A stretch of 64,000 nt of DNA from the NCBI GenBank assembly GCA_028291265.1, contig JAQGIK010000064.1:6082-70081 (forward strand). Reading direction: 5' to 3'. This stretch comes from Caulobacter sp. Its GTDB lineage: Bacteria; Pseudomonadota; Alphaproteobacteria; Caulobacterales; Caulobacteraceae. A model generated the notes under the pieces. It was given only the letters and a program-made list of their open reading frames with translations, did not search any database and had not been told where the DNA came from. The position numbers were made by a program, and so were the translations under genes. Numbering within the stretch: position 1 is the first letter of the stretch; every line of letters begins with the position of its first letter. This document shows, in pieces, positions 1 to 64,000 of this stretch.

Positions 1-3000
1 AGGGCCTGGTCGGCGCCGCCGACGATGGTGAAGCTCAGGACCGCACCCGCGTCCGGATCGCCGGCCGTGATCGTTCCGACGTTGGCCGGGTTGAGGTTTT
101 CGGCGACGGAATAGTTGGCCGCCGCGCCGCCGCCGCCGGAGGAGATGACCGGCGCCTCATTGACGTTGGTGACGGTGACCGCGATGGCCTGGGTGTCGGA
201 CGTCGTGCCGTCAAAGACCCGCACGACCACGTCGTAGACGTTGTTGAGCCCCGAATCGCTGGGGTTTTCGAAGTTGTGGGGGCCCAGGAAGGTCAGCACG
301 CCGGTGGTGGCGTTGATGGCGAACTGGGTGCCGTCGATGCCGCCGGCGATGCTGTAGCTCAGGCTGCCGGGCGGGGTGTCGGGATCGGTGGCCGTGACCG
401 TGGTCACCGCCGTGGTGTTCTCGGCGATGCTCACCGCCGCCGTCGGGCCGGCGCCGTTCGAGGTGATGGTCGGAGACGCCCCCCCTTCGGCGACATCGGC
501 GATGACCACGGTGATCGTCTGCACGTCGGTCAGGGCGCCGTCGCTGGAGCGGACGATGACGATGTATTTGTTGTCGCCGTTGCTGTCGGCCGGGGCTTCG
601 AAGTCGGGGTTGCTGACGAAGCTGAGCGCGCCGGTGGCGGTGTTGATGCTGAAGCGCGCCGCATCGACGCCGCCCGAGATCGAATAGCTGAGGGTCGTGC
701 CGGCGTCCTGGTCGGTCGCCGTGACCGTGGTGACCAGCAGCGGCCCGTTCTCGGCGCGGGTGATGGTGGCGGCCGCGCCGCCGCCGTTGGAGGTGATGAC
801 CGGCGCGTCGTTGCGGTTGGTCACCGTGACGTTGACCGCCTGGGTGTCGGTGTTGGTCCCGTCGCTGGCCTGGACGACGACGTTGTAGACGTTGTCGCCG
901 TTGCTGTCGGAGGGCGCCTCGAAGTCGCGGCCGCTGATGAAGGCCAAGGCCCCGGTCGTCGCATCGATGGTGAACAGGGAGGAGTCGGTCCCGCCGACGA
1001 TGCTGAAGCTCAGGGTCGCGCCGGCGTCCGGGTCGGTCGCCGTCACCGTGGTCACCACGGTGGAGTTTTCCACCACGCTCCTGGCCGCCGTCGCCCCGCC
1101 GCCGTTGGAGGTGATGACCGGCGCTTCGTTGGCGTTGGTGACCGTCAGGTTGATGGTCTGGGTATCGGTCAGAGTCCCGTCGCTGGCCTGGACGATGACG
1201 GTGTAGACGTTGTCGCCGTTACTGTCGGCCGGGGCCTCGAAGTTGGGATTGGCCGCCAGCTGGATGACGCCCAGGGCGTTGATCACGAAGCGGGCGGCGT
1301 CGGCGCCGCCGACGATGCTGTAGGTGACAGTCGCCCCGGCGTCGGGATCGGCCGCGACGATCGGGTTCGGACCCAGGGTGTTTTCGGCGATCGTATAGCC
1401 GCCGACCGCGCCGCCGCCGTTGCTGGTGATGACCGGCGCTTCGTTCTGGTTGGTCACCGCGACGGTGATCGTCTGGCTGTCGGTGAAAGATCCGTTCGAG
1501 GCCTGGACGATGACCTGGTAGCTGTTGTCGGTGTTGCTGTCGGTCGGCGCCTCGAAGTTGGGCGGGGCCACGAAGCTGAGCACGCCGGTGGAGCTGTTGA
1601 TCGTGAAGCGGGCCTGATCGAGGCCGCCGGTGATGCTGTAGGTCAGGGTCGCGCCGTTAGGATCACTGGCGGTGACGGTGGTGACCGCCGTGCCGTTCTC
1701 AGGCCTGCTGAGGCTGGCGGTTGCGCCGCCGCCTTCGGAGGTGATGACCGGCGCCTCGGCGGCGTCGGTGACCGTGATCTTGAGGGCCTGGGTATCGACC
1801 AGGGCGCCGTCGGAGACCCGGACAATGACGTCGTAGATGTTGTCGCCGCCGACGTCGGTCGGGGCCTCGAAGTTACGGGCCGAGATAAAGCTCAGCGCCC
1901 CGGTCGTGGCGTTGATGGTGAACAGCGCGGCGTCGGCGCCGCCGGCCAGGCTGTAGGTCAGGCTGGCGCCGGCGTCGGGGTCGCTGGCGGTGACCGTGGT
2001 GACGGCCGTGGTATTCTCGGCGACGCTGCCGATCGCATTGGTCCCGCCGCCGCCCGAGGTGATGACGGGCGCTTCATTCTGGTTGAAGACCCGGAAAGTG
2101 ATGGCCTGGGTATCGGTCAGGGTCCCGTCCGAGAGCTGGACCGTGACCAGGTAGTCGTTGTCGCCGTTGGCGTCGTGCGGCGCTTCGAAGTTCGGGTCGG
2201 TGACGAAGGCGATGGCGCCAGTCGTGCTGTTCAGGGTGAACAGGGCCGCGTCGGCGCCGCCGATGATGCTCCAGGTCAGAGTGGCCCCGGCATCCGGATC
2301 GCTGGCCGGAAGGGTGGTCGGGCCGCCCGGGTTTTCGGGCACGTTGACGACGGCGGTCGGAGCGCTGCCGTTGATGTTGATGGTCGGGGCTTCGTTGACG
2401 TTGGTGACCGTAACCGCGATGTCCTGGGTGTCGGTGTTGGCGCCGTCGGAGACCTGGACCGTCACGTCGTAGACGTTGTTGCCGCCGATATCGGTCGGCG
2501 CTTCGAAATTGGGCGCGCTGACGAAGCTGAGAACGCCGGTCGTGCTGTTGATGGTGAACCGGGCCGCGTCGGCGCCGCCCAAGATCGAGAAGGTCAGGCT
2601 GGCGCCGGCGTCGGGATCGGCGGCGGTGACGGTGGTGACCGCGGTGGTGTTCTCGGCGACGCTGGCGGTGGCGTTGGTCCCGCCGCCGCCGGAGGTGATG
2701 GCCGGCGGTTCGTTGGTGTTGGTCACCGTGACGGCGATGGCCTGGCTGTCGGTCAGCGTCCCGTCGGAAACCTGGACCACCACGTCATAGACATTGTTGG
2801 TCCCGACGTCGGCCGGCGCCTCGAAATTCCGTGTGCTGACGAAGTTCAGCAGGCCGGTGGCGGCATTGATGGTGAACAGCGCCGCGTCGGCCCCGCCGAT
2901 GATGCTGTAGGTCAGGGCCGCGCCGGCGTCCTGGTCCGTCGAGGTGACCGTGGTGACCCCCAGCAGGTTCTCGGGCACGCTGATGTTGGCCGTGCCGCCG

Positions 3001-5270
3001 GCGCCGTTGCTGGTGATGGCCGGGGCGTCGTTGGCGTTCGTCACCGTGACCGCGATCGCCTGGGTGTCGGCCAGGGTTCCGTCCGAGACCTGCACGGTGA
3101 CGTCGTAGACGCCGTTGCCCCCGGCGTCGCTGGGCGTCTCGAAGTCGCGGCCGGAAATGAAGGCCAGGGCCCCCGTCGTGGCGTTGATGGTGAACAGCCC
3201 CTGGTCGGCCCCGCCGACAATGGAGAAGGTCAGGCTGGCGCCGGCGTCCGGATCGCTGGCCGTGACCGTGGTGACGGCGGTGGCGCCCTCGGCGACGCTG
3301 GCGCCGGCGTTCGGTCCGCCGCCCCCCGAAGTGATGACCGGGGCCTCGTTCGCATTCAGGATAGTAAGTTGGATGGTCTGGGTGTCGCTCAGGGCGCCGT
3401 CGAAGGCGCGGACGATGACCTCGTAGATGTTGTCGCCGTTGGCGTCGGCCGGCGTCTCGAAGTCGCGGGCCGCGGCCAGCTGCAGCAGGCCGGTGGTGGT
3501 GTTGATGGTGAAGAAGCCGGCGTCGGCGCCGCCGACGATGCTGTAGGTCGGGGTCGTGCCGTCCGGATCGGTGGCGCTGACCGTCGTCGGGCCCGTGGTC
3601 CCTTCGAAGATCGAATAGGCCCCGTTCGGGCCGCCGCCCAGCGAGTTGATCACCGGCGCGCCGTTGGTGTCGGTCACCCGGATGTTGAGCGTCTGGACGT
3701 CGGTGCGGGCTCCGTCAGTGACGCGGATCTGCACCTGGTAGATGTTGTTGGCGCCGCTATCGAGCGGGGTGGCGAAGTCCGGCGGGTTGGCGAAGTCGAG
3801 GATGCCCGTCGCGCTGTTGATGACGAAGAAGGCCTGGTCGGTCCCGCCGATGATGGCCCAGGTCAGGGTGGAGCCGGCGTCCGGGTCGACCGCGGTGTTG
3901 AGGATGGCGCCGGTCGTGCCCTCGACGACATCGTAGCTGGCCGTCGTGCCGCCGGCGCCGGAGGTGATCACCGGGCTTTCGTTGGCGTTGGTGATGGTGA
4001 CGGTCAAAGCCTGGGTGTCGGTCAGGGTTCCGTCACTGGCCTGGACGGTGACCTGGTAGGCGTTGTCGGCGTTGGCGTCGCCGGGGTTTTCGAAGTCGGG
4101 GGCATTGGCGAAACGCAGGGCCCCGGAGGCCGGATCGATCAGGAAGAGGGCCGCGTCGGCGCCGCCGACGATGGACCAGGTCGGGGCCGTGCCGTCGGGG
4201 TCGGTGGCCAGGTTGGTGGTGACGGCGGTCAGGTTCTCGGCGATCGCGCGCGTAGCGGCGGCGCCGCCGCCGTTGCTGGTGATGACCGGCGCCTCGGCGA
4301 CGTTGGTCACCGTGACGGCGATGGCCTGGGTGTCGGACAGCGTCCCGTCGCTGGCCCGGACGACGACGTCGTAGACGTTGTCGGCGCCGACGTCGGTCGG
4401 GGCCTCGAAGTTGGGGGCGACCTTGAATTCGAGCAGACCGGTGGTGGCGTTGATCTTGAATTTGGCGCTGTCCGCCCCGCCGATGATGGCGAAGGTCGGG
4501 GCCGTGCCGTCCGGGTCGGTTGCGGCGACGGTGGCGACCACTGTAGCCCCTTCGGCGGTCGAGGCGGTGGCGTTGGCGCCGCCGCCGCCGGAGGTGATGA
4601 CGGGCGCCTCGTTGGCGTTGGTGATGGTCACCGACAGGTTCTGGCTGTCGGTCAGCACGCCGTCGGAGACCTGGACGACGACCTGGTAGACGTTGTCGAG
4701 ATTGCTGTCGGTCGGGGCCTCGAAGTTGGGGGCGCTGACGAAGGCCAGCACGCCGGTCAGGCTGTTGATCGTGAAGCGGGCGGCGTCGGCCCCGCCGCTG
4801 ATGCTGTAGGTCAGCATGGCGCCGGCGTCGGCGTCAGAGGCGGTGACGGTGGTCACGGCCGTGGTGTTCTCGGCCTGGCTCGGGCTGGCGGCGACGCCGC
4901 CGCCGTTCGAGGTGATGGCCGGGGCCTCATTCTGGTTGGTGACATTGACGGTGAAGGCCTGGGTGTCGCTGGCCGTCCCGTCGCTGGCCTGGACGATCAC
5001 CTGGTAGGCGTTGTCGGCATTGGCGTCGGTGGGGGTCTCGAAGTCGGGGGCGGCGACGAAGCTGAGGGCCCCCGTCGTGCCGTTGATGGTGAAGCGGCTG
5101 GCGTCGGCGCCGCCGGCGATGCTGTAGGTGATGACCGCGCCGTTATCGATGTCGACGGCGGTGATGGTGGCGACGCTGCTCCCGTTCTCGACCCGGCCGA
5201 CGGTGGCGGCCGCGCCGCCGCCGCCCGAGGTGATGACCGGGGCGTCGTTCACGCCGGTGATGGTGACGGT
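1..5270 (-). repeat. At least 17 tandem cadherin-like domain repeats (~315-330 bp period)
   Basis: N(E/D)APxI(T/N/S)S linker motif counted 17 times between ~5250 and ~155, each followed by DPD/DxD Ca-binding-type motifs. Confidence 0.9.
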
Positions 5271-7181
5271 CACCGTGGTCGGGTTGGTCAGCCGGGCGAT
5301 GTTGGCCGCGCCGTAGAGGACGTAGGACGCGCCGGCGTCGGTGCGGCCGCTGGGGTCGGCGTTGGGCGAGCCGATGATCAGGTCGTCGATCCCGTCGTTG
5401 TTGAGATCGCCGGCCGCCGTCACCGACTGGCCGCTGAAGCCGCCGGCCGTGCCGCCGCCGACCGCGAAGCCGGTCAGGCCGTTGAGCAGGGAGAGGTCGA
5501 CGCTGGTGTAGCCGCCGGTCCGGCCGAACAGCACATAGCTCTGGCCGGCGTCGGCCCCGCCGCCGGCCGGATCGGCGTAGAGGGCCCCGATCAGCAGATC
5601 GTCGATGCCGTCGGCGTTGACGTCGCCGGCCGAGCTGACCGTGTGGCCGGTCAGGTCGCTGGCCGCGCCGCCGCTGATCACGAAGCCGGTCGTGCCCGAG
5701 ATGCTGGAGAGGTTGACCGAGGCGCCGAAGCCGCCGCCGTTACGGCCATAGAGGATGTAGACCTCGCCGGCGTTGGTCCGCCCGAGCGGGTCGCCGTAGA
5801 GGGCGCCGACGGCGATGTCGTCGATGCCGTCGTTGTTGAGGTCGCCGGCCTTGGCCACCGACCAGCCGGCGAAGTCGCCGGCGTCGATGCCGTTCAGCAC
5901 AAAGCCGTTGGTCCCGTTGAGGGTCGAGAGATCGATGCTGGCCGCGAAGCCGCCCGTGTGGCCGAACAGGACATAGGCCTCGCCGGCGTTGGTCCGGGCC
6001 CCGGGATCGCCGCCGGCCGCGCCGACGATGAGGTCGGCCAGGCCGTCGTTGTTGAGGTCCCCGGCCGAGGCCACCGACAGGCCGCTCTGGTCGTCGGCGT
6101 CGATGCCGGAGATCGAGAAGCCGTTGGTCCCGTTCAGGGTGGTGACGTCGATCGAGGCGCTGAACGGTCCGGTGTGGCCGAACAGGACGTAGGACTTGCC
6201 GGCCCCCGAATGGCCGGCCGGGTCGGCGTCGCGGGCCCCGACGATGATGTCGGCCCGGCCGTCGCCGTTGACGTCCCCGGCCGCCGAGACCGAGAAGCCC
6301 AGGCTGTCGGTGGCGGCGCCGCCGCGGATGACGAAGCCATTGGTCCCGTTGAGGCTGGAGACGTCGATGCCGCCGGCGAAGCCGCCGGCCGCCTGCCCGA
6401 AGATGACATAGGCGGCGCCGACATCGACCCCGGCCGGACCATTGGCCTTGGGCGCGCCGACGATGAAGTCGGCGCGGCCGTCGCCGTTGACGTCGCCGGC
6501 CGCCGACACGCTGGTGCCGCTGAAGTCGAGGGCCGCAAAGCCGCGGATGGAGAAGCCCTGGGCCGTGGTCAGGGCGGCCAGGTCGATGCCGGTATAGCCG
6601 CCGGTCTTGCCGTAGAGGACATAGGAGGTCCCGGCGCTGCTGCGCCCGCCCGGGTCGGCCTGCAGGGCCCCGATCAGCACGTCGTCGATGCCGTCGGAAT
6701 TGACGTCGCCGATGCCGGCCACGGCGTAGCCGGCCAGGTCCCCGGCCGCCGCGCCGACGATGGTGAAGCCCTTGGCGGCGGTGAGGGCGCCGGCGCTGAT
6801 GAAGCCGTCGGGGGCGACGGCCGAGCCGCCGCCGTCGGTGGCGACATAGGTGAAGGTCTCGGTGGCGGTCTGGCCGGCGGCCAGCTGCTGGTAGGCGCCA
6901 TTGACGAGGAAGCTCAGCGTGCCGTTGGCATTGACCAGGATCTGCACGCCGGACACCAGGGTGATCACCGAGCCTGGGGAAACGCTGGACCCGTTGACCT
7001 GGACGATGCCGACCACGCCGGTGTCGTTGCCCAGCACCGGCAGGACGACGGCCCCGCCGTCCTCGGTCGCCGGCCCGGCGTCATTGGTTCCGGAGACCAC
7101 CCGAGGGGCCGCCAGCGGATCGCCTCCGACCGGCAAGAGAGCCGCAAGGGTGGTGTCGCGAGAACTGGTTTTTACGGCCAC
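1..7181 (-). CDS. Giant cadherin-repeat / FG-GAP adhesin-like protein (>2390 aa, 3' end outside window)
   Basis: Absent from the ORF track because its stop lies outside the window. Read by hand from GTG at 7181 (GGGGAAGA upstream); the same frame still reads cadherin-like sequence at 59-3 (DPDAGAVLSFTIVGGADQA). N-terminal Ig/VCBS-like domain, seven GxxVxxxGDxNxDGxxD blades, then ~105-aa NEAPVITS...DxD...FE repeats. No Sec signal seen. Confidence 0.92.
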   Translation of the reverse strand, partial: MAVKTSSRDTTLAALLPVGGDPLAAPRVVSGTNDAGPATEDGGAVVLPVLGNDTGVVGIVQVNGSSVSPGSVITLVSGVQILVNANGTLSFLVNGAYQQLAAGQTATETFTYVATDGGGSAVAPDGFISAGALTAAKGFTIVGAAAGDLAGYAVAGIGDVNSDGIDDVLIGALQADPGGRSSAGTSYVLYGKTGGYTGIDLAALTTAQGFSIRGFAALDFSGTSVSAAGDVNGDGRADFIVGAPKANGPAGVDVGAAYVIFGQAAGGFAGGIDVSSLNGTNGFVIRGGAATDSLGFSVSAAGDVNGDGRADIIVGARDADPAGHSGAGKSYVLFGHTGPFSASIDVTTLNGTNGFSISGIDADDQSGLSVASAGDLNNDGLADLIVGAAGGDPGARTNAGEAYVLFGHTGGFAASIDLSTLNGTNGFVLNGIDAGDFAGWSVAKAGDLNNDGIDDIAVGALYGDPLGRTNAGEVYILYGRNGGGFGASVNLSSISGTTGFVISGGAASDLTGHTVSSAGDVNADGIDDLLIGALYADPAGGGADAGQSYVLFGRTGGYTSVDLSLLNGLTGFAVGGGTAGGFSGQSVTAAGDLNNDGIDDLIIGSPNADPSGRTDAGASYVLYGAANIARLTNPTTVTVTITGVNDAPVITSGGGGAAATVGRVENGSSVATITAVDIDNGAVITYSIAGGADASRFTINGTTGALSFVAAPDFETPTDANADNAYQVIVQASDGTASDTQAFTVNVTNQNEAPAITSNGGGVAASPSQAENTTAVTTVTASDADAGAMLTYSISGGADAARFTINSLTGVLAFVSAPNFEAPTDSNLDNVYQVVVQVSDGVLTDSQNLSVTITNANEAPVITSGGGGANATASTAEGATVVATVAATDPDGTAPTFAIIGGADSAKFKINATTGLLEFKVAPNFEAPTDVGADNVYDVVVRASDGTLSDTQAIAVTVTNVAEAPVITSNGGGAAATRAIAENLTAVTTNLATDPDGTAPTWSIVGGADAALFLIDPASGALRFANAPDFENPGDANADNAYQVTVQASDGTLTDTQALTVTITNANESPVITSGAGGTTASYDVVEGTTGAILNTAVDPDAGSTLTWAIIGGTDQAFFVINSATGILDFANPPDFATPLDSGANNIYQVQIRVTDGARTDVQTLNIRVTDTNGAPVINSLGGGPNGAYSIFEGTTGPTTVSATDPDGTTPTYSIVGGADAGFFTINTTTGLLQLAAARDFETPADANGDNIYEVIVRAFDGALSDTQTIQLTILNANEAPVITSGGGGPNAGASVAEGATAVTTVTASDPDAGASLTFSIVGGADQGLFTINATTGALAFISGRDFETPSDAGGNGVYDVTVQVSDGTLADTQAIAVTVTNANDAPAITSNGAGGTANISVPENLLGVTTVTSTDQDAGAALTYSIIGGADAALFTINAATGLLNFVSTRNFEAPADVGTNNVYDVVVQVSDGTLTDSQAIAVTVTNTNEPPAITSGGGGTNATASVAENTTAVTTVTAADPDAGASLTFSILGGADAARFTINSTTGVLSFVSAPNFEAPTDIGGNNVYDVTVQVSDGANTDTQDIAVTVTNVNEAPTININGSAPTAVVNVPENPGGPTTLPASDPDAGATLTWSIIGGADAALFTLNSTTGAIAFVTDPNFEAPHDANGDNDYLVTVQLSDGTLTDTQAITFRVFNQNEAPVITSGGGGTNAIGSVAENTTAVTTVTASDPDAGASLTYSLAGGADAALFTINATTGALSFISARNFEAPTDVGGDNIYDVIVRVSDGALVDTQALKITVTDAAEAPVITSEGGGATASLSRPENGTAVTTVTASDPNGATLTYSITGGLDQARFTINSSTGVLSFVAPPNFEAPTDSNTDNSYQVIVQASNGSFTDSQTITVAVTNQNEAPVITSNGGGAVGGYTIAENTLGPNPIVAADPDAGATVTYSIVGGADAARFVINALGVIQLAANPNFEAPADSNGDNVYTVIVQASDGTLTDTQTINLTVTNANEAPVITSNGGGATAARSVVENSTVVTTVTATDPDAGATLSFSIVGGTDSSLFTIDATTGALAFISGRDFEAPSDSNGDNVYNVVVQASDGTNTDTQAVNVTVTNRNDAPVITSNGGGAAATITRAENGPLLVTTVTATDQDAGTTLSYSISGGVDAARFSINTATGALSFVSNPDFEAPADSNGDNKYIVIVRSSDGALTDVQTITVVIADVAEGGASPTITSNGAGPTAAVSIAENTTAVTTVTATDPDTPPGSLSYSIAGGIDGTQFAINATTGVLTFLGPHNFENPSDSGLNNVYDVVVRVFDGTTSDTQAIAVTVTNVNEAPVISSGGGGAAANYSVAENLNPANVGTITAGDPDAGAVLSFTIVGGADQA
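5340..6760 (-). repeat. Seven FG-GAP (integrin-alpha-like) beta-propeller repeats
   Basis: Motifs GDVNSDGIDD, GDVNGDGRAD (twice), GDLNNDGLAD, GDLNNDGIDD, GDVNADGIDD, GDLNNDGIDD at ~215 bp spacing. Confidence 0.9.
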
Positions 7182-7435
7182 AATGTCTTCCCCTGAACCC
7201 CGACCGGCCCCTCCGACCGACCAACGCACCGTGAACGGTGTTCGTCAGATACGCACCTTCCGCGCGTTTGGTTTTGCCGTCAAATTTGAAGGGCTTAGCC
7301 GTTATGGTGAACCGGCGGGATCGGGCTCTCCATCCGCTTGCATTCCGTTTGGCCGACCGGTGTTTGATGCTATCGTGACCCCTTCGGGGATGGACCCAGG
7401 CCGGGGAGGCCGGGAACGAGCGTATAGGGGGCCGC

Positions 7436-8773
7436 GTGGAGCGACTGCTCGCGGGCAAGATCAGTGCGGTCTCGGGCTTGCTTTGGCCTGGGGCAATGCT
7501 CGCGGTGGTGCTGCTGTTCGCCGCGCCGGCCGCCGCGCAGGCTGTGCACAACGGCGTCGGTAGCTGCGCGGGCTCGACCTGTCATGGGCGCAGCGCCGGC
7601 GACGGCGCCGTGGTGCGCCAGAACGAACTGGTCGTCTGGCAGGACTATACCAGCGCCGCCGGGGCCCACTCCAAGGCCTGGCGCAGCCTGCAGACCCCCT
7701 GGGCCCAGAAGATCGCCGACCGGCTGGGCATGGGCGAAGCCGCCCGCGCCCCGGCCTGCCTCGGCTGCCACACCGACAACGCCGTCCGCCGCGGGCCGAC
7801 CTTCCAGGTTTCCGACGGGGTCGGCTGCGAGTCCTGCCACGGCGGGTCCGAGGGCTGGCTGGCCAGCCACTACACGGTCGGGGCCAGCCGCGCCGACAAT
7901 CGGGCGCGCGGCATGCGAGCCCTGGAAGATCCGCGGGTGCTGGCCAGCACCTGCCTCGACTGCCACTTCGGCAGCGACAAGCCCGGCCAGTTCGTCAGCC
8001 ACCGCATGATGGCCGCCGGCCATCCGCGCATGAGTTTCGAACTGGACCTGTTCAACAGCTACCAGAACCACGCCCGCAAGCGTTCGGTCAGCGGCGTGAC
8101 CAGCTGGGCGGTCGGCCAGGCTATGGCGCTCGAGCGGTCGCTGACCCTGTTCGCCTCTTCGAAGGGCAGCGAGGGGGTATTCCCCGAATTCTACTTCTTC
8201 GACTGCCACAGCTGTCACCGGGCGATCAGCGACGAGGCCAATCCGCCGGTGCGGTTCGGGACCAATCCCGGCCGGCCCATCGTCTGGGGGGCGCCGCCCT
8301 ACAACGACGAGAACATGATCCTCCTCAACGCCGCCGCCAGGGTCGCCGCACCGGAACTGGCCGACCGCTTCGCCGCCGACTCCAAGGCCTTCCACCAGGC
8401 GATGGGCGGCGATCGGGCCGGCATGCTGAGCGCCGCGAGCCGCCTGAACGCCACCACCAGGCAGCTGGGCAATCGCTTCGCCGGGCGGGGCTTCGGCGAC
8501 AAGGACACCGTCGCCATCCTGCGGCTGGTGCTCGGCGACGCCTTGACCGTTCGCTACACCGACTACAGCGGCGGGGCCCAGGCGGTGATGGCCGTCGACA
8601 CCCTGCTGACCGCGGCGGTCAACCAGGGCGCGGTATCCAGCGGCGCGGCCGGCGGCATGCGCCGCGACATCGAGGCGGCCTACGCCGCCGTCCGTGACCC
8701 CAACGCCTATCGACCGGGCGACTTCCGCGCGGCCCTCGGCCGGGTGCGAAGCGCCCTGGAGCGCGCCACATGA
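7436..8773 (+). CDS. Exported multiheme cytochrome c (c554-like; 4 CxxCH plus one CxxxxCH)
   Basis: Signal peptide ending AAA-Q; CAGSTCH, CLGCH, CESCH, CLDCH, CHSCH. Start may be the ATG at 7496. Confidence 0.85.
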   Translation: MERLLAGKISAVSGLLWPGAMLAVVLLFAAPAAAQAVHNGVGSCAGSTCHGRSAGDGAVVRQNELVVWQDYTSAAGAHSKAWRSLQTPWAQKIADRLGMGEAARAPACLGCHTDNAVRRGPTFQVSDGVGCESCHGGSEGWLASHYTVGASRADNRARGMRALEDPRVLASTCLDCHFGSDKPGQFVSHRMMAAGHPRMSFELDLFNSYQNHARKRSVSGVTSWAVGQAMALERSLTLFASSKGSEGVFPEFYFFDCHSCHRAISDEANPPVRFGTNPGRPIVWGAPPYNDENMILLNAAARVAAPELADRFAADSKAFHQAMGGDRAGMLSAASRLNATTRQLGNRFAGRGFGDKDTVAILRLVLGDALTVRYTDYSGGAQAVMAVDTLLTAAVNQGAVSSGAAGGMRRDIEAAYAAVRDPNAYRPGDFRAALGRVRSALERAT

Positions 8774-10755
8774 TCCGGGCTTCAGTCCTGAGCCGAGCTT
8801 TGACCAGCGTCCTCGTCGCCGCCTCGCTCGTTGTCGCCTCCTGCTCCGGCGGCGGCGGTGGCGGCGGCGGTGGAGGGGGCGGAGGCGGTGGTGGCGGGGG
8901 AGGCGGCGGTGGCGGCGGCGGTGGGCCGGTCTATCCGCCGCTCGGCCTGGCCGCGCTCAGCGTCGCCGATGTCGAGGGCGTGGTGGCCCGGGCCGTGGCC
9001 GAGGCGCGGGCCCGGTCGCGCCCGGCGGTGATCGCCGTGACCGACCGGGTCGGCAATGTGCTGGCCGTCTATCGGATGACCGGCGCGCCGGCGACCATCA
9101 CCATCCGCCCGGGTCCCGGGACCAACCGCGACATCCAGGGCGTCGTCGCCCCCGCCGAGGCCGGGGCCATCGCCAAGGCGGTGACCGGCGCCTACCTCTC
9201 CTCGGCCGGCAACGCCTTCTCCAGCCGCACGGCCAGCATGATCGTGCAGCAGCACTTCCCGCCGGCTCCCGGCGCGGTCGGCCTCGAAAGCGGCCCGCTG
9301 TTCGGGGTGCAGTTCAGCCAGCTGCCCTGTTCGGACCTGAACCGGCGCTATGCGGCCGGCGGCGGGGCCACCGCCTTCCTCGGTCCCAAGCGCTCGCCGC
9401 TGGGCCTGGCCGCCGACCCCGGCGGCTTCCCGCTCTACAAGGGCGGGGTGCTGGTCGGCGGCGTCGGCGTCATCGCCGAGGGCGACTACGGCTTCGACCC
9501 CAACGTCACCAACGTCGACAACGACCTCGAAGAGATCATCGCCCTGGCGGCCATGAGCGGCCTCGACCCGGCGACCGAGATCAAGGCCGACCGCATCACC
9601 GTCGATGGGACGAGCCTGCGCTTCAGCGACGCCACGACCTCCGACCTGATGAGCACCCCGGCCAGCGCCCCGGCCTTTGGAACCCTGCCGGTCGGCACGG
9701 GCGTTCTCGTGCCGGTCATCGGCTATTACGCGGGCGGCGCGGCCATCGCCGGCCAGACCTTCGGAACCGAGGGCTCGGGGGTGCGCGACGCGGCCCCCGC
9801 CGAGTTCGCCGATCCGGACGCCTTCGTCCTGACCAACGGCGCCGGCGGCAATCGCTACCCGCCGGCCGCCGGGGCCGATGGCGGCAGCGTCACCACGCCG
9901 CTGACCGCCGCCGAGGCGCGCAGCCTTCTGGAGCAGGCCTTCGCCGTCATGCGCCACGCCCGGGCCCAGATCCGCCAGCCGCTCGACAGCCGCGCCCAGG
10001 TGACCATCTCGGTGGTCGACACCCACGGCGACATCCTCGGCATGGTGCGCTCGCCCGACGCCCCGGTGTTCGGCATCGACGTCTCGCTGCAGAAGGCCCG
10101 CACGGCGGCCTTCATGAGCAACCCCAACGCCGGCGCCGACCTGTCGGCCGATCCCAGCGCCGACGTCCGCGCCTTCGTGCCGGCCACCCGCACCTTCCTC
10201 GGCCGTCCCGACGCCCTGACCGGCGCCATCGGCTTTTCGGTCCGGGCCATCGGCAACCTGCACCGGCCCTATTTCCCCGACGGCGAGGTCGGCCGGCCGC
10301 CCGGCCCGCTGTCGCGCTCGATCGCCGACTGGAGCCCCTTCTCGACCGGCCTGCAGTCGGCCCTGGTCTTTAGCAATCTCGGCCAGCACCTGACCTTCGT
10401 GAACGGCGGCGGGGCCGACACCCCGGCCCGCTGCACGGCCCTGCCCGACGCCCGCCCCGGCCAGAACCGGCTGCAGAACGGCCTGCAGATCTTCCCCGGC
10501 GGCGTGCCCATCTATCGCGGCGGCCAGCTGGTCGGCGCCATCGGCGTCTCCGGCGACGGCATCGACCAGGACGACATGATCAGCGCCCTGGGCCTGACCA
10601 ACGCCGGCGGCGCCATCGGCCATCCGGCCCCGGGCATCCGCTCCGACACGGTCGTCGTCGTACAGGGCGCGACCAGCACGCGCCTGCGCTACGTCAACTG
10701 TCCCTTCGCGCCCTACATCGACAGCGGCGCCTCCAACGTCTGTTCCGGAATCTGA
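8770..10755 (+). CDS. Lipoprotein with poly-Gly linker and two GlcG/HbpS (heme-binding, DUF336-like) domains
   Basis: Lipobox VVAS-C; 26 Gly codons; two copies of the family signature (AIAKAVTGA / GGFPLYKGGVLVGGVGV and LQKARTAA / GGVPIYRGGQLVGAIGVSG). 4-nt overlap with the upstream gene. Confidence 0.82.
   Translation: MIRASVLSRALTSVLVAASLVVASCSGGGGGGGGGGGGGGGGGGGGGGGGGGPVYPPLGLAALSVADVEGVVARAVAEARARSRPAVIAVTDRVGNVLAVYRMTGAPATITIRPGPGTNRDIQGVVAPAEAGAIAKAVTGAYLSSAGNAFSSRTASMIVQQHFPPAPGAVGLESGPLFGVQFSQLPCSDLNRRYAAGGGATAFLGPKRSPLGLAADPGGFPLYKGGVLVGGVGVIAEGDYGFDPNVTNVDNDLEEIIALAAMSGLDPATEIKADRITVDGTSLRFSDATTSDLMSTPASAPAFGTLPVGTGVLVPVIGYYAGGAAIAGQTFGTEGSGVRDAAPAEFADPDAFVLTNGAGGNRYPPAAGADGGSVTTPLTAAEARSLLEQAFAVMRHARAQIRQPLDSRAQVTISVVDTHGDILGMVRSPDAPVFGIDVSLQKARTAAFMSNPNAGADLSADPSADVRAFVPATRTFLGRPDALTGAIGFSVRAIGNLHRPYFPDGEVGRPPGPLSRSIADWSPFSTGLQSALVFSNLGQHLTFVNGGGADTPARCTALPDARPGQNRLQNGLQIFPGGVPIYRGGQLVGAIGVSGDGIDQDDMISALGLTNAGGAIGHPAPGIRSDTVVVVQGATSTRLRYVNCPFAPYIDSGASNVCSGI
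8848..8925 (+). repeat. GGN trinucleotide tract encoding Gly26
   Basis: 26 consecutive GGN codons using mixed GGC/GGT/GGA/GGG. Confidence 0.95.
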
Positions 10756-10757
10756 CG

Positions 10758-12680
10758 ATGGCCGCCCTCCGCCCAACCCTGCTGCTCGGGAGCGCGGCCG
10801 CCGCCGCGCTGCTGGCCGGCGGAGCGTGGGCGGGAGACGGGTCAGTGATCGAGCAAGCGGTCGAGGCGGCGCGGCATCAGGCAGATGGCGAGACTCCGCC
10901 CGAGGTCATTGCCTCGCAGCCGAGATCCAGGCCGGATGCCGAGACCGTCGCGACCGCGCCCGCCGGAGAAGCCCAGCCGCAGTCGATGTTCGAATGGCTG
11001 CCCTGGCGCCGCCGACCAGGCCGTATCGAGACCTATCCCGACCGCGATCCGCAGGAGAACCCCGGCGCGGTCAACGCCCCGCCGCCGGAAGCCTTCCCGG
11101 CCGACCATTTCCCGATCCCCGACCGCTGGCGCCTGGCCGACCAGTTCGGGGTCAAGGAGAACTGGTTCGACCCCTACAACCAGAACACCTTCAAGGGCGA
11201 CCGCCCGATCCCCGGCACCGACGACCGCTTCCTGGTCTTCACCGGCATCATGGACACGGTCATCGAGCCGCGCAGCTTCCCCGTGCCGGTCGGCGTCCAG
11301 ACCACCTCGGGCCCCGGAAGCAACGATGTCTTCGGCCGCGCCGACAGCCTGGTCGCCTCACAGACCTTCGTCGCCGGCCTGGCCTTCATCGAGGGCTCGA
11401 CGGCCTTCAAGCCGCCGGACTTCGAGGCCCGGCTGACCCTGGCCTTCAACTACAATTACGCCGACATCAGCGAGCGCCGCATCCTGTCGGTCAAGCCCAG
11501 CCGCGACACCGAGCGCGAGGACTGGTTCATCGGCCTGCAGGAAGCCTTCGTCGATTACCACCTGCGCAACGTCTCGGACCGCTTCGACTTCGATTCCATA
11601 CGGGTCGGTATCCAGCCTTTCAACGCCGACTTCCGCGGCTTCCTGTTCCAGGACAACCAGCTGGGCGTGCGGCTTTTCGGCAACCGCGACAACAATCGCT
11701 GGCAGTACAACCTGGCCCTCTTCTGGCGCATCGAGAAGGACACCAACTCGGGCCTCAACGACCTGACCCAGACCCTGCGCGACGACCAGCTGTTCGTGGC
11801 CAACCTCTACCGCCAGGATTTCCCGGTCCCCGGCATGACCTCGCAGGTCACCGCCGTCTACAACCGCAACGACGAGGCCGACGAGATCCAGGTCGACGAC
11901 AACGGCTTCCCGGTCCGCCCGGCCCTGATCGGCAACCTGCGGCCCCGCGACTACGACGTCCTCTACCTGGGATACTCCGCCGACGGACGGTTTGGCCGGC
12001 TCAACCTCTCGGGCAGCCTCTACGGGGCGTTCGGCGAGGACCGCAATTCCATCTTCACCAGCAAGCCGGCCGACATCCGCGCCTGGTTCGCGGCGGTGGA
12101 GCCGTCGATCGATTTCAACTGGGTGCGGGTGAGGGGCTCCTTCCTCTACGCCTCGGGCGACGACGACCCCTACGACAACGTCGAGAAGGGCTTCGACGCC
12201 ATCTTCGAGAACCCGCAGTTCGCCGGAGCCGACACCAGCTACTGGATCCGCCAGTCGATCCCCTTCGCCGGCGGCGGCCGCGCCGTCGGCATCAACGGCC
12301 GCAACGGCATCCTCAATTCGCTGCGCTCGTCGAAGGAAGAGGGGCAGTCCAACTTCAACAACCCGGGGACCATGCTGGTCGGGATCGGGGCCGACCTCGA
12401 CGTCACGCCGCAGGTTCGCTTGAGCGGCAACATCAACCACCTGTGGTTCGACGACACCATCACCGTCCAGGTGTTGCGCAACGAGGGCTCGATCCCCAGG
12501 GAGCTGGGCCTCGACATGTCGGTCGGCGCCATCTGGCGGCCGTGGATGACCCAGAACATCGTCTTCAGGGCCTCGGGCGCGGTGTTCGAACCGGGCGACG
12601 GCTTCGGCGACCTGTTCACCAACGCCGAGGGCGACGACCGCTACTATTCGATCCTGCTCAACGCGACCCTGGCCTTCTGA
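10758..12680 (+). CDS. Putative outer-membrane beta-barrel protein
   Basis: Signal peptide (AWA-G), alternating amphipathic aromatic-rich strands, C-terminal ...LLNATLAF ending in Phe (BAM-type signal). Confidence 0.72.
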   Translation: MAALRPTLLLGSAAAAALLAGGAWAGDGSVIEQAVEAARHQADGETPPEVIASQPRSRPDAETVATAPAGEAQPQSMFEWLPWRRRPGRIETYPDRDPQENPGAVNAPPPEAFPADHFPIPDRWRLADQFGVKENWFDPYNQNTFKGDRPIPGTDDRFLVFTGIMDTVIEPRSFPVPVGVQTTSGPGSNDVFGRADSLVASQTFVAGLAFIEGSTAFKPPDFEARLTLAFNYNYADISERRILSVKPSRDTEREDWFIGLQEAFVDYHLRNVSDRFDFDSIRVGIQPFNADFRGFLFQDNQLGVRLFGNRDNNRWQYNLALFWRIEKDTNSGLNDLTQTLRDDQLFVANLYRQDFPVPGMTSQVTAVYNRNDEADEIQVDDNGFPVRPALIGNLRPRDYDVLYLGYSADGRFGRLNLSGSLYGAFGEDRNSIFTSKPADIRAWFAAVEPSIDFNWVRVRGSFLYASGDDDPYDNVEKGFDAIFENPQFAGADTSYWIRQSIPFAGGGRAVGINGRNGILNSLRSSKEEGQSNFNNPGTMLVGIGADLDVTPQVRLSGNINHLWFDDTITVQVLRNEGSIPRELGLDMSVGAIWRPWMTQNIVFRASGAVFEPGDGFGDLFTNAEGDDRYYSILLNATLAF

Positions 12681-12684
12681 AGCC

Positions 12685-15600
12685 ATGGGGCGGAAGGGCA
12701 TCAAACGCTGGCTGCTCGGAGCCCTGGCCATCGCGGCCTCCGTCCTTGTGGTCGGGGGCCTGACCACGGCCTCGGCCCTGGCGCGGGCCGAGGAAGAGGA
12801 AATGCCGGTCGCCCGGACCTACGTCGCCGCCCCGCCCGCCAAGGCCGGCCAGGCGCCCGCCGAAGCAAAAGCCAAGAGCGCCGGCTGCATGAGCTGCCAT
12901 TCGCCGGTCGACTCGGTGTCGATGCATGCCTCCGAGGCCGTGGTCATCGGCTGCGCCGACTGCCACGGCGGCGACGCTGGTGCGAGCCTGCCGGCCGGGA
13001 CAGCGAAGGACAGCGCCTCCTACGTCGCCGTCCGCGACCGGGCCCACGTCCTGCCGCGCTATCCCAAGGCCTGGGGCTGGCCGGGCTCGGCCAATCCCAA
13101 ACGCAGCTACAGCCTGCTCAATCGCGAGTCGCCAGCGTTCATCCGCTTCGTCAATCCGGGCGACTACCGCGTCGCCCGCCAGGCCTGCGGCGCCTGCCAC
13201 ATGGGGCTGATCGAGGCCAACGAACGCTCCCTGATGGCCACCGGGGCGATGTTCTATGGCGGGGCCAGCTACAACAACGGCGTCCTGCCGTTCAAACGCT
13301 ACATGGTCGGCGAGTCCTACACGCCCGACGGCGAGACGGCGAAGATCGTCTCTCCCGGCAAACCGGCCGGCACGGTCACCGAGGCGGAAGCCAGGCGCGG
13401 CGCCCTGCCGGTGCTCTATCCGCTGCCGACCTGGCAGGTGGTGCCGCCGGGCGATGTCTTCCGGGTGTTCGAGCGCGGCGGCCGCAACATCGGCACGCAG
13501 TTCCCCGAGATCGGCTTGCCCAACCCGACCGGCCAGACCCAGCGGCTGGAAGAGGCCGGCCGGCCCGACATCCGCCAGTCGAACCGGGGTCCGGGCACCG
13601 GCCTGCGCATCGCCGTGCCGGTGCTCAATATCCACAAGACCCGGCTGAACGATCCCTACACCTGGTTCCTCGGCACCAACGACCAGCCCGGCGACTACCG
13701 CTCCTCGGGCTGCGCCAGCTGCCACGTCGTCTACGCCAACGACCGCGAGCCGCGGCACAGCCTGACCTACGCCCAGTTCGGCCGCGACGGGCAGAGCCAG
13801 ACCGCCGATCCGACCATCGACAAGGCCGCGCCGGGCCACCCGCTGAAGCATGTGTTCAGCCGCGCCATCCCGACCAGCCAGTGCATGAACTGCCACATGC
13901 ACCAGCCCAACATGTTCCTGAACAGTTTCCTCGGCTACACCATGTGGGACTACGAGTCCGACGCGCCCTCGATGTGGCCGAAAAAGCAGAAATACCCCTC
14001 GGACAAGGACATCCGCGAAACCAACGACCGCAACCCCGAGGGCGCCGCGCCGAAGGGCCTGTGGGGCGACCTCGACTTCATGCGTGAGGTCTACGGCCTC
14101 AACAAAAACCTGAAAGACACCCAGTTCGCCGACTACCACGGCCACGGCTGGAACATCCCCGGCGTCTTGAAGCGCGACCGGGCAGGCAACCTGCTCGACA
14201 AGGACGGCAAGATCGTCAGCCCGGACGACCCCGAGAAATGGCGCAGGAAGGGGGAGGGCGAGTTCGTCCAGCCCGGCGTCAATCCCGGCAAGACCGTCCA
14301 CATGATGGATATCCACGCCGAGAAGGGCATGCAGTGCGCCGACTGCCACTTCGCCCAGGACAGCCACGGCAGCGGCCTGATCATGGGCGAGGTCGCCTCG
14401 GCCGTGGAGATCAGCTGCAAGGACTGCCACGGCAACGCGCGCAAGTATCCGAATCTGCGCACGTCCGGGCCGGCCGCCCCGCCTGGCGGCGCCGACCTGA
14501 TGGTCCTACGCAACCCGGACGGCCAGCGCCGTTTCGAATGGCTGGAGCGGGATGGCCGGCGCGTGCTGATGCAGCGCTCCATCGTCGATCCCAAGCTGGA
14601 GTGGGAGGTGTCGCTGGTGAAGGACGCCGTCGATCCGACCAGCCCGACCTTCAACGCCAAGTCGGCCCGCGCCAAGCTGATGAGCAAGGGGGTGGCGGGC
14701 CAGAAGCCGTTCGCGTTTGGATCGGGTGTCGCCGACAAGGATCTCGCCCACCCCGAGGCCGAGATCGCCTGCTTCACCTGCCACACCAGCTGGACGCCGA
14801 GCTGCGGCGGCTGCCACCTGCCCATCGAGGCCAACTGGAAGGCCGAGAGCCACAAGGACAAGGGCGGCGAGACCCGCAACTTCGCCACCTACAATCCGCA
14901 GGTGGCCCGCGACGACATGTTCCAGCTGGGCAAGCACCAGCTGACCCGCGGCGGCATCATCGCGCCTGTCCGATCAAGTTCGGCCCTGGTGCTCAGTTCA
15001 ACCAACATCAACCGCGAGCGCATCTATGTGCAGCAGCCGCCGATCTCGGCGGCGGGCTTCTCCAGCCAGGCCTTCGCGCCGCACTTCCCGCACACGGTGC
15101 GGACGACCGAGACCAAGACCTGCACCGACTGCCACGTCTCGGCGGCCGAGGACAACAACGCCATCATGGCCCAGCTGCTGACGCTGGGAACGGGCACAGT
15201 CAACTTCGTCGGCATGCATGCCTGGGTCGGGGCTGAAGGCGGCTTCGAGGCCATCCGCGTCACCGAATGGGACGAGCCGCAGGCGGTGCTCGGCTCCTAC
15301 CTGCAGAAGTACGCCTACCCCGACTTCTACGGGATGCACGTCAGCAAGAACCGTCTCCAGCTGATGAACTGGACCCGCAAGGCCAGGGACGGCGGGGTCG
15401 AGGAATTCGCCAATGTCCGCCAGGGGGCCGGCGGCGACGTCCGCTGCCTGCAGCTGCGCGGGGAATACATGTACGTGGCCGAGGGCCGGGGCGGCTTCCG
15501 CGTCTATGACGTGGCCAGCATCGGCAACAAGGGCGTCTCCGAACGCATCGTCACCGCGCCGTTCTCGGGCGCGGGCCACGACACCCAGGTCGCCTCGGCC

Positions 15601-16587
15601 AACGCCACCTGCATGGCCCTGCCGACCAACCAGCCGATCAACCCGCTGCGCAACACGCCGATGATGCAGCAGGAAAACCTCGAACAGCCCTTCCACCCCA
15701 TTTACCACTACGCCTTCGTCACCGACGCGAAGGAGGGGTTGATCGCGGTCAACGTCGACACGCTTGCCGACGGCGACCCACGCAACAACAAACTGAAGCG
15801 CGCGGTGACCTGGAACCCCGGCGGGGTGCTGAACGGGGCCCGCCACATCACCCTGGCCGGCCGCTATGCCTACATCGCCGCCACCTCGGGCCTCGTGGTC
15901 GTCGACCTCGACGATCCGCTCAAGCCTCGCCATGTGACCACCGTGCCGCTCGCCGACGTGCGGGCCAGCGCCGTGCAGTTCCGCTACCTGTTCGTCACCG
16001 ACCGCGAAGGGGTGCGGGTCCTGGACGTCACCCGTCTCGACCGCCCCGTGGTCATCCCCGGCGCCGTCGTGCCGCTGGCCGATGCGCGCCGCCTCTACGC
16101 CGCCCGCACCTACCTCTATGTGGCGGCCAAGGCCGAGGGCCTGGTCATCCTCGACATCGAGCGGCCCCGCGCGCCCCGCATCGCCCAGCGCATCACCTTC
16201 GACGGCCGGCTGAACGACGCCGAGGACGTGGTCATCGGCGCCACCAACGCCAGCCTGTTCGCCTACGTCGCCGACGGCCGCAATGGCCTGAAGGTCCTGC
16301 AGCTGACCAGCCCGGCCAGCCAGCCCAACTTCTACGGCTTCAGCCCCGCCCCGGTCCCCGAACTGATCGCCTGGGCGAAGACCAGGACGCCGGCCTTCGC
16401 TCTGTCCCGCGGCCTCGACCGCGACCGCGCCGTCGACGAGACCGGCAACCAGATGGCCGTCTTCGGCCGCCTGGGCTCGCGACCCTTCAACAGGAGCGAG
16501 ATGGAACGGCTGTTCCTCAACCCGCAGGGCGAGGTCTATCGGGTGACCGACACGCCCAGCATGGCCGACTGGCTGGCGGGCCGCTAA
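12685..16587 (+). CDS. 1300-aa exported decaheme cytochrome c with C-terminal LVIVD-type beta-propeller
   Basis: Signal peptide; ten CxxCH (CMSCH, CADCH, CGACH, CASCH, CMNCH, CADCH, CKDCH, CFTCH, CGGCH, CTDCH); about six Y(A/L/M)(Y/F)V...G(L/F/V)xVxD(V/I/L) repeats in the C-terminal third. Confidence 0.88.
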   Translation: MGRKGIKRWLLGALAIAASVLVVGGLTTASALARAEEEEMPVARTYVAAPPAKAGQAPAEAKAKSAGCMSCHSPVDSVSMHASEAVVIGCADCHGGDAGASLPAGTAKDSASYVAVRDRAHVLPRYPKAWGWPGSANPKRSYSLLNRESPAFIRFVNPGDYRVARQACGACHMGLIEANERSLMATGAMFYGGASYNNGVLPFKRYMVGESYTPDGETAKIVSPGKPAGTVTEAEARRGALPVLYPLPTWQVVPPGDVFRVFERGGRNIGTQFPEIGLPNPTGQTQRLEEAGRPDIRQSNRGPGTGLRIAVPVLNIHKTRLNDPYTWFLGTNDQPGDYRSSGCASCHVVYANDREPRHSLTYAQFGRDGQSQTADPTIDKAAPGHPLKHVFSRAIPTSQCMNCHMHQPNMFLNSFLGYTMWDYESDAPSMWPKKQKYPSDKDIRETNDRNPEGAAPKGLWGDLDFMREVYGLNKNLKDTQFADYHGHGWNIPGVLKRDRAGNLLDKDGKIVSPDDPEKWRRKGEGEFVQPGVNPGKTVHMMDIHAEKGMQCADCHFAQDSHGSGLIMGEVASAVEISCKDCHGNARKYPNLRTSGPAAPPGGADLMVLRNPDGQRRFEWLERDGRRVLMQRSIVDPKLEWEVSLVKDAVDPTSPTFNAKSARAKLMSKGVAGQKPFAFGSGVADKDLAHPEAEIACFTCHTSWTPSCGGCHLPIEANWKAESHKDKGGETRNFATYNPQVARDDMFQLGKHQLTRGGIIAPVRSSSALVLSSTNINRERIYVQQPPISAAGFSSQAFAPHFPHTVRTTETKTCTDCHVSAAEDNNAIMAQLLTLGTGTVNFVGMHAWVGAEGGFEAIRVTEWDEPQAVLGSYLQKYAYPDFYGMHVSKNRLQLMNWTRKARDGGVEEFANVRQGAGGDVRCLQLRGEYMYVAEGRGGFRVYDVASIGNKGVSERIVTAPFSGAGHDTQVASANATCMALPTNQPINPLRNTPMMQQENLEQPFHPIYHYAFVTDAKEGLIAVNVDTLADGDPRNNKLKRAVTWNPGGVLNGARHITLAGRYAYIAATSGLVVVDLDDPLKPRHVTTVPLADVRASAVQFRYLFVTDREGVRVLDVTRLDRPVVIPGAVVPLADARRLYAARTYLYVAAKAEGLVILDIERPRAPRIAQRITFDGRLNDAEDVVIGATNASLFAYVADGRNGLKVLQLTSPASQPNFYGFSPAPVPELIAWAKTRTPAFALSRGLDRDRAVDETGNQMAVFGRLGSRPFNRSEMERLFLNPQGEVYRVTDTPSMADWLAGR

Positions 16588-16976
16588 GGCTCGCGCGAGA
16601 TCGGGAACAGCGCCCGCAGTCTCGGATTGCGCAGCCACAGCCCGCCCCACATGAACAGGCCGAGATAGAGACTGAACAGCTCATGGCTGAACAGCGGATT
16701 GCCGACCCGCACCTGGGTCGCCATGGCCCCGCCCAGCAGTCCCATCATCAGCACCGCGCCGAGCACACTGGTGCGCGGGATCAGGTAGAGCACCAGGCAG
16801 GTCAGCTCGATGATGCCGATCAGCAGCACATAGCCCGGCGGCCAGCCGAGGCCGGTGAGGGTTTCGGCCGCCACCGGCAGATGCAGCAGCTTGGGCGCGA
16901 TGGATGCGCCGAGCATGAACAGGGCGAAGAGCCCGGTCAGCACGCGGCCGGTCCAGACCATTGCGGATGCGTTCAT
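16584..16976 (-). CDS. DoxX-family membrane protein
   Basis: 130 aa, four hydrophobic segments, IGIIEL...LYLIPRTSVLGAVL pattern typical of DoxX_2. Confidence 0.8.
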   Translation of the reverse strand: MNASAMVWTGRVLTGLFALFMLGASIAPKLLHLPVAAETLTGLGWPPGYVLLIGIIELTCLVLYLIPRTSVLGAVLMMGLLGGAMATQVRVGNPLFSHELFSLYLGLFMWGGLWLRNPRLRALFPISREP

Positions 16977-17156
16977 TTACGTCCCCTCCCGGGATTGTGG
17001 CCTTGGGCCCGTTGGCCCGCCTCTCTTCCAAGGACGGCCGCTGCCGGCCGTTCCCGACATGGCCCTGACAGTAATCGCCGTTCGCCGGCCCCGAAAGGCC
17101 CCGTCGCCTCGGCCTTCGGGATGGTCCATAAGGAGGCGTCGCCCGGAGCACCGCCC

Positions 17157-17327
17157 GTGAAATCGCCGCCTTCCAAGACCCGCCTGTCGGACCTCAAGGG
17201 CGGATCGGGCCCCGCCAAGAAGTTCGAACCGCCGACCCCGAAGGTCAGCCGCCTCAAGAAGGGCAAGGTGCTGACGCCGGCCGAGAAGGCGGCCTTCCTG
17301 GCCTCGAGACCCGACCTCAAGGGGTGA
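17157..17327 (+). CDS. Small basic hypothetical protein (56 aa; alternative ATG at 17121)
   Basis: GGAG 8 nt before GTG; GC-rich third positions; Lys/Pro-rich. No family recognised. Confidence 0.45.
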   Translation: MKSPPSKTRLSDLKGGSGPAKKFEPPTPKVSRLKKGKVLTPAEKAAFLASRPDLKG

Positions 17328-17337
17328 GGAAGCCCGA

Positions 17338-17793
17338 ATGGAGACCAACAAGGGTCAGTTCGCAGGTCGGATGATGCGTCCCATTTCCCTGGTCGTCGTC
17401 TCGCTGCTGGTCGGCTCGCCGCTTGCCGCCGGGCCGGCCGCCGCCACCGGCCTGTCCCATCCGGCGCGGGCGCCCAACGAGAAAGACGCCGCCGCGATTG
17501 TCGCCAGGCCGGTGTGGCTGCAGCGTCCGACCAAGGCACAGCTCGAAGCGGCCTACCCGCGTATGGCGCTTCGTCGAAACGTCTCCGGCCTGGCGGTTCT
17601 TTGGTGCAGCGTCCGTCCCGACGGCTGGCTGCGTGACTGTCGGGTCGTTTCCGAGACTTCAACCGGCTACGGCTTTGGCCAGGCCGCCATCGACGTCAGC
17701 CCCCGGTATCGGTTGGCCAGCAAGGACGCCCTTGGCCGTAGGGTCGCGGGCCGGTTCGTTCGCTTCAGCGTCGTCTTCCGGACTCCCGACTAA
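17338..17793 (+). CDS. TonB C-terminal domain protein
   Basis: Hydrophobic N-terminus, then AYPxxA...SGxAVLxCxVxPDGxLxDCxVVSE...GFGxAA, the alphaproteobacterial TonB_C pattern. Confidence 0.75.
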   Translation: METNKGQFAGRMMRPISLVVVSLLVGSPLAAGPAAATGLSHPARAPNEKDAAAIVARPVWLQRPTKAQLEAAYPRMALRRNVSGLAVLWCSVRPDGWLRDCRVVSETSTGYGFGQAAIDVSPRYRLASKDALGRRVAGRFVRFSVVFRTPD

Positions 17794-18659
17794 TGCCCGG
17801 CTGAGCCCTCGGCCCGCTCATGGGCCAGGTGCTTGAGGAACCCCTGCATCTTCACCGTATAGCGGGCCAGGATCTTGGCCCGGCCCTGTTCGTCGGTGTC
17901 GGTGTAGTGGCTGACCAGGGCCTTGCCGTTCCACCAGTGCAGGCCGATGCCGGGCGGGCCGGCGACGATCATCGGGCGGTCGTCGGGGTTGTCCAGGTTC
18001 ATCGGGTCAAGGTCGAGCACGACCTGCGGCTGGGTCGAGGGACAGACCCGCACGGTCGTCCCCCCGAACGCCGAGATGATCGGCCGGTGTACGTGGCCCG
18101 CCAGGATGGCGACGATGTTGTTGTGCCGGGCGACGATGGGCTCCAGCCGGGCGACCCAGGCCTCCGACGGGCCGATGGTCATCCACTCGATGCCGGTGTC
18201 GATGGGCGGGTGGTGCATGACCACCAGGGTCGGCCGGTCGGACTCGGCCAGCCGCTGTTCCAGCCAGGCGGCGCGGGGCTCGTCGAAGCCGCCGCCGTGA
18301 CGGCCGGTTTCGAGCGTGTCGAGCACCAGGATGCGCAGCGGCAGATTGTCGACGGCATACTGGTTGAAGCCGCCCGAGAAGGGGGCGTTCGGATAGACCT
18401 GGCGGAAGACGTCGCGGTTGTCGTGGTTGCCCATGCAGAACAGGACCGGCATGGCCAGCTTGTCGAGGATCTTCTTCAGCCGCTTGTAGCTGGGCAGGTC
18501 GCCGTGGTCGGTGAGATCGCCGGTGGCCAGCACCAGGTCGGGCCGCGGCGCCAGTTCGTTCAGCGTCTTGACCACCAGGCGCAGGCGCTTGGCGTTGTCC
18601 TCGAAGTCCCCGCCGGAGCCGAAGCCCAGGTGCAGGTCGGTGATCTGGGCGATCAGCAT
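17790..18659 (-). CDS. cpdA: Class III metallophosphoesterase (CpdA/GpdQ-like cyclic-nucleotide phosphodiesterase)
   Basis: Motifs DLH, GDLTD, GNHD, HHPP, GHVH; last gene of the cyclase operon. Substrate not proven. Confidence 0.8.
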   Translation of the reverse strand: MLIAQITDLHLGFGSGGDFEDNAKRLRLVVKTLNELAPRPDLVLATGDLTDHGDLPSYKRLKKILDKLAMPVLFCMGNHDNRDVFRQVYPNAPFSGGFNQYAVDNLPLRILVLDTLETGRHGGGFDEPRAAWLEQRLAESDRPTLVVMHHPPIDTGIEWMTIGPSEAWVARLEPIVARHNNIVAILAGHVHRPIISAFGGTTVRVCPSTQPQVVLDLDPMNLDNPDDRPMIVAGPPGIGLHWWNGKALVSHYTDTDEQGRAKILARYTVKMQGFLKHLAHERAEGSAGH

Positions 18660-18708
18660 GGTTGCCCCTCAGCAGCTGTAATCGTCCGGCCCGAACGCGG
18701 CCCTCCCG

Positions 18709-20973
18709 TTACTTATCTTCCGCTTGATACACCCCGTCCCAGTCCGCCGCCGGCGGGCTCAAGCTGTATCGTGCGATACGTTCGGCGAAGAGTCCCGCCA
18801 GTTTTTCGATTCCGAACACAGCGCCCGCAGCTCTCACGCGAGTTAGGGCGGTTTGCGCCGCCGTCCACTGCTGTCCGCGATAGGCGGCCAGCATGTCGGC
18901 GAAGGCGGTTTTCATCGCCTGGAAATCCTTGTCGCCGGCCATCACCGGCCGCCCCAAAAGGGCGAAGATGCGCTCCGGGGTGTCTCGTCCGACCACCCGC
19001 ACCTGGTCGACTTCGAGCTGGGCGAACTCCGGGATTTCCCTGGCCAGGGTCTGGCCCATCAGGATCGGCACGCCATAGACTTTGGTCAGACCCTCCAGCC
19101 GCGAGGCCAGGTTCACGGCGTCGCCGATCAGGCTGTAGCTCAAGCGTTGGCGCGAGCCCATGTTGCCGACGCAGCAGCGGCCGGCGTTGAGGCCGATGCC
19201 GATGGCGATGTCGCCTGGCCAGGGACCAACCAGGCCGCTCTGGCGGGCGTTCATCTCCTTCATGGCGTCGATCATGTCGAGCGCCGCGTTGGCTGAGTTG
19301 CGGTACTGGTCCGGGTCGTCCAGCGGCGCGTTCCAGAAGGCCAGCACGGCGTCGCCGATGTATTTGTCGATGGTCGCCTTGCGGGCCAGCAGGGCCTCGG
19401 TCAGCGGGGTGAGCAGCTCGATCAGGAAACTGATCAGTTCCTGCGGGGCCATCTTCTCGCTGATCCGCGAGAAGCTGCGGATGTCGCTGAACAGGACGGT
19501 CATGTCCCGCTCCTCGCCGCCCAGTTCGAGCTGTCCCGGATCGCGGGCGATGCGCTCGACGAGCTCCGGCGAGAGGTACCGGTCGAAGGCGCGGCGGATG
19601 TAGGCCCGCGAACGCTCTTCCCGATAGAAGCTGAAGCTGGTGACCAGGGTGTAGACCAGGGCGATGGTCAGCACCGGCATGGTCGGCTCCAGCAGCAGGC
19701 CGTTGTAGCGGAACGAAACCCAGGAGGCGGCCATGGTGCCCGCCAGCGACAGAGCGGCGATCAACCCGCTGCGCAGCGCGCCCAAGGTTGGGGCGAGGAA
19801 GGCCAGGGCCAGGCCGAACAGCACCACCAGCACCCGCTCCAACCCCAGCGCCCAATCGGGCCGTGACAGGAACTTGCCGAGAATTATCTGTTCGGCGGCC
19901 TGGGCGTGGACGATCACCCCCAACTCGTTCGCATTCAGGGGGGTTGCGACCAGATCGCGCAGACCGACCGCGCCGGTCCCGACGAACACCAGCTTGCCCT
20001 CGAACTTTTGCCTTATCTCCTCGGGGCTGAGCTCGCCGGTCAGGATGCGCCAGGCCGGCACGATCCGTTCGGGGCGGTCGGCGGTGTAGTGCATCCACAG
20101 CTCGCCCCCCTGTGTGGTAGGCGCCTCGTACTGGCCGACCTTGACGGCGACTACCGCGACCTGGCCGCCGGAAAACTCGCCGCTGGCGTCGGCGCCCTTG
20201 ACCATGATGGCCCCGGCCCCCTGGGCCACGCGCAGGGCCTCCAGCGACAGGGACGGCACGATCCGTTCGCCGATGCGGGCGACCAAGGGCACGCTGCGGA
20301 TGACGCCGCCCCCCCGGTTCACCACATTGACGAAGCCGGCCCCCGCCGCCTTCTCGGCAATGGCTGGCAGGGTCGGGATGGCGCCGTTGAAGGCCGGTAA
20401 GGCGCTCATCGGCGGGGTGCCGACCGCCACCACCCCGGCTGGCTCGAACGGGCGCGCCTTGTTGGGGGTTTCTGTCATAAAATAGCTGGCCACGGTCGGG
20501 CCGTTGGCCATGGCTTGGCCGAACAGCAGGTCGTGGTCGGGTAGGGCCGCGATGTCGGCGTAGTCGCCCTTGGCCTGCGGGTTCTGCCGCAATAGCTCGG
20601 CGGCGCGCGAGGGGCTGGTGCGGTCGGGCTCGCTGAACACCACGTCGAAGGCGATAGCGGCGGCGCCGGAGTCGGTCAGGGCCTGGGTCAGGCGGGCGGT
20701 GTCGGTGCGCGGCCACGGCCACTGTCCAAGGCGCCGGATCGTCTCGTCGTCGATGTCGACCACGCGGACGTCGGCGTCTTCATACGGCCTCGGATAAAGA
20801 CGCTGATAGCTGTCGAACACCAGGTTGCCGAGGTTCGAAAGGACCGCCGGCTGCCATAGGTGGATCAAGGCAATGATCAGGGTGACCACCAGCCCCGGGG
20901 CGGCGGACTTCATGGTTTGGACCCAGCCGGCGCTCTGGCCTGCGCGGGGCTTGCGGGCCCTTTTCTCGCTCAT
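18709..20973 (-). CDS. CHASE2-domain class III adenylate cyclase
   Basis: N-terminal TM, CHASE2 (VVDIDD...GQWPWPR...FDVVFSEPDR), three TMs, catalytic LFSDIRSFS, DKYIGDA and YSLIGDAVNLASRLE. Confidence 0.93.
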   Translation of the reverse strand: MSEKRARKPRAGQSAGWVQTMKSAAPGLVVTLIIALIHLWQPAVLSNLGNLVFDSYQRLYPRPYEDADVRVVDIDDETIRRLGQWPWPRTDTARLTQALTDSGAAAIAFDVVFSEPDRTSPSRAAELLRQNPQAKGDYADIAALPDHDLLFGQAMANGPTVASYFMTETPNKARPFEPAGVVAVGTPPMSALPAFNGAIPTLPAIAEKAAGAGFVNVVNRGGGVIRSVPLVARIGERIVPSLSLEALRVAQGAGAIMVKGADASGEFSGGQVAVVAVKVGQYEAPTTQGGELWMHYTADRPERIVPAWRILTGELSPEEIRQKFEGKLVFVGTGAVGLRDLVATPLNANELGVIVHAQAAEQIILGKFLSRPDWALGLERVLVVLFGLALAFLAPTLGALRSGLIAALSLAGTMAASWVSFRYNGLLLEPTMPVLTIALVYTLVTSFSFYREERSRAYIRRAFDRYLSPELVERIARDPGQLELGGEERDMTVLFSDIRSFSRISEKMAPQELISFLIELLTPLTEALLARKATIDKYIGDAVLAFWNAPLDDPDQYRNSANAALDMIDAMKEMNARQSGLVGPWPGDIAIGIGLNAGRCCVGNMGSRQRLSYSLIGDAVNLASRLEGLTKVYGVPILMGQTLAREIPEFAQLEVDQVRVVGRDTPERIFALLGRPVMAGDKDFQAMKTAFADMLAAYRGQQWTAAQTALTRVRAAGAVFGIEKLAGLFAERIARYSLSPPAADWDGVYQAEDK

Positions 20974-22817
20974 TGCCCTGTCCCCCAGGTGATGGCGCGG
21001 CTTTGCACGGCGATGGCCTTGGACCCCTTTGCCGGCTCCTTGCGGGTCGGCCGGATCGGCGCGTGATAGCTGTGGCAGTCGGCGCAGTCGGCCCCGGCCG
21101 CCTGTTTGACCTTGGCCCGGTCGGCCCCGTGGCAGGACTGGCAGGTCGCGAGCCTGGGCAGCAGCAGGTCCTTGGCCGTCCCCGACTTGCCGGCGGCGTG
21201 GCAGGTCGCACAGGCCGGCTGGCCGTCGGGGCCTTTCGAATGTTCGGGGATGTCGTGGTTGAAGGTCCCCTCGGTCAGCCAGGCGTCGGCCAGCTTGACC
21301 GGCCCGGCTCGCCAGACCAGCGAGCCGTCCGTCGGCGGCGAGGCGCCGTGACAGCCGAAACAGGTCCCGCCCGGCGAGAACAGGCCACGGATACGCTGGG
21401 CGGCGCTGGCGGTGACGCCGCTGTAGACCTCCGGATCGCCGGGCCGCCGGCGGCCCATGGTCGGGCCGCTGCGGGAGACTACGCCGCCGCCCCCGGAGAA
21501 GAAGCTCACCAGTTTGCGGGTGTCGCCGTGCGGCAGGGCGCCAATCGAATGGCAGGCGCCGCAGGCCGCTTCCATCTTCACCGGCAGGTAGTTACCGCCC
21601 TTCGGTTCTTCCTTGTGGCAGCTCTGGCAGTCGAGCGGGGCGCCATAGCCGCGTCCCGCGCCCAACGAGATCGCCATGCGCGCCGGGCCGCCGGTGCGCG
21701 ACAGGTGCAGGTCGTGCGGGAAGATCAGGCCGCTGTTCTCGGACGGGTGGGCGGCCATGGAGATGCGGCGAACCTGCAGCGGCGAGGGCGAGACGGTGAC
21801 CAGGGGCGCCAAGTCCGGGTGGCGGCCCCAGTCGGCGACGTTGGCCAGCCTGGTGTCCTTCAGCCGGCGGTCGAGCCCGGCGTGACAGGCGGTGCAGCTG
21901 TGCGCCGTCTGCAGGGTCGGCTTGGCGTGGTCGGGATCGCCCAGCGGATCGCCGATGTGCTCGACGTGGCAGCTGGCGCAGCGCTGCTGCGGCTTGTTGA
22001 ACACCTTGCGGGCGTAGTCGAAGACCTGCTCACCCCAGCCGTCCGGGGCCGGCGTGCCCCAGACCAGACGGCGCAGCCCGGCGTGGTCGGCGACGGTGCG
22101 CAAGGGCTGGTCGGGCGCGCCCCTGGTCTTGAGGCGGGCGACGGTCGCCTGCAGTTGGGCGGGCGTCTGGCTGGCCGTGTGACAGCTCTGGCAGGCGTCG
22201 TCGCGCACGGCGACGAAAGCTTGCTGGTGACAGGCCTGGCAGTCGTTCTCGAGGAAGGCGTGGGTCTTCGACAGCGGGCCCGACGACCACTGGCTGTCGA
22301 GATCGATCTTCGGATGGCTGCCGAACACGCCATAGACGGCCAGCACCGGCAGGATCAGGCTGAGCACGGCGATCAGCAGGAAACCCGTCCAGGCGATCCG
22401 CCGCTTGCCCAGCACCTTGGCGCGGGGGATCAGGGTCGCCGGGGTGGCGACATCGCCCTGGCCGGGGGCGGCCTCGACGCGGCTCAGGGTCAGGATGACC
22501 TCATCGCCCTGGCCGGGGCCGATGGTCAGCAGGTGGTCGCCGAAGCTGAGCTCGGGGACGTCGCTGATCTTGACCACGGCGCTCTTGGTGAAGCGGCCGT
22601 CGACGCCGAACGGCTGGTCGCCCACCGCCTGGATGCGCAGGCGGCCGAGGCCCTCCTGGCTGAGAGTGGCGTGGTGGATGCTGACCGCCAGGTCGGGCAC
22701 ACGGATCTCGCAGTCGGCGCCCCGGCCGATGCGAAGAGGCCCTTCGGCATAGGTCTTCTTGCGGACGATCTCGCCGCCGGCGGCCCGTTTGGTGATCTGG
22801 CGAAGGGTGAAGCTCAT
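20970..22817 (-). CDS. FHA domain - TM - decaheme cytochrome c
   Basis: IGRG...VSIHHA FHA signature, one TM helix, ten CxxCH (CQACH, CQSCH, CASCH, CTACH, CQSCH, CGACH, CFGCH, CATCH, CQSCH, CADCH). Confidence 0.88.
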   Translation of the reverse strand: MSFTLRQITKRAAGGEIVRKKTYAEGPLRIGRGADCEIRVPDLAVSIHHATLSQEGLGRLRIQAVGDQPFGVDGRFTKSAVVKISDVPELSFGDHLLTIGPGQGDEVILTLSRVEAAPGQGDVATPATLIPRAKVLGKRRIAWTGFLLIAVLSLILPVLAVYGVFGSHPKIDLDSQWSSGPLSKTHAFLENDCQACHQQAFVAVRDDACQSCHTASQTPAQLQATVARLKTRGAPDQPLRTVADHAGLRRLVWGTPAPDGWGEQVFDYARKVFNKPQQRCASCHVEHIGDPLGDPDHAKPTLQTAHSCTACHAGLDRRLKDTRLANVADWGRHPDLAPLVTVSPSPLQVRRISMAAHPSENSGLIFPHDLHLSRTGGPARMAISLGAGRGYGAPLDCQSCHKEEPKGGNYLPVKMEAACGACHSIGALPHGDTRKLVSFFSGGGGVVSRSGPTMGRRRPGDPEVYSGVTASAAQRIRGLFSPGGTCFGCHGASPPTDGSLVWRAGPVKLADAWLTEGTFNHDIPEHSKGPDGQPACATCHAAGKSGTAKDLLLPRLATCQSCHGADRAKVKQAAGADCADCHSYHAPIRPTRKEPAKGSKAIAVQSRAITWGTGQ

Positions 22818-22824
22818 GCCCGCC

Positions 22825-23697
22825 TCACCAGTAGATGAAGACGCTGACGATGTGCGCGGTCAGCGCCATCAGCAGGGCGATGGAAGCGGGGACGTGAATA
22901 GCCAGCCAGGCCCCCAGCAGGGTGCGGATGCGCAGGTGCTTGCGCAGTTGCAAGAGGGCGGCGCTCTTGCGGTCGAGCAGGGCGGTGACGTTGCCGATGG
23001 CGGCCCGTTCGCTCTCGCTGGCCCGGCGGATGAGGCCCTTCAGCTTGCGCAGCGCCCGCCGGGTGCCGCAGTCCATCGGCCGGGTGCTCAGCCTGCGGAA
23101 GAAACCGCCGCCGACCTTGCTCTTCTCCAGCGACAGCCGCACCGCCGCCGCCTGGCGCTGGTTCAGCGGCTGGGCCGCGTCGTTGAGCTGGCGGTCGAGG
23201 CTGCGGATGGTCTCGACCATCTGCTTCTGGGTGGTCTCGCGGCGGTTGTTGCTGAGGGCCTTGGGCAGGCCGGCGTAGGCGATGATGCCGTAGACTCCCG
23301 ACAGCACGACGAGGATCATCAAGGCATAGGCGAGCGTATGGATGTTCCAGCCGAACTGCAGCCCGCTGTGCAGGGTGGCGATGGCGACCAGGGCGATGCC
23401 CAGATAGACGTGGGCCGAGACCCAGGCCTTCAGCGACCAGTCGCCCTTGGTGATCACCCGCTTGCGGATGCCCAGCGCCGTCAGCCAGACGATCAGCAGG
23501 GCGCCGATGGTCCCGAGCGTATAGCCGTACCAGCTGCCGCCATTGGGCCTGGGGTGCACATCGGCCAGCACATAGCCGACCGCCGCCGCGATGCTCAAGG
23601 CCAGTCCGACCCAGGCCCAGCGATAGCCGGCATGGCGCAGGAAGCCGACATGGACCTGGGCGTTCGACCGCTTTCCCTTGCGCGGCGCCCTGGCCAT
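22825..23697 (-). CDS. Integral membrane protein with two His-x13-His helices (di-heme b / ferric-reductase-like)
   Basis: About five TM segments; AHVYLGIALVAIATLH and IHVPASIALLMALTAH. 1-nt gap from the upstream gene. Confidence 0.7.
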   Translation of the reverse strand: MARAPRKGKRSNAQVHVGFLRHAGYRWAWVGLALSIAAAVGYVLADVHPRPNGGSWYGYTLGTIGALLIVWLTALGIRKRVITKGDWSLKAWVSAHVYLGIALVAIATLHSGLQFGWNIHTLAYALMILVVLSGVYGIIAYAGLPKALSNNRRETTQKQMVETIRSLDRQLNDAAQPLNQRQAAAVRLSLEKSKVGGGFFRRLSTRPMDCGTRRALRKLKGLIRRASESERAAIGNVTALLDRKSAALLQLRKHLRIRTLLGAWLAIHVPASIALLMALTAHIVSVFIYW

Positions 23698-23698
23698 C

Positions 23699-26146
23699 TC
23701 AGCTCTCGCCCCGCACGCGGGTGACGGTCAGGAAGTCCTCGGGCGAGACCCGGATCGCCGCCCCGGTCGGGCAGGCCCGCACGCAGGCCGGACCCCCGTC
23801 GATGCCGGCGCACATGTCGCATTTGATGGCGACCTTGGGCTTCTCGCCGTGCTTCTTCTTGGCCTTGGTCTTCCACTCGAGGTCCGGCTCGCCGGGCCCG
23901 GGTCCGGCCCCGAACAGGAACCAGCTCAGGAGGCCCGGCTTCTGCGGCGGCGGGCTGTCCATGCGGATCACTCCGTAAGGGCAGTTGCGCTGGCAGTTGC
24001 CGCAGCCGATGCAGGTCTCGTCGATGAACACCTCGCCGTCGGCCCCGCGCCGGATGGCGTTGGGCGGGCAGTCGGTCATGCAGTAGGGGTGCTCGCAGTG
24101 CCGGCAGCTGGTCGGCACATGCAGGTTGGCGTAGGTGCGGCCCGCCTCGCGGTCCAGTCGCGACAGCCCGTCATGAACGTCGGCGCAGGCCTTCTCGCAG
24201 TTGTCGCAGCCGACGCAGAGGGTCTCGTCGATCAGCAGCACGTCGGTGGCCTCGCCGATGCCCTGGTCGACCAGGAAGTCGGCCACGGAGCTGTAAAGAT
24301 CGACCACCCCGCTGAAGCGGTCCTTCTGCTCCTCGATGTAGCTGTTGATCTGTTTGCGGGACCGCATGTCCTCCCGCATCTTGGCTTCGAGTTCGGGCTT
24401 GCGGGCCAGCAGCCGCCGGAACAGATCGCCGTCCAGCCGCACCACTTCGGAGCGGATCGCCGCCCGCACCGTCGCCGTCCGTCGGCCGCCGTCGATCAGC
24501 GCCATCTCCCCGACATACGACCCGGCCGGGACATAGTTGAGGAACACCGTCTTGCCGCCGATCTCCTTTTCGATGGTCATCGAGCCGGAGCGGATGATGA
24601 AGATGTCGTAGCCTTCCTCACCCTCGTTGATGATGGCGTCCTCGGCCTTGACCTGCATGAGCTCGGCGCTGGTCAGCACCTCGACGATGTCTTCCTTGGT
24701 CAGGCCCGAGCCGAAGATCTGCAGCATCTGGCGTTCGGTGGTGATGCGGTTGACCGTCTCCCGCGCGTCCTTGTTCTGGGCCATCAGCCGCAGGCTGGCC
24801 GTGCGTGGCATCTCCAGCAGGATGCAGGGCTCGGCCGCACGGATCGTCGCCCCGCGGCGGCGGCCGGATATGAGGCCCACCTCGCCGAAGATGGAGCCCT
24901 GGCCGATCGGCACCGTCTCGCGCCGGTTCTTCGGATTGACCTCGACCTTCACGGAGCCGGCGGCGATGCCGAACATCGAGGAGCCGATGGAATTGCGCTG
25001 GAAGATGACCTCGTCCGGCGCGCAGACCCGCACCGAGGAATCGAGCAGGAACTCCCGCATCTGCAGGGTTGACAGGCCGTTGAGGATTTCGATCCGTGTG
25101 CGGAGGAATTCCAGCCACTCGGCCACCGACTGGCCGCCGGGCAGGGCCGCCAGCTTGGCCTCGAGGATCGGTTCGTCGGCGGGTTTCAGGCCGAGGTTGC
25201 CGGTGATGAACTCGATGACATCGTAGCCCTGGTTCATGCAGTGCTTGATCAGCGGATAGCCGGCCAGGGCCCCGATGACATAGATGCCGGGCGCGGTGGT
25301 TTCGAAGGTCGGCGACAGGCGCGGAAAGGCGTCGCGGTCCGCGCTCGTGAAGGCCACGCCCATGGCCTCGACGAACTTGCGCGGCGGGGCCGAGCCCATG
25401 CGGGCGATGATCCGGTCACAGCGGATCGACTGCTGCCCTTCCGGTGTGTCGATGGTGATGAAGCCGGGGTCGACCCGGGCCGGACTGGAGCCCGCCAGGA
25501 TGGTGATCCGGCCGGCCGCCGCCGCGTCGGTCAGGGCCTTGACGTTGGCCTCCTTGGCGCGCGCGAAATCCATCGACTTGTTGAGCAGGGTGACGGTGTT
25601 GCCCTGGGCCTGGTCGGCGATCAGGCCCAGCGCGTTCTCGATGCCGGCGTCGCCGCCGCCGACCACGACGATGTGCTCGTCGACGTACTCGGTCGGGTCG
25701 TCGAGCGTGTACTGGATGTGCTTCAGGTCGCTGCCCGGCACGGTCATGACGTTGGGGTTGCCCTGGGTGCCGATGGCCAGCACCACGGTCTCGGCCTTCA
25801 GCACCCGGCCGTCGGTCAGGGTGATGGTGAAGTCGCCGCGCGATCCGGCGACGGAGGCGGCCTCGGCCCTGTAGGCGACATTGACCTTGTGGCCGCCCGT
25901 CTCGCTGTTCCAGCGGTCGAGGATGGTCTCGCGCTTGCCGGCCTCGAAACCGATGTCCGAGCGCAGCACCAGCTGCGTCGGGGTGGCCATGATGTGCTTG
26001 CCGCGCTGGTAGCGGAAGATGGTGTCGGAGAGGCGGTCGGTCTTCTCCAGCAGGACGTGACTCATCCCCCGGCGGGCGGCGCGCGCGGCGGCGCTGAGGC
26101 CGGCCGGCCCCGAGCCCAGGATCGCAACCCTGTAGACTCCCTCCAT
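23699..26146 (-). CDS. Fusion: FAD/NAD(P)-dependent oxidoreductase (TrxB/YpdA-like) + two cNMP-binding domains + 4x[4Fe-4S] ferredoxin (815 aa)
   Basis: Start MEGVYRVAILGSGPAG at 26146; second Rossmann motif VVGGGDAG; FGEVGLISGRRRGATIRA and VGEMALIDGGRRTATVRA; 16 Cys in four DmsB/NrfC-like cluster motifs. Confidence 0.9.
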   Translation of the reverse strand: MEGVYRVAILGSGPAGLSAAARAARRGMSHVLLEKTDRLSDTIFRYQRGKHIMATPTQLVLRSDIGFEAGKRETILDRWNSETGGHKVNVAYRAEAASVAGSRGDFTITLTDGRVLKAETVVLAIGTQGNPNVMTVPGSDLKHIQYTLDDPTEYVDEHIVVVGGGDAGIENALGLIADQAQGNTVTLLNKSMDFARAKEANVKALTDAAAAGRITILAGSSPARVDPGFITIDTPEGQQSIRCDRIIARMGSAPPRKFVEAMGVAFTSADRDAFPRLSPTFETTAPGIYVIGALAGYPLIKHCMNQGYDVIEFITGNLGLKPADEPILEAKLAALPGGQSVAEWLEFLRTRIEILNGLSTLQMREFLLDSSVRVCAPDEVIFQRNSIGSSMFGIAAGSVKVEVNPKNRRETVPIGQGSIFGEVGLISGRRRGATIRAAEPCILLEMPRTASLRLMAQNKDARETVNRITTERQMLQIFGSGLTKEDIVEVLTSAELMQVKAEDAIINEGEEGYDIFIIRSGSMTIEKEIGGKTVFLNYVPAGSYVGEMALIDGGRRTATVRAAIRSEVVRLDGDLFRRLLARKPELEAKMREDMRSRKQINSYIEEQKDRFSGVVDLYSSVADFLVDQGIGEATDVLLIDETLCVGCDNCEKACADVHDGLSRLDREAGRTYANLHVPTSCRHCEHPYCMTDCPPNAIRRGADGEVFIDETCIGCGNCQRNCPYGVIRMDSPPPQKPGLLSWFLFGAGPGPGEPDLEWKTKAKKKHGEKPKVAIKCDMCAGIDGGPACVRACPTGAAIRVSPEDFLTVTRVRGES

Positions 26147-26278
26147 TGTTCGCCCCGTCGGCCGGAAAGCCCGGCTGCCCCAAGGGATACGGCCCCCTGC
26201 CGCCCCTTCGATTGCTTTACCAGTACAGGCGATTGCGACTAACGTATATCGCTTGGAACGGGAGCGCGTCGGGGGACC

Positions 26279-28255
26279 ATGAGCGCCGAAATCGGCCAGT
26301 TCGCCCTGATCCTCGCCTTCGTGCTGGCGCTGGTTCAATCCGTGGTGACGATGTGGGGCGCCCACCGTCGCGATGACGCCCTGATGGCGCTCGGCCGCAT
26401 GGCCACGCTGCTGCAGCTTTTCTTCGTGGTCATCGCCTTCGGGGCCATCGCCTGGGGCTATGCGACGCTCGACTTTTCGGTCGAGCTGGTCGCCCGCCAC
26501 AGCCACACGACCCAGCCGCTCGCCTACCGCCTGGCCGCCACCTGGGGCAGCCATGAGGGCTCGATGGTGCTGTGGATCCTGATCCTGGCGCTGCACGGTG
26601 GGGCCTTGGCCGTGTTCGGCCGCCCCCTGCGGACGACCTTCCTGTCGCGGGTGCTCGGCATCCAGGGCCTGCTCGGCGCCGCCTTCCTCGGCTTTTCGCT
26701 GTTCACGTCCAATCCCTTCCTGCGTCTATCGCCCGCGCCACTCGAAGGGACCGAGCTCAATCCGCTGCTGCAGGACCCCGGCCTGATCAGCCACCCGCCG
26801 CTGCTCTACCTCGGCTACGTCGGCTTCAGCGTCGCCTTCGCCTTCGCCCTCGCCGCCCTGATCGAGGGCCGGGTCGACGCCGCCTGGGCGAGATGGGTGC
26901 GGCCCTGGGTGCTGTTCGCCTGGACGTCCCTGACCGTCGGTATCGCGCTCGGCAGTCACTGGGCCTACTACGAGTTGGGCTGGGGCGGCTGGTGGTTCTG
27001 GGATCCGGTCGAGAACGCCTCCCTGATGCCCTGGCTGATGGGCACCGCCCTGCTGCACAGCGCCCTGGTGCTGGAAAAGCGCGGGGCCCTGATCAGCTGG
27101 ACCCTGCTGCTTTCTATCCTCACCTTCTCGCTCAGCCTGATCGGCACCTTCCTGGTCCGCTCGGGCATCCTCAACAGCGTCCACGCCTTCGCCGTCGACA
27201 GCGCCCGCGGCGCCTATGTCCTGGCCTTCTGCGTGTTGGCGACGGGCTCGGCCCTGGCCCTCTACGCCTGGCGGGCCCCGGCCATGCGCACCGGCGCCGT
27301 CTTTGGTCCCATCTCCAGGGAGGCCGGGATCACGCTCAACAACCTGGTGCTGGTGGTGGCCACGGCGACCGTCTTCCTCGGCACCTTCTATCCGCTGCTC
27401 TACCCGCTGATCAGCAATGGCGGCACCATCACCGTCGGCCCGCCCTTCTTCAACCTGATCTTCCTGCCGTTGTTCGCCATCCTCCTGACCCTGGTCGGCT
27501 TCGGCCCTCTGCTGCATTGGAAGCGGGATGCGGTGAAGGCCATCCTCGTCCGCCTGCGCTGGCCGCTCGGCCTGTTCGTCATCGCGCTGCTGGTCGGGAC
27601 CTTCGCCTTCGGCCTCGGCAAGACCCTGGCCGCCTTCGGCATCGCGCTGGGCGTCTGGCTGATCGCCGCCGGCGGCCTCCTGCTCGTGCGCCGCTGGGGC
27701 CTGGGCTCGAAGAGCGCCGCCGCCAACTGGAGCCTGGTCCGCACCACGCCGGTCGCCATCTGGGCCGTGGCCCTGGCCCACACGGGCCTCGGCGTCACCT
27801 GCGTTGGGGTCACCGCCATGGGCGGGTTCGAGGCCAGCAAGGTGCTGCGCATGGGCCCCGGCGACCAGGTCGAGTTCGCCGGCCGCACCGTCATCCTCGA
27901 CAGCCTCGGCGAGGTCGCCGGCCCCAACTACCAGGCCGACCGCGGGGTCTTCCGCATCGTCGGCGGGCGCGGCCCCAGACAGCTGATCTCCGAGCGCCGC
28001 TTCTACCCCTCCAGCCAGAGCCAGACCATCGAGGCGGCCATCGGGCCGTCGCTGGTCGGCAATCTCTACATCTCGGTCGGTGAGCGCGACCAGGCCGGCA
28101 AGGCCGTCATCCGGATGTGGAACCACCCCTTCGTCGGCTGGATCTGGGGCGGCGCCATCCTGATGGCGCTCGGCGGCCTCATTTCGCTCAGCGACCGCCG
28201 CCTGCGCCTCGGCGCCCCCCAGCCGTCCCGCAAGACCGTCGAGGCCGCCGCATGA
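26279..28255 (+). CDS. ccmF: Cytochrome c heme lyase CcmF/NrfE
   Basis: WGGWWFWDPVENASL (WWD domain), WGSHEGS, HPPLLYLGY, SVHAFA. Confidence 0.96.
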   Translation: MSAEIGQFALILAFVLALVQSVVTMWGAHRRDDALMALGRMATLLQLFFVVIAFGAIAWGYATLDFSVELVARHSHTTQPLAYRLAATWGSHEGSMVLWILILALHGGALAVFGRPLRTTFLSRVLGIQGLLGAAFLGFSLFTSNPFLRLSPAPLEGTELNPLLQDPGLISHPPLLYLGYVGFSVAFAFALAALIEGRVDAAWARWVRPWVLFAWTSLTVGIALGSHWAYYELGWGGWWFWDPVENASLMPWLMGTALLHSALVLEKRGALISWTLLLSILTFSLSLIGTFLVRSGILNSVHAFAVDSARGAYVLAFCVLATGSALALYAWRAPAMRTGAVFGPISREAGITLNNLVLVVATATVFLGTFYPLLYPLISNGGTITVGPPFFNLIFLPLFAILLTLVGFGPLLHWKRDAVKAILVRLRWPLGLFVIALLVGTFAFGLGKTLAAFGIALGVWLIAAGGLLLVRRWGLGSKSAAANWSLVRTTPVAIWAVALAHTGLGVTCVGVTAMGGFEASKVLRMGPGDQVEFAGRTVILDSLGEVAGPNYQADRGVFRIVGGRGPRQLISERRFYPSSQSQTIEAAIGPSLVGNLYISVGERDQAGKAVIRMWNHPFVGWIWGGAILMALGGLISLSDRRLRLGAPQPSRKTVEAAA

Positions 28256-28791
28256 GGCGCCTGGCCTTCATCGTCCCGGTCATCGTCTTCCTCGGCATCG
28301 CCGCCGTGCTGGCCGTCGGCCTCGGTCGCGATCCGAAAATCCTGCCCTCGATGCTGATCGGCAAGCCGTTGCCGACCTTCAACCTGCCCGACGTCCGCGC
28401 CGGCACGGGCGGCCGGGGCCTCGCCTCAGCCGACTTCCACGGCAAACCCGGCCTGATCAACGTCTTCGCCAGCTGGTGTGTCTCCTGCCGCATCGAGCAC
28501 CCCTTCCTGATGCGTCTCAAGGCCGAGGGCGTCTCGATCCACGGCCTCAACTGGAAGGACAAGGGCGACGCCGGAGCCCGCTGGCTGACCCGGTTCGGCG
28601 ACCCCTACGACCGCGTCGGCTACGACCCGACGGGCCGCACCGGCATCAACCTCGGCGTCACCGGCGCCCCCGAGACCTTCGTCATCGATAGCAAGGGCGT
28701 GGTCCGCTACCGCTACGTCGGCCCGATCACGCCGGAGGTCTGGGCCACCACCCTGAAACCCCTGCTCGACAAGCTGGAGGCCGAAGCATGA
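28252..28791 (+). CDS. ccmG: Thiol:disulfide interchange protein CcmG/DsbE
   Basis: N-terminal anchor, NVFASWCVSC, LGVTGAPETFVID; ATG overlaps the ccmF stop. Confidence 0.93.
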   Translation: MRRLAFIVPVIVFLGIAAVLAVGLGRDPKILPSMLIGKPLPTFNLPDVRAGTGGRGLASADFHGKPGLINVFASWCVSCRIEHPFLMRLKAEGVSIHGLNWKDKGDAGARWLTRFGDPYDRVGYDPTGRTGINLGVTGAPETFVIDSKGVVRYRYVGPITPEVWATTLKPLLDKLEAEA

Positions 28792-29246
28792 AGCGTCTCC
28801 TCGCCCTCGTCCTCGCCTTGACCGTCGTCGCCGGCCCGGCCCTCGCGGTCCTGCCCGAAGAACAGCTCAAGGACCCGGTTCTCGAGGCCCGCGCCCGCCA
28901 TCTCAGCAAGGAACTGCGCTGCGTCGTCTGCCAGAACCAGACCATCGACGACAGCGACGCCCCCCTGGCCGCCGACCTGCGCGCTATCCTGCGCGAGCGG
29001 CTGGTGGCCGGCGACAGCGACAAGCAGGCCAAGGCCTATCTGGTCCAGCGCTACGGCGACTTCGTGCTGCTGAAACCGCCGATCAATCCCGCCACCCTGT
29101 TCCTCTGGTTCGGCCCGGCCCTGCTGCTGCTCGGCGGCGGCTTTGGCGTCTGGCGCTACTGGCGCGGCCGGTCGGTCGCCGCCCCGGCCCCGCTCGACCC
29201 CGAAGAACAGGCCCGGCTCAAAGCCCTGCTGAGCGAGACATCATGA
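28788..29246 (+). CDS. ccmH: Cytochrome c biogenesis protein CcmH/CycL
   Basis: LRCVVCQNQTIDDS motif and YGDFVLLKPP. Confidence 0.95.
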   Translation: MKRLLALVLALTVVAGPALAVLPEEQLKDPVLEARARHLSKELRCVVCQNQTIDDSDAPLAADLRAILRERLVAGDSDKQAKAYLVQRYGDFVLLKPPINPATLFLWFGPALLLLGGGFGVWRYWRGRSVAAPAPLDPEEQARLKALLSETS

Positions 29247-30421
29247 TCCTCTGGATGGTCCTCACCCTGCTGGTCGCCCTGGCCGTGGTCGGCCTAGTCA
29301 TCCCCCTGACCCGGCCGCGCAAGAGCGTCGACGCCGCCGCCACCCCGACCGGCATCCTCGCCGACCAGCTGACCGAGCTCGACGCCCAGGCCGCCGCCGG
29401 GACCGTCACCGCCGACGAGGCCGCCCGGCTCAGGCTGGAGATCGAGCGCCGCATGCTGGCCGAGGCCAAGGGCCCCGAAGCCCCCGCCCGTCCGTTGAGT
29501 GAAAAGGCCCTGCTGGGCCTGGCCCTCGGCCTGGCCGTCGTCGTCGCGCTCGGCGCCACCGGCCTCTACGCGGTGATGGGCAAACCCGACATTCTGTCCG
29601 CCAACGCCCAGGCCGCCGGCCCGCCGGGTTCGGCCAGCTTGGCCGCCAACCACCCCGGCGGCGACGTGCCCGCCATGATCGCCCAGCTCAAGGCCCAGGT
29701 GGAGCGCAACCCGTCCGACCCGGAAGGCTGGCGGATGCTCGGCTGGTCCTACTTCCAGAGCGGCCAGTTCGACGAGTCCGCCGCCGCCTACGACAAGGCT
29801 GCGACCAACGATCCGACCAACCCCGAGCACCGCTCGGCCCAGGGCGAGTCCCTCGTCCAGGCCGCCGGCGGCCAGATGACCCCGGCCTCCTCCGCCGCCT
29901 TCCGTCAGGCCCTCAAGCTCGACCCGAACGACCCCCGCGCCCGCTACTTCCTGGCCGTCGAGAAGGACCAGGCCGGCGACCAGGACGGGGCCATGGCCGA
30001 CTGGATCGCCCTGATCAATTCGGCCCCGGAGGGCGCCCCCTGGGTCGGCGAGGTCCGCAACTTCGTCGAGGACCTGGCCCGCGAACGCGGCCTCGACCTG
30101 ACCGGCAAGCTGAAACCCGTCAGCGGCGGCGGCGGCCCGCGCGGCCCCAGCGCGGACGACGTCGCGGTCGCCCAGAAGATGACCCCCGACGACCAGCAGC
30201 AGATGATCCGCGGCATGGTCGAGGGCCTCGAAGGCCGTCTGCAGGAACAGCCCCGCGACGCCGAAGGCTGGATCCGCCTGATGCGCGCCCGCATGGTGCT
30301 GGGCGAACCGGCGGCCGCCTCCCGGGCGCTGAAACAAGGCCGGGCGGCGTTCGCCGACTCCCCGTCCGACCAGGCGCGGATCAGCGAGGCGGCGAAGGGG
30401 CTGAAGGTGCCGGGGGCCTAA
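29243..30421 (+). CDS. ccmI: Cytochrome c biogenesis protein CcmI/CycH (TPR)
   Basis: Two N-terminal TMs, leucine-zipper-like loop, TPR-like periplasmic region; follows ccmH. Confidence 0.9.
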   Translation: MILWMVLTLLVALAVVGLVIPLTRPRKSVDAAATPTGILADQLTELDAQAAAGTVTADEAARLRLEIERRMLAEAKGPEAPARPLSEKALLGLALGLAVVVALGATGLYAVMGKPDILSANAQAAGPPGSASLAANHPGGDVPAMIAQLKAQVERNPSDPEGWRMLGWSYFQSGQFDESAAAYDKAATNDPTNPEHRSAQGESLVQAAGGQMTPASSAAFRQALKLDPNDPRARYFLAVEKDQAGDQDGAMADWIALINSAPEGAPWVGEVRNFVEDLARERGLDLTGKLKPVSGGGGPRGPSADDVAVAQKMTPDDQQQMIRGMVEGLEGRLQEQPRDAEGWIRLMRARMVLGEPAAASRALKQGRAAFADSPSDQARISEAAKGLKVPGA

Positions 30422-31127
30422 GGTCGAGCAACGGCCCGGTGCAGTCGACAATGCGAGCGGTGCGCCAGCCGAACAGCCCCGGATTGATGTCCAGGCAGGC
30501 CGTGCCGCCGACGATGGTCCCCTCATAGACCGCCGAGCTGACATCCAGGTGGTTGATTTCCTCGCCGTCCGGCAGTCTCAGACTGAGGTCCGGCCCGCTG
30601 CGGTTCAAGTCCTCGCGCCAGATAATCTTGGCGGCCTCCACCTTGCCGGGTGCGGGGTCGAGCAGGACGTTGGCCTGCATGACGACGCCCCAGCTGAAGA
30701 ACAGGGCGATCATGCCGTTGCAGACCGTCGCCCAGCTGAGCAGGCGGCCCTCGGCGCGGACGCAGATGAAGGTCATCGGAATGGCCAGGCCGACGCAGGC
30801 CAGCAGCGGCCAACCCCAATCCACCAACTCGACATCGAATATAGCCCGCAGGGCGGTCGCCATCCCCGGAAGGGTCCAGAGCCCTGTCAGGCTGAGCCGG
30901 CCTCCGAGGCGCCGGCCAAAGGAGAGTTCCTCGCCGTCCTCGACCGCGATCCAGTCGGGCCAACATGCCGCCGTGCACAGAAACGCCAACGGGGCCAGCC
31001 CGACGAGAATGACCAACGGCAGATAAGGCACGGGCCAGAGGAGCAGCCAGAAACCCAGCACCCAGGCTGCGCCATTGAGCCAACGGACCCAGGCCGGTGG
31101 ACCGTGGAAGTGGTCGTAGAGTGTCAA
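30381..31127 (-). CDS. Hypothetical multi-pass membrane protein (~248 aa)
   Basis: TTG start after GGGGG; five or six Trp-rich hydrophobic segments; fills the gap between ccmI and the Rieske gene and overlaps the ccmI 3' end by 41 nt. Confidence 0.6.
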   Translation of the reverse strand: MTLYDHFHGPPAWVRWLNGAAWVLGFWLLLWPVPYLPLVILVGLAPLAFLCTAACWPDWIAVEDGEELSFGRRLGGRLSLTGLWTLPGMATALRAIFDVELVDWGWPLLACVGLAIPMTFICVRAEGRLLSWATVCNGMIALFFSWGVVMQANVLLDPAPGKVEAAKIIWREDLNRSGPDLSLRLPDGEEINHLDVSSAVYEGTIVGGTACLDINPGLFGWRTARIVDCTGPLLDLRPPAPSAPSPPR

Positions 31128-31211
31128 ACACGCCCCCTGCCGGAGCCAACCGTCGGCCACCGAACTTCGGCAGCTTCTCCGATCATGGCCTCTCAGGCTA
31201 GACTGCGCCCC

Positions 31212-32378
31212 ATGAGCGCCGCCCAGCCCCTGCATCCGCACACCGACCCGGACCTCGCCAACCTCGGCCTGCCGGGCTGGATCTATCACGACGCCGACTT
31301 CTTCGAGGCCGAGAAGGCGGCGGTGTTCCGCACCAGCTGGCAGGTCGTCTGCCATCTGTCCGACATCCCCGAGCAGGGCGACTTCCACACCCTCGACTTC
31401 CTCGGCGAGAGCCTGGTGGTGGTGCGCGGCGACGACGATCATGTTCGCGCCTTCCACAACGTCTGCCGCCACCGCGCCTCGCGGGTCGTCGACGGGCCGT
31501 CGGGCAACTGCGGGGTGCGGATGACCTGCCCCTACCATGCCTGGAGCTACGACCTGCGTGGCCGCCTGGCCGGCGTGCCCCACGCCAAGGCCTTCGGCGA
31601 CTTCGACCGGGCGGCCCACAACCTCGTCCCCGTCGAGCACGAGATCTGCCTGGGCTTCGTCTTCGTGCGGCTGCAGGGCGGCCTGCCGACCGTGCGCGAG
31701 ATGCTCGGCGACTATTATTTCGAGCTTGAACACTACCGCATGGAGGAGCTCACACCCCTCGGCCGCGTCACCCTGCGCGAGCGGGATGTCAACTGGAAGA
31801 ACGTCTCCGACAACTATTCGGACAGCCTGCACATCACCGTCGCCCACCCGGGCCTGACCCGGCTGTTCGGGGTCGGCTACGGCCTGGAAGCCGGGCCCTG
31901 GTGCGACAAGATGTGGGGCAGCTTACGCGAGAGCCCGTCCGACAACTGGTCCGAGCGGCTGTACCAACGGCTCCTGCCGACGGTCGATCATCTGCCCACG
32001 GATCGAAAGCGCCTTTGGACCTATTTCAAGCTCTGGCCGAACGTCGCCTTCGACGTCTACCCCGACCAGATCGACTTCATGCAGTTCCTGCCGGTGTCGC
32101 CGACCAGGACGGTGCTGCGCGAGATCGCCTACGTCCTGCCCGACGACCGACGCGAGATGAAGGCGGCGCGCTACCTCAACTGGCGGATCAACCGCGTGGT
32201 CAACATCGAGGACAAGGCGCTGATTGAGCGGGTCCAGGCCGGCATGGCCTCCTCCAGCTACGCCATGGGCCCGCTCAGCGAGAACGAGGTGGCCCTGAAG
32301 AGCTTCGCCCGGCGAATGCGGACGCTGATTCCGGAATCGAAGCTGGTCGCTGCACCGGTGAAGGGCTGGAGCCGGTGA
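31212..32378 (+). CDS. Rieske non-heme iron oxygenase alpha subunit (choline/carnitine/glycine-betaine monooxygenase-like)
   Basis: CRHR...CPYHAW Rieske motif; NWKNVSDNYSDSLH...H iron site. Alternative ATG at 31185. Confidence 0.9.
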   Translation: MSAAQPLHPHTDPDLANLGLPGWIYHDADFFEAEKAAVFRTSWQVVCHLSDIPEQGDFHTLDFLGESLVVVRGDDDHVRAFHNVCRHRASRVVDGPSGNCGVRMTCPYHAWSYDLRGRLAGVPHAKAFGDFDRAAHNLVPVEHEICLGFVFVRLQGGLPTVREMLGDYYFELEHYRMEELTPLGRVTLRERDVNWKNVSDNYSDSLHITVAHPGLTRLFGVGYGLEAGPWCDKMWGSLRESPSDNWSERLYQRLLPTVDHLPTDRKRLWTYFKLWPNVAFDVYPDQIDFMQFLPVSPTRTVLREIAYVLPDDRREMKAARYLNWRINRVVNIEDKALIERVQAGMASSSYAMGPLSENEVALKSFARRMRTLIPESKLVAAPVKGWSR

Positions 32379-32589
32379 CTCAGTGGCTGTGGTTCGTCGG
32401 GCTGCTGATCGGCGCGCCCGTCGTGACCTGGCTGTGCATCCGTCTCGGCGTCACCTTGCGCCGGCCGGGCGGTAGCAGCCTCGGACCGGCTCTGGCGGAG
32501 CTGAACGCCGCCTTCGACCCGGCCAGCCGCAACGTCGAGGCCGTCCAGGCCCAGCGCCCCGTCGATAGTCCGGACGACGATCCGCCCCG

Positions 32590-32593
<4 letters not shown>
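32375..32593 (+). CDS. Small single-TM hypothetical protein
   Basis: GTGA overlap with the Rieske stop; N-terminal hydrophobic helix. Confidence 0.55.
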
Positions 32594-34047
<1,454 letters not shown>

Positions 34048-34056
34048 GGCGTAACG

Positions 34057-35703
<1,647 letters not shown>

Positions 35704-36078
35704 GGTCTTCTCCGGGGCGGGCGCGGAGGCGGGCGCCGGGTGGGACGCGGGCAGGGACACAGGGGAGAGGGCTGGCGGTTCCGGAAGCGGCGCGACGTCG
35801 AACAGGCTGGCCCGCTCCCGCCGGCGCATCGCGCGCCGACCGGCCGCGCGGGCGAACAGCAGGATGAGCAGCAGGGCGACGAAGCCGCCCAGCCACGATG
35901 CGCCCGGTCCCAGAGCCCAGGCCGCGATCGTCTCGACAGTCCCCATGACCCCCATCCCTTCTCCCGCACCATGACCCAGCCGCCGACGCTTGGCGAGCGG
36001 CGTTACGTGAACCTGAAAGCAGAACGGGGGCGAACCTCGCGGCCCGCCCCCGTCCTTTCGGTCAGTCTGTCGGCGGCC

Positions 36079-37221
36079 CTACGGCTGGCCGACGCCCAGG
36101 GCCAGCAGGGTTTCGCTGGTCACTCCGCCCGACAGCCGCCGGTCGGTCTGGAAACGGCCGAGGGCCGCCTGGGTGCGGGTGTTGAACACCCCGTCGCGCG
36201 GGCCGCTGTAGTAGCCGCGCAGCCCGAGCGCCGCCTGCATGTCACGCACCAGCTGCGGGGTGACCCGCACCTGCTGGGGACCCGTTTCCACGTAGGGACG
36301 CGGGCCCGAGGTCGGGGCGCCGTACATGCCGGCCGGCGTCGCCGGACCCGAGCAGTTGTCGATGCAGTCGCGGCCATAGCCACCGCCCTGAGGCTGCGGC
36401 GGGGGAGGCGGCGGCGTCGAATAGCTGGCCTTGTCGGCGCAGACGATCTCACGCCACTGGAAGCTGGTGTCGGTCACCATCCGCTGCTTGGTCACCGTCT
36501 TGTAGGTGGCCGGAATGGTGTAGGTCTCGACCCGCTCCTGGGTGATCACCACGCGCACGCGGACCGAGCGGTACTCGGCCGGGATGACGCGCTTTTCGAC
36601 CCGGGCCTGCTGGTCGATGACCTGGCGGGTGACCACCTGGGTCTCGGCCGGGACCTGGATCTGCACCGTGCGTTCGGGGGTGCGAAGCACCTGGCGGGTC
36701 ACCGTCGAGTATTCGGCCGCGACCTCGACCAGGCAGAGCACCTCGCCGGTGGCCAGCACCTTGTAGTGGTTGGGATCGGTCGGCTGCTGAGACTTCGGCA
36801 CGCCGCGGCGCCACTCGTAGTGGGCCTCGCGGACCAGCACCCGCTCGGTGATGGTCTCATAGGTGGCCGGCACGGTCTCGGTGCGGACGCTGGCCGCCTT
36901 CAGGATGATGGTCTCGGTCACCGTGCGATAGGTGGCCGGCAGGGTGATGTATTCGGTCCGCTCTTCCCGAACCAGGAGCTGCTGGACTTCCTCGCCGTAG
37001 ACGGCGGGGATGACGCGGGTCTCGACCCGTCCCGGCCGGTCGATGATCTGCTCGACATAGCTCTCGTAGGACGGCGGGATCAGCATCTTCTCATAGCATT
37101 TGCCCGGCACCGCGTTCGGCGGGAAGTCGCCGCTCGGTCCGCCGGCCATCGCGCTTCCCGCGGAGAGCGCCAGCAGCGTCGCGCCCAGCGCCACGCCGCC
37201 CAAAAGTTTCGACCTGCCCAT
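36079..37221 (-). CDS. Exported protein with eight 23-aa Val/Thr/Arg-rich repeats and C-terminal peptidoglycan-binding domain
   Basis: Signal peptide AMA-G; PAxYxxxxxx(V/I/L) repeats; MQAALGLRGYYSGPRDGVFNTRTQAALGRFQ (PG_binding_1 pattern). Confidence 0.85.
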   Translation of the reverse strand: MGRSKLLGGVALGATLLALSAGSAMAGGPSGDFPPNAVPGKCYEKMLIPPSYESYVEQIIDRPGRVETRVIPAVYGEEVQQLLVREERTEYITLPATYRTVTETIILKAASVRTETVPATYETITERVLVREAHYEWRRGVPKSQQPTDPNHYKVLATGEVLCLVEVAAEYSTVTRQVLRTPERTVQIQVPAETQVVTRQVIDQQARVEKRVIPAEYRSVRVRVVITQERVETYTIPATYKTVTKQRMVTDTSFQWREIVCADKASYSTPPPPPPQPQGGGYGRDCIDNCSGPATPAGMYGAPTSGPRPYVETGPQQVRVTPQLVRDMQAALGLRGYYSGPRDGVFNTRTQAALGRFQTDRRLSGGVTSETLLALGVGQP

Positions 37222-37433
37222 TATGGTTCAACCCCTTGTCCTAGCCCGCGTTAACCATAGTCCGGACAAGGTATCCGCCAAGAGGAAACAGCGTTATTCC
37301 CGCGCGGGGCGAGATGAATACACAATAAGTCGCGTGGAAGACGTGACCCGTCGCGGTGAATTCGCGTTTCAGGAGAATAGACACCCGAATTGGGCGAGTA
37401 ACGCTCCGCCCATGTTGGGCGAAGGCGGCCGGG

Positions 37434-38684
37434 CTACTCCAGCCAGGTCAGCTCGGCATCGACGATGACCGACAGCAGGGTGGTGGCCGTGGTCGTCCCG
37501 CGGCCGTCCAGCGGCGTGACGGTCAGCTCCAGGGTCCGGGTCTTGCGGGCCGCGCCGTTCCAGGCCCCGTCCAGGCTGATGCGCAGCCCCTGCCGCGACT
37601 CGCAGGCGCCCGAGGGCACCAGGAACAGGGAGTCGGCATCGACCTCGCGCCCGTCGGCCAGCACCCGGATCCGGACGACCGAGGCCGCGTCGGGATCGGG
37701 CTTGACCTCGATGAAGCCGGTCGTCACCGCCTCGGAGGCCCCGATCGCCTCGGCCGGAACGGTGACCAGCGCCGTCCGCGGGGTGAGGATGTCGCCGGCC
37801 AGGTTAACGGTCTTGCGCTGCATCATCCGCATCGGCGCGGCGGCGAAGACGATCGGCGGCGTCATGTCGAAGGGATAGTCGTAGCCGAAGCTCGCCGTCC
37901 GCATGGTCGAGGCCGCGTCGACGGTCGGCGCCAGGCGCCCGCGGGTGTCGAGAAAACCGCTGAACGCCTCGTCGCGCCAGGGCTTGGGATAAAGGCCGTC
38001 GCTGTTCTTCGAGTGCCAGAGCGTCCAGATGCGGTCGATGTTGCAGTGGTGCATCCAGAACAGCGGGTCGTTCGGCGAGCGGTCGAGCCGGCCCATGTCG
38101 CCGCCGACAAAGCCGTGGATCATGTTGTGGCCGCTCCACTCGGCCGACCCCGAATAGCCGCCCTGGGCCGGCGTGCCGACGTTGCGGGCCCGGCCGAAGA
38201 AGGTGGAGAAGTCGTCGGTGATGCGGCCCTGGAAACGCTGGCCGTTGCGCTGCATGAAGGCCTTCAGGGAGTCGGTGGCCTTGGCGTCGCGCTGCATGGC
38301 GAACACCGGGTCGCTCGACATGATCGCCGGAATGCGGTCGTCGTCCCAGTCCCAGTAGGGCAGGGCGAAGTTGGCCTTGCCGCTGAACCGCGCCACCTGC
38401 CGCTCGAACCAGACCAGCTGCAGCCGGTGCCAGGGCAAAAAGCGCCAGGAGGAGTGGTGCCGCTGGCGCATGTCGGCGTGCAGGGCGATCTGCTCGGTCC
38501 AGACCCCGGCCTGTTTCATCAGCGGGATGGCCCGCCGCAGGGCGGCGAGGTCGGGATCATTGGCTGTCAGGCTGGAGACCGGCCGCCGGAGGCGCAGGCT
38601 CTGGGCCATCGACAGGTCGACGCCGGCCAGTCCCGCGCCGACAAGGCCGGCAAGCGCCGCGCGCCGATGAATGGCCATATCCAT
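37434..38684 (-). CDS. Tat-exported tyrosinase / type-3 copper oxidase
   Basis: HRRAAL Tat-like signal; CuA H...HSSWRFLPWHR; CuB HNMIHGFVGGDM...DPLFWMHHCNID. Confidence 0.9.
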   Translation of the reverse strand: MDMAIHRRAALAGLVGAGLAGVDLSMAQSLRLRRPVSSLTANDPDLAALRRAIPLMKQAGVWTEQIALHADMRQRHHSSWRFLPWHRLQLVWFERQVARFSGKANFALPYWDWDDDRIPAIMSSDPVFAMQRDAKATDSLKAFMQRNGQRFQGRITDDFSTFFGRARNVGTPAQGGYSGSAEWSGHNMIHGFVGGDMGRLDRSPNDPLFWMHHCNIDRIWTLWHSKNSDGLYPKPWRDEAFSGFLDTRGRLAPTVDAASTMRTASFGYDYPFDMTPPIVFAAAPMRMMQRKTVNLAGDILTPRTALVTVPAEAIGASEAVTTGFIEVKPDPDAASVVRIRVLADGREVDADSLFLVPSGACESRQGLRISLDGAWNGAARKTRTLELTVTPLDGRGTTTATTLLSVIVDAELTWLE

Positions 38685-38933
38685 ACGCCCCTGACAGATC
38701 CCCGGCGGCGATTGGTTAACGGCTGGCCCCGCGAGTCAATCCGGCTCGCCCCCGGCGTGCAGCTCTACAGCTCGACGGTCTCGGCGTAGACGATACGGCT
38801 CGCCTGTCGGCTACGCCCGGTGTCGCCTACCTTACCGAAAAGACACTCGACGCTTCCCCGGCGCGGGCCAATAGTCCCCGCCTTCAACGGATCGCCCGCA
38901 GAGGCGGCCGCCCCGCTCCAGGAGGCTCTTCCC

Positions 38934-40766
38934 ATGCATACCAATCGCCGCCAGCTCCTGCTGGGCGCCGCCGCCGTCGGCGCGGTCGCCGGTCTGCCCC
39001 TCGCGTCCTGCGCCCCGGCCGCCGCCAAGGGCCCGGTCGCCGACGCCAGGCTGGCCTCGCTGCTCGACGCCTTCGTCAACGAAATCCTCGTCGATTCGCC
39101 GGAGACGGCCACCTCGCTCGGCCTCGACAAGGACGCCCTGGCCGGCCTCAAGAGCAAGCTGTCCGACGTCTCGGCCGCCGGCCGCCGCAAGACCATCGCC
39201 GACTACAAGAGCCGGGCTGCCCGCCTGAAGGAGATCAAGCGCGACGGCCTGAGCGATCACGACACCACCCTCTACGACACCGTCCTGGCCTCGCAGGAGC
39301 TGGGCGCCCAGGGTGGCGACTTCAGCTTCGGCGGCGACTACGCCAACCCCTATGTGCTCAGCCAGCAGAACGGCTCGGTCGGCGGCATCCCCGAGTTCCT
39401 CAACAGCCAGCACCTGATCAAGGCGAAGTCGGACGTCGACGCCTACATCGCCCGCACCGAGGCCCTGGCCGGCGTCATCGACCAGGAGACCGAGCGCTTC
39501 AAGGCCGACGTCGCCGCCGGCGTCGTGCCGCCCAACTTCCTGCTGCCCAACCTGCTCGGCCAGCTGAAGGGCTTCCGCGCCCAGAAGGCCGGTGAAACGG
39601 GCCTGGTCAAATCCGTCGTCGACCGCGCCGGCAAGGCCGGCATCGCCGGCGACTTCGCCGCCCCGGTCACCACCCTGGTCAGTGACAAGATCTTTCCGGC
39701 CATCGACCGCCAGATCGCCGCCGTCGAGGCGGCGATGAAGACGGCCACCGGCGACGCCGGCGTCTGGAAGCTGCCGCAGGGCGAGGCCTACTACGCCTGG
39801 GGCCTGGAAGAGGGCACCACCACCACCATGACCGCCGACGAGATCCACCAGATGGGTCTCGAACAGGGCAAGGCCATCGACGCCCAGATGGACGCCCTGC
39901 TCAAGGGCGAGGGCTACACCACCGGCACGGTCGGCGAGCGGGTCGGCGCCCTGACCCGGGACCCCAAACAGCTCTACGCCAACACCGAGGCCGGCAAGGC
40001 CGAGCTGATCGCCTACCTCAACGGCTGCATCGACAAGATCCGCCCGCACATGACCGAGCTGTCGAAGCTCGGCCTCAAGGCCGCCGTCGAGGTCAAGCCG
40101 GTGCCCAAGGACATCCAGGACGGCGCCGCGCTCGGCTACATGAACTTCGCCTCGCTCGATGGCGCCCGCCCGGCCATCTACTATGTGAACCTCAAGGATA
40201 CGGGCAACTGGCCGCGCTATTCGCTGAACAGCCTGACCATGCACGAGGCCATTCCCGGCCACGCCTGGCAGGGCGCCTACCTCTCCGAGAAGCATGACCT
40301 GGTCCACCCGATCAGCTCGCTGATGGGCTTCAACGCCTTCGTCGAGGGCTGGGCCCTCTACGCCGAGCAGATGGCCGACGAGGTCGGCATGTACAACGGC
40401 GACGCGCTGGGCCGCGTCGGCTACCTGCAGGCCCTGCGCTTCCGCGCCGCCCGGCTGGTGGTCGACACCGGCCTGCACGCCAAGAAGTGGACCCGCCAGC
40501 AGGCCATCGCCTGGATGACCGAGGCCACCGGCCGCTCGACCGGCGCCATCACCTCGGAAGTCGACCGCTACTGCGCCAGCCCCGGCCAGGCCTGCGGCTA
40601 CAAGGTCGGCCACACCGAGATCGTCCGCCTGCGCGAAAAGGCCAGGGCGGCGCTCGGCGCCAAGTTCGACATCCGCGACTTCAACGACACCGTCGTCGCC
40701 ACCGGCGGCGCCCCGCTGACGGTCCTGGGCACGGTCATTGACCGCTACATCGCCGGCGGGAAGTGA
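38934..40766 (+). CDS. DUF885 family Tat (lipo)protein
   Basis: NRRQLL signal with LASC lipobox; HEAIPGH, EGWALYAE, PGQACGYKVG. Confidence 0.9.
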   Translation: MHTNRRQLLLGAAAVGAVAGLPLASCAPAAAKGPVADARLASLLDAFVNEILVDSPETATSLGLDKDALAGLKSKLSDVSAAGRRKTIADYKSRAARLKEIKRDGLSDHDTTLYDTVLASQELGAQGGDFSFGGDYANPYVLSQQNGSVGGIPEFLNSQHLIKAKSDVDAYIARTEALAGVIDQETERFKADVAAGVVPPNFLLPNLLGQLKGFRAQKAGETGLVKSVVDRAGKAGIAGDFAAPVTTLVSDKIFPAIDRQIAAVEAAMKTATGDAGVWKLPQGEAYYAWGLEEGTTTTMTADEIHQMGLEQGKAIDAQMDALLKGEGYTTGTVGERVGALTRDPKQLYANTEAGKAELIAYLNGCIDKIRPHMTELSKLGLKAAVEVKPVPKDIQDGAALGYMNFASLDGARPAIYYVNLKDTGNWPRYSLNSLTMHEAIPGHAWQGAYLSEKHDLVHPISSLMGFNAFVEGWALYAEQMADEVGMYNGDALGRVGYLQALRFRAARLVVDTGLHAKKWTRQQAIAWMTEATGRSTGAITSEVDRYCASPGQACGYKVGHTEIVRLREKARAALGAKFDIRDFNDTVVATGGAPLTVLGTVIDRYIAGGK

Positions 40767-41905
40767 TCGACCGCCGCTTGGCGCTGGGTGGATTGGGCGG
40801 GCTGGCGGCGATGGCCGCCACCCCAGCCCTGGCCGTCGACCCCAAACGACGGCCGCCGCCCAAGCCGCCACAGCCCCAGCCGCTGCCGCTGGGCGTCACC
40901 CGCGGCCTGCCCTGGACCAGCGTCCAGATTGGCGACGCCGCGGCCAGGCCCTTCGGCCTGAACCTCGCCAACCACGAATGGTACGCCCACCCCTCGGTCT
41001 TCGATCCGGCCTACAAACCCGGCGCCGCCGACGCCGAGCGCAAGCTCAAGCTCGACCGCGTGCTGATCGGCGGCCGGCTGATCGACGCCGACGTCACCTG
41101 CTGGAGTTGGCCGCAGGCCTTCGAGGGCCAGCCCGTCGCCGGCTGGATCGGCCTGGAGCGCTACGATCCCCTGCTGCTCGACTGGGACCGCCGGGTGATG
41201 ACCGTCAACGCCATGCCGCCGGAAGGCTGGCCGACCCTGCCGTTCAACCGGCAGGTCGACACCCACAGCGTCATCGACGTCACCCTCGACGGCGCCCCCT
41301 GCCGCCTGGCGCTCGGCTCCTTCTACAGCTGGGGCCTCGAGCTGTCGGAGGACTATGTCCAGGCCCGCGGCCTCTGGGACCGCTATCCGCGCCGCCGCGA
41401 CAACCACGACGCCGACGGCCGGCTGACCCACCAAAGCGTGGTCATGGAGCGGCTGGACATCGCCGGCCTGACCTTCGATGCGCCCGTCGCCCGGCTGAAC
41501 GCCGGCAAGCCGACGCCGAGGCTCGGCGGCTACAGGTCCGACGGCGTTATCGGCTACGACCTGCTGCGCCGCTTCAACCTGCACGTCGACCATCGTAAGA
41601 CCGGGACGCGCGGCATCGCCGTCGCCTACAGCCGCCAGAAGGACGACCCCTGGGCCGACGACCGGGCCGGCATCGCCTTTAAGGCCTATGGCAACGAACT
41701 GCAGGTCGGCCGCCTTGACGAGACCGGCCCGGCTTTCCAATCCGGGGTACGGTTGGGCGACATCGTCATCGACGCCGAGGTCGAGGGGGGCGCCGAAGGG
41801 CTCGCCTACGCCCTGACCCGCCCCGCAGGAACGCAGGTTCCGCTCGACATCCTGCGCGGCGAGAAGCGGCTGCGGATCGTCGTCACCCTCAAGGACCGGC
41901 TCTAG
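40763..41905 (+). CDS. Tat-signal protein with retropepsin-like repeats (no DTG motif) and C-terminal PDZ
   Basis: DRRLAL signal; GWIG/DGVIGYDLLRRF...D pattern; PAFQSGVRLGDIVIDAE PDZ-like region. GTGA overlap with DUF885. Confidence 0.6.
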   Translation: MIDRRLALGGLGGLAAMAATPALAVDPKRRPPPKPPQPQPLPLGVTRGLPWTSVQIGDAAARPFGLNLANHEWYAHPSVFDPAYKPGAADAERKLKLDRVLIGGRLIDADVTCWSWPQAFEGQPVAGWIGLERYDPLLLDWDRRVMTVNAMPPEGWPTLPFNRQVDTHSVIDVTLDGAPCRLALGSFYSWGLELSEDYVQARGLWDRYPRRRDNHDADGRLTHQSVVMERLDIAGLTFDAPVARLNAGKPTPRLGGYRSDGVIGYDLLRRFNLHVDHRKTGTRGIAVAYSRQKDDPWADDRAGIAFKAYGNELQVGRLDETGPAFQSGVRLGDIVIDAEVEGGAEGLAYALTRPAGTQVPLDILRGEKRLRIVVTLKDRL

Positions 41906-42082
41906 ATTTCTCCAGGGTGGATTGAGGGTGGTTGATCGACGCGCGCCGGTAGGCGGAAACAGGCCTTCAAGCCGACAAGCGGTTGGTATCATGGTGTTGA
42001 AATTCAAAGAGAAATAGTCCGGGCGGCCGTCGAATTCCTGCTATAATGGTTCCGCTTCGACAAGCCACCCGGACCGCAGCGC

Positions 42083-43243
42083 CTAGACCGCTTCCAGCAC
42101 CGTCGCCACGCCCTGCCCGCCGCCGATGCACTGGGTGGAGAGGGCGAACCTGCCGCCCTGCCGCTTCATGATCTGCGCCGCCTTGGCGGTGATGCGGGCC
42201 CCGGTGGCGCCCAGCGGGTGGCCGATGGCGATGCCGCCGCCGTCGATGTTGACCCGCGCCTCGTCCATGCCCAGCTCGCGGATACAGGCCACCGCCTGGC
42301 TGCCGAAAGCCTCGTTGATCTCGATGACGTCGATGTCGTCGATGGTCAGGCCGGCCCGGGCCAGCGCCTTGCGGGTGGCCGGCACGGGGCCGATGCCCAT
42401 CAGTTCGGGCGGACAGCCGGCGGCCGAGACCGAGCGGATGGCGGCCAGGACCTCGAGGTTGTTCCTCAAAGCGTATTCCTCGCTGACCACCAGCACCGCC
42501 GAGGCGCCGTCGGTCAGCGGCGAGGCCGTGCCGGCGGTGACCGAGCCGTCGGGCCGGAAGGCGGGCTTCAGACCCGCCAGCCCTTCCAGGGTCGTGCCGG
42601 GGCGCAGGCAGCCGTCGGCAGCGATCACCGTGCCGTCGGCCAGGACGATGGGGACGATCTCGTCTTTCAGGCGGCCCGCCGACTGGGCGGCGAACGCCTT
42701 CTGTTGCGAGGCGAACGCCAGCTTCTCCTGGTCCTCGCGGGAGACATGGTAGAGGGCGGCCACGTTCTCGGCCGTCTCGCCCATGGTGATGTAGGCCTCG
42801 ATGCCGATCTCTTCGCTGTCCGGGCTGACGCCCTTGAACTTCGGATTGGGCGAGAAGTTGAAACCGCCCTGCGGCACCATGGTCATCGACTCGACGCCGC
42901 CCACGAGAAAGGCCTCGCCGGCCCCCAGCGCGATCTGGCCGGCGGCGATGTGGATGGCCGACATCGACGAGCCGCAGAAGCGGTTGACCGTCATGCCGGG
43001 GACCTCGACGGGCAGACCGGCCAGAAGGCTGGCCAGCCGGGCGATGTTGTTGCCCTGGGCCGCTTCCGGATAGGCGCAGCCGAGCAGCACATCGTCCAAG
43101 GTCGCCGGATCGATGCCGCTGCGCTCCACCACCGCCTTCAGGGCGGCGGCGGCCAGGTCGTCGGGCCGCACCCCGGCCAGCGCCCCCTTGCGGGCAAAGT
43201 GGAACGGGGTGCGGGCGTACGCAGCGAGGACGGCGCGGGTCAT
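42083..43243 (-). CDS. Thiolase (acetyl-CoA C-acyltransferase)
   Basis: NRFCGSS, NEAF, GHPLGATG, CIGGGQG. Confidence 0.96.
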   Translation of the reverse strand: MTRAVLAAYARTPFHFARKGALAGVRPDDLAAAALKAVVERSGIDPATLDDVLLGCAYPEAAQGNNIARLASLLAGLPVEVPGMTVNRFCGSSMSAIHIAAGQIALGAGEAFLVGGVESMTMVPQGGFNFSPNPKFKGVSPDSEEIGIEAYITMGETAENVAALYHVSREDQEKLAFASQQKAFAAQSAGRLKDEIVPIVLADGTVIAADGCLRPGTTLEGLAGLKPAFRPDGSVTAGTASPLTDGASAVLVVSEEYALRNNLEVLAAIRSVSAAGCPPELMGIGPVPATRKALARAGLTIDDIDVIEINEAFGSQAVACIRELGMDEARVNIDGGGIAIGHPLGATGARITAKAAQIMKRQGGRFALSTQCIGGGQGVATVLEAV

Positions 43244-43255
43244 GGGGTTTGCTCC

Positions 43256-44053
43256 TTAGGCGGCCACGGCCGGGCGGACGCCGTAGCGTTCCGCCGACTG
43301 GTCGCGGGACAGGTTGGGGCCAAGGTTCAGGCGGGCGGCTTCCAGCGCCTGCCAGTCGGCGGCGTCGGGCAGGGCGGGGATGGTCACCGTCTCGCCCTGG
43401 GCCAGACCGGCGAGGGCCGCATCGACCATGTCCTCGACGCCCATGACCATGCCGGCCGGCAGGCTGTCGACGTCGACGCCGCTCTTGGCCCAGATGTCGG
43501 TGCGGGTGGCGCCGGGCAGCACGGCCTGGACGCGGACGCCCTTGTCCTTGAGCTGGGCGGCCAGCGCCTGTGTCAGCGCCAGCACATAGGCTTTGCTGGC
43601 CAGGTAGGTGGGCTCGAACCGTTCGGGCAGCAGGGCGGTGACCGAACCGATGTTGATGATGGTCCCGTGGCCCTTGGCGGTGAACGCCGCCGCGGCGGCG
43701 GCCGACAGCCGGGTCAGGGCGGTGATGTTGAGGTCGATCAGGTCCTCGATCCGTTCGGGATCGTGGGTCTCGAAGGAGCCGCCGATGGAGATGCCGGCGT
43801 TGTTGATGATGCCGTCGATGTCATGGTCATTGTGGATCCGCCGCTCGACCGCATGCAGGTCGGCTGGCGAGCCGAGGTCGGCCGGGAAGACCTGGACGGT
43901 CGTCCCGTCCCGGGCGCTCAGCCTGTCGGCCAAGGCCTCGAGCTTCTTCAGGTCGCGGGCGACCAGGACGAGGTCATGGCCGGCGGCGCTCAGCCGGTCG
44001 GCATAGGTGGCGCCGATGCCCGCAGAGGCGCCGGTGATCAGGGTCTTCGTCAT
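43256..44053 (-). CDS. Short-chain dehydrogenase/reductase
   Basis: Start MTKTLITGASAGIG after GGAGA; NNAG; YLASK. Confidence 0.93.
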   Translation of the reverse strand: MTKTLITGASAGIGATYADRLSAAGHDLVLVARDLKKLEALADRLSARDGTTVQVFPADLGSPADLHAVERRIHNDHDIDGIINNAGISIGGSFETHDPERIEDLIDLNITALTRLSAAAAAAFTAKGHGTIINIGSVTALLPERFEPTYLASKAYVLALTQALAAQLKDKGVRVQAVLPGATRTDIWAKSGVDVDSLPAGMVMGVEDMVDAALAGLAQGETVTIPALPDAADWQALEAARLNLGPNLSRDQSAERYGVRPAVAA

Positions 44054-44137
44054 AGTCAGTCTCCTTTGAAAACTGATATGGGAATACCTTGCCCCGGCGA
44101 AAGGGGCGAGGCGATCAGACAGGCGGATTTCCGTCTC

Positions 44138-44149
44138 ATATCTTCGTAT
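44138..44149. promoter_or_regulatory. Candidate ATAC-N4-GTAT regulator box 1
   Basis: ATAT-CTTC-GTAT in the divergent SDR/response-regulator gap. Confidence 0.45.
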
Positions 44150-44208
44150 GGTGGGCCTCCCCGCCTGGGTGTGGCATTCTGCCCATATCGGCCGCTTCCG
44201 AGCCCCCA

Positions 44209-44826
44209 ATGCCCCAGGCTATCGTCCATATTGTCGATGACGACGCCTCCCTCGCGGACTCGCTGGGCAGCCTGTTCCGTTCGGTCGGCCTGCAGAGCCG
44301 CACCTACGGCTCGACCGCCGCCTTCCTCGAAGCCGACCTCCCCGATATCCCGGGTTGCCTGGTCCTCGATGTCCGCCTGCCCGGCGTCAGCGGCCTCGAC
44401 TTCCAGGGCCAGCTTGTCGGCCTTGGCATCCGCCTCCCCGTCGTCCTGATGACCGGCCACGGCGACATCCCGATGAGCGTGCGCGGCATGAAGGCCGGCG
44501 CCGTCGACTTCCTGCCCAAGCCCTTCCGCGACCAGGACATGCTCGACGCCGTCGCCGCCGGCATCGCCCGCGACGGCCAGCGACGCGCCGTCGAGGGCGA
44601 CCTGAACCGGGTCAAGGACCTCTTCGCGACCCTCTCCCCGCGCGAGCGGCAGGTCATGGGCCTGGTCACCGCCGGCAAGCTGAACAAACAGGTGGCCGGC
44701 GACCTCAACCTCTCGGAGATCACCGTGAAGATCCACCGCGGCTCGGCCATGCGGAAGATGCAGGCCCGCTCCCTGGCCGACTTGGTGCGGATGGCGGAAA
44801 CGCTGGGCCTGCGTCAAACCGCCTGA
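44209..44826 (+). CDS. FixJ/NodW-family response regulator (REC + LuxR HTH)
   Basis: IVDDD, LDVRLPG, KP, then LSPRERQV...NKQVA...TVKIHRG. Confidence 0.95.
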   Translation: MPQAIVHIVDDDASLADSLGSLFRSVGLQSRTYGSTAAFLEADLPDIPGCLVLDVRLPGVSGLDFQGQLVGLGIRLPVVLMTGHGDIPMSVRGMKAGAVDFLPKPFRDQDMLDAVAAGIARDGQRRAVEGDLNRVKDLFATLSPRERQVMGLVTAGKLNKQVAGDLNLSEITVKIHRGSAMRKMQARSLADLVRMAETLGLRQTA

Positions 44827-44837
44827 CACCTAGGTAT
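44826..44837. promoter_or_regulatory. Candidate ATAC-N4-GTAT regulator box 2
   Basis: ACAC-CTAG-GTAT immediately after the regulator stop, upstream of the second receiver gene. Confidence 0.45.
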
Positions 44838-44924
44838 AATTTCTGACGGCCGCGCCAGATGCGACAACCCACTGGCAGGGAAAGCAAAAGGCGTCTTCGC
44901 ACGCCGTCGCAAAGGCCAATTTGA

Positions 44925-45290
44925 GTGACCCCACCGCTTATCGCCATCGTCGAGGACGACGACTCCCTGCGCGAGTCCCTGGTCGGCCTCGTCCGCTCCC
45001 TCGGCTACCGCGCCAGCAGCTTCGCCTCCGCCGACCTCTTCCTGGCGGCCGGCGAGGAAGCCGCCTGCGACTGCATCATCACCGACATCCAGATGCCGGG
45101 GACCAGCGGCATCGACCTCAAGCTCAAGCTGACCGCCGCCGGCTGCACCGCCCCGGTCATCATGATCACCGCCCGCACCGAGGCCGCCCTGCACGACCGC
45201 GCCCGGGCCAGCGGCGCGGTCTGCCTGCTGCAGAAGCCGTTCGCTGTCGAGGCCCTGGTCTCATGCCTGGAGACGGCGCTGGCCGCCTAG
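44925..45290 (+). CDS. Single-domain response regulator
   Basis: IVEDD, TDIQMPG, ITA, KPF; GTG start. Confidence 0.92.
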   Translation: MTPPLIAIVEDDDSLRESLVGLVRSLGYRASSFASADLFLAAGEEAACDCIITDIQMPGTSGIDLKLKLTAAGCTAPVIMITARTEAALHDRARASGAVCLLQKPFAVEALVSCLETALAA

Positions 45291-45318
45291 GCTAGCGTTC
45301 GCGCGAAGGGGAGGGGCG

Positions 45319-46530
45319 ATGGCGGACACCGAAGATCTGGTCGAGGCGCTCAAGCGCAGCGAGCACCGCTACCGCAACATCTTCCAGGCCATGTCGGTGG
45401 CCTTCTGGGAGCTCGACTTCTTTCCGGTGGGCGACATGCTGCGGGGCCTGCGCAAGCAAGGGGTGACCGACTTCGCCGCCCACTTCCGGGCCCACCCCGA
45501 GTTCGTCCGGGCGATGATGGACGCCACCCGCATCATCGACGCCAACGACCGCACCGTCGCCCTGCACGGTCCCGGCGACAAGGCGGCCCTCATGGCCGCC
45601 GGCCTCGGCGCCTACTGGCCGGCCGCCAGCAGCCACGTCTATGCCGAGGCCGTCATCGCCGCCGTCACCGGCGCGCCGCACTACGTCACCGAGACCCGCG
45701 TCCAGACCCTGCACGGCGTCGAGTTCGACGCCCTGTTCACCGCCGTCTTCCCGCCCGACACCATGAACAAGGGCACCCTGCTGATCGGGGTGGTCGACAT
45801 CACCGAGCGCAAGCGGGCCGAGGCCCTGCTGGCCCAGGTCCAGGCCGAGTTCGCCCATGCGGCCCGCATCTCCATGCTGGGCGAACTGACCGCCTCCATC
45901 GCCCATGAGATCAACCAGCCGCTGGCCGCCATCGCCGCCAGCGCCGCCGCCGGCCAGCGCTGGCTGGACCGGGAAGAGCCCGACCTCGAGGAGGTGAAGA
46001 CCCTCGTCGCCCGCATCGCCCGCGACGCCGACCGCGCCGCCCGCACCATCGGCCGGGTCCGCGACATGGCCATGCGCCGCGCGCCCGAGCCCTCGCCACT
46101 GTCGCTGAACGGTCTGGTCGAGGAGGCCATGGTCTTCCTGCGCCACGAGATCCAGAGCCACGAGGTCACCCTGACCCTCGACCTCGCCAGGGGCCTGCCG
46201 CCGGTAATGGCCGACCGTACCCAGCTGCAGCAGGTGGTCGTCAACCTGGCCGTCAACGCCCTGCAGGCCATGGGCCAGGGCGGCAGGCTGGTGCTGGCCA
46301 CCGATCTCACCGACCACGGCATTCGCCTCACGGTCAGCGACACCGGCCCCGGCATCGCCCCGGACGACCTCGGCAAGCTGTTCGCCAGCTTCTACACCAC
46401 CAAGGACGGCGGCATGGGTATGGGCCTGCCCATCTGCCAGACCATCGTCGAAAGCTACGGCGGGACCATCAAGGCGGCGAACGGCGAGACTGGGGCGGTA
46501 TTTACGGTGACGTTGCCCACCTCCCCTTGA
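45319..46530 (+). CDS. PAS sensor histidine kinase (NodV-like, cytoplasmic)
   Basis: AHEINQPL H-box, NLAVNA, DTGPG, FYTTKDGGMGMGL; no TM segment. Confidence 0.94.
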   Translation: MADTEDLVEALKRSEHRYRNIFQAMSVAFWELDFFPVGDMLRGLRKQGVTDFAAHFRAHPEFVRAMMDATRIIDANDRTVALHGPGDKAALMAAGLGAYWPAASSHVYAEAVIAAVTGAPHYVTETRVQTLHGVEFDALFTAVFPPDTMNKGTLLIGVVDITERKRAEALLAQVQAEFAHAARISMLGELTASIAHEINQPLAAIAASAAAGQRWLDREEPDLEEVKTLVARIARDADRAARTIGRVRDMAMRRAPEPSPLSLNGLVEEAMVFLRHEIQSHEVTLTLDLARGLPPVMADRTQLQQVVVNLAVNALQAMGQGGRLVLATDLTDHGIRLTVSDTGPGIAPDDLGKLFASFYTTKDGGMGMGLPICQTIVESYGGTIKAANGETGAVFTVTLPTSP

Positions 46531-46531
46531 T

Positions 46532-46563
46532 CCGCTCATCCCGGCGAATGCCGGGATGAGCGG
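46532..46563. repeat. REP-like perfect hairpin (14-bp stem, GAAT loop); possible terminator
   Basis: CCGCTCATCCCGGC-GAAT-GCCGGGATGAGCGG right after the kinase stop; the same unit forms both arms at 50774-50900. Confidence 0.85.
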
Positions 46564-46597
46564 CAGTTGTGGGGACAAATGACCGGTTGCCCAGCCC

Positions 46598-46609
46598 ATA
46601 CGAAGGTGT
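46598..46609. promoter_or_regulatory. Candidate ATAC-N4-GTAT regulator box 3
   Basis: ATAC-GAAG-GTGT about 100 bp upstream of the hydrolase cluster. Confidence 0.45.
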
Positions 46610-46710
46610 GAGGCATCGAGCCGCACGTAGAATATCGCCGCTACACCAACCGGCGCATCGTCAATCCCAGGACATCACGGCGCTAGAGGCGCCCAACGGG
46701 AGAGACGACC

Positions 46711-47520
46711 ATGACCAAGACCATCATGCTGATCCACGGCGCCTGGCTGACCCCGGCCTCCTGGGACCGCTTCCGTGGCCGCTACGAAGCCAGGGGCTAC
46801 ACCGTCGTCACCCCCGCCTGGCCGACCCACGAAGGCACGCCGGCCCAGATGCGTGCCAACCCGCCGGCCGCCATGGGCAAGCTCGGCGTCAAGGACATCG
46901 TCGACCACTACGAGCGCGAAATCCGCAAGCTGTCGGAAGCGCCGATCCTGATGGGCCACAGCTTCGGCGGCCTGTTCGTCCAGCTGCTGCTCGACCGGGG
47001 CCTCGGCGCCGTCGGCGTCGCCATCGACCCCGGCGCGCCGTTCGGCGTGCTGGTCCATCCGACCGCCGTCATCACCAGCCTGCCGGTGTTCACCACCTGG
47101 AATGCCTGGAACAAGGCGCTGCCCTTCACCCGCAAGAGCTTCGCCGCCGGCTTCGCCAACACCCTGCCGCAGGGCCAGCTGGCCGCCGAATACGACGCCC
47201 AGATCGTCCCCTCGCCGGGCCGCATCTTCTACGACGTGGTGCTCGGCCGCGGCGCCCGGGTGAACTGGAAGAACCCCACGCGCGCCCCGCTGCTGCTGAT
47301 CGCCGCCGAGCACGACCGCACCGTGCCGACCCCGATGGTCAAACAGAACTACGCCAAGCAGAAGCGCGCGCCCAGCACGACCGCTTTCCACGAGTTCTAC
47401 GGACGCAGCCACTACCTCTGCAACGAGAGCGGCTGGGAAGACGTCGCCGACTACTGCCTCGACTGGGCCGTGGCGCAGCTGCCGGCGCAAGCCACACCCA
47501 AGCTCGCCGCCGTCGCCTAG
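46711..47520 (+). CDS. Alpha/beta hydrolase
   Basis: IHGAW oxyanion motif, GHSFGG nucleophile elbow. Confidence 0.92.
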   Translation: MTKTIMLIHGAWLTPASWDRFRGRYEARGYTVVTPAWPTHEGTPAQMRANPPAAMGKLGVKDIVDHYEREIRKLSEAPILMGHSFGGLFVQLLLDRGLGAVGVAIDPGAPFGVLVHPTAVITSLPVFTTWNAWNKALPFTRKSFAAGFANTLPQGQLAAEYDAQIVPSPGRIFYDVVLGRGARVNWKNPTRAPLLLIAAEHDRTVPTPMVKQNYAKQKRAPSTTAFHEFYGRSHYLCNESGWEDVADYCLDWAVAQLPAQATPKLAAVA

Positions 47521-47544
47521 ATCCCTGAGCCGAGGAGAACGACC

Positions 47545-48366
47545 ATGCCTTTCATCACCGCCAGGGACGGCGCGAAGATATTCTACAAGGACTGGGGCAG
47601 GGGCCAGCCGGTCCTCTTCTCCCATGGCTGGCCGCTGAGTTCGGACGCCTGGGACGGTCAGATGACCTTCCTCGGCCAGCAGGGCTACCGCGTCATCGCC
47701 CACGACCGCCGCAGCCACGGCCGTTCCGACCAGACCTGGGACGGCAACGAGATGGATACCTACGCCGACGATCTCGGCGCCCTGATCGAGACCCTCGACC
47801 TCAAGGACGTCGTCCTCGTCGGCCACTCGACCGGCGGCGGCGAGATCACCCACTACGTCGGCCGCCACGGGACCAAACGGGTCGCCAAGGTGGTGCTGAT
47901 CGGGGCGGTGCCGCCACTGATGGTCAAGACGGCGGCCAACCCCGGCGGCCTGCCGCTGGCGGTCTTCGACGGCATCCGCAAGGGCACGTTCGACAACCGC
48001 AGCCAGTTCTACAAGGACCTGGCCATCCCCTTCTACGGCTACAACCGCGACGGCGCGGCGCTGTCCGAGGGCGTCCGCGACAGCTTCTGGCTGCAGGGCA
48101 TGGCGGGCGGCCTCAAGGGCCAGCTCGACTGCATCCACGAGTTCTCGGAGGTCGACTACACCGACGACCTCAGGAAGATCGACAGGCCGACCCTGATCCT
48201 GCACGGCGACGACGACCAGATTGTCCCCATCGGCGCCTCGGCGATGATGTCCTCGAGGATCGTCAAGGGCGCGACCCTGAAGATCTACAAGGGCGCCCCG
48301 CACGGCTTTCCGACCACCCACCAGGACGAGGTCAACGCCGACCTCCTGGCCTTCATCCGAGGCTGA
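47545..48366 (+). CDS. cpo: Non-heme chloroperoxidase / arylesterase (alpha/beta hydrolase)
   Basis: [36 protein letters not shown]. Confidence 0.9.
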
Positions 48367-48389
48367 CGCCCCCCCCCGCAGCCCGGACA

Positions 48390-48428
48390 GGCCCGCGCCG
48401 CTTCCTCCCCCCTTGAGGCGGCGCGGGC
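48390..48428. terminator. GC-rich stem-loop between cpo and the next hydrolase
   Basis: GGCCCGCGCCGC / GCGGCGCGGGCC 12-bp stem with only a weak U-tail. Confidence 0.35.
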
Positions 48429-48450
48429 CGCCCCTTTCTCAGAGGCCGCC

Positions 48451-49236
48451 ATGAGCAAGACCCCCCAGAGCAAAACGATCGTCCTGATCCACGGCGCCTG
48501 GGTGACCCCGGCCAGCTGGGCCGACTTCCGCCAGCCCTTCGAGGCGGCCGGTTACACCGTCCACACCCCGACCTGGCCGCTCCTCGACGGCTTCACCCCG
48601 GCCGAGATCAACGCCAATCCCCCGGCCGGCTTCGGCGCCCTCACCGTCGGCAAGATCGTCGATCACCTGCAGCGGTTCATCGAGGCCCTTCCCGAACAAC
48701 CGATCCTGATCGGCCACAGCTTCGGCGGTCTCTATACCCAGATGCTTCTGGACCGGGGCGTCGGCGTCGCCGGCGTGGCGCTCAACCCGGTGCTGATCGG
48801 CGGCATCGTTCCCGGGCCGGTGACCCTGACCGCCGCCCTGCCGATCCTCGCCCGCCCGAACGGCTGGAACCGGCCCTACGCCTTCACCCGCGACCGCTGG
48901 TTCCGCCGCTTCGCCAACGCCGCCTCGAAAGCCCTCTCCGACGAGGCCTACGACGCTTACGTCATCCCCGCCCCGGGCCGCATCTTCTACCAGGCGGCCA
49001 GCTGGATCGGGACCTTCGTCGATCCCCGCCGCCGCACCGCGCCGCTGCTGATCACCGAAGGCTCGGCCGACCGCCTGGTGACGCCCTACCTGTCCCGCGC
49101 GGCCTTCAACATCCAGAAAGGCTCACCCGCCAGGACCGACTACGCGGCGTTCCCGGGGATGAGCCATTTCCTGATCGCCGAGCCCGGCTGGGAGCGTGTC
49201 GCCGGGGCGGCGCTCGACTGGATCGAGAGCCTCTAG
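48451..49236 (+). CDS. Alpha/beta hydrolase (paralog of 46711-47520)
   Basis: IHGAWVTPASW, GHSFGG, PGRIFY shared with the first copy. Confidence 0.92.
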   Translation: MSKTPQSKTIVLIHGAWVTPASWADFRQPFEAAGYTVHTPTWPLLDGFTPAEINANPPAGFGALTVGKIVDHLQRFIEALPEQPILIGHSFGGLYTQMLLDRGVGVAGVALNPVLIGGIVPGPVTLTAALPILARPNGWNRPYAFTRDRWFRRFANAASKALSDEAYDAYVIPAPGRIFYQAASWIGTFVDPRRRTAPLLITEGSADRLVTPYLSRAAFNIQKGSPARTDYAAFPGMSHFLIAEPGWERVAGAALDWIESL

Positions 49237-50321
49237 GCGGCGACCGCCTTCTCCCGCGCCGGGGTGACCAGCCGCCAGGCCGAGCCCAGGATATTGCCGA
49301 CCGTCTCGATCATCATCCCGATGACGATCAGGGTCAGCAGGGTCGCCAGGCTGAAGTGCCCGTGCGCCATGCGCTGCGCGGCGTCGATCAGGGCCTGCAT
49401 GGAGTCCATGTGGATGACCGGCGACAGCGGCGAAGAGCTCCACAACCACAGCAGACCGCCCAGCCGCACCAGGGCCAGGGTCAACTGTCCCAGCGCCGTC
49501 ACCCGCCGCGCCGCCGGCCGCCAGGCCCGGAACAGCTCCAGGGCGATGCGGGCGGCCAGGTAGGCCAGGATCGGCCAGAAGCCGACCTCGACGATGCCGG
49601 TCAGGATGGCCCCGTAGTCGACGCCGTCCATCACCCAGTTCCCGGCCCCGGGGCGCAGGTCGGCGATCGGCAGCACGCCGGTCCACCACAGCAGGAGCAC
49701 GGTCAAACCCATGGCCGCCCCCAGCGCGTTCGCGGTCGGCGAACCCGATTTCCAGCCCATGACGACGTTGCCTTTCTTGCCGGTCTTGAACGAGCGCTCG
49801 ATGGCCTCGGTGTCGAAGGCGGCGAGCTCGAACAGGTGCAGGTCGCGGACCCGCCATTCGCGCAGGAACTTCGGCTTCTCCGGCTGCCGCTCCATGACGA
49901 AGCCGAGGATGGCCGCCAGCCCGACCAGGCTGAGGCCGCCCTGCACGAGGTTGCCGACCACCTTGCCGAGTAGCTGGCCAAAGCCGATCTCGCCGACCGC
50001 CAGCTGGATGAAGGCCCCGATCAGGGTGAGGCCGACCAGCGCCGCCAGCCCGATCTTCACCGCGAACAGGAAGTAGGGGTACAGCTCCGGCCCGATCAGA
50101 TGGTTGGCCCCGGTGTGATAGCGGCCGGCGACCGACAGCGGATGGCCGACCTCGCGCAGGATGGTTTCCTGCTCGGCCTCGGTCAGCGGCCGCCCGAGCA
50201 CCTCCTCCTTCGCCTCGAAGCGGTTGAGGATCATGTCCTTCAGTTCGGCGACGATGTCGTCGCGCACGTGCTTGGGCAGCTGCGCCGCCACGGCCTTCAG
50301 GTATTGGTCCAGCAGGGTCAT
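49233..50321 (-). CDS. Membrane protein with N-terminal HAAS-like helical domain (PadR partner)
   Basis: LLDQYLKAV...DDIVAEL...GHP N-terminus followed by about six TMs; downstream of PadR. Confidence 0.75.
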   Translation of the reverse strand: MTLLDQYLKAVAAQLPKHVRDDIVAELKDMILNRFEAKEEVLGRPLTEAEQETILREVGHPLSVAGRYHTGANHLIGPELYPYFLFAVKIGLAALVGLTLIGAFIQLAVGEIGFGQLLGKVVGNLVQGGLSLVGLAAILGFVMERQPEKPKFLREWRVRDLHLFELAAFDTEAIERSFKTGKKGNVVMGWKSGSPTANALGAAMGLTVLLLWWTGVLPIADLRPGAGNWVMDGVDYGAILTGIVEVGFWPILAYLAARIALELFRAWRPAARRVTALGQLTLALVRLGGLLWLWSSSPLSPVIHMDSMQALIDAAQRMAHGHFSLATLLTLIVIGMMIETVGNILGSAWRLVTPAREKAVAA

Positions 50322-50351
50322 TGCCCCCTCCTTGAAGAAATTCGTTGGGTT

Positions 50352-50678
50352 TCAGAGCATCCGGTCCAGCGAGGCGGAGATGTTCCGCCACTCGGCCGCC
50401 AGGCGCTCCAGCATGATCCGGCCCGCGGCGCTGAGGCGGTAGAACCGCTTCTTGCGCCGGTCTTCCTCGCGCCATTCAGAGTCGAGGAGGCCTTGGGATT
50501 CCAGCCGGCGCAGCAGGGGATAGAGGGTGCTTTCCTCCATCTCCAACCCGTCGCCGGCCAGGGCGACGCGCAGGCTGTAGCCGTATTGCTCGGTCTTCAG
50601 CCGGGCCATCACCGCCAGGATCAGGGACCCCCGGCGCAGCTCCAGCTTCAGGCTTTCAAACAGATCGGTCTCGGACAT
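50352..50678 (-). CDS. PadR-family transcriptional regulator
   Basis: LRRGSL, YGYSL, TLYPLLRRLE, RKKRFYRLS. Confidence 0.95.
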   Translation of the reverse strand: MSETDLFESLKLELRRGSLILAVMARLKTEQYGYSLRVALAGDGLEMEESTLYPLLRRLESQGLLDSEWREEDRRKKRFYRLSAAGRIMLERLAAEWRNISASLDRML

Positions 50679-50697
50679 CGCAGCTTCGCCTTGGCGT

Positions 50698-50748
50698 CAC
50701 ATAGTGTGTGACACACAGTGTATGGCGCATACTGTACGAGGCTGTCAA
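50698..50748 (-). promoter_or_regulatory. Putative PadR promoter with operator array
   Basis: Minus-strand TTGACA (50748-50743), 16 nt, then GCCATACA; overlaps three C(A/G)CA-N3-TGT(G/A) palindromes at 14-bp period (50698, 50712, 50726). Confidence 0.55.
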
Positions 50749-50773
50749 GTGGCCCGAAAGCCACCCCACACTT

Positions 50774-50900
50774 CCGCTCATCCCGGCGAATGCCGGGACC
50801 CGGATTCAGCCTCGCTGTTGGATGATTGGCCTAAGATCGAGTCCGCAACCTGCACAGGCGCGGGCTCCATCTGGGTCCCGGCATTCGCCGGGATGAGCGG
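50774..50900. repeat. REP doublet / MITE-like element: perfect 28-bp inverted arms, 71-bp spacer
   Basis: CCGCTCATCCCGGCGAATGCCGGGACCC ... GGGTCCCGGCATTCGCCGGGATGAGCGG. Confidence 0.88.
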
Positions 50901-50919
50901 TAGAGGAGGGGAGGGGAGC

Positions 50920-51504
50920 CTATCCCTCGATCCGGTAGTGAATGGGCTTGAACGCATAGTTGTTCGACTGCAGCGCCGAACAGGCGGTCAGCGCCACCAC
51001 CAGGTCCATCTCCGCCTCGAGCAGGATGTGGTCGCCCGCCTTGCTCAGCGGCGGCTCGACCTTCAACGCCGAGGTCGCCGGATCGACCGTCACGTTCATG
51101 AAGATGTTGAACGCCGTCGGGATCTGGTCCGGCGTCACGCCATAGGGCGCCAGCGCCTCGGCCAGGTTGCCGAAACAGCCCCGGTGCGGATGCGTGTCGC
51201 CATAGATGATCCGGAAGGTGTCCTTCGAACACGGCGTCAGCAGAAAGTCGTGCCGCCCCACCGTGTCCTCGACGATGCGCAGCATGACGTTGCTGCGGTT
51301 GGAGTAGAGCGGATCGCCGGTCGTCAGGTAGAGCTTGGACGCATAGTCGAGGCTGCGCCCCGAACTGATCGCCTCGGCCACGTCGCCCGCCGCGAACGCC
51401 AGCATGTCCGACACCTGCTCGCCCAGCGGATCGATGACCCGCAGCCGCTGGCCGGCGTTGAGCCGGAAGGCGACGCCGGTGCGCGGTGCAATCTCAATTG
51501 TCAT
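50920..51504 (-). CDS. DUF1989 / urea carboxylase-associated family protein
   Basis: GQRLRVIDPLGEQVSD, HDFLLTPC, HRGCFGNL, FNIFMNV, ALTACSA. Confidence 0.88.
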   Translation of the reverse strand: MTIEIAPRTGVAFRLNAGQRLRVIDPLGEQVSDMLAFAAGDVAEAISSGRSLDYASKLYLTTGDPLYSNRSNVMLRIVEDTVGRHDFLLTPCSKDTFRIIYGDTHPHRGCFGNLAEALAPYGVTPDQIPTAFNIFMNVTVDPATSALKVEPPLSKAGDHILLEAEMDLVVALTACSALQSNNYAFKPIHYRIEG

Positions 51505-52189
51505 TGGCGTTTCCGGAACCGGGCGACTTGAACGGCGGCGTCCAGCGCGGCTCGACCTCGCGGCCGCTGTACTGGCGGGCGGCCGAGGCCTCGCCATGCT
51601 TGGCCAGCATCGGGTTGGGCTCGCCGGCCAGGGCCACGTCGCGCTCGATGATCCTCTCGCGCAGCTTCTCGTAGCGGCCCTCCTCGCGCAGGGTCTCGAA
51701 CTGGGCGTGCGGGTTGAAGACGATCACCGGCCGCTCGAACCGCCGGGCCGGCCGGCTGGCCCCCGGATGCAGGCCGACGATGAAGAAGGCCTCCTCGCCG
51801 AGGCTGAGCGCGAAATGGGGGCTCGTCACATCGTCGCTGACCCTGGGATCGTGCAGGTAGCCGTTGAAGGCGTCCTTGTCGGCCAGCGACTGCAGCCGCG
51901 CCCAGAGAGCGTCCTCGAACTGCGTCTCGCTCATCCGGTCTGGGGCCTGGAAGATCACCGCCAGGCTCTGGAACGGGTGCGGGGCGGCCCGGTAGCGGCC
52001 GGCGAAACGGGTGACGGCGGCGAAGATGTCGAGGTCGTCCCAGGCCGAGCGGATGTCGCGCGCCTCGAGGATCTCCATCTCGGCCCGGGCCAGCGCCGAC
52101 TTGGCGCCGACGCAGGGAAACGACCCATCCTGGATGAAGTCGGCGAATCGTTCGGCCAGGCCCGTCACTGTCTTGCTTGGCTCACCCAC
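51494..52189 (-). CDS. YqcI/YcgG-family heme-dependent enzyme (DcsA/GntA-like N-hydroxylase family)
   Basis: FPCVGAKSA, HFALSLG..FF.VGLHP..SR.ARRF, VFNPH.QFE.LR, ARQYSGR. Confidence 0.82.
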   Translation of the reverse strand: MGEPSKTVTGLAERFADFIQDGSFPCVGAKSALARAEMEILEARDIRSAWDDLDIFAAVTRFAGRYRAAPHPFQSLAVIFQAPDRMSETQFEDALWARLQSLADKDAFNGYLHDPRVSDDVTSPHFALSLGEEAFFIVGLHPGASRPARRFERPVIVFNPHAQFETLREEGRYEKLRERIIERDVALAGEPNPMLAKHGEASAARQYSGREVEPRWTPPFKSPGSGNANDN

Positions 52190-53132
52190 GCCCCACCAAC
52201 CTTTCCAGGGCCCGTCCGAGCCGGGTCATCGAACGGATCTTGTCGACCCAGGAGAGGGCGATAAGCGGCCCAAGATCGGTTTTGTTCACGTCGACGATGT
52301 AGATTCTTCCGTCATGGCGGTCGCGCAGGATGTCGAGCCCGCCCCAGTCGGCCCCCATCCGGGCGTTGAACGCGGCGATCAGCGCCCGTTCGCGCGGGCT
52401 GAACACCTCGGCCGGGTCATGCAGCGTCGCCCGCCGGTTCTGGATGGCGAAGCGACGGCCGGCCGGCTTGACCTTGATCCAGACCAGCACCGGCTCGCCG
52501 CCGGCGCAGGGGGTGCGCAGGTCGCGGCAGGCCCCGTCGTCGCCGGCCGTGTCGACCAGCCTCTGGTAGACGCAGTCCGGCCGGCGCCGACACGGCCCCT
52601 CGACGATGCGGCCGTCATGGACCCCGTTCTTCTCCGACTTCTCGACGATGGGCCCGGCGGTGGTCAGCGGGTCGACGGCCAGCGGATAGCCGAACACCGC
52701 TTCGAACACCGCCGCAACATGGCTCTTGGAGACATCGGCGCAGCCGAAGTTGAGGCCGCGCAAGGGACCCGCGCTCTCCGGGACCCCGACGGTCACGTCG
52801 TCGAAGTAGAAGGCCGCGTCGGCGTCTTCCGGCCGCCTTGCCACATCGATGCCGGCCCACATCGCCGCCGCCCGGATCAGGTACCAGGGCCGCGGCCGCT
52901 CGGGCGCGAACCAGATCGCCGACGGCCGACGCCGCTTCAGCCTGGCGAAAAAGGCCACGGGCCACAGGATCGCCAGCCACACCGCCCAGGATGCGATCTC
53001 GGCCAGCACATCGCCGTTCAAGGACAGCCGGATGCCGGTCTTGCGAATCTCCAGCCGGCCGTCGGTCCAGGCGAAATCCGAGATCCACGACGTGGCGCGC
53101 CCGTCCGTCGGAGCATCGAGGTGAGCGACCAT
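52182..53132 (-). CDS. Hypothetical ATP-grasp-like protein with one N-terminal TM segment
   Basis: VEKSEKNGVHDG, VYQRLVD, GGLDILRD..DGRIYIVDVN resemble RimK-type ATP-grasp motifs; stop overlaps the next start. Confidence 0.62.
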   Translation of the reverse strand: MVAHLDAPTDGRATSWISDFAWTDGRLEIRKTGIRLSLNGDVLAEIASWAVWLAILWPVAFFARLKRRRPSAIWFAPERPRPWYLIRAAAMWAGIDVARRPEDADAAFYFDDVTVGVPESAGPLRGLNFGCADVSKSHVAAVFEAVFGYPLAVDPLTTAGPIVEKSEKNGVHDGRIVEGPCRRRPDCVYQRLVDTAGDDGACRDLRTPCAGGEPVLVWIKVKPAGRRFAIQNRRATLHDPAEVFSPRERALIAAFNARMGADWGGLDILRDRHDGRIYIVDVNKTDLGPLIALSWVDKIRSMTRLGRALERLVGRG

Positions 53133-53204
53133 GGCAGACCCAATGGCGGAGCCGGACCGAAGTTCCGCCGGCAGGGTGCGCCCGTTAACGACGCCGGGCA
53201 ACTG

Positions 53205-53368
53205 ACCTCCCTCCCGGAATTGGGGAGGGCAGGCGCGCGTTGCGCGCCGGGTGGGGAAGCCGGCCACCGCTCCCAGAGCCACGAACTTTGCAGTGAATAC
53301 CGGTGGGGTTGGCGACCCACTTCCCCACCCGGCCTTCGGCCTGCCCTCCCCAATTCGGGGAGGGAGGT
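53205..53368. repeat. Palindromic REP/MITE-like element (~164 bp)
   Basis: Arms ACCTCCCTCCCGGAATTGGGGAGGGCAGG / CCTGCCCTCCCCAATTCGGGGAGGGAGGT (1 mismatch); inner CCGGGTGGGGAAG / CTTCCCCACCCGG. Confidence 0.85.
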
Positions 53369-53381
53369 TCGTGCTGAACCC

Positions 53382-55190
53382 CTAACTCAGCGACAGCCCC
53401 GCCAGCTCGCCGTCCTTACGCCACTCCTCGATCAGCGCGATGAACGCCATCGAGCCCTTGCCGTACGGCCCGTTGCGGGCCGCCATGGCGCTCGGCTGGC
53501 CCTCGTTGTTGTAGTAGCCGGGCGTGCATTCCTCGGCGAACTTCTGGCGCTGGATGGCGCTGTCGATCACCTCCTGCACCCAGGCCGCCTCGGCCGCGGG
53601 CGTCGCCTCGACCACCGTCGCCTGCCGGGCCGTCGCTTCGCTGATGATGTAGGCGGCGTGCTTGGACTGCTCGTTCAGCATGTGCGGGTAGTTGGCCGTG
53701 AACCCCGACTGGCTGTTGGCGAAGATGTAGCAGTTGGGGAAACCCACCGAATGCATGCCGTGCAGGGTCGAGACCCCGTTCGCCCACCGCTGGCTCAGGG
53801 TCACGCCGTCCCGCCCGGTGATCTCGTAACCGGCCCGCCGCGCGTACGACGTCCCGACCTCGAACCCGGTGCCATAGATCAGGCAGTCGAGTTCGTACTC
53901 GACGCCGTTCACCACCACGCCCTTCTCGGTGATCCGGTCCACTCCCTGGCCGTCGGTGTCGATCAGATGGACGTTCGGCCGGTTGAAGGCGTCCAGGTAG
54001 TCGTCGTGGAAGCAGGGTCGCTTGCAGAACTGGTTGTACCAGGGCTTCAGCGCCTCGGCCTTCTGCCGGTCGGCCACCACCTGGTCGACCCGCGCCCGGA
54101 TCGATTCCATCTTCTGGAAGTCGGCCAGCTGCAGCAGCTCCATCGGATCGCCGGGACCCAGCTCCCCCTTGGCCGCCCGCCGCGCCGCGGCCAGGCCCAG
54201 GTTGCGGATGATGTCGGTCCAGCCGTCGTTGACCAGGTCCTCCTTCTGCCAGCCGCCGCTGACCAGGACGTTGAAATTGTCCATCCGCTTCTGCTGCCAG
54301 CCGGACTCCAGGCTTTCCGCCCATTCCGGATCGGTCGGCCTGTTGTTGCGCACGTCGATGGAGGAGGGGGTGCGCTGGAAGACGAACAGCTCCTTGGCAT
54401 GCGCCCCCAGGTGCGGCACGCACTGCACGGATGTCGCCCCGGTGCCGATGATGCCGACCCGCTTGTCGGCCAGGCCGGTCAGGCCGCCCATCGGGTCGCC
54501 GCCGGTGTAGTCGTAGTCCCAGCGGCTGGTGTGGAAGGTGTGGCCCTTGAAGCTGTCGACGCCCGGAATGCCCGGCAGTTTGGGCCGATGCAGCGGCCCG
54601 TTGGCCATGATCACATGGCGGGCGCGGATGGCCTCGTCCCGGTTGGTGCGGATGATCCAGCGGCCCGCCGCCTCGTCCCAGGTCATGTCCTTGACCTCGG
54701 TCTGGAACAGCGCCCCCTCGTAGAGGCCGAAGTGCCGGCCGATGCGCTTGCAGTAGTCGAGGATCTCCGGGGCCCGCGTGTACTTCTCGACCGGCATGTA
54801 GCCGACCTCTTCCAGCAGCGGCAGGTAGACATAGCTCTCGATATCGCAGGCCGCGCCGGGATAGCGGTTCCAGTACCAGGTGCCGCCGAAGTCGCCGCCC
54901 TTCTCGATCAGCCGCAGGTCGGTGATCCCGGCTTCACGCAGCCGCGCCCCGGCCAGCAGGCCGCCGAAACCGCCGCCGATGACCACCACCTCGACCTCGT
55001 CGGTGATCGGATCGCGCGTGAACCCCGGCTCGACATAGGGGTCTTCGAGATAGCGGCTGTAGTCGCCGGTCATCTCGACATACTGCTGGTTGCCGTCGGT
55101 CCGCAGGCGCTTGTCGCGCTCGGCGCGGTACTTGGCCCGCAGGGCGACGGGGTCGATGTCCTGGACGATTGCTTCGGCGGAGTCGGCCAT
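53382..55190 (-). CDS. Type I Baeyer-Villiger monooxygenase
   Basis: [28 protein letters not shown] fingerprint, GTGAT. Confidence 0.94.
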
Positions 55191-55270
55191 CGGGGGAGGT
55201 TCCTGGTCGTTTCGCTAGAGTGTCGGTGTCTGACGCAGGGTCAGGTCAAGGGATCAGTCCGTCTTGCTTG

Positions 55271-56137
55271 TCAGGAGGTCTGGGCCAGCTCGGCGGCCCC
55301 GGCCCACAGCTTTTCCCGCTCCTTCAGGCGCCGCGCCTGTTCCTCGGGGTCCCAGCTGGAGCGCGGGCCGACCAGCATGCCCCCGTCGACGAGGATGTGG
55401 GTGCCGGTCACGAAGCTGCTGGCCGGGCTGGCCAGGTAGAGGGCCGCCTGGGCGATGTCGTCGGCCTCGCCGGGCCGCTGGACCGGCTGGGCCGCATGCG
55501 CCATGCCGCGCATGGTCAGCTGCACCGCCGACTTGATCTGGCTGGGGATGTCGCCCGGGGTGAAGATGTTGGTCAGGATGAAGCCCGGGCAGATGGCGTT
55601 GACCCGGATGTTGTATCTGGAGAGCTCGGCCGCCGCGCATTTGCTGAGGTGCAGCACCCCGGCCTTGGCCGCCGAATAGGCGATCGGCCCCATGCCGGCC
55701 TGCAGGGCCGCGATGCTGGCGGTGTTGACGATGGCCCCGCCGCCGCGCGCCTTCATGTGCGGAATGGCGTAGCGCATGCCCAGGGCCACCGAGCGCAGCA
55801 GCAGGTTCTGGCTGACGTCCCACAGCTCGCCGGTCATCTCCTCGAGCGGCGTCGGCGAGCCGCCGGCCCCGGCGTTGTTGAACAGGATGTCGAGGCCGCC
55901 GAAGGTCTGCGACGCGACCTCCAGGGTGACGGCGATGTCGTCCTCGCTCATCACGTCGCACTTGTGGAAGACGACCTGGCCCGGATGCGCCGCCTCCAGC
56001 GCGCGGCCGGCCTCGACGTCGATATCGGCCGCCAGCACCCTGGCGCCGGCCTCGGCGAAGCGTTCGACGCTGGCCTTGCCGATGCCCGACGCCGCGCCGG
56101 TGATCACCGCGACCTTGCCGTCCAGACTGGTGGTCAT
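55271..56137 (-). CDS. Short-chain dehydrogenase/reductase
   Basis: TGAASGIG, NNAG, YSAAK. Confidence 0.93.
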   Translation of the reverse strand: MTTSLDGKVAVITGAASGIGKASVERFAEAGARVLAADIDVEAGRALEAAHPGQVVFHKCDVMSEDDIAVTLEVASQTFGGLDILFNNAGAGGSPTPLEEMTGELWDVSQNLLLRSVALGMRYAIPHMKARGGGAIVNTASIAALQAGMGPIAYSAAKAGVLHLSKCAAAELSRYNIRVNAICPGFILTNIFTPGDIPSQIKSAVQLTMRGMAHAAQPVQRPGEADDIAQAALYLASPASSFVTGTHILVDGGMLVGPRSSWDPEEQARRLKEREKLWAGAAELAQTS

Positions 56138-56255
56138 ATGTCGTCGCTCCCTGATCGCTGATAATACAGCGCCCGCCGAAACCGACAAACCCGAAATTCA
56201 AAAAATCGAAAATGTCGCGGCTATGGGGCGCTGTTGGCCGTTCCCCGCGTAGGAA

Positions 56256-57503
56256 TTAGCGGCTGAGCAGGCCCGTCAACGCCGGCCGGGCATAGATGTC
56301 GGTGACCTTTTCGGGGGTCAGGCCGTCGGTCCAGGCGATCAGGTCGGCGGCGGCGTTGACCGCGGCGCTGACCATCTGGGCGGCCAGGAAGGGGTCGACC
56401 GCGCGGATCGAGCCGTCGGCCGCCCCGTCGGCGATCATCGAGGCGAACCGCTGGCTGACCCGTTCGGCCCGCCAGACGGCGCTGGCCCGCATGCCTTCCG
56501 GCAATGCCTGCAAGGCCGAGAACCGCAACAGCAACCCGTCGGGCTCGGCCTGCCGCGAGACCAGCGAGGCGACCGAACTCGACAGCGCCTGCCACTGGTC
56601 GCTGGCCCCCGCCAGGGCCGCTTCCTGGGTGGCGCGGATCACCTCGAAGGTGCGGTCGAAGCAGGCGACCACGATGTCGTCCTTGGCTTCCATGTGATGG
56701 TAGAAGCTGCCCTTGGTCAGGTTCAGCCGTCCGGTGATGGCGCTGACCGAGGCCCCGCGATAGCTGCGCTCGTTGATCAGCGGCGTGGCCGCCCGCAGGA
56801 AGGTTTCGGTCGCCGCGTCGCCCCCCCCGACGTCGATGGGGCGCGGCGCGATGGCCAGCGGCGTCGGCGCGAAGGTCCGCCCCGCCCCCGCCAGTCCCTT
56901 GCAGAGGATGTCGAACATCCGCGCCCGCAGGCGGGGGAAGTCCTCGACGTCGTAGCGCGACAGCCAGGCCGACGACCAGTAGAGCTGCTCCAGCAGCATA
57001 TGGGCCCGGGCCGCCCGGGCCAACCGGTCGAGGTGGAAATAGCCCGGCGCCGCGAACAGCGCCTGCACCTTGTCGAACAGGGCGCGATAGGCCTCGGCCA
57101 CCGGGGCCCGGTGCTCGTCGCTGAGCGCCCGCACGTCACTGAGGATGGTCAGAGGCGGCTCGGCCTTGGCGCGCACCCGCGTCTGCAAGGCCAGATGCTC
57201 GTCCAGCAGGGCCCCGATCCGCCCGGCCAGTTCCGGCTCGGCGCCGGCCGCTTCGACCATCGCTTCCAGCCGCCGCAGCCCGTGCAGGAAACAGTCGACC
57301 GCCAGCAGCTCCTTGCGCCGGTAATAGTAGGTGACGCTGGTCGTCGTCAGGTCGACCCGGGCCGCCACGTCGGCCAGGGTCATCCCCTTGAGGCCCTCCT
57401 TGTTGAGCACCTCGATGGCGGCCGCCAGCACCGCCTCCTTGCGCTTCTCGAAGCGCGCGGTGGCGGGCCGGGGCGGTGTGGCGATGTCGGCGGTTGTGGC
57501 CAT
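56256..57503 (-). CDS. Tandem (double) TetR-family regulator
   Basis: Two HTH motifs: AAIEVLNKEGLKGMTLADVA...VTYYY and AATPLINERSYRGASVSAIT...GSFYHH. Confidence 0.9.
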   Translation of the reverse strand: MATTADIATPPRPATARFEKRKEAVLAAAIEVLNKEGLKGMTLADVAARVDLTTTSVTYYYRRKELLAVDCFLHGLRRLEAMVEAAGAEPELAGRIGALLDEHLALQTRVRAKAEPPLTILSDVRALSDEHRAPVAEAYRALFDKVQALFAAPGYFHLDRLARAARAHMLLEQLYWSSAWLSRYDVEDFPRLRARMFDILCKGLAGAGRTFAPTPLAIAPRPIDVGGGDAATETFLRAATPLINERSYRGASVSAITGRLNLTKGSFYHHMEAKDDIVVACFDRTFEVIRATQEAALAGASDQWQALSSSVASLVSRQAEPDGLLLRFSALQALPEGMRASAVWRAERVSQRFASMIADGAADGSIRAVDPFLAAQMVSAAVNAAADLIAWTDGLTPEKVTDIYARPALTGLLSR

Positions 57504-57576
57504 GCCTGCTGCTTAGACGATCCGCGCGCCGCCGACCATCGGGCCGCCCGTCGCAGCAAGGAGTGGGTTCGCCTCT

Positions 57577-57623
57577 GGTCCCCCTTCTCCCGCGAGGGGA
57601 GAAGGGCGCCCCGAGGCGAACTC
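57577..57623. repeat. Collapsed REP-like hairpin; inverted copy of the terminus of the 59642 element
   Basis: 57585-57623 matches the reverse complement of 59642-59680 at 38 of 39 nt. Confidence 0.85.
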
Positions 57624-57701
57624 TCTCAACCGGATTGGCGTCATTCAACTCCCGGCGCTAAACACGTCCTGTCGGCGCCTGCCGCGCCGGAGGCCCCCCG
57701 C

Positions 57702-59633
57702 ATGAAGTTCCCCTCGATCCTCGGCCTGCTCGCCGTCCTGCTTCTCGGCCTTCCCGCCGCCGCCCAATCCCCGCCTTCAATGGCGCCCGAGCCGCTGCCG
57801 GCCATCTCCCCCGACATCGCGCCGAAGTTCACCGCCCCCACCGACGCCAACGACTACACCAAGCGCGACGTCATGATCCCCATGCGCGACGGGGTGAAGC
57901 TGCACACCGTCATCGTCATCCCCAAGGGCGCGAAAGACGCCCCGATCCTCCTCACCCGTACCCCCTACAACGCCTCCGGCCGCGCCTCGCGCGGCGCCAG
58001 CACCCGCATGCTCGGCATCCTCCCGCAGGGCGACGAGGTGTTCGTCGAGGCCGGCTACATCCGCGTCTTCCAGGACATCCGCGGCAAGTACGGCTCCGAG
58101 GGCGACTACGTCGTCACCCGCCCGATCCGCGGCCCCCTGAACCCGACGCAGGTCGACCATGTCACCGACGCCTGGGACACCATCGACTGGCTGGTCAAGA
58201 ACATCCCCGAGAGCAACGGCCGGGTCGGCATGCTGGGCTCCTCCTACGAGGGCTTCACCGTGGTCATGGCCCTGCTCGACCCGCACCCGGCCCTCAAGGT
58301 CGCAGCCCCGATGAGCGCCATGATCGACGGCTGGCGCGGCGACGACTGGTTCCACAACGGCGCCTTCCGGCAGGTGAACCTCGACTTCTTCGGCAGCCAG
58401 ATGACGGCCCGGGGCAAGGGCGAGGAGTTCGCCCGGCCGGGCTACGACGACTACGAGACCTTCCGCCGCGCCGGCTCGGTCGGCGCCTATGGCAGGACCG
58501 TCGGCCTCGACCAGATCCCCTACTATCAAAAGCTCACCCAGCACCCGGCCTACGACGAGTTCTGGAGCGGCCAGGCCCTCGACGAGACCCTGAAGACCCG
58601 CCCCCTCAAGACGCCCACCATGTGGATTGGAAGTCTCTGGGACCAGGAGGACAGCTACGGCGCCATCCACGCCTACCGCGCCTGGGAATCGAAGGATGTT
58701 GGCAACACCCTCAACTACCTGGCGCTCGGCCCCTGGCGTCACAGCCAGGTCAACTACGACGGCTCCGGGCTCGGCGTCTTCAAGTGGGACGGCGACACCG
58801 CCCTGCAGTTCCGCCGCGATGTCCTGCGGCCCTTCTTCGACCAGTACCTGAAGACGGACGGCAGGAAGGCCGACACCCCGCCGGTGCTGATCTACGACAC
58901 CGGCGCCAACCGCTGGGACCGCCTGCAGAGCTTCCCCGGCGCCTGCGAAGGCTGCGCCACCGCCGGCAGGCCGATCTACCTGACCGGCGGTTTCGGCCTG
59001 TCCTTCGACAAGCCCGCGGGCAAGGGTTTCGACGACTACGTCTCCGACCCGGCCAAGCCGGTGCCCTACCTGCCGCGCCCGGTTCGCTTCGCCAACGGCG
59101 ACGCCTGGCGCACCTGGCTGGTCGCCGACCAGCGCTTCGTCGCCGACCGCCCCGACGTCCTGGTCTATGTTTCCGAGCCCCTGACCGCGCCGCTGAAGAT
59201 CAGCGGCATCCCGACCGTCAACCTGTTCGCCTCGACCAGCGGCACCGACAGCGACTGGGTGGTCAAGCTGATCGACGTCTACCCCGACGAAGTCCCGTCA
59301 CAGCCGGAACTGGGCGGCTACCAGCTCGGCATCGGCATCGACATCTTCCGCGGCCGCTACCGCGACAGCCTGAGCAAACCCACCGCCGTCCCGGCCAACA
59401 AGGTCCAACGCTACCGCTTCGACCTCCCCCCGGCCAACCACGTCTTCAAGCCCGGCCACCGCATCATGGTCCAGGTCCAGTCGAGCCTCTTCCCCCTCTA
59501 CGACCGCAACCCCCAGACCTTCGTCGACAACATCTTCTTCGCGAAACCCGAGGACTACAAAAAGGCCACGCAGCGGGTGTTCCGGGCCGGCTCCGACGCC
59601 AGCTTCATCACCCTGCCGGTGGTGGAGAACTGA
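57702..59633 (+). CDS. CocE/NonD-family serine hydrolase (alpha-amino acid ester hydrolase-like)
   Basis: Signal peptide; IPMRDGVKLHT, RTPY, QDIRGKYGSEG, GSSYEG, GPWRH. Confidence 0.93.
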   Translation: MKFPSILGLLAVLLLGLPAAAQSPPSMAPEPLPAISPDIAPKFTAPTDANDYTKRDVMIPMRDGVKLHTVIVIPKGAKDAPILLTRTPYNASGRASRGASTRMLGILPQGDEVFVEAGYIRVFQDIRGKYGSEGDYVVTRPIRGPLNPTQVDHVTDAWDTIDWLVKNIPESNGRVGMLGSSYEGFTVVMALLDPHPALKVAAPMSAMIDGWRGDDWFHNGAFRQVNLDFFGSQMTARGKGEEFARPGYDDYETFRRAGSVGAYGRTVGLDQIPYYQKLTQHPAYDEFWSGQALDETLKTRPLKTPTMWIGSLWDQEDSYGAIHAYRAWESKDVGNTLNYLALGPWRHSQVNYDGSGLGVFKWDGDTALQFRRDVLRPFFDQYLKTDGRKADTPPVLIYDTGANRWDRLQSFPGACEGCATAGRPIYLTGGFGLSFDKPAGKGFDDYVSDPAKPVPYLPRPVRFANGDAWRTWLVADQRFVADRPDVLVYVSEPLTAPLKISGIPTVNLFASTSGTDSDWVVKLIDVYPDEVPSQPELGGYQLGIGIDIFRGRYRDSLSKPTAVPANKVQRYRFDLPPANHVFKPGHRIMVQVQSSLFPLYDRNPQTFVDNIFFAKPEDYKKATQRVFRAGSDASFITLPVVEN

Positions 59634-59641
59634 CGAGCGGT

Positions 59642-59821
59642 GAGTTCGCCTCGGGGCGCCCTTCTCCCCTTGCGGGAGAAAGTGGCGCGAAGCGCCGGAT
59701 GAGGGGTCGATAGGTCTTCAAGCCGCGATGAGGCGGTAGCGACAGGCCGTGTCGTCGGCCGGCGCGCCCCCTCATCCGTCGCCTTCGGCGCCACCTTCTC
59801 CCGCAAGGGGAGAAGGGACCC
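59642..59821. repeat. Palindromic REP/MITE-like element (~180 bp)
   Basis: CCCTTCTCCCCTTGCGGGAGAAAGTGGCG ... CGCCACCTTCTCCCGCAAGGGGAGAAGGG; inner CGGATGAGGGG / CCCCTCATCCG. Confidence 0.88.
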
Positions 59822-59950
59822 TCACGGCGGCTGATACTGTCTTGGCCGATCCGAAACATGGGACAATAGGGCTGCCGCTTCGATAAGCCCGAGCCCGCCC
59901 ATGCCCCCGTCAATCCCGGCTTCAGATCGCCGTCAAGGGCGCCTCATGCC

Positions 59951-59983
59951 GACTTCAAATCGACTTCAAACAAACTTCAACCC
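59951..59983. repeat. Three 11-bp-period direct repeats (ACTTCAA core)
   Basis: GACTTCAAATC GACTTCAAACA AACTTCAACCC. Confidence 0.7.
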
Positions 59984-60031
59984 GCCCGGGGTCAAGCTGT
60001 TGAAATCCCTCAACAAGGCTGCGCAATCCCG

Positions 60032-61639
60032 TCACCGGTCCTCGATCAGCATCCCCGCACCCTTCTCGGCCATCATCAACGTTGGCGAATTGGTATTCCC
60101 CGACACGATCCGCGGCATGGCCGAGGCGTCCACCACCCGCAAACCGCCGACCCCGCGCACCCGCATCCGCGCATCGAGCACGGCCCGCGCATCGCCGTCC
60201 GGCCCCATGGCCGCCGTCCCGACCGGATGGAAGATGGTCGTCCCCAGCTGCCGCGCGGCGTCGAGCAGTTCGGCGTCCGAGGTCAAGGCGGCGCCGGGCC
60301 GATATTCCTCCGGCCGGTACTTCGCCAGCGGCGCCTGGCCGACGATGGTCCGCGTCAGCCGCAGGGCCTCGACCGCCACCTGCCGATCCTCCTCGGTCGA
60401 GAGATACCCCGGCGCGATCCGCGGGCTGGCGTCCGGATCGGGCGACACCACCTGCACCTCGCCCCGGCTCGTGGGCCGCAGGTTGCAGACGCTGGCCGTG
60501 AAGGCCCCGAACGGGTGCATGCCGTCGCCCCATTTGTCGAGCGACAGCGGCTGGAAATGGAACTGCAGGTTGGCCGTCGCGTAGCGGGCGCTCGACCGGG
60601 CGAACAGCCCGACCTGCGACGGCGCCATGGTCAGCGGCCCACGCCGGAACAGGGCGAAGTCGACGCCCATCATCCCGCGCCGCAACAGGTTGGCGTAGTC
60701 GGTGTTCAGGGTCCGCACGCCGCTGACCTTGAACACCGGCCTGATCTGCAGATGGTCCTGCAGGTTGGCCCCGACCCCCGGCGAGGCGTGGGTGACCGCA
60801 ATTCCCGCCGCCGCCAGCCGGGCCGGATCGCCGATCCCCGACCGCTGCAGGATGGCCGGCGAGCCGATGGCCCCGGCGCTGAGCACCACCTCGCCCCGGG
60901 CCCCCGCCGTCACCGTCCGCCCGTGCCGGCGATAGACGACGCCGACCGCCCGGCCGCCCTCGATGAGCACCCGGTCGACCGTCACCCCGGTCTCCAGCCT
61001 CAGGTTCGGCCGCTTCAGAACGGGTTTGAGAAACGCCGTCGCCGCGCTGACCCGCAGGCCCCGCCGCTGGTTGACCTGGAAGTAGGAGGACCCCTCGTTG
61101 TCGCCGCCGTTGAAGTCGTCGACCTTGGCGAATCCCGCCGCCGCCGCCGCCTCGCGGATGGCGTCGAGGATCTCCCAGCGGATGCGCGGATACTCCACCC
61201 GCCACTCGCCGCCCGACCGGTGCAGGCCGCTCGGCGGCGCCACATGGTCCTCATGCTTCAGGAAGGCCGGCAGCACGTCCTCCCAGCCCCAGCCCTCCAG
61301 GCCCAGCTGCCGCCAGCCGTCGTAGTCGGCCGCCTGGCCGCGCATGTAGATCATGGCGTTGATCGCCGACGACCCGCCCAGCACCTTGCCGCGCGCATAG
61401 GCCAGGGCCCGGCCGCCCAGCCCCTCCTCGGCGGCGGTCTGATACATCCAGTCGGAGCGCGGATTGCCGATGGCGAACAGGTAGCCGGCCGGGATGTGCA
61501 GCCAGATCCAGTCGTCCTTGGCCCCGGCCTCGAGGATCAGCACCTTGCGGCCAGCGTCCGCCGACAGCCGGTTGGCCAGCAGGCAGCCGGCCGAGCCCGC
61601 GCCCACGACGATGTCGTCCCAGAGGATGTCCCCGCTCAT
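60032..61639 (-). CDS. GMC-family oxidoreductase (choline dehydrogenase-like)
   Basis: VVGAGSAG, GKVLGGSSAIN, NLQDHL, HPVGTA, GNTNSP. Confidence 0.95.
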   Translation of the reverse strand: MSGDILWDDIVVGAGSAGCLLANRLSADAGRKVLILEAGAKDDWIWLHIPAGYLFAIGNPRSDWMYQTAAEEGLGGRALAYARGKVLGGSSAINAMIYMRGQAADYDGWRQLGLEGWGWEDVLPAFLKHEDHVAPPSGLHRSGGEWRVEYPRIRWEILDAIREAAAAAGFAKVDDFNGGDNEGSSYFQVNQRRGLRVSAATAFLKPVLKRPNLRLETGVTVDRVLIEGGRAVGVVYRRHGRTVTAGARGEVVLSAGAIGSPAILQRSGIGDPARLAAAGIAVTHASPGVGANLQDHLQIRPVFKVSGVRTLNTDYANLLRRGMMGVDFALFRRGPLTMAPSQVGLFARSSARYATANLQFHFQPLSLDKWGDGMHPFGAFTASVCNLRPTSRGEVQVVSPDPDASPRIAPGYLSTEEDRQVAVEALRLTRTIVGQAPLAKYRPEEYRPGAALTSDAELLDAARQLGTTIFHPVGTAAMGPDGDARAVLDARMRVRGVGGLRVVDASAMPRIVSGNTNSPTLMMAEKGAGMLIEDR

Positions 61640-61756
61640 GGTTGCGATCCTAGAGCGCGCCGGCTTCCGACCCAAGCCCGCGGACCGCGCTTGACGTCAG
61701 GGCGCGGCGGGTTTCGAATGTCGGGTACGCTCCGCCAGAGAGCCGGGAGAAACGTC

Positions 61757-62932
61757 ATGCCCTACGTTGAAGGCCAGACCGTCCACGACGCCGACGCCCA
61801 TGTCATGGAACTGCCCGGCACCATCGAGCAGTACATCGACCCGGCCTGGCGCGAGCGCTTGGCGGCCAAGCTGCGCAAGAAGTCCGACGGTTTCGCCGAC
61901 GAGGCGCGCGCCCTGCAGGCCGATCCGCAGTTCCGGGCCGGGGCCGACGAGGCGCTGCTGCTGCGCAAGAACTACCAGGCCATGGGCGCGTTCGACAGCG
62001 CCGACCGGCCGCGCGCCGTCGACCTGCTCGGCTTCGCCAGCCAGCTGGTCTTCTCGACCGCCGGCCTGTTCCTGTTCACCCTCGAGCACGGCGACGACCC
62101 GGATCTCGCCGTCGAGGCGGCCCGGGCCCACAACCGCATGATGATCGACTACTGCCGGGTCGACCGCCGCCTGCTGCCCACCGCCTACGTCCCCCTCGTC
62201 GACCGCGCCCGCGCCGTGGAGGTGGCCCGCGAGGCGATTGCGATGGGGGCGAAAGGCCTGATGATCCCCAGCCGGGTTCCCCGGGGCCATGCGCCGAGCC
62301 ACGCCGACTTCGACCCGCTCTGGGCCCTGGCCCAGGAGGCCGGCCTGCCGATCCTGTTCCACGTCGGCGGCGAGCTGAAGACCGACCCGGCCTATTTCAA
62401 CAATGGCGGGCCGCAGGTGCTCGACTTCCATGGCGGGGCCGAGAACTTCACCTCGGTCAGCTTCATGTCGATCCCGGTGGCCATCTGGCAGACCCTGCCG
62501 GTGCTGGTCTTCGACGGCGTCTTCGACCGCTTCCCGAACCTCAAGTTCGGAGCCATCGAACTCGGCGCCGGCTGGCTGCCCAGCCTGATGCAGTTCATGG
62601 ATTCGGCGGCGCTGGCCTTCCACCGTGAGGAGCGCATCCAGAAGCTTTCCGGCAAGCCCAGCGACATCCTCAAGCGCCAGTTCTTCGCCACGCCCTACCC
62701 GCACGAGAACGTTGGCTGGATCATCGCCAACGGCTGCGAGGACATCGCCCTGTTCTCATCCGACTACCCGCACGTCGAGGGCGGCCGCAATCCGCTGAAG
62801 CGCTTCAACGAGAGCCTCGAAGGCGTCTCGGCCACGGCGCGCGGCAAGTTCTTCCGCGACAACTTCATCGCCCTGATGGGCAATGGCCTTGCCGCGGACC
62901 TGCACGAGATCCCGGGCCTGGAGGCCGCCTGA
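61757..62932 (+). CDS. Amidohydrolase-2 family metalloenzyme
   Basis: HDADAH, LFHVG, AIELGAGW, FSSDYPHVEG. Confidence 0.9.
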   Translation: MPYVEGQTVHDADAHVMELPGTIEQYIDPAWRERLAAKLRKKSDGFADEARALQADPQFRAGADEALLLRKNYQAMGAFDSADRPRAVDLLGFASQLVFSTAGLFLFTLEHGDDPDLAVEAARAHNRMMIDYCRVDRRLLPTAYVPLVDRARAVEVAREAIAMGAKGLMIPSRVPRGHAPSHADFDPLWALAQEAGLPILFHVGGELKTDPAYFNNGGPQVLDFHGGAENFTSVSFMSIPVAIWQTLPVLVFDGVFDRFPNLKFGAIELGAGWLPSLMQFMDSAALAFHREERIQKLSGKPSDILKRQFFATPYPHENVGWIIANGCEDIALFSSDYPHVEGGRNPLKRFNESLEGVSATARGKFFRDNFIALMGNGLAADLHEIPGLEAA

Positions 62933-62935
62933 GTC

Positions 62936-63166
62936 CTAGGATTCTTCTTCCAGGGTGACGGCGACGTCGCCGTTGGCCGACAGCCGCACCTTGCCGTCCT
63001 CGATGTCGGCGACCAGGCCGCCGTCGATCCAGTGGTGATGGTTGTGGGTCGTCGACTGCTTGGTCAGCTTGATGCGGCCGCCCTCGACGCTATCGACGAC
63101 GCCGACATGAACGCCATCGGCGCCGATGACTTCGGCGTGCTCTTTGACCTGATCCAGAATGGACAT
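62936..63166 (-). CDS. DUF2171 family small protein
   Basis: AAAGGAGA RBS; EVIGADGVHVGVVD.VEG.RIKLTK. Confidence 0.85.
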   Translation of the reverse strand: MSILDQVKEHAEVIGADGVHVGVVDSVEGGRIKLTKQSTTHNHHHWIDGGLVADIEDGKVRLSANGDVAVTLEEES

Positions 63167-63295
63167 GATGTCTCCTTTGCAGACCAAACGGGCGGACGGC
63201 GCTCAGGGTTGCTCCGCCCAATTCACGGCAAGAGGGCTTGCCCTCCCCAAGGGCGCCCCGGCAAAAGGGCGACACCAAACCAGGAGGATGCCCCG

Positions 63296-64000
63296 ATGAC
63301 CTTCAAGCCCTTCGACCTGACCGGCAAGGTCGCCCTGATCACCGGCGGCAACGGCGGCATCGGGCTTGGCATGGCCGAGGGCCTGGCGGCGGCCGGCGCC
63401 GACGTCGTCATCTGGGGCCAGAACCCCGACAAGAACGCAAAAGCCGAGGCGACGCTGAAGGCCTACGGCGGCAAGGTCATGGTCCGCCCGGTCGACGTGG
63501 CCAACGAGCAGGCGGTGGTCGACGGCGTCGCCGAGGCGCTGGCCCAGATGGGCCGGCTCGATTTCGTGGCCGCCAACGCCGGCGTCGGCAAGGGCGCGGC
63601 CTTCACCGAGATGACCACCGAGAACTGGCGCCGGGTCACCACCGTCAACCTCGACGCCGTCTTCTGGACCTTCCGCGAGGCCGCGAAACACATGGTCGAG
63701 CGGGCCGGAGCCGGCGATCCGGGCGGCAGCCTGCTGGTCACCTCCTCGACCTCGGCCATCCACGGCGCGCCGCGCAACCAGGCCTACGCCTCGTCCAAGG
63801 CGGCCGTGCAGGCGATGATCCGCGGCCTGGCCGTCGAGTTCGCCCGCTACGGCATCCGCGCCAACGCCGTGCTGCCGGGCTGGATCCGCTCGGACATGAC
63901 GGCCGGCGCCCAGGCTAACGACAAGTTCAACGACAAGGTCATCAGCCGCGTGCCGATGCGCCGCTGGGGCGACCCCGAGGACTTCGCCGGCCTGGCCGTC
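63296..64000 (+). CDS. Short-chain dehydrogenase/reductase (3' truncated by window)
   Basis: CAGGAGGA RBS; TGGNGGIG, ANAG, YASSK. Confidence 0.93.
   Translation, partial: MTFKPFDLTGKVALITGGNGGIGLGMAEGLAAAGADVVIWGQNPDKNAKAEATLKAYGGKVMVRPVDVANEQAVVDGVAEALAQMGRLDFVAANAGVGKGAAFTEMTTENWRRVTTVNLDAVFWTFREAAKHMVERAGAGDPGGSLLVTSSTSAIHGAPRNQAYASSKAAVQAMIRGLAVEFARYGIRANAVLPGWIRSDMTAGAQANDKFNDKVISRVPMRRWGDPEDFAGLAV

Follow-up and report, generated by a model that had tools for sequence, protein, structure and literature searches.

A Caulobacter gene island predicted to encode a cyclic-nucleotide-gated electron-export chain related to the PCC4/Ptd clusters

Results

The window analysed here is a 64,000-nucleotide stretch of a Caulobacter sp. 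genome (GCA_028291265.1, JAQGIK010000064.1:6082-70081), and the island lies at positions 7436 to 30421 of it. Gene calls and Pfam searches agreed with the genes, domains and heme counts placed there by a first-pass annotation, and these fall into a plus-strand operon (g1 to g4), a minus-strand operon (g11, g10, g9, g8 and g7) and a third operon (ccmF-G-H-I, 26279..30421, plus strand):

g1, 7436..8773 (+): periplasmic c554-like cytochrome with a Sec signal, four CxxCH motifs and CAGSTCH (CX4CH)
g2, 8770..10755 (+): lipoprotein with a lipobox, a Gly26 tether and then repeated HbpS/GlcG-like domains
g3, 10758..12680 (+): outer-membrane 18-strand beta-barrel, AlgE/OccD-like (AF2, Foldseek)
g4, 12685..16587 (+): Sec-exported protein of 1300 aa with 10 CxxCH motifs and a C-terminal LVIVD beta-propeller
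g6, 17338..17793 (+): small TonB_C-domain protein of 151 aa (Pfam TonB_C, 5.9e-6)
g7, 17790..18659 (-): class III metallophosphoesterase, candidate cNMP phosphodiesterase (SpdA/CpdA/Rv0805-like)
g8, 18709..20973 (-): membrane CHASE2-sensor class III nucleotidyl cyclase with three TM segments
g9, 20970..22817 (-): periplasmic decaheme joined through a single TM helix to a cytoplasmic FHA domain (counterpart of the PtdG/PCC4 decaheme and of 'NHC' in Ferrigenium)
g10, 22825..23697 (-): inner-membrane protein with five TM helices, predicted to carry two b-hemes (PtdF; 'IMP' of PCC4)
g11, 23699..26146 (-): cytoplasmic TrxR/YpdA-type flavoprotein with two cNMP-binding domains and a 4x[4Fe-4S] ferredoxin domain
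ccmF paralogue, 26279..28255 (+): Pfam CcmF_C, 7.5e-95
ccmG/DsbE paralogue, 28252..28791 (+): Pfam Redoxin; second copy on contig C6
ccmH paralogue, 28788..29246 (+): Pfam CcmH, 1.3e-51; second copy on contig C75
ccmI/CycH-like TPR apocytochrome chaperone paralogue, 29243..30421 (+): Pfam TPR_CcmH_CycH

Within the operons, neighbouring genes share 4 nt or leave gaps of 1-7 nt, the exception being 49 nt ahead of the phosphodiesterase gene g7. The island encodes 25 heme c sites (24 CxxCH and one conserved CX4CH), all in g1, g4 and g9, which are the only proteins with at least three CxxCH motifs in the 4.35-Mb genome. A 214-aa ORF at 16683-17327 found no support as a gene. Among the loci compared, a homologue of g6 was seen only in L004 and not in L060, and this gene is lineage-specific and probably outside the island core. 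Also encoded near the island are FecR and TPR outer-membrane proteins, the latter including a TPR/SlipAM-like one.

The FHA-decaheme g9 and the decaheme-propeller g4 were found in exactly the same 13 of 151 genomes of the order. At class level g4 is present in 21 of 401 genomes, all 21 of which also carry g10. In a simple hypergeometric count that ignores phylogeny, co-occurrence of this kind would arise by chance once in 2e18 (order) or once in 2e29 (class). The carriers, among them Sphingomonas, Novosphingobium and Caulobacter, are heterotrophs of soil and fresh water. In some sphingomonads the arrangement is split, with hundreds of kb between the g1-g4 operon and g9-g11; each of the 12 genomes of this kind retains both cytochrome operons, and one-operon arrangements occur in a gammaproteobacterial and a Bdellovibrionota MAG (loci L033 and L037 share the order g11-g10-g9-g2-g3-g4(-g1)). 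This distribution indicates that the two cytochrome operons are functionally linked, as had been supposed from the window alone. The idea that the three operons are chance neighbours and ccmFGHI ordinary housekeeping genes could draw on the distance between the sphingomonad operons and on the single, remotely located ccmF of those same genomes; it is, however, largely refuted by the perfect co-occurrence at both taxonomic depths, by the single operons in other phyla and by the separate housekeeping ccmI-E-F-H set, which the window genome carries on contig C75.

The extra ccm genes follow a narrower distribution. The island ccmF is 49% identical to the housekeeping copy on contig C75, and two ccmF copies were found in all five cluster-positive Caulobacteraceae, the extra one adjoining the cluster. 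A single ccmF is present in the cluster carriers among the sphingomonads (12 genomes, where it sits away from the cluster) and in a second family (8 genomes); a ccmI-homologous gene lies divergently beside g11 in about 20 sphingomonad and Enterovirga loci. Thus ccmFGHI is a lineage-specific extra paralogue set that travels with the island in Caulobacteraceae: of the proposal that the cytochrome operons and ccmFGHI form one co-occurring unit, the cytochrome part holds in the genomes compared and the ccm part in this family, and the heme lyase attributed to the system is indeed a second copy beside the island there, but other carriers manage with one ccmF. In Caulobacteraceae the extra set probably supplies heme-attachment capacity for the 25 sites. 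The arrangement recalls the NrfEFG heme lyase, likewise a second CcmF/CcmH/CcmI set beside presumed clients, one of them with an atypical heme motif. In contrast to that system, two other lineages carry the CX4CH protein g1 with a single CcmF, and therefore the extra set is probably not tied to the CX4CH motif; the motif itself is conserved, and the presence of the cluster in the sphingomonads and the second family with one ccmF argues against a strict requirement for the paralogue.

We then considered the genes of the inner half. The g11 product combines Pyr_redox, two cNMP_binding and Fer4_11/Fer4_7 domains (Pfam) in a single chain with a 16-Cys ferredoxin part, and its sequence matches in the PDB are YpdA/Bdr, the PKA regulatory subunit and HycB. 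All 16 Fe-S cysteines are invariant across the family, and both phosphate-binding cassettes (FGEvGLISGRrR..T and GE....G..R.ATV) are conserved at 90% or above in 29 homologues, with the G-E and Arg expected of a true cNMP receptor (PF00027). These patterns bear out the flavoprotein-2x cNMP-4x[4Fe-4S] architecture first proposed, of which the cNMP domains are a built-in feature throughout the family.

The membrane protein g10 had likewise been annotated as His-x13-His di-heme-b-like, and 36 homologues all retain its H96, H110, H268 and H282. They lie in the motifs W92/H96/H110 and W264/H268/H282, which flank S133-G134-x-x-G137 (His, W, S and G invariant in 12-36 homologues); W-x3-H-x13-H, occurring twice, on TM3 and TM5, and SGxxG, on TM4, are the motifs defined by He et al. 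(2017), who tied them to NOX/FRD-type di-heme b binding (Front Microbiol, PMC5566968). The N-terminus and the long TM4-TM5 loop are rich in Arg and Lys, which would therefore place one His pair near each membrane face, and the four histidines appear positioned for two stacked b-hemes, so that heme binding is predicted. Apart from a spurious YfhO match, g10 matched no Pfam family at E<=0.01, the ferric-reductase domain PF01794 included, and a profile search returned no PDB relative. The two periplasmic partners are g9 (Pfam FHA and Cytochrome_C7; TM at 146-164), with ten CxxCH motifs in 40/40 homologues, and g1 (Pfam Cytochrome_C554, 6.8e-11), whose CX4CH is retained in every full-length homologue across phyla and in PCC4-type loci.

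This inner module is orthologous to that of two gene clusters predicted from genomes, PCC4 (He et al., 2017, Front Microbiol, PMC5566968) and ptdABCDEFG (bioRxiv 10.1101/2023.11.21.568154), for both of which the function was stated as unknown. Shared with them are an FAD/NAD(P) oxidoreductase and a cNMP-binding Fe-S protein (fused in g11), the 5-TM protein, the decaheme and a 'tetraheme', which in PCC4 also has a conserved CX4CH. Identities to the PCC4-type loci L062 and L063 are 47-49% for g11, 42% for g10, 26-29% for g9 and 36-37% for g1, and g11 is 47-49% identical to the fused protein of loci L061-L063. Judged by these comparisons, g11 is the counterpart of a fused PtdC and PtdE, g1 is orthologous to the PCC4/Ptd 'tetraheme' (PtdD), and the island is a variant of the predicted PCC4/Ptd family. 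A comparable trio surrounds the 'NHC' of Ferrigenium straubiae, an FHA-nonaheme beside a 5-TM protein and a [4Fe-4S] protein, of unknown function, for which a link to the quinone pool of this iron oxidiser was proposed (bioRxiv 10.64898/2026.01.22.701106); NHC shares with g9 the cytoplasmic FHA domain, single TM helix and periplasmic multiheme part, but has nine hemes against ten, and no outer module has been described for it.

It was in iron oxidisers that PCC4 clusters were originally recognised, and they were modelled there as inward conduits (PMC5566968). Applied to the island, this model would take electrons from Fe(II), Mn(II) or another donor through the hemes and the di-heme b protein to quinone or NAD(P)+. 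The heme chain is reversible in principle, Fe/Mn-oxidising settings are the source of the Zetaproteobacteria and Hyphomicrobium that carry PCC4 clusters (PMC5566968), and the FHA-nonaheme trio is expressed in Ferrigenium (bioRxiv 10.64898/2026.01.22.701106). We nevertheless regard inward flow as rather improbable: g10 is always paired with the cytoplasmic NAD(P)H/FAD/Fe-S protein and has no evident quinone-site family, inward flow through a simple two-heme carrier opposes the membrane potential, and NAD(P)+ reduction from Fe(II) is strongly uphill. Moreover, the carriers are soil and freshwater heterotrophs (Sphingomonas, Novosphingobium, Caulobacter), while PCC4/Ptd hosts are saline or iron-oxidising.

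The outer half differs altogether. Where PCC4/Ptd clusters encode a pentaheme of ~600-650 aa with a beta-sandwich (PtdA) and a porin of ~545 aa (PtdB), the island encodes the HbpS-like lipoprotein, the 18-strand barrel and the 1300-aa decaheme/LVIVD-propeller protein. Neither g3 nor g4 gave a tblastn match in the PCC4-type loci L061-L063, and hhalign detected no homology between the g3 family and the L062 porin (probability 0.4%) or between the g4 family and the L062 pentaheme (5%). A literature search found no description of this combination of lipoprotein, AlgE-like barrel and decaheme with propeller. The gene set, first noted as matching no characterised system, thus has a precedent for its inner half, which is that of PCC4 and ptdC-G, both only predicted.

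In g2, Pfam HbpS-like (2.2e-25) matches three stretches, and a CxxCH scan found no heme c motif. In all homologues a Gly/Pro/Thr-rich linker comes after the lipobox, and in single-operon loci the gene always stands between the g9 and g3 homologues. HbpS of Streptomyces is a redox-stress sensor accessory. The AF2 model of g3 is a confident barrel of 18 long strands, with a C-terminus ending in NATLAF, an N-terminal extension of ~150 aa and an invariant loop at ~481-531. There was no Pfam match; the best Foldseek match was AlgE (3rbh, E 3.8e-17), followed by chitoporin/OccD, and MtrB was not among the top 50. As modelled, such a barrel would be too narrow for an MtrA-like cytochrome inside, and the cytochrome-in-porin (MtrAB-like) wiring across the outer membrane that had been envisaged for it is therefore not supported.

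Matches in g4 comprise LVIVD (8e-17) and Cytochrome_C7 (Pfam), and it has a plain Sec signal with no lipobox. AF2 folded its C-terminal propeller confidently and its heme domains with low confidence, and searches against the PDB gave only generic propeller matches, none pointing to a chemistry. Its conservation is unusual: in 14 sequences from at least four phyla all 10 CxxCH motifs, 15 further histidines and 25% of positions are invariant, and identity between orders is ~70%. There are >7400 database relatives, none named. Such conservation fits a catalytic or multi-partner terminal protein and makes g4 a candidate terminal oxidoreductase.

The island shares with MtrCAB and Geobacter Pcc the logic of encoding multihemes, an outer-membrane barrel and a lipoprotein together, and has no sequence relationship with them beyond generic multiheme motifs. 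It could accordingly be a true MtrCAB-like extracellular conduit that passes through g3 by way of a segment of g4 or g2 and reduces electrodes, humics or insoluble oxides of Fe(III)/Mn(IV), in respiration or redox balancing at low oxygen. Besides the common module, the weak matches of g9 (31.4 bits, cut-off 30) and g4 (22.1 bits, below cut-off) to MtrC/MtrF domain II/IV (PF22113) point this way, as do the typical cell-surface location of LVIVD propellers (Pfam description and cited literature), the long flexible tether of g2, which could thread a barrel, and the TPR/SlipAM-like protein encoded nearby. We consider it unlikely. MtrCAB has a ~26-strand MtrB/PioB-type barrel sheathing a periplasmic decaheme and a surface lipoprotein multiheme (MtrC/OmcA), whereas g3 has 18 strands and is AlgE/OccD-like, g4 lacks a lipobox and g2 lacks heme c. 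Input to MtrCAB/Pcc is quinol via CymA, ImcH or CbcL, whereas the island would draw on NAD(P)H through Fe-S clusters and heme b, a quinone bypass that would conserve no energy; the hosts are aerobic heterotrophs, and g4 is conserved far above typical outer-surface cytochromes.

The regulatory genes, like the second ccmFGHI, are additions of the island lineage relative to PCC4/Ptd. The metallophosphoesterase motifs of g7 (Pfam Metallophos, 3.2e-23) are intact (D8-x-H10, G46-D47, G77-N-H-D80, G188-H-V-H191). It scores 145.6 bits against SpdA and 81 bits against CpdA in NCBIfam, both under the model cut-offs, so that it may act on either 3',5'- or 2',3'-cNMPs; SpdA is a 2',3'-cNMP enzyme. A homologue comes after g9 in 27 loci, a class III phosphodiesterase gene follows g9 in the majority of alphaproteobacterial loci, and a phosphodiesterase or HD-domain gene recurrently adjoins the cluster. 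The cyclase g8 (Pfam CHASE2 2.8e-52, Guanylate_cyc 3.2e-19) is present in close Caulobacter loci, in L060 and beside the gammaproteobacterial cluster L033. The system had been credited with its own cyclase and phosphodiesterase; the latter is widely conserved, but the CHASE2 cyclase is a lineage-specific add-on that most carriers lack, recruited to a place beside the cluster by one alphaproteobacterial and one gammaproteobacterial lineage.

The unusual density of signalling domains (FHA, two cNMP, CHASE2 cyclase, phosphodiesterase) might also denote a redox sensor whose hemes report the extracytoplasmic redox state, with output via these domains; the FecR and TPR outer-membrane proteins nearby and the role of HbpS in Streptomyces would fit. 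This we find very doubtful. As a sensor it would be very expensive, needing 25 c-hemes, a catalytic-type flavoprotein and sixteen Fe-S irons; cNMP-binding domains normally receive signals rather than emit them, most carriers lack the cyclase, and the clusters of the loci compared share no conserved gene for a transcription factor or kinase.

Discussion

Together, gene content, conservation, co-occurrence and folds lead us to propose, with a probability of roughly 60%, that the island encodes a regulated electron-export chain, its cofactors, direction, gating and acceptor being inferred. Electrons from NAD(P)H would enter the FAD of the TrxR-type (ferredoxin-NADP-reductase-like) domain of g11 and pass to its four [4Fe-4S] clusters, as its domains suggest, and two b-hemes on the four invariant histidines of g10 would carry them across the inner membrane, in keeping with its motifs and predicted topology. 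From there the periplasmic relay would run over g9, the decaheme anchored in the membrane, and g1, the c554-like pentaheme, to g4, which may work with the lipoprotein g2 at the g3 outer-membrane channel and reduce an acceptor at the surface, or after its entry through that channel. Outward flow would be downhill and aided by the membrane potential (inside negative). It would bypass the quinone pool and conserve no energy, which would explain heavy control; this could be exerted through the two cNMP domains of g11, the CHASE2 cyclase and phosphodiesterase in the same operon and the FHA domain of g9.

Several observations weigh against this proposal. The family is a predicted one, the related PCC4 clusters, first seen in iron oxidisers, were modelled inward, and g10 matches no Pfam family, ferric reductases included. 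The heme domains of g4 were modelled with low confidence and no structural relative suggests their chemistry, the g3 barrel seems too narrow for an MtrA-like cytochrome, the phosphodiesterase is nearest to SpdA, a 2',3'-cNMP enzyme, and most carriers have neither the cyclase nor the extra ccm set. Of the cAMP-switched NAD(P)H-to-surface wire drawn in the first-pass annotation, conservation of the di-heme histidines, cNMP cassettes and Fe-S cysteines supports the inner part, and the MtrAB-like conduit is not supported.

The export chain would have a close functional parallel in NOX/FRE/FRD proteins and MsrPQ, in which two b-hemes are likewise held by two helices with His pairs 13 residues apart (the island hemes being predicted) and which follow the same logic of regulated, non-energy-conserving transfer of cytoplasmic NAD(P)H electrons outwards. 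Unlike NOX/FRD, g10 lacks PF01794 and has five TM helices with a cytoplasmic insert of ~110 aa, reduction falls to a TrxR-type flavoprotein of its own that has four Fe-S clusters, and 25 c-hemes lie downstream. It is tempting, if speculative, to see in the island a bacterial counterpart of the NADPH oxidase/ferric reductase that spans the whole Gram-negative envelope, a cAMP-triggered dump of NAD(P)H electrons that bypasses the respiratory chain, with the surface decaheme-propeller reducing humic quinones, Fe(III)/Mn(IV) or O2, the last in a regulated release of superoxide or peroxide outside the cell.

If the chain works, it would give cytoplasmic reducing power a quinone-independent, second-messenger-gated route to the envelope. 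Carriers make up ~5% of the alphaproteobacterial species sampled (21/401), the putative terminal protein g4 has thousands of metagenomic relatives, and the hosts are ordinary aerobes not considered electroactive. Several are cultured type strains (Sphingomonas and Novosphingobium are in culture), so the proposal is directly testable. If true, it would add a new family of di-heme b membrane carriers and a new heme/propeller oxidoreductase, would provide the first example of an electron-transfer enzyme controlled directly by cNMP, and would lead to part of the extracellular redox chemistry of oxic soil and water (metal and humic reduction, reactive oxygen, detoxification) being re-attributed.

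Organization of the gene cluster

Three compact operons occupy positions 7436-30421, their genes overlapping by 4 nt or lying 1-7 nt apart (49 nt ahead of g7). The first-pass annotation had read them as a single trans-envelope electron chain with 25 c-heme motifs, and its inventory was correct: there are 24 CxxCH and one CX4CH. Across the whole 4.35-Mb genome, g1, g4 and g9 are the only genes encoding proteins with at least three CxxCH.

Genes of the cluster (window positions)
g1, 7436-8773, plus strand: Sec-exported c554-like cytochrome, four CxxCH and an N-terminal CAGSTCH
g2, 8770-10755, plus strand: lipoprotein, 26 consecutive Gly after the lipid Cys, then repeated HbpS/GlcG-like domains
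g3, 10758-12680, plus strand: 640 aa, no Pfam match, C-terminus ...NATLAF
g4, 12685-16587, plus strand: 1300 aa, ten CxxCH and LVIVD repeats
g7, 17790-18659, minus strand: metallophosphoesterase
g8, 18709-20973, minus strand: CHASE2 class III cyclase
g9, 20970-22817, minus strand: FHA domain, one TM helix, ten CxxCH
g10, 22825-23697, minus strand: 5-TM protein
g11, 23699-26146, minus strand: cytoplasmic protein in which a TrxR/YpdA-type flavoprotein is fused to two cNMP-binding domains and a HycB-like domain with 16 Cys (4x[4Fe-4S])
ccmF-G-H-I, 26279-30421, plus strand: divergent from g11

The cluster has clean borders, with the gene for a 3290-aa FG-GAP/cadherin-like adhesin divergent from g1 and unrelated catabolic genes after ccmI. 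The right border of the island is marked by downstream genes for a Rieske ring-hydroxylating oxygenase alpha subunit (30549-32378, plus strand) and a tyrosinase-domain protein (37434-38684, minus strand), both catabolic or oxidative and unrelated to the cluster. Neither tRNAs nor obvious island borders were seen in the window, and Rfam found no RNA elements in it. A small TonB_C gene (17338-17793) is lineage-specific, and a 214-aa ORF at 16683-17327 was rejected as a gene, having no Pfam match, a biased composition and, in a locus from another genome (L060), nothing corresponding to it.

Co-occurrence of the two cytochrome operons

Species-representative genomes were scanned with g9, yielding 45 loci onto which we mapped all proteins of the window. 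Genes g11-g10-g9 were kept together in every mapped locus. The g1-g2-g3-g4 block adjoins them in Caulobacterales, Enterovirga and some sphingomonads, and in two MAGs, one gammaproteobacterial (L033) and one from the Bdellovibrionota (L037), there is one co-directional operon, g11-g10-g9-g2-g3-g4(-g1). In twelve Sphingomonas/Novosphingobium genomes g4 is distant from g9; all twelve still carry it elsewhere, at ~70% identity. Cultured strains among the carriers are Sphingomonas changbaiensis NBRC 104936, S. tabacisoli CGMCC 1.16275, S. horti MAH-20, Novosphingobium olei TW-4 and N. tardum. That the operons adjoin by mere chance, as this separation might suggest, is very improbable when set beside the phyletic profiles. 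At the order level g9 and g4 occur in exactly the same 13 of 151 genomes, both being present in only two of the nine genomes of the same genus as the window. At the class level (401 sampled genomes) g4 is found in 21 and g10 in 27, and every one of the 21 g4 carriers has g10. The hypergeometric odds of this co-occurrence, by a simple count that ignores shared ancestry, are 5e-19 (151 genomes) and 6e-30 (401 genomes). Shared inheritance alone is an unlikely cause, because the distribution is patchy across ~15 genera. The profiles agree at both levels (13/13 and 21/21). For the two cytochrome operons, the failure to co-occur that the first-pass annotation had named as refuting its reading is therefore not what is observed.

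A common inner half of the PCC4/Ptd kind

The inner half of the system, comprising g11, g10, g9 and a g1-like cytochrome, has been predicted before. In the 'PCC4' clusters predicted by He et al. 2017 (PMC5566968), a porin goes together with periplasmic cytochromes of 4, 5 and 10 hemes, an Fe-S protein, and a 5-TM protein whose motifs are exactly those of g10. A 2023-24 preprint (bioRxiv 10.1101/2023.11.21.568154) named this set ptdABCDEFG, with a 'completely unknown' function, and an FHA-nonaheme/5-TM/[4Fe-4S] trio was reported in Ferrigenium in a 2026 preprint (bioRxiv 10.64898/2026.01.22.701106). We found no follow-up work on ptd in the literature and no mention of the present system in the EET surveys consulted. 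The sole lead from a literature search for LVIVD and multiheme proteins, the Tenderiales uet cluster, proved unrelated.

For comparison we used two PCC4-type loci (L062 and L063) from class-level genomes with g10 and without g4. Their inner genes are related to those of the window (fused g11, 47-49% identity; g10, 42%; g9, 26-29%; g1-like cytochrome, 36-37%, with the same CX4CH), while their outer genes encode a ~600-650-aa pentaheme and a ~545-aa porin, for which profile comparison found no homology to g4 or g3. Because the inner genes are homologous and the outer ones are not, the PCC4/Ptd family is, on sequence comparison, modular, with a common inner unit and alternative outer units. The CX4CH of g1 (residues 44-50, CAGSTCH and variants) is present in every full-length g1 homologue and also in the PCC4/Ptd-type 'tetraheme' (L062:3017-4414, L063:12326-13747 and L063:17068-18519), which is therefore probably a pentaheme.

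In g10, H96, H110, H268 and H282 are invariant among 36 homologues from several phyla, as are W92, W264 and S133-G134-x-x-G137. A Lys/Arg-rich N-terminus and a TM4-TM5 loop of 110 residues, also rich in Lys and Arg, point to an N-in topology, in which H96 and H268 are predicted to lie towards the cytoplasm and H110 and H282 towards the periplasm. This predicted arrangement is the geometry with which NOX/ferric-reductase and cytochrome b proteins hold two stacked b-hemes. In g11, all 16 cluster Cys and both phosphate-binding cassettes (G-E ... R-x-A-T) are kept in 29 homologues; its flavin domain resembles YpdA and TrxR-type ferredoxin-NADP reductases and lacks a CxxC pair. Every g9 homologue has ten CxxCH, and its FHA domain is present in the alpha- and gammaproteobacterial versions and absent from those of Bdellovibrionota and planctomycetes. 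Sequence and profile searches of the PDB with g9 and g10 found nothing.

A planctomycete-type relative (L047:12974-16462, minus strand) encodes, in place of g11, a 1162-aa protein that combines 2Fe-2S and Nqo3-like 4Fe-4S domains with three cNMP-binding domains and has a further 4Fe-4S domain at its C-terminus. Since this relative swaps the electron-input module yet keeps the cNMP domains, cNMP binding beside an Fe-S chain is, judged from domain content, a family trait and no local accident. The MAGs behind this locus and two others (L044 and L046) are titled 'Candidatus Kuenenia stuttgartiensis' and have ~70% GC, whereas the Kuenenia genome has ~41%. These labels are probably wrong, and a link to anammox was therefore dropped.

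An undescribed outer module

The outer half (g2, g3 and g4) has >7400 database relatives, none with a label more specific than hypothetical or 'LVIVD repeat-containing', and we found no description in the literature of a unit combining an HbpS lipoprotein, an AlgE-like barrel and a decaheme-propeller. The first-pass annotation knew of no characterized system with this gene set; that stands for the outer module, but the inner half is that of the predicted, uncharacterized PCC4/Ptd clusters. What is new is thus a different, undescribed outer module, together with lineage-specific cyclase and ccm add-ons, on a system of the predicted PCC4/Ptd kind.

An AF2 model of g3, from a 12-sequence alignment, has eighteen long strands and a ~150-residue N-terminal extension. 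Its Foldseek neighbours are AlgE (E 4e-17), chitoporin and OccD/OprD channels, not MtrB; sequence and profile searches of the PDB found nothing. An almost invariant loop at ~481-531 (GGGRAVG.NGRNGILNSLRSSKEEGQSNFNNPG), inside the barrel sequence and modelled at pLDDT <40, could serve as a plug or in binding a partner.

The C-terminal ~400 residues of g4 form a confident beta-propeller in AF2, and the heme-rich region is poorly modelled (pLDDT <50). No PDB relative was detectable by sequence or profile, and Foldseek neighbours offered no functional clue, being only generic 7-8-bladed propellers. Conservation is high: g4 is ~70% identical between Caulobacterales and Sphingomonadales, and 25% of columns are invariant among 14 sequences from at least four phyla. 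All ten CxxCH are among the invariant residues, as are another 15 His, of which His885 and His1004 lie in the propeller. The protein has a Sec signal and no lipobox. In all g2 homologues a tether rich in Gly, Pro and Thr comes after the lipobox; the flexible linker is thus conserved, and the poly-Gly run is local. In the window this run covers residues 26-51 (8845-8922), 26 Gly after the lipobox Cys; homologue tethers are shorter.

Accessory and cytochrome maturation genes

A homologue of g7 follows g9 in 27 loci. The protein has all class III metallophosphoesterase motifs, its best-scoring models being SpdA and CpdA, both below cut-off; L037 has an HD-domain gene instead of the phosphodiesterase. 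By eye, g8 has the metal Asp residues, the substrate Lys and a Ser at the second specificity position, a pattern that we take to fit class IIIb adenylate cyclases. The cluster's own cyclase, as first proposed, is indeed in the operon as a CHASE2 class III enzyme, but it is lineage-specific, being restricted to close Caulobacter relatives and L060 and found next to the cluster in L033. There it lies beside genes for FecR and TPR proteins (L033:2886-6642). The same pair, a FecR-domain protein and a TPR/SlipAM-like (DUF2860) outer-membrane protein, is also encoded just beyond the window, upstream of the adhesin (contig C21:1066-3425), and likewise at L060:1-1303. FecR, TPR outer-membrane protein and CHASE2 look like a sensing triad, and the weak SlipAM resemblance of the TPR protein hints that the g2 lipoprotein might be exported to the surface. 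The adhesin itself (FG-GAP and cadherin-like repeats) spans 3-7229 (minus strand) and runs on beyond the window to C21:3440; L060 has a similar protein at the equivalent position, and in L037 g4 is followed by the gene for an FG-GAP protein of 547 aa. Proteins of this kind may repeatedly accompany the cluster as partners at the cell surface.

The ccmFGHI set of the window is a second copy, the other being split between contigs C75 (ccmI-E-F-H) and C6 (ccmG); the two CcmF are 49% identical. All five cluster-positive Caulobacteraceae genomes have two ccmF, the extra one beside the cluster, and most negatives have one. In a second family, a single ccmF lies within ~7 kb of the cluster in 8/8 positives, and in ~20 sphingomonad and Enterovirga loci g11 and a CcmI/CycH-type TPR gene are divergently arranged. 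Twelve sphingomonad carriers, however, have one ccmF each, sited elsewhere. The link to cytochrome maturation is thus recurrent, and the private heme lyase claimed at first, although found in all five family positives, does not look like a strict requirement. The earlier interpretation is sustained in part: the two cytochrome operons are linked, the extra lyase travels with the island in Caulobacteraceae only, and the inner half of the system had already been predicted. The CX4CH of g1 was dropped as an explanation for the extra ccmF, since single-ccmF carriers exist. In a genome of the same family without g4 and g9 (G145), the sole ccmF (C1:413582-415552) is 63% identical to the cluster-type copy, against ~49% for housekeeping copies; an island may have been lost there and left this copy behind, or the copy may have displaced the housekeeping gene.

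A proposed route for electrons

We favour, at a probability of roughly 60%, an outward, NAD(P)H-fed chain to g4 at channel g3, for which we infer cofactors, direction, ligand and localization. Electrons would pass from NAD(P)H to FAD and the 4x[4Fe-4S] within g11, then to the two b-hemes of g10, to decaheme g9, to g1 and to g4, which would work with g2 at g3. Outward flow would be downhill, and a membrane potential that is negative inside would favour the exit of electrons by way of a simple two-heme carrier; the inward Fe/Mn-oxidizing conduit of the PCC4 model, which the related inner half might recommend, is improbable. A true mineral-reducing conduit is somewhat less improbable: the lipoprotein is tethered and LVIVD propellers are reputed to be cell-surface domains, so that surface exposure is possible, but a barrel of 18 strands and a g4 conserved in the manner of an enzyme lead us to favour a soluble substrate meeting g4 at or through the channel over a wire of the MtrA-in-MtrB type.

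The outward route would conserve no energy and would drain NAD(P)H, which would give a rationale for its control by cNMP gating, a dedicated phosphodiesterase and input through the FHA domain, to which this lineage adds a sensor cyclase within the operon. Reading these same inputs as those of a redox sensor, the other option of the first-pass annotation, seems to us more doubtful still than inward flow. What makes the system notable is that it is widespread in ordinary aerobes and testable in culturable strains.

Follow-up and report, generated by a model that had tools for sequence, protein, structure and literature searches.

A Caulobacter operon that may place a cyclic-AMP switch on the inner-membrane entry of a multihaem electron conduit

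The window, the whole stretch of 64,000 nucleotides of Caulobacter sp. DNA that was analysed, contains an operon of five genes, all on the minus strand. The open reading frame list gives gaps of 1, 7, -4 and 49 nt between them, an exact match to the run described in an earlier note on this DNA, and the -4 gap corresponds to an ATGA in which the stop of g3 overlaps the start of g4. The genes and their surroundings are as follows.

23699..26146, minus strand: g1, reader, 815 aa, start MEGVYRV
22825..23697, minus strand: g2, membrane protein, 290 aa
20970..22817, minus strand: g3, decahaem cytochrome, 615 aa
18709..20973, minus strand: g4, writer (cyclase), 754 aa
17790..18659, minus strand: g5, putative eraser (phosphodiesterase), 289 aa
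26147..26278, no strand: divergent g1/ccmF intergenic region, presumed operon promoter region, 132 nt
26279..30421, plus strand: ccmF-G-H-I, cytochrome c haem lyase module, divergent from g1
7436..16587, plus strand: convergent arm of the island, identified with Pfam

A longer, GTG-started reading frame for g1 (to 26596) was rejected, as homologues all begin at the Met of MEGVYRV. No terminator-like sites were found within the operon, and no sigma-70-like consensus in the 132-nt intergenic region. The ccmF-G-H-I module is kept upstream of g1 in Caulobacterales loci, most Sphingomonadales loci presenting a ccmI-like gene alone. The convergent arm, which encodes a pentahaem c554-like cytochrome, an HbpS/GlcG-like protein, a 640-aa putative barrel and a 1300-aa multihaem/LVIVD protein, is kept downstream of g5 at many loci. 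Relatives also have outer-membrane barrel partners of the cyclase, as does the region just outside the window.

Domain searches resolve g1 into a YpdA/TrxR-type-FNR-like FAD/NAD(P)H module (Pyr_redox_3/Pyr_redox_2), two cNMP_binding stretches (117.9 bits versus a cut-off of 27.5), also matched by the model of the mycobacterial protein Pat, and a DmsB/NrfC-like module matching Fer4 families and carrying four [4Fe-4S] Cys motifs, with the cNMP domains located between the two redox modules. No TM segment is predicted, consistent with a cytoplasmic protein, and the domain search returned no DNA-binding domain. Both phosphate-binding cassettes (GE...R-x-A-T) are invariant across 81 orthologues and mostly retained in relatives as distant as 28% identity, although about one third of the distant sequences carry another residue in place of the pocket Arg or Thr. 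All 16 cluster Cys are invariant even in relatives at 28-66% identity. With both cNMP pockets intact and invariant and no DNA-binding domain on g1, the redox reader postulated in the earlier note is supported. In an AF2 model, the flavodomain resembles Bdr/YpdA, TrxR-type FNR and TrxR (TM-score up to 0.84 on the target). Since this fold is found here without a CxxC motif, the flavodomain is more likely to hand electrons to the attached Fe-S clusters than to act as a disulfide reductase. The same model is poor in the Fe-S module (pLDDT <50), and the idea of nucleotide gating is therefore left without geometric support.

The earlier note did not identify the products of the two middle genes, a decahaem cytochrome (g3) and, putatively, a di-haem membrane protein (g2). 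Five TM helices are predicted for g2, which presents two His-x13-His pairs (H96/H110 and H268/H282), invariant in 39 sequences, and which may thus be a putative di-haem b transmembrane electron carrier. It matched no Pfam or NCBIfam family and no PDB entry, by fold or by sequence, so that we infer the haems from the spacing of these histidines alone. The g3 product combines a cytoplasmic FHA-like domain (a weak Pfam match of 23.3 bits, in which G31, R32, D42 and H49 are invariant in homologues), one TM helix (residues 140-169) and a periplasmic decahaem cytochrome c matching multihaem families, with exactly 10 CxxCH motifs in 74 of 74 homologues. In homologous loci g2 always directly follows g1 and g3 always directly follows g2; the trio is contiguous in all 73 loci with room for it, as well as in a 45%-identical relative. 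A similar trio forms part of ptdABCDEFG, a porin-cytochrome cluster named by Elbon, Stewart & Glass (bioRxiv 10.1101/2023.11.21.568154), in which PtdE is a cyclic-nucleotide-binding protein with 4Fe-4S clusters, PtdF a ferric-reductase-like membrane protein and PtdG a periplasmic decahaem protein; ptdEFG adjoins a pentahaem protein and a porin, and its function is stated to be completely unknown. Because g1-g2-g3 match this trio, g1 is predicted to be the cytoplasmic subunit of a conserved, ptdEFG-like transmembrane electron conduit rather than a free enzyme, which alters what a nucleotide signal would control.

The putative writer, g4, is a membrane protein by TM topology prediction, matches CHASE2 (178 bits) and Guanylate_cyc (69.7 bits), and is ~38% identical to Sinorhizobium/Rhizobium CHASE2 cyclases. 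In an alignment to solved cyclases, the metal Asp pair is found in FSDIRSF and IGDAV, the Lys of DKYIGD stands where CyaC/CyaB have Lys and the guanylyl cyclase Cya2 has Glu, the Ser of YSLIG stands where CyaC/CyaB have Thr, and NLASRLE supplies the catalytic Asn and Arg. Across 15 orthologues, each of these catalytic and specificity residues is either invariant or conserved to at least 90%. Every residue listed in the earlier note (the two metal Asp plus Lys, Ser and the Asn/Arg pair) is therefore present, and the adenylyl specificity that it considered likely finds support at the residue level in the Lys and Ser aligned with CyaC/CyaB, g4 being predicted to be an adenylyl-type, class IIIb-like cyclase.

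The association of cyclase, phosphodiesterase and reader also recurs across lineages, in at least five gene orders. The order g3-cyclase-PDE of the window is shared by two loci (L001 and L002); in Brevundimonas the cyclase-PDE pair follows an insert of ~4 kb, in Phenylobacterium a PDE-cyclase pair lies 3-5 kb downstream, one locus (L091) has the cyclase upstream and divergent from g1, and another (L092) reads cyclase-PDE-g1-g2-g3-ccmF. Of 69 loci, 63 encode a g5-like PDE, in 42 cases immediately after g3. In an order-level sample, g1 was found in 13 of 151 genomes, all 13 of which encode a class III cyclase, versus 58 of the 138 genomes without g1; a cyclase lies on the same contig within 25 kb in 12 of the 13, and a g5-like gene is missing in 7. 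Among 80 loci, 19 have a cyclase within 10 kb, and most Sphingomonadales loci have none at that distance. For four Sphingomonadales genomes, those in which contigs could be assigned to the locus, the sole cyclase is of the CHASE2 type and is located ~20-24 kb off, in the island's other arm. Cyclase and PDE are also paired in genomes without g1, as would be expected of a writer-eraser cassette.

Alternatively, the cNMP-type domains of g1 could have a ligand other than a cyclic nucleotide, or act purely as a scaffold (dimerisation or linker), the cyclase and PDE being unrelated neighbours. Many CAP-family domains bind other ligands or none, and both the replacements in distant g1 relatives and the distance or absence of a cyclase at most Sphingomonadales loci agree with such a role. 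Yet G-E and R-x-A-T are invariant in both g1 domains, linkage to cyclase and PDE is repeated in rearranged forms, and the operon encodes the sole class III cyclase of its genome, making this explanation very unlikely.

The latter observation comes from an inventory of the host genome, a 198-contig draft that is 94% complete. In this assembly g4 is the only PF00211 match, no class I cyclase was found, and the one CYTH protein belongs to a type present in 11 of 14 control genomes. Neither a g5 paralogue, nor a class II PDE, nor any other recognisable cAMP phosphodiesterase was found. Eight other PF00027 proteins are encoded, all lacking the pocket Glu and/or the Arg-Ser/Thr, leaving g1 as the only protein found in this genome whose cNMP pocket is canonical (Glu plus Arg-Ser/Thr). 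Six Crp/Fnr-type proteins, a cNMP-patatin protein (GE...HT) and a cNMP-TrxR fusion constitute candidate alternative receptors. The cAMP made by g4 might hence act mainly through a Crp/Clr-like transcription factor, with the cyclase controlling expression of the cluster and the g1 cNMP domains minor or vestigial. Sinorhizobium meliloti CHASE2 cyclases do act through Clr (PMC4222275, PMC13001267), and at L091 the CHASE2 cyclase is closely followed by the gene of a Crp-like factor whose pocket is canonical (GE...RSAS), in divergent orientation to g1-g2-g3. None of the six Crp/Fnr proteins in this genome keeps both the pocket Glu and the Arg-Ser/Thr, however, the L091 factor has no orthologue in this genome or in the 80 loci, and the invariance of both g1 pockets argues for selected ligand binding. 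We consider the transcriptional route unlikely. The local closed loop of the earlier note is supported for this genome by its sole class III cyclase and the lack of a PDE paralogue and of another canonical pocket, but the loop may not be closed or local in L091, where a Crp-like factor is added, or in the four Sphingomonadales genomes with a distant cyclase.

The eraser also proposed in the earlier note is a putative role for g5, a linked class III phosphodiesterase. The protein is cytoplasmic, of the class III metallophosphoesterase type (Metallophos, 83.6 bits), and its motif residues (D8, GD, GNHD, HH and GHxH) are conserved in 64 sequences. Its best NCBIfam match is the SpdA equivalog, at 145.6 bits versus a cut-off of 400, followed by CpdA at 81.1 bits, also below its cut-off; with both scores far below the cut-offs, g5 is an orthologue of neither. 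Its closest relatives in the PDB are GpdQ and Rv0805, both promiscuous enzymes. Being nearest to SpdA, GpdQ and Rv0805, g5 may cleave 2',3'-cNMPs instead. SpdA, which is encoded beside a CHASE2 cyclase at the cyaD1 locus, cleaves only 2',3'-cNMPs and does not act on 3',5'-cAMP, and 2',3'-cAMP binds Clr unproductively (PMC4222275). As an SpdA-like or broader phosphodiester hydrolase, g5 would shield the g1 pockets from RNA-breakdown nucleotides or do an unrelated job, with cAMP removed otherwise and the rest of the model unchanged. The 7 g1-carrying genomes without a g5-like gene are compatible with this possibility, which we regard as somewhat unlikely, since g5 is no SpdA orthologue, the genome offers no other recognisable cAMP phosphodiesterase and the widespread cyclase-PDE pairing is most simply explained as make-and-break.

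Since the cNMP-binding protein would form the cytoplasmic terminus of a chain of haems through the membrane, the second messenger probably switches electron flow directly. We put at roughly 60% the probability that g1-g5 form one functional unit, a self-contained cyclic-AMP switch placed where electrons enter a multihaem conduit at the inner membrane. What the sequences show is the gene structure, the domains, which catalytic and ligand-binding residues are conserved, the gene inventory of the genome and the maintained linkage; from these we infer the activities, the direction of electron flow and the nucleotide gating in the following scheme. The CHASE2 domain of g4 would sense a periplasmic or envelope cue, and its cytoplasmic class III domain would make 3',5'-cAMP. 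The receptor would be g1, an NAD(P)H-FAD dehydrogenase with a four-cluster Fe-S wire attached, in which nucleotide bound to the cNMP domains would shift the geometry or docking of the redox modules. This would let electrons flow, or stop them, along a path that starts at NAD(P)H, runs over FAD and the Fe-S clusters into the pair of b-haems in g2, crosses the membrane to the ten c-haems in g3 and leads to cytochromes that the island encodes for the periplasm and outer membrane. Either g5 would reset the switch through cAMP hydrolysis, or it would keep 2',3'-cNMPs out of the pockets. Direction cannot be read off sequence, and the ptd preprint, which leaves function "completely unknown", weighs metal reduction and nitrogen cycling (bioRxiv 10.1101/2023.11.21.568154). 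The conduit could accordingly take up periplasmic or extracellular electrons, with g1 as a cNMP-regulated sink or redox sensor. Reduction of NAD(P)+ from haem c potentials would nevertheless be uphill, no coupling subunit was seen, and an FNR-type flavodomain with a fused Fe-S wire is a typical electron-input module, all of which makes inward flow highly improbable.

Among known systems, ptdEFG and g1-g2-g3 present the same trio in the same order, likened here by the description of the ptd proteins. The ptd preprint makes no mention of a cyclase, a phosphodiesterase or nucleotide regulation, whereas the window operon encodes both enzymes, and the island adds the HbpS/GlcG-like protein, the 1300-aa multihaem/LVIVD protein and ccmFGHI, with no obvious PtdC or PtdD. 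The CyaD1/CyaD2/CyaK-Clr-SpdA system of S. meliloti likewise pairs a CHASE2 class III cyclase with a neighbouring gene for a class III phosphodiesterase. An outer-membrane barrel partner of the cyclase, NsrA, is known in Sinorhizobium (PMC13001267), the counterparts here being the barrels in relatives and just beyond the window. The receptor differs, being the transcription factor Clr in S. meliloti and a flavo-Fe-S redox subunit without a DNA-binding domain here, and SpdA is a proven 2',3'-cNMP enzyme of which g5 is not an orthologue. In the mycobacterial cAMP-activated protein acetyltransferase Pat, as in g1, a cNMP domain is fused to an enzyme and not to a DNA-binding domain, but Pat has one such domain and acetylation as its output, compared with two domains and predicted electron transfer in g1. 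The operon of Pat is not known to contain a cyclase or PDE dedicated to it. TrxR-type ferredoxin-NADP+ reductases and YpdA/Bdr share the fold of the g1 flavodomain, which differs in having neither a CxxC nor the YpdA active-site Cys context and in its fused cNMP and four-cluster ferredoxin modules. Finally, the di-haem domains of NOX, ferric reductases and MsrQ resemble g2 in their two His pairs 13 apart on two TM helices and in the FAD/NAD(P)H protein on the cytoplasmic side. There is no Pfam, fold or sequence match of g2 to any solved member and, unlike in those systems, the predicted dehydrogenase is a separate protein, g1, with an Fe-S wire interposed.

The five genes follow one another on the minus strand, with intergenic gaps from g1 to g5 of 1, 7, -4 (an ATGA overlap) and 49 nt:

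26146..23699, minus strand: g1, 815 aa, the "reader", with flavin, two cNMP domains and Fe-S clusters
23697..22825, minus strand: g2, 290 aa, membrane protein
22817..20970, minus strand: g3, 615 aa, decahaem cytochrome
20973..18709, minus strand: g4, 754 aa, cyclase, the "writer"
18659..17790, minus strand: g5, 289 aa, phosphodiesterase family protein, the putative "eraser"

These ORF coordinates bear out the layout described in the earlier note, with identical gaps, and a promoter/terminator scan found no terminator-like site inside the five-gene block. The g1 start at 26146 is common to 80 homologues; a longer, GTG-started frame reaching up to 26596 lacks such support. We put at roughly 0.6 the probability that the five genes form one functional unit, in which a cAMP signalling set would be attached to an electron conduit. 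The earlier interpretation of the operon stands in that a signalling set is co-encoded with a redox reader, but it was too narrow, since the set is attached to a conduit of the type of ptdEFG, a trio within the ptdABCDEFG porin-cytochrome cluster.

The domain content of g1 was determined via Pfam, which identified Pyr_redox_2/3, two cNMP_binding stretches (117.9 bits against a cut-off of 27.5) and Fer4; no helix-turn-helix family of Pfam or NCBIfam was matched. The two phosphate-binding cassettes (Gly-Glu ... Arg-[x]-Ala-Thr/Ser) read GEVGLISGRRRGAT and GEMALIDGGRRTAT, and their Gly, Glu, Arg and Thr, which align with G71, E72, R82 and S83 of E. coli CRP, are invariant in both cassettes across the Caulobacterales and Sphingomonadales (81/81 sequences). 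The four-module architecture reaches relatives of ~28% identity, across many 50%-identity clusters; in distant relatives the Glu of the first pocket is nearly invariant, and roughly two thirds of them retain the Arg and Thr/Ser. Given conservation of this reach, the alignments identify the nucleotide-type pocket as an ancient, selected trait of the family, and g1 is predicted to bind cAMP or cGMP through two CAP/PKA-type domains. Four Cys motifs of DmsB/NrfC/HybA type were located by eye (CVGCDNCEKAC, CRHCEHPYCMTDCP, CIGCGNCQRNCP and CDMC...CVRACP), and the 16 cluster Cys are all invariant (16/16), even in relatives of 28-66% identity. In fold comparison, the modelled flavodomain groups with Bdr/YpdA, TrxR-type ferredoxin-NADP+ reductases and TrxR. 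Its NCBIfam scores fall below the cut-offs of both the YpdA equivalog (128 bits, cut-off 339.9) and TrxR (50.9, cut-off 343), and the kinship with thioredoxin and bacillithiol-disulfide reductases is one of fold only. Since residues 1-330 hold no redox-active CxxC, the flavin more probably delivers electrons to the fused clusters than to a disulfide. The AlphaFold2 model of g1 (pLDDT 72) is poor in the Fe-S part and unusable for that module and for inter-domain geometry.

Profile and sequence searches against PDB sequences gave no match for g2 or g3. No Pfam or NCBIfam family was matched by g2, and its model (pLDDT 69.7) gave no Foldseek match at E<=0.001 against PDB. The protein is five-helical, with His-x13-His pairs at H96/H110 and H268/H282 that do not vary among 39 sequences, and so presents the two bis-His pairs on two transmembrane helices that characterize the di-haem domain of NOX/ferric-reductase type. 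This pattern suggests a putative two-haem transmembrane carrier; as neither fold nor profile was matched, the NOX-like label is kept as an analogy only. The g3 protein combines a weak FHA match, with invariant G31, R32, D42 and H49, one transmembrane helix (140-169) and CxxCH motifs that number exactly ten in 74/74 homologues.

The g4 cyclase carries a Guanylate_cyc catalytic domain (69.7 bits against a Pfam cut-off of 21.9) and a CHASE2 domain (178 bits, residues 33-388), which the positions of the hydrophobic segments (21-47 and 374-449) place in the periplasm between transmembrane segments. Alignment with the solved cyclases CyaC, CyaB and Cya2 locates the two metal-binding Asp and the transition-state Asn/Arg in FSDIRSF, IGDAV and NLASRLE. 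The adenine-selecting Lys is present, at a position occupied by Glu in the guanylyl cyclase Cya2, and a Ser, a conservative variant, stands where the class IIIb cyclases CyaC and CyaB have Thr. All these residues are conserved in 15 orthologues, the metal Asp and Asn/Arg being invariant. The residue calls made previously from the sequence were therefore correct, and the residue set agrees with the adenylyl specificity then considered likely: the predicted product of g4 is likely 3',5'-cAMP.

The g5 protein, a cytoplasmic metallophosphoesterase, shows the full set of class III phosphodiesterase motifs (DLH, GD, GNHD, HH and GHVH), the five being conserved across 64 sequences. By its NCBIfam scores against the SpdA (145.6 bits, cut-off 400) and CpdA (81.1, cut-off 225) equivalogs it is a member of the family and an orthologue of neither, and the closest enzymes of solved structure, GpdQ and Rv0805, are both promiscuous. 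In Sinorhizobium meliloti, SpdA is encoded at the cyaD1 locus; its only substrates are nevertheless 2',3'-cNMPs, which bind Clr unproductively (PMC4222275). By analogy with this precedent, g5 may likewise be a 2',3'-cNMP hydrolase, one that could protect the g1 pockets; that 7 of the 13 g1 carriers among 151 genomes evenly drawn from the window's order (hereafter, the order sample) are without g5 also favors such a role. We retain g5 as a putative 3',5'-cAMP phosphodiesterase.

The cyclic-nucleotide inventory of the window's genome, a 94% complete draft in 198 contigs, comprises one PF00211 cyclase (g4) and one CYTH protein, of a kind found in 11 of 14 control genomes; neither a class I cyclase nor a class II phosphodiesterase was found in it, nor a paralogue of any of g1-g5. 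Eight other cNMP_binding proteins were identified: six Crp/Fnr-type regulators and two fusions, one to patatin and one to TrxR. Alignment with CRP shows that each of the eight lacks the Glu, the Arg-Ser/Thr or both, the patatin fusion coming nearest (GE...HT). The two fusions, cNMP-thioredoxin-reductase-like (557 aa; contig C31:~3100-4800) and cNMP-patatin (577 aa; contig C1:~34100-35900), have non-canonical pockets. One operon hence unites the sole recognisable cyclase of the genome, the sole phosphodiesterase of its class and the one protein whose pockets are canonical. The "closed loop" that had been read into the operon finds its strongest support here; the operon appears to be the genome's only cAMP circuit, with the caveats of a draft genome and of unconventional receptors.

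In order to assess linkage, a scan of species genomes was used, which returned at least 536 relatives of g1; the counts refer to the best 80 of these, from Caulobacter, Brevundimonas, Phenylobacterium and many Sphingomonadales. The genes g1-g2-g3 are contiguous in 73/73 sufficiently long loci, 63 of the 69 loci with room for it carry a g5-like gene (starting <600 nt from g3 in 42), and a cyclase lies within 10 kb of g1 in 19/80. In the order sample, g1 was found in 13/151 genomes, 6/40 genera and 2/9 genomes of the window's own genus, a sparse distribution that marks the locus as a patchy accessory element. A class III cyclase is encoded by 13/13 of these carriers versus 58/138 genomes without g1, and in 12/13 it lies at most 25 kb from g1 on the same contig. 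The sole carrier in that sample without a cyclase near g1 has an in-frame TAA in its g1 homologue (G151:C1:1040135-1042570), and on both counts this locus may be decaying. Cyclase and g5-like phosphodiesterase genes also adjoin in many genomes without g1, which fits a make-and-break cassette that would have been joined to the conduit repeatedly. It might be argued that the g1 pockets bind another ligand, but the invariance of the pockets, together with the linkage to cyclase and phosphodiesterase, speaks against this. Cultured carriers of the locus include Brevundimonas denitrificans NBRC 110107, Phenylobacterium kunshanense BUT-10, Rhizorhapis suberifaciens DSM 7465, Sphingomonas laterariae LNB2 and Novosphingobium endophyticum CGMCC 1.15095.

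The arrangement of the signalling genes varies among homologous loci (L numbers designate loci in other genomes):

Window and L001/L002: g3-cyclase-phosphodiesterase
Brevundimonas: cyclase-phosphodiesterase pair after a ~4-kb insert (GDH, FecR and TPR protein, on the other strand)
Phenylobacterium: phosphodiesterase, then a more distant CHASE2 cyclase 3-5 kb downstream, with carbonic anhydrase adjoining
L091: TPR/SlipAM-like barrel, FecR, CHASE2 cyclase and Crp-like factor, divergent from g1
L092: cyclase-phosphodiesterase-g1-g2-g3-ccmF, all co-directional
Sphingomonadales, other arm of the island: CHAT/TPR protein, cyclase, 248-aa protein, ShlB-type transporter, giant protein, pentahaem, HbpS, barrel

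The carbonic anhydrase of Phenylobacterium is of eukaryotic type and adjoins the phosphodiesterase-CHASE2 cyclase pair (L066:21165-21983, minus strand), a suggestive neighbor given that class IIIb cyclases of the Thr/Ser kind frequently respond to bicarbonate. In four single-cyclase Sphingomonadales genomes the cyclase is of CHASE2 type and heads the island's other arm. In Novosphingobium and Sphingobium (L081:1488-14620, plus strand, and likewise L083) this arm opens with a 1022-aa CHAT/TPR protein, after which come the CHASE2 cyclase, a 248-aa protein, a ShlB/FhaC-type transporter, a 1866-2046-aa protein without family match and the pentahaem. A divergent arrangement with the cyclase directly after ccmI was considered and rejected, as in L091 the TPR/SlipAM-like barrel and the FecR protein lie in between. 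The Crp-like factor of L091 has a canonical pocket and an HTH_Crp_2 domain, so that in at least one lineage cAMP could act via transcription; this factor, however, has no orthologue in the window's genome. The proposed local closed loop with a redox receptor is thus upheld as to the co-encoded sole cyclase, phosphodiesterase and canonical pockets and the lack of a helix-turn-helix match in g1, and is qualified by the possibly SpdA-like nature of g5 and by the L091 factor.

For the window's operon we tentatively propose, at somewhat short of even odds, that cAMP from an envelope-sensing CHASE2 cyclase directly gates NAD(P)H-driven electron export through g1, without a transcription factor. A periplasmic or envelope cue would act on the CHASE2 domain of g4, and the resulting rise in cAMP would lead to its binding by the two g1 domains between the flavin and Fe-S modules, enabling or blocking electron flow from NAD(P)H through the clusters and the g2 haems to the ten haems of g3. 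Electrons would leave via g3 to an outer-membrane cytochrome system, and g5 would end the signal or clean up. Those steps that go beyond the sequence features are what we infer. Such a conduit would bypass the quinone pool and drain reductant, making a fast post-translational switch plausible.

Bacterial cAMP is known chiefly as a transcriptional signal, with a few enzymes (such as mycobacterial Pat) and some channels responding directly, and to our knowledge no electron-transfer chain is under the on-off control of a cyclic nucleotide. If the gating is true, a second messenger switches a respiratory-type electron wire post-translationally; the parts would be of known kinds and the output potentially new. 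A full signalling set here adjoins a conserved NAD(P)H-to-multihaem conduit, present in >500 species genomes and named ptd in a preprint, and this bears on the role of ptd-type conduits in aerobic Alphaproteobacteria and on the targets of CHASE2 cyclases outside rhizobia. Since the operon is apparently the only cAMP circuit of its genome, both questions become directly testable; the presence of make-and-break enzymes in the same operon would also render the module portable between genomes.

In a conserved island, which also occurs in another genome (G001), the operon is the inner half, with ccmFGHI divergent from g1 and, convergent with g5, genes for a pentahaem c554-like protein, an HbpS/GlcG-like protein, a putative barrel and a 1300-aa multihaem/LVIVD protein. 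Likewise convergent with g5 is a gene (17338-17793, plus strand) for a 151-aa protein with a TonB C-terminal domain, its last 4 nt overlapping the g5 3' end; none of the 80 loci holds a homologue at E<=1e-8. In L001, a MAG, the operon DNA is ~87-91% identical to the window and the g1 protein 96% identical. Collinearity extends from 40569 down to the g5 stop; from there (window 17805) the sequences diverge fully and the pentahaem/barrel/decahaem arm is not adjacent, owing either to an assembly break or to rearrangement. A giant repeat gene (3-7229, minus strand, running off the window edge; product of at least 2409 aa, with 12 cadherin, FG-GAP and Big_9 domains) is flanked by the pentahaem gene and by the TPR-barrel/FecR genes, which lie at the start of the contig. 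A plus-strand ORF at 276-7196 was rejected as the counterpart of the giant gene that lies upstream of the pentahaem gene in Sphingomonadales, the real gene being this minus-strand one; the plus-strand ORF, equally long, has no family match and is probably spurious. A 1491-aa ORF (32779-37254, plus strand), without a Pfam match, may also be spurious in DNA of 68% G+C.

A full-text literature search found no other papers on this combination of parts, and a survey of outer-membrane multihaem cytochromes makes no mention of these taxa. The ptdABCDEFG cluster has been named, with a function that "remains completely unknown", in a preprint that mentions neither cyclase nor phosphodiesterase (Elbon, Stewart & Glass, bioRxiv 10.1101/2023.11.21.568154). 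Compared by the preprint's description only, g1-g2-g3 resemble ptdEFG in comprising a cNMP/4Fe-4S protein, a His-rich membrane protein and a decahaem, with porin and pentahaem nearby. On contig C21 (1237-3314), ~3-5 kb before window base 1, lie TPR/beta-barrel and FecR homologues (48% and 54% identical), the counterparts of genes divergent from the CHASE2 cyclase in Brevundimonas; by analogy with NsrA of S. meliloti, the outer-membrane barrel through which the CHASE2 cyclases of that species sense (PMC13001267), their products may be outer-membrane partners of g4, although the genes lie ~21 kb from it.

Follow-up and report, generated by a model that had tools for sequence, protein, structure and literature searches.

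The minus-strand gene at positions 22,825 to 23,697 of the window (the whole stretch of 64,000 nucleotides of Caulobacter sp. DNA that was analysed) encodes an inner-membrane protein that is not new but a member of a known family, the HX13H inner-membrane proteins (IMP; PtdF-like). From its sequence we predict that it is a transmembrane dihaem b-type cytochrome, and it very probably holds two b-type haems. The reading that we favour, and consider rather probable, is that it forms part of a cNMP-gated electron route across the inner membrane, on which NAD(P)H is the donor, FAD, four [4Fe-4S] clusters and the two b haems are the successive carriers, and a decahaem cytochrome c is the acceptor. 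The genes that bear on this reading are the following.

22825..23697, minus strand: the target, an IMP/PtdF-like gene for a 290-aa inner-membrane protein with five TM helices, a predicted dihaem cytochrome b.
23699..26146, minus strand: the cytoplasmic partner, with a TrxR/YpdA-like FAD/NAD(P) domain without CxxC, two cNMP-binding domains and a ferredoxin domain.
20970..22817, minus strand: the downstream partner, in which an FHA domain at the N-terminus is followed by a single TM helix and a decahaem cytochrome c (10 CxxCH) in the periplasm.
18709..20973, minus strand: an adenylate/guanylate cyclase with a CHASE2 sensor, overlapping the cytochrome gene by 4 nt.
17790..18659, minus strand: a CpdA/SpdA-like metallophosphoesterase (cyclic-nucleotide phosphodiesterase), which adjoins the triad in most related loci.
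7436..8773, plus strand: a c554-like multihaem cytochrome, homologous to tetrahaem PtdD-like cytochromes.
10758..12680, plus strand: a 640-aa protein that no Pfam model matches and that the first-stage reader took for a beta-barrel.
12685..16587, plus strand: a 1300-aa multihaem cytochrome with LVIVD repeats, a candidate outer component.
26279..30421, plus strand: the cytochrome c maturation genes ccmF-G-H-I, which run divergently from the operon.

The two His-x13-His helices described in the first-pass annotation match the 290-aa ORF exactly and correspond to TM3 and TM5. The translation reads ...SAH96-VYLGIALVAIATL-H110SG... in TM3 and ...AIH268-VPASIALLMALTA-H282IV... in TM5, with x13 spacing in both, and each pair forms part of a Wx3Hx13H motif (W92-VSA-H96-x13-H110 and W264-LAI-H268-x13-H282), while TM4 carries an SGxxG motif (S133-G134-V-Y-G137). 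Hydropathy, together with the secondary structure of an AF2 model of the full-length protein (pLDDT 93.2), places the five TM helices at about 27-45, 59-77, 91-111, 119-145 and 262-288, and the insert of about 115 residues between TM4 and TM5 is helical, K/R-rich and cytoplasmic. Because K and R are concentrated in the N-terminus (6), loop 2 (3) and the insert (27), with 1, 0 and 0 in the remaining loops, the topology is N-in/C-out, with H96 and H268 predicted in the cytoplasmic leaflet and H110 and H282 in the periplasmic one. The description of the gene as unannotated also stands: its database name is 'hypothetical protein', the Pfam and NCBIfam models all score below their cut-offs, and NCBIfam has no model for any subfamily of the family.

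To be more than coincidence, the four His should be kept among homologs, as the first-pass annotation had itself pointed out. We aligned 117 representatives with at most 50% mutual identity, and all four His are invariant in 107/107 full-length members, with the 9 exceptions to the pattern being truncated or frameshifted sequences; the pattern is therefore not due to chance. W92 is 97% conserved and W264 does not vary within the 84-sequence set; in the family alignment G134 is invariant and G137 98% conserved, and R78-K79-R80 is likewise conserved across representatives. TM1 and TM2 contain no His that is conserved in the family. A GWNxH motif at the start of TM4 (N118, H120) is the mark of the target's separate subfamily; H120 was considered as a fifth haem or quinone ligand for the whole family and was rejected, as it is conserved (98%) only in the target's own subfamily, the others having E, A, S, G or N. 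The family is large, with 2073 clusters at 50% identity and at least 598 species in a single genome scan. Short homologues from Bradyrhizobium carry the name 'iron reductase' at NCBI. FrcB of Bradyrhizobium is reportedly a dihaem ferric reductase, and we suspect a link between it and the target's family.

The family has been described from sequence twice, in 2017 and in 2024. He et al. 2017 (Front Microbiol 8:1584, PMC5566968) recognised a conserved IMP in PCC3, PCC4 and 'MHC + IMP + redox protein' clusters. It has five TM helices, of which TM3 and TM5 each bear Wx3Hx13H and TM4 bears SGxxG, and the target shares all of these features, along with a neighbouring multihaem cytochrome c gene. To these authors the PCC3 and PCC4 IMPs showed no significant homology to each other; they suggested a quinone-active cytochrome b that, in iron oxidisers, would carry electrons inward to the quinone pool. 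The Gallionella triads in their Table S6, which comprise a redox protein of 796-805 aa, an IMP of 308-310 aa and a 9-haem cytochrome of ~550 aa, have the same architecture as the triad in the window; the cNMP, FAD and FHA domains that are present in the window go unmentioned in that paper. While the target belongs to the GWNxH subfamily, apart from the PCC3 and PCC4 IMPs, BLASTP relates it to a ptd-like IMP (L114, E 3e-9) and to PCC3-like IMPs (L116 and L120, ~1e-8), all recognised by gene context, and the family HMM finds PCC3-like and PCC4-like IMPs at 1e-17 to 1e-25, these again having been recognised by gene context and not by the accessions in the papers.

Elbon, Stewart & Glass (bioRxiv 10.1101/2023.11.21.568154; 2024) described PtdF as a 'ferric reductase-like' transmembrane protein of the ptdABCDEFG operon and called the function of Ptd 'completely unknown'. 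The gene order in the window is that of PtdE (cNMP + 4Fe-4S), PtdF and PtdG (decahaem), and a PtdD-like cytochrome is present as well. In the ptd operon, however, the FAD/NAD(P) oxidoreductase PtdC (FNR-like + 2Fe2S) has a gene of its own, whereas in the window the cNMP-FeS protein itself carries a fused FAD domain of the TrxR-like kind; the decahaem cytochrome of the window has an extra FHA domain, and the target shares ~25% identity with a ptd-type IMP. Both papers had already drawn the comparison with FRD/NOX, and hence this idea is not new for the target's family. Our literature search found no experimental work on the HX13H family, haem binding in any member included.

The target is translationally coupled to both of its partners, as judged from the gaps: the stop of the flavo-FeS gene lies 1 nt before the ATG of the target, and the start codon of the decahaem gene lies 7 nt past its stop. 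The order flavo-FeS, IMP, FHA-decahaem is found in 80/80 Sphingomonadales and Caulobacterales loci long enough to show it, and also in three further Pseudomonadota lineages. Among distant homologues, a multihaem cytochrome c gene lies directly downstream in all of the 15 loci examined (HMM E 1e-7 to 1e-25), mostly with 7, 10, 21 or 24 CxxCH. In PCC4/ptd loci, genes for PtdD-like tetrahaem cytochromes precede the cNMP-FeS gene. In one unrelated lineage (L111) the triad has as neighbours a homologue of the 640-aa protein and an HbpS-like lipoprotein, and we regard the 640-aa protein as a candidate for the outer-membrane part of the conduit; the 1300-aa cytochrome is a candidate member of the system by its position. 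The divergent placement of ccmF recurs in Brevundimonas, Phenylobacterium and other loci.

Across the family, the NAD(P)H-flavin/FeS modules that accompany the IMP are of four unrelated designs. The first, seen in the window, combines a TrxR-like FAD domain with cNMP and 4Fe4S domains; the second, in PCC4/ptd loci, is a separate FNR-like + 2Fe2S protein along with a cNMP + 4Fe4S protein; the third, the Bradyrhizobium type, is a membrane-anchored FNR-like + 2Fe2S protein; and the fourth is a NirB-like FAD module with a BFD 2Fe2S domain. Two of these designs also occur as single chains. FAD-cNMP-FeS is joined to the IMP in proteins of ~1120-1146 aa, which occur in P0221 and in three genomes of a single genus, and NirB-like-BFD is joined to it in proteins of 689-700 aa from two families; the two fusions are independent, and both are consistent with the N-in topology. 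The pairing with the upstream FAD/NAD(P)-FeS protein, which the first-pass annotation had suggested, is thus supported by the 1-nt gap, the synteny and the natural fusions. Its suggestion of a cNMP input gains similar support, as two cluster types have cNMP domains in their FeS partner and a phosphodiesterase and/or a cyclase as a neighbour.

From these patterns we infer haem binding, a docking site, outward flow, independence from quinones and cNMP gating, in the following form. NAD(P)H would reduce FAD in the domain that resembles TrxR-type ferredoxin reductases, and electrons would then pass through the ferredoxin domain, a 16-Cys, DmsB/NrfC-type domain for four [4Fe-4S] clusters (PF13247, Fer4_11), to an inner and then an outer haem b. 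The membrane-anchored decahaem cytochrome c would receive them next, and they would probably move on from it to the neighbouring cytochromes and the barrel protein. H96 and H268 would ligate the haem near the cytoplasmic face, and H110 and H282 the second haem near the periplasmic face, ~21 A (14 residues) farther along the helices. The K/R-rich helical hairpin between TM4 and TM5 would project into the cytoplasm and dock the four-cluster ferredoxin domain of the upstream protein. Transfer from NAD(P)H to the haems would be downhill, outward movement of electrons would be favoured by the membrane potential, and the quinone pool need not take part. The domain order of the upstream protein, in which two cNMP domains separate the flavin module from the FeS module, suggests that these domains gate the electron flow, in which case the CHASE2 cyclase would supply the cNMP and the operon's own phosphodiesterase would degrade it.

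The first-pass annotation had called the protein a NOX/ferric-reductase-like core, and in layout the two agree in part. Paired His 14 residues apart on two helices are the classic bis-haem arrangement of cytochrome b and NOX, and the NOX/FRD proteins (NOX2/5, SpNOX, FRE1, MsrQ) have their His pairs on TM3 and TM5 as the target does (x13/x13 in the target, x13/x12-13 in NOX); electron export across the membrane from cytoplasmic NAD(P)H and flavin, with a bolt-on signalling domain, would likewise be common to both systems. As an assignment to a family, however, the claim is not supported. The target scores 14.7 bits (E 0.032) with PF01794 (Ferric_reduct), whose cut-off is 28; this profile matches 4/84 homologues at E<0.01 (best 1e-3), and a whole-genome search with it finds MsrQ alone elsewhere in the genome. 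Comparison by hhalign of the family alignment, with and without the insert, to 20 MsrQ/FRD proteins gave probabilities of 0.6-1.6%; the target alignments used for hhalign, here and against CybB-type proteins, are shallow and were built from relatives' genomes in a single order, and their negative evidence is therefore weak. Foldseek searches of the PDB with two models, of the target and of a short-loop Bradyrhizobium homologue (pLDDT 80), gave no match at E<=0.001 and no NOX, STEAP, DUOX or cytochrome b among the top 50. The top matches, all non-significant, were BAR domains, sensor bundles and ABC-exporter helices, because long cytoplasmic helices dominate both models, and the fold test is thereby weakened. 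Searching PDB sequences with the target and with an 84-sequence profile returned chance coiled-coil matches only.

The architecture differs from that of NOX and ferric reductases as well. These have six TM helices, whereas the target has five, with its 115-aa insert before TM5; NOX/FRE carry an attached FNR-like FAD/NADPH domain, whereas the partner of the target is a separate polypeptide with a TrxR/YpdA-like two-Rossmann fold (FNR-like partners are found with other IMP subfamilies). In the proposed system four FeS clusters would be interposed between flavin and haem, and the acceptor would be cytochrome c in place of O2 or Fe(III). By sequence and model comparisons, then, membership in the NOX/ferric-reductase family is not supported, but a functional analogy is.

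Among the alternatives, the one that survives best, although we think it unlikely, is the published hypothesis of a quinone-reactive cytochrome b (He et al. 2017), in which the IMP links the periplasmic multihaem cytochrome with the quinone pool. The target would then be likened to CbcL/CbcB, FdnI and hydrogenase cytochrome b, with the flavo-FeS protein as an accessory or regulatory source or sink. PCC3-type IMPs, which have no flavoprotein gene nearby, fit this hypothesis, since they imply that the family can work without one, for example with quinones. So do the sub-threshold matches to the quinone-reactive family PF01292 (prokaryotic cytochrome b561, Ni_hydr_CYTB), the most frequent Pfam family among the homologues, in 40/84 of them at E<0.01 (best E 3.8e-8). 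The PF01292 cut-off of 30.1 bits is never reached, however, with the best individually scored homologue just under it at 30.0 bits and the target itself at 12.9, and hhalign against 29 local members of the family gave a probability of 1-3% (shallow alignment, one order).

In the PF01292/FdnI pattern, a four-helix bundle has haem ligands on TM1, TM2 and TM4 (two); the ligands are thus spread over three helices, whereas the candidates in the target are two on TM3 and two on TM5. Unlike in FdnI-type cytochrome b, no quinone-site motif was identified in the target, and the four NAD(P)H-flavin/FeS partners and two fusions argue for an FeS module as the normal redox partner. In formate dehydrogenase-N, a DmsB/FdnH-type FeS domain feeds a dihaem cytochrome b. 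The FdnH-FdnI pair thus joins a DmsB-type 4x[4Fe-4S] protein to a transmembrane dihaem cytochrome b, as proposed for the target, although FdnH is periplasmic and the FeS protein of the window is cytoplasmic; the FdnH-type FeS domain and the weak PF01292 matches of the homologues together support a link from FeS to a dihaem cytochrome b. A route that does not require quinone also has precedent in TmcABCD, HmcA-F and DsrMKJOP, in which a membrane cytochrome b connects a periplasmic multihaem cytochrome c with an FeS protein in the cytoplasm. These complexes of sulfate reducers have the same periplasm-to-cytoplasm layout as the target's system, but they use a NarI/HdrE-type cytochrome b and a CCG-domain HdrD-like protein, and unlike the system of the window they lack both a flavin/NAD(P)H module and cNMP domains.

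An inward wire, in which Fe(II), Mn(II) or reduced humics feed the decahaem and electrons pass through the b haems and the FeS/flavin module to NAD(P)+ or another cytoplasmic acceptor, seems to us distinctly improbable. Family members do occur in iron oxidisers, the PCC3 IMP gene is up-regulated during iron oxidation by Sideroxydans CL21, and redox cofactors are reversible in themselves; but the reduction of NAD(P)+ (about -320 mV) from donors at the level of Fe(II) would be steeply uphill, and it would oppose the membrane potential in an operon that appears to have no energy-coupling subunit. That the His pairs instead hold a metal ion or make up a channel or sensor, the target serving to anchor the FHA-cytochrome and the cNMP protein or to relay signals for them, is very improbable: the literature search found no haem evidence for any family member, and the coiled-coil-like cytoplasmic hairpin, like the non-significant Foldseek matches to sensor and BAR-type bundles, recalls signalling or scaffold modules, but the 14-residue spacing on two helices places one His of each pair in each leaflet, as in the classic bis-haem layout, and redox proteins invariably flank the target on both sides of the membrane.

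PCC3, PCC4 and Ptd clusters are widespread, in iron and manganese oxidisers, marine oxygen-deficient-zone bacteria, nitrite oxidisers, sphingomonads and caulobacters, and the target bears on how electrons cross the inner membrane in these systems. The comparative evidence favours electron transfer directly between NAD(P)H-flavin-FeS modules and the two b haems over the earlier proposal of a link to quinone. If the cNMP-gated route from NAD(P)H to the decahaem is confirmed, it would be a bacterial functional counterpart of the NADPH oxidases that feeds a haem wire in place of O2, and a cyclic nucleotide would control electron flow in the operon of the window. The natural single-chain fusions (689-1146 aa) offer concrete constructs for testing. 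A wider reading, which we hold tentatively and as somewhat less than probable, is that the IMP family as a whole is the membrane core of a quinone-independent NOX-like machine, which would send electrons directly from cytoplasmic NAD(P)H to multihaem cytochromes in the periplasm and outside the cell and would have recruited its unrelated flavin/FeS donors on at least four occasions. In the lineage of the window its on/off control would be a dedicated cAMP circuit, comprising the CHASE2 cyclase, the phosphodiesterase and cNMP domains within the electron path itself. If true, such a machine would represent a respiratory or redox-balancing valve of a new class, and it would supply the step across the inner membrane that the PCC3, PCC4 and Ptd conduits have been missing.

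The gene for the 290-aa inner membrane protein (IMP) lies within a tight operon on the minus strand, whose features are as follows.

23699-26146, minus strand: flavo-FeS protein: FAD/NAD(P) domain of TrxR/YpdA-like type that lacks CxxC, a pair of cNMP-binding domains, and a DmsB-type ferredoxin domain with 16 Cys
22825-23697, minus strand: the target IMP, second in the operon, 1-nt gap after the flavo-FeS gene
Minus strand, 7-nt gap after the target: FHA-TM-decahaem cytochrome c, 10 CxxCH
Minus strand, 4-nt overlap with the decahaem cytochrome gene: CHASE2 adenylate/guanylate cyclase
Minus strand, last in operon order: CpdA/SpdA-like phosphodiesterase
Divergent, upstream of the operon: ccmFGHI

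The two histidine pairs reported in the first-pass annotation are both read in the translated ORF, as SAH96-VYLGIALVAIATL-H110 and IH268-VPASIALLMALTA-H282. Hydropathy and a high-confidence AlphaFold2 model (pLDDT 93.2, pTM 0.86) give five TM helices; TM4 and TM5 are separated by some 115 residues that are helical and rich in K/R. Lysine and arginine show a clear positive-inside distribution (6 in the N-terminus, 3 in loop 2 and 27 in the insert, against 1, 0 and 0 elsewhere), which places the N-terminus and the insert in the cytoplasm; in this topology the inner leaflet holds H96 and H268, the outer leaflet H110 and H282. The annotation had named loss of these histidines among homologs as evidence against its reading, and the reading stands on this point, because all 107 full-length sequences among 117 aligned representatives keep the four residues, the nine exceptions being truncated or frameshifted. 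Ten positions are invariant in an alignment of 84 sequences (G62, R80, H96, G100, H110, G134, P145, W264, H268 and H282). A further motif, GWNxH (N118, H120), opens TM4 on the periplasmic side; its conservation within the window's subfamily is 97-98%, but the PCC3, PCC4 and short subfamilies lack it. It may mark a contact specific to this subfamily, made with the FHA-decahaem cytochrome or with a haem propionate.

The family is large, with 5957 matches among the candidates scored in a 90%-clustered database, 2073 cluster representatives at 50% identity (E ≤ 1e-3, 199 of them at E ≤ 1e-30), and at least 598 species in one genome scan. Two database proteins of 474-483 aa (P0219 and P0237) appear to be frameshifted products in which the IMP reading runs on into the FHA-cytochrome gene, and are likely assembly or annotation artefacts. 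The operon is accessory: within the same genus only 5 of the 61 genomes carry it, and in a sample of 401 genomes from the phylum 38 have any family member.

The first-pass annotation had described the target as a NOX/ferric-reductase-like core, but as a family label this is supported by none of the tests run. No Pfam or NCBIfam model reaches threshold against the target (Ferric_reduct 14.7 bits, Ni_hydr_CYTB 12.9 bits), and the sub-threshold Pfam matches among 84 homologs are to PF01292 in 40 cases (best E 3.8e-8), to DUF4405 in 8 and to Ferric_reduct in only 4; the best individually scored homolog, at 30.0 bits, falls just short of the PF01292 cut-off of 30.1. With hhalign, comparison to MsrQ/FRD and CybB-type alignments that had been assembled from relatives gave probabilities of 0.6-3%. 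Searches of the PDB by sequence and by profile with the target family returned no match, and Foldseek found no significant match there for the models of the target and of a short-loop homolog (pLDDT 80). We regard the target as a family of its own, probably one within the wide class of dihaem transmembrane cytochromes b. Short (~234 aa) Bradyrhizobium homologs (P0271 and relatives) are named "iron reductase" by NCBI, a name that may be related to FrcB; NCBIfam HMMs do not match them.

The family has in fact been described. He et al. 2017 (PMC5566968) reported that porin-cytochrome clusters of the PCC3 and PCC4 types, as well as "MHC + IMP + redox protein" clusters, encode a "conserved inner membrane protein". 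By their account it has five TM helices, with SGxxG in TM4 and a Wx3Hx13H motif in each of TM3 and TM5; they explicitly likened it to the FRD of NOX/FRE and to cytochrome b, and proposed two b haems and exchange with quinones. These motifs are all present in the window protein (W92-x3-H96, S133-G-x-x-G137, W264-x3-H268), and the Gallionella triads in their Table S6 match the operon's size pattern. Their paper makes no mention of cNMP, FAD or FHA domains. Elbon et al. 2024 (bioRxiv 10.1101/2023.11.21.568154) later gave the PCC4-like cluster the name ptdABCDEFG; its products include PtdE, with cNMP and 4Fe-4S domains, the membrane protein PtdF, termed "ferric reductase-like", and the decahaem cytochrome PtdG, and the authors state that the function of Ptd is "completely unknown". 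He et al. saw no significant similarity between PCC3 and PCC4 IMPs, but we find that the window, ptd/PCC4, PCC3, short Bradyrhizobium and fused types are homologous (BLAST E 7e-4 to 3e-9, HMM E 4e-8 to 3e-25).

Across these types the cytoplasmic partner differs in design and is the same in kind. In 80 related loci of Sphingomonadales and Caulobacterales, every contig of sufficient length preserves the order flavo-FeS, IMP, FHA-cytochrome, usually with the phosphodiesterase gene next. In 15 of 15 remote-homolog loci (family HMM E 1e-7 to 1e-25) a multihaem cytochrome c gene lies directly downstream, mostly with 7, 10, 21 or 24 CxxCH, and one locus adds a 46-haem protein; in the PCC3-type L116:2341-7961, cytochromes of 612 aa (24 CxxCH) and 1261 aa (46 CxxCH) directly follow the IMP homolog. 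Seven remote loci have a partner with 2-3 cNMP domains and 4x[4Fe-4S] without the FAD domain, and a separate FNR-like + 2Fe-2S oxidoreductase is encoded two genes upstream in the three of these that were checked. In two Bradyrhizobium-type loci the partner is a membrane-anchored FNR-like + 2Fe-2S protein, and in two unrelated families a NirB-like FAD + BFD 2Fe-2S module shares one chain of 689-700 aa with the membrane domain. Fusions of the membrane protein to the entire FAD-cNMP-FeS protein (1120-1146 aa) occur in one genus and in P0221. In total, the NAD(P)H-flavin/FeS donors come in four non-homologous designs and two fusions arose independently, all of which fits the N-in topology. This is strong comparative evidence for electron exchange between the membrane protein and a cytoplasmic FeS center.

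The shorter fusions (L125:7869-9971 and L126:6702-8771) comprise Pyr_redox_2, Rubredoxin_C, a BFD-like 2Fe-2S domain and a C-terminal HX13H domain with a very short TM4-TM5 loop, are directly followed by a multihaem cytochrome gene (10 CxxCH in L125), and offer compact natural constructs for biochemistry. The longer ones (L113:6380-9787 in G018, also G042, G182 and P0221) are single FAD-2x cNMP-4Fe4S-IMP ORFs of 1110-1146 aa with no stop between; an Oceanospirillum counterpart was treated as a possible mis-annotation (He et al. 2017, PMC5566968). Near a ptd-like cluster, L127:3038-5269 encodes a 743-aa eraser-writer fusion that matches the window phosphodiesterase N-terminally and its cyclase catalytic domain C-terminally.

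Other genes of the window appear to belong with the triad. The HbpS-like lipoprotein and a 640-aa protein without Pfam match (8770-12680) have homologs in L111:12116-16301 (E 4e-138 and 2e-198), in a genome of another family, where both, the latter a putative barrel, come right after the triad; hence they are probably part of the same system. The c554-like cytochrome at 7436-8773 is homologous to 4-CxxCH PtdD-like cytochromes (phmmer E 1e-7 to 1e-9), whose genes directly precede the cNMP-FeS gene in PCC4/ptd loci. Together with the L111 adjacency, this homology links the two halves of the window locus. Just past the phosphodiesterase gene, on the opposite strand, lies a 151-aa ORF (17338-17793) that has a TonB C-terminal domain.

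Because the NAD(P)H-flavin/FeS partnership is recurrent and fusions occur, we favor a wire that leads directly from cytoplasm to periplasm, rather than a cytochrome b linked purely to quinone. Through such a wire, electrons would pass from NAD(P)H via FAD to the 4x[4Fe-4S] of the flavo-FeS protein, which may dock on the target's cytoplasmic hairpin, then to a putative haem b at H96/H268 and a second at H110/H282, and from there to the decahaem cytochrome c, the neighboring cytochromes and the putative barrel. Placed between the flavin and FeS modules, the cNMP domains would gate this flow in response to a signal set by the operon's cyclase and phosphodiesterase. Flow would be independent of quinone and probably outward, since electrons would descend from -320 mV to the haem potentials and the membrane potential would assist their exit. 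The annotation's functional picture, a split reductase with cNMP in place of the Ca2+/EF-hand input, is largely supported by comparative genomics. In the scheme proposed here, haem binding, the docking site, the direction of flow, quinone independence and cNMP gating are all predicted.

With both the family and the NOX analogy in the literature, the target is a new instance of a described but never characterized kind; our literature search found no experimental study of the IMP family. The homology across IMP types, the flavin/FeS partnership, the linkage of the window locus and the accessory status are additions of the present analysis, and demonstration of a direct NAD(P)H-to-multihaem wire under cNMP control would considerably raise the interest of the system.
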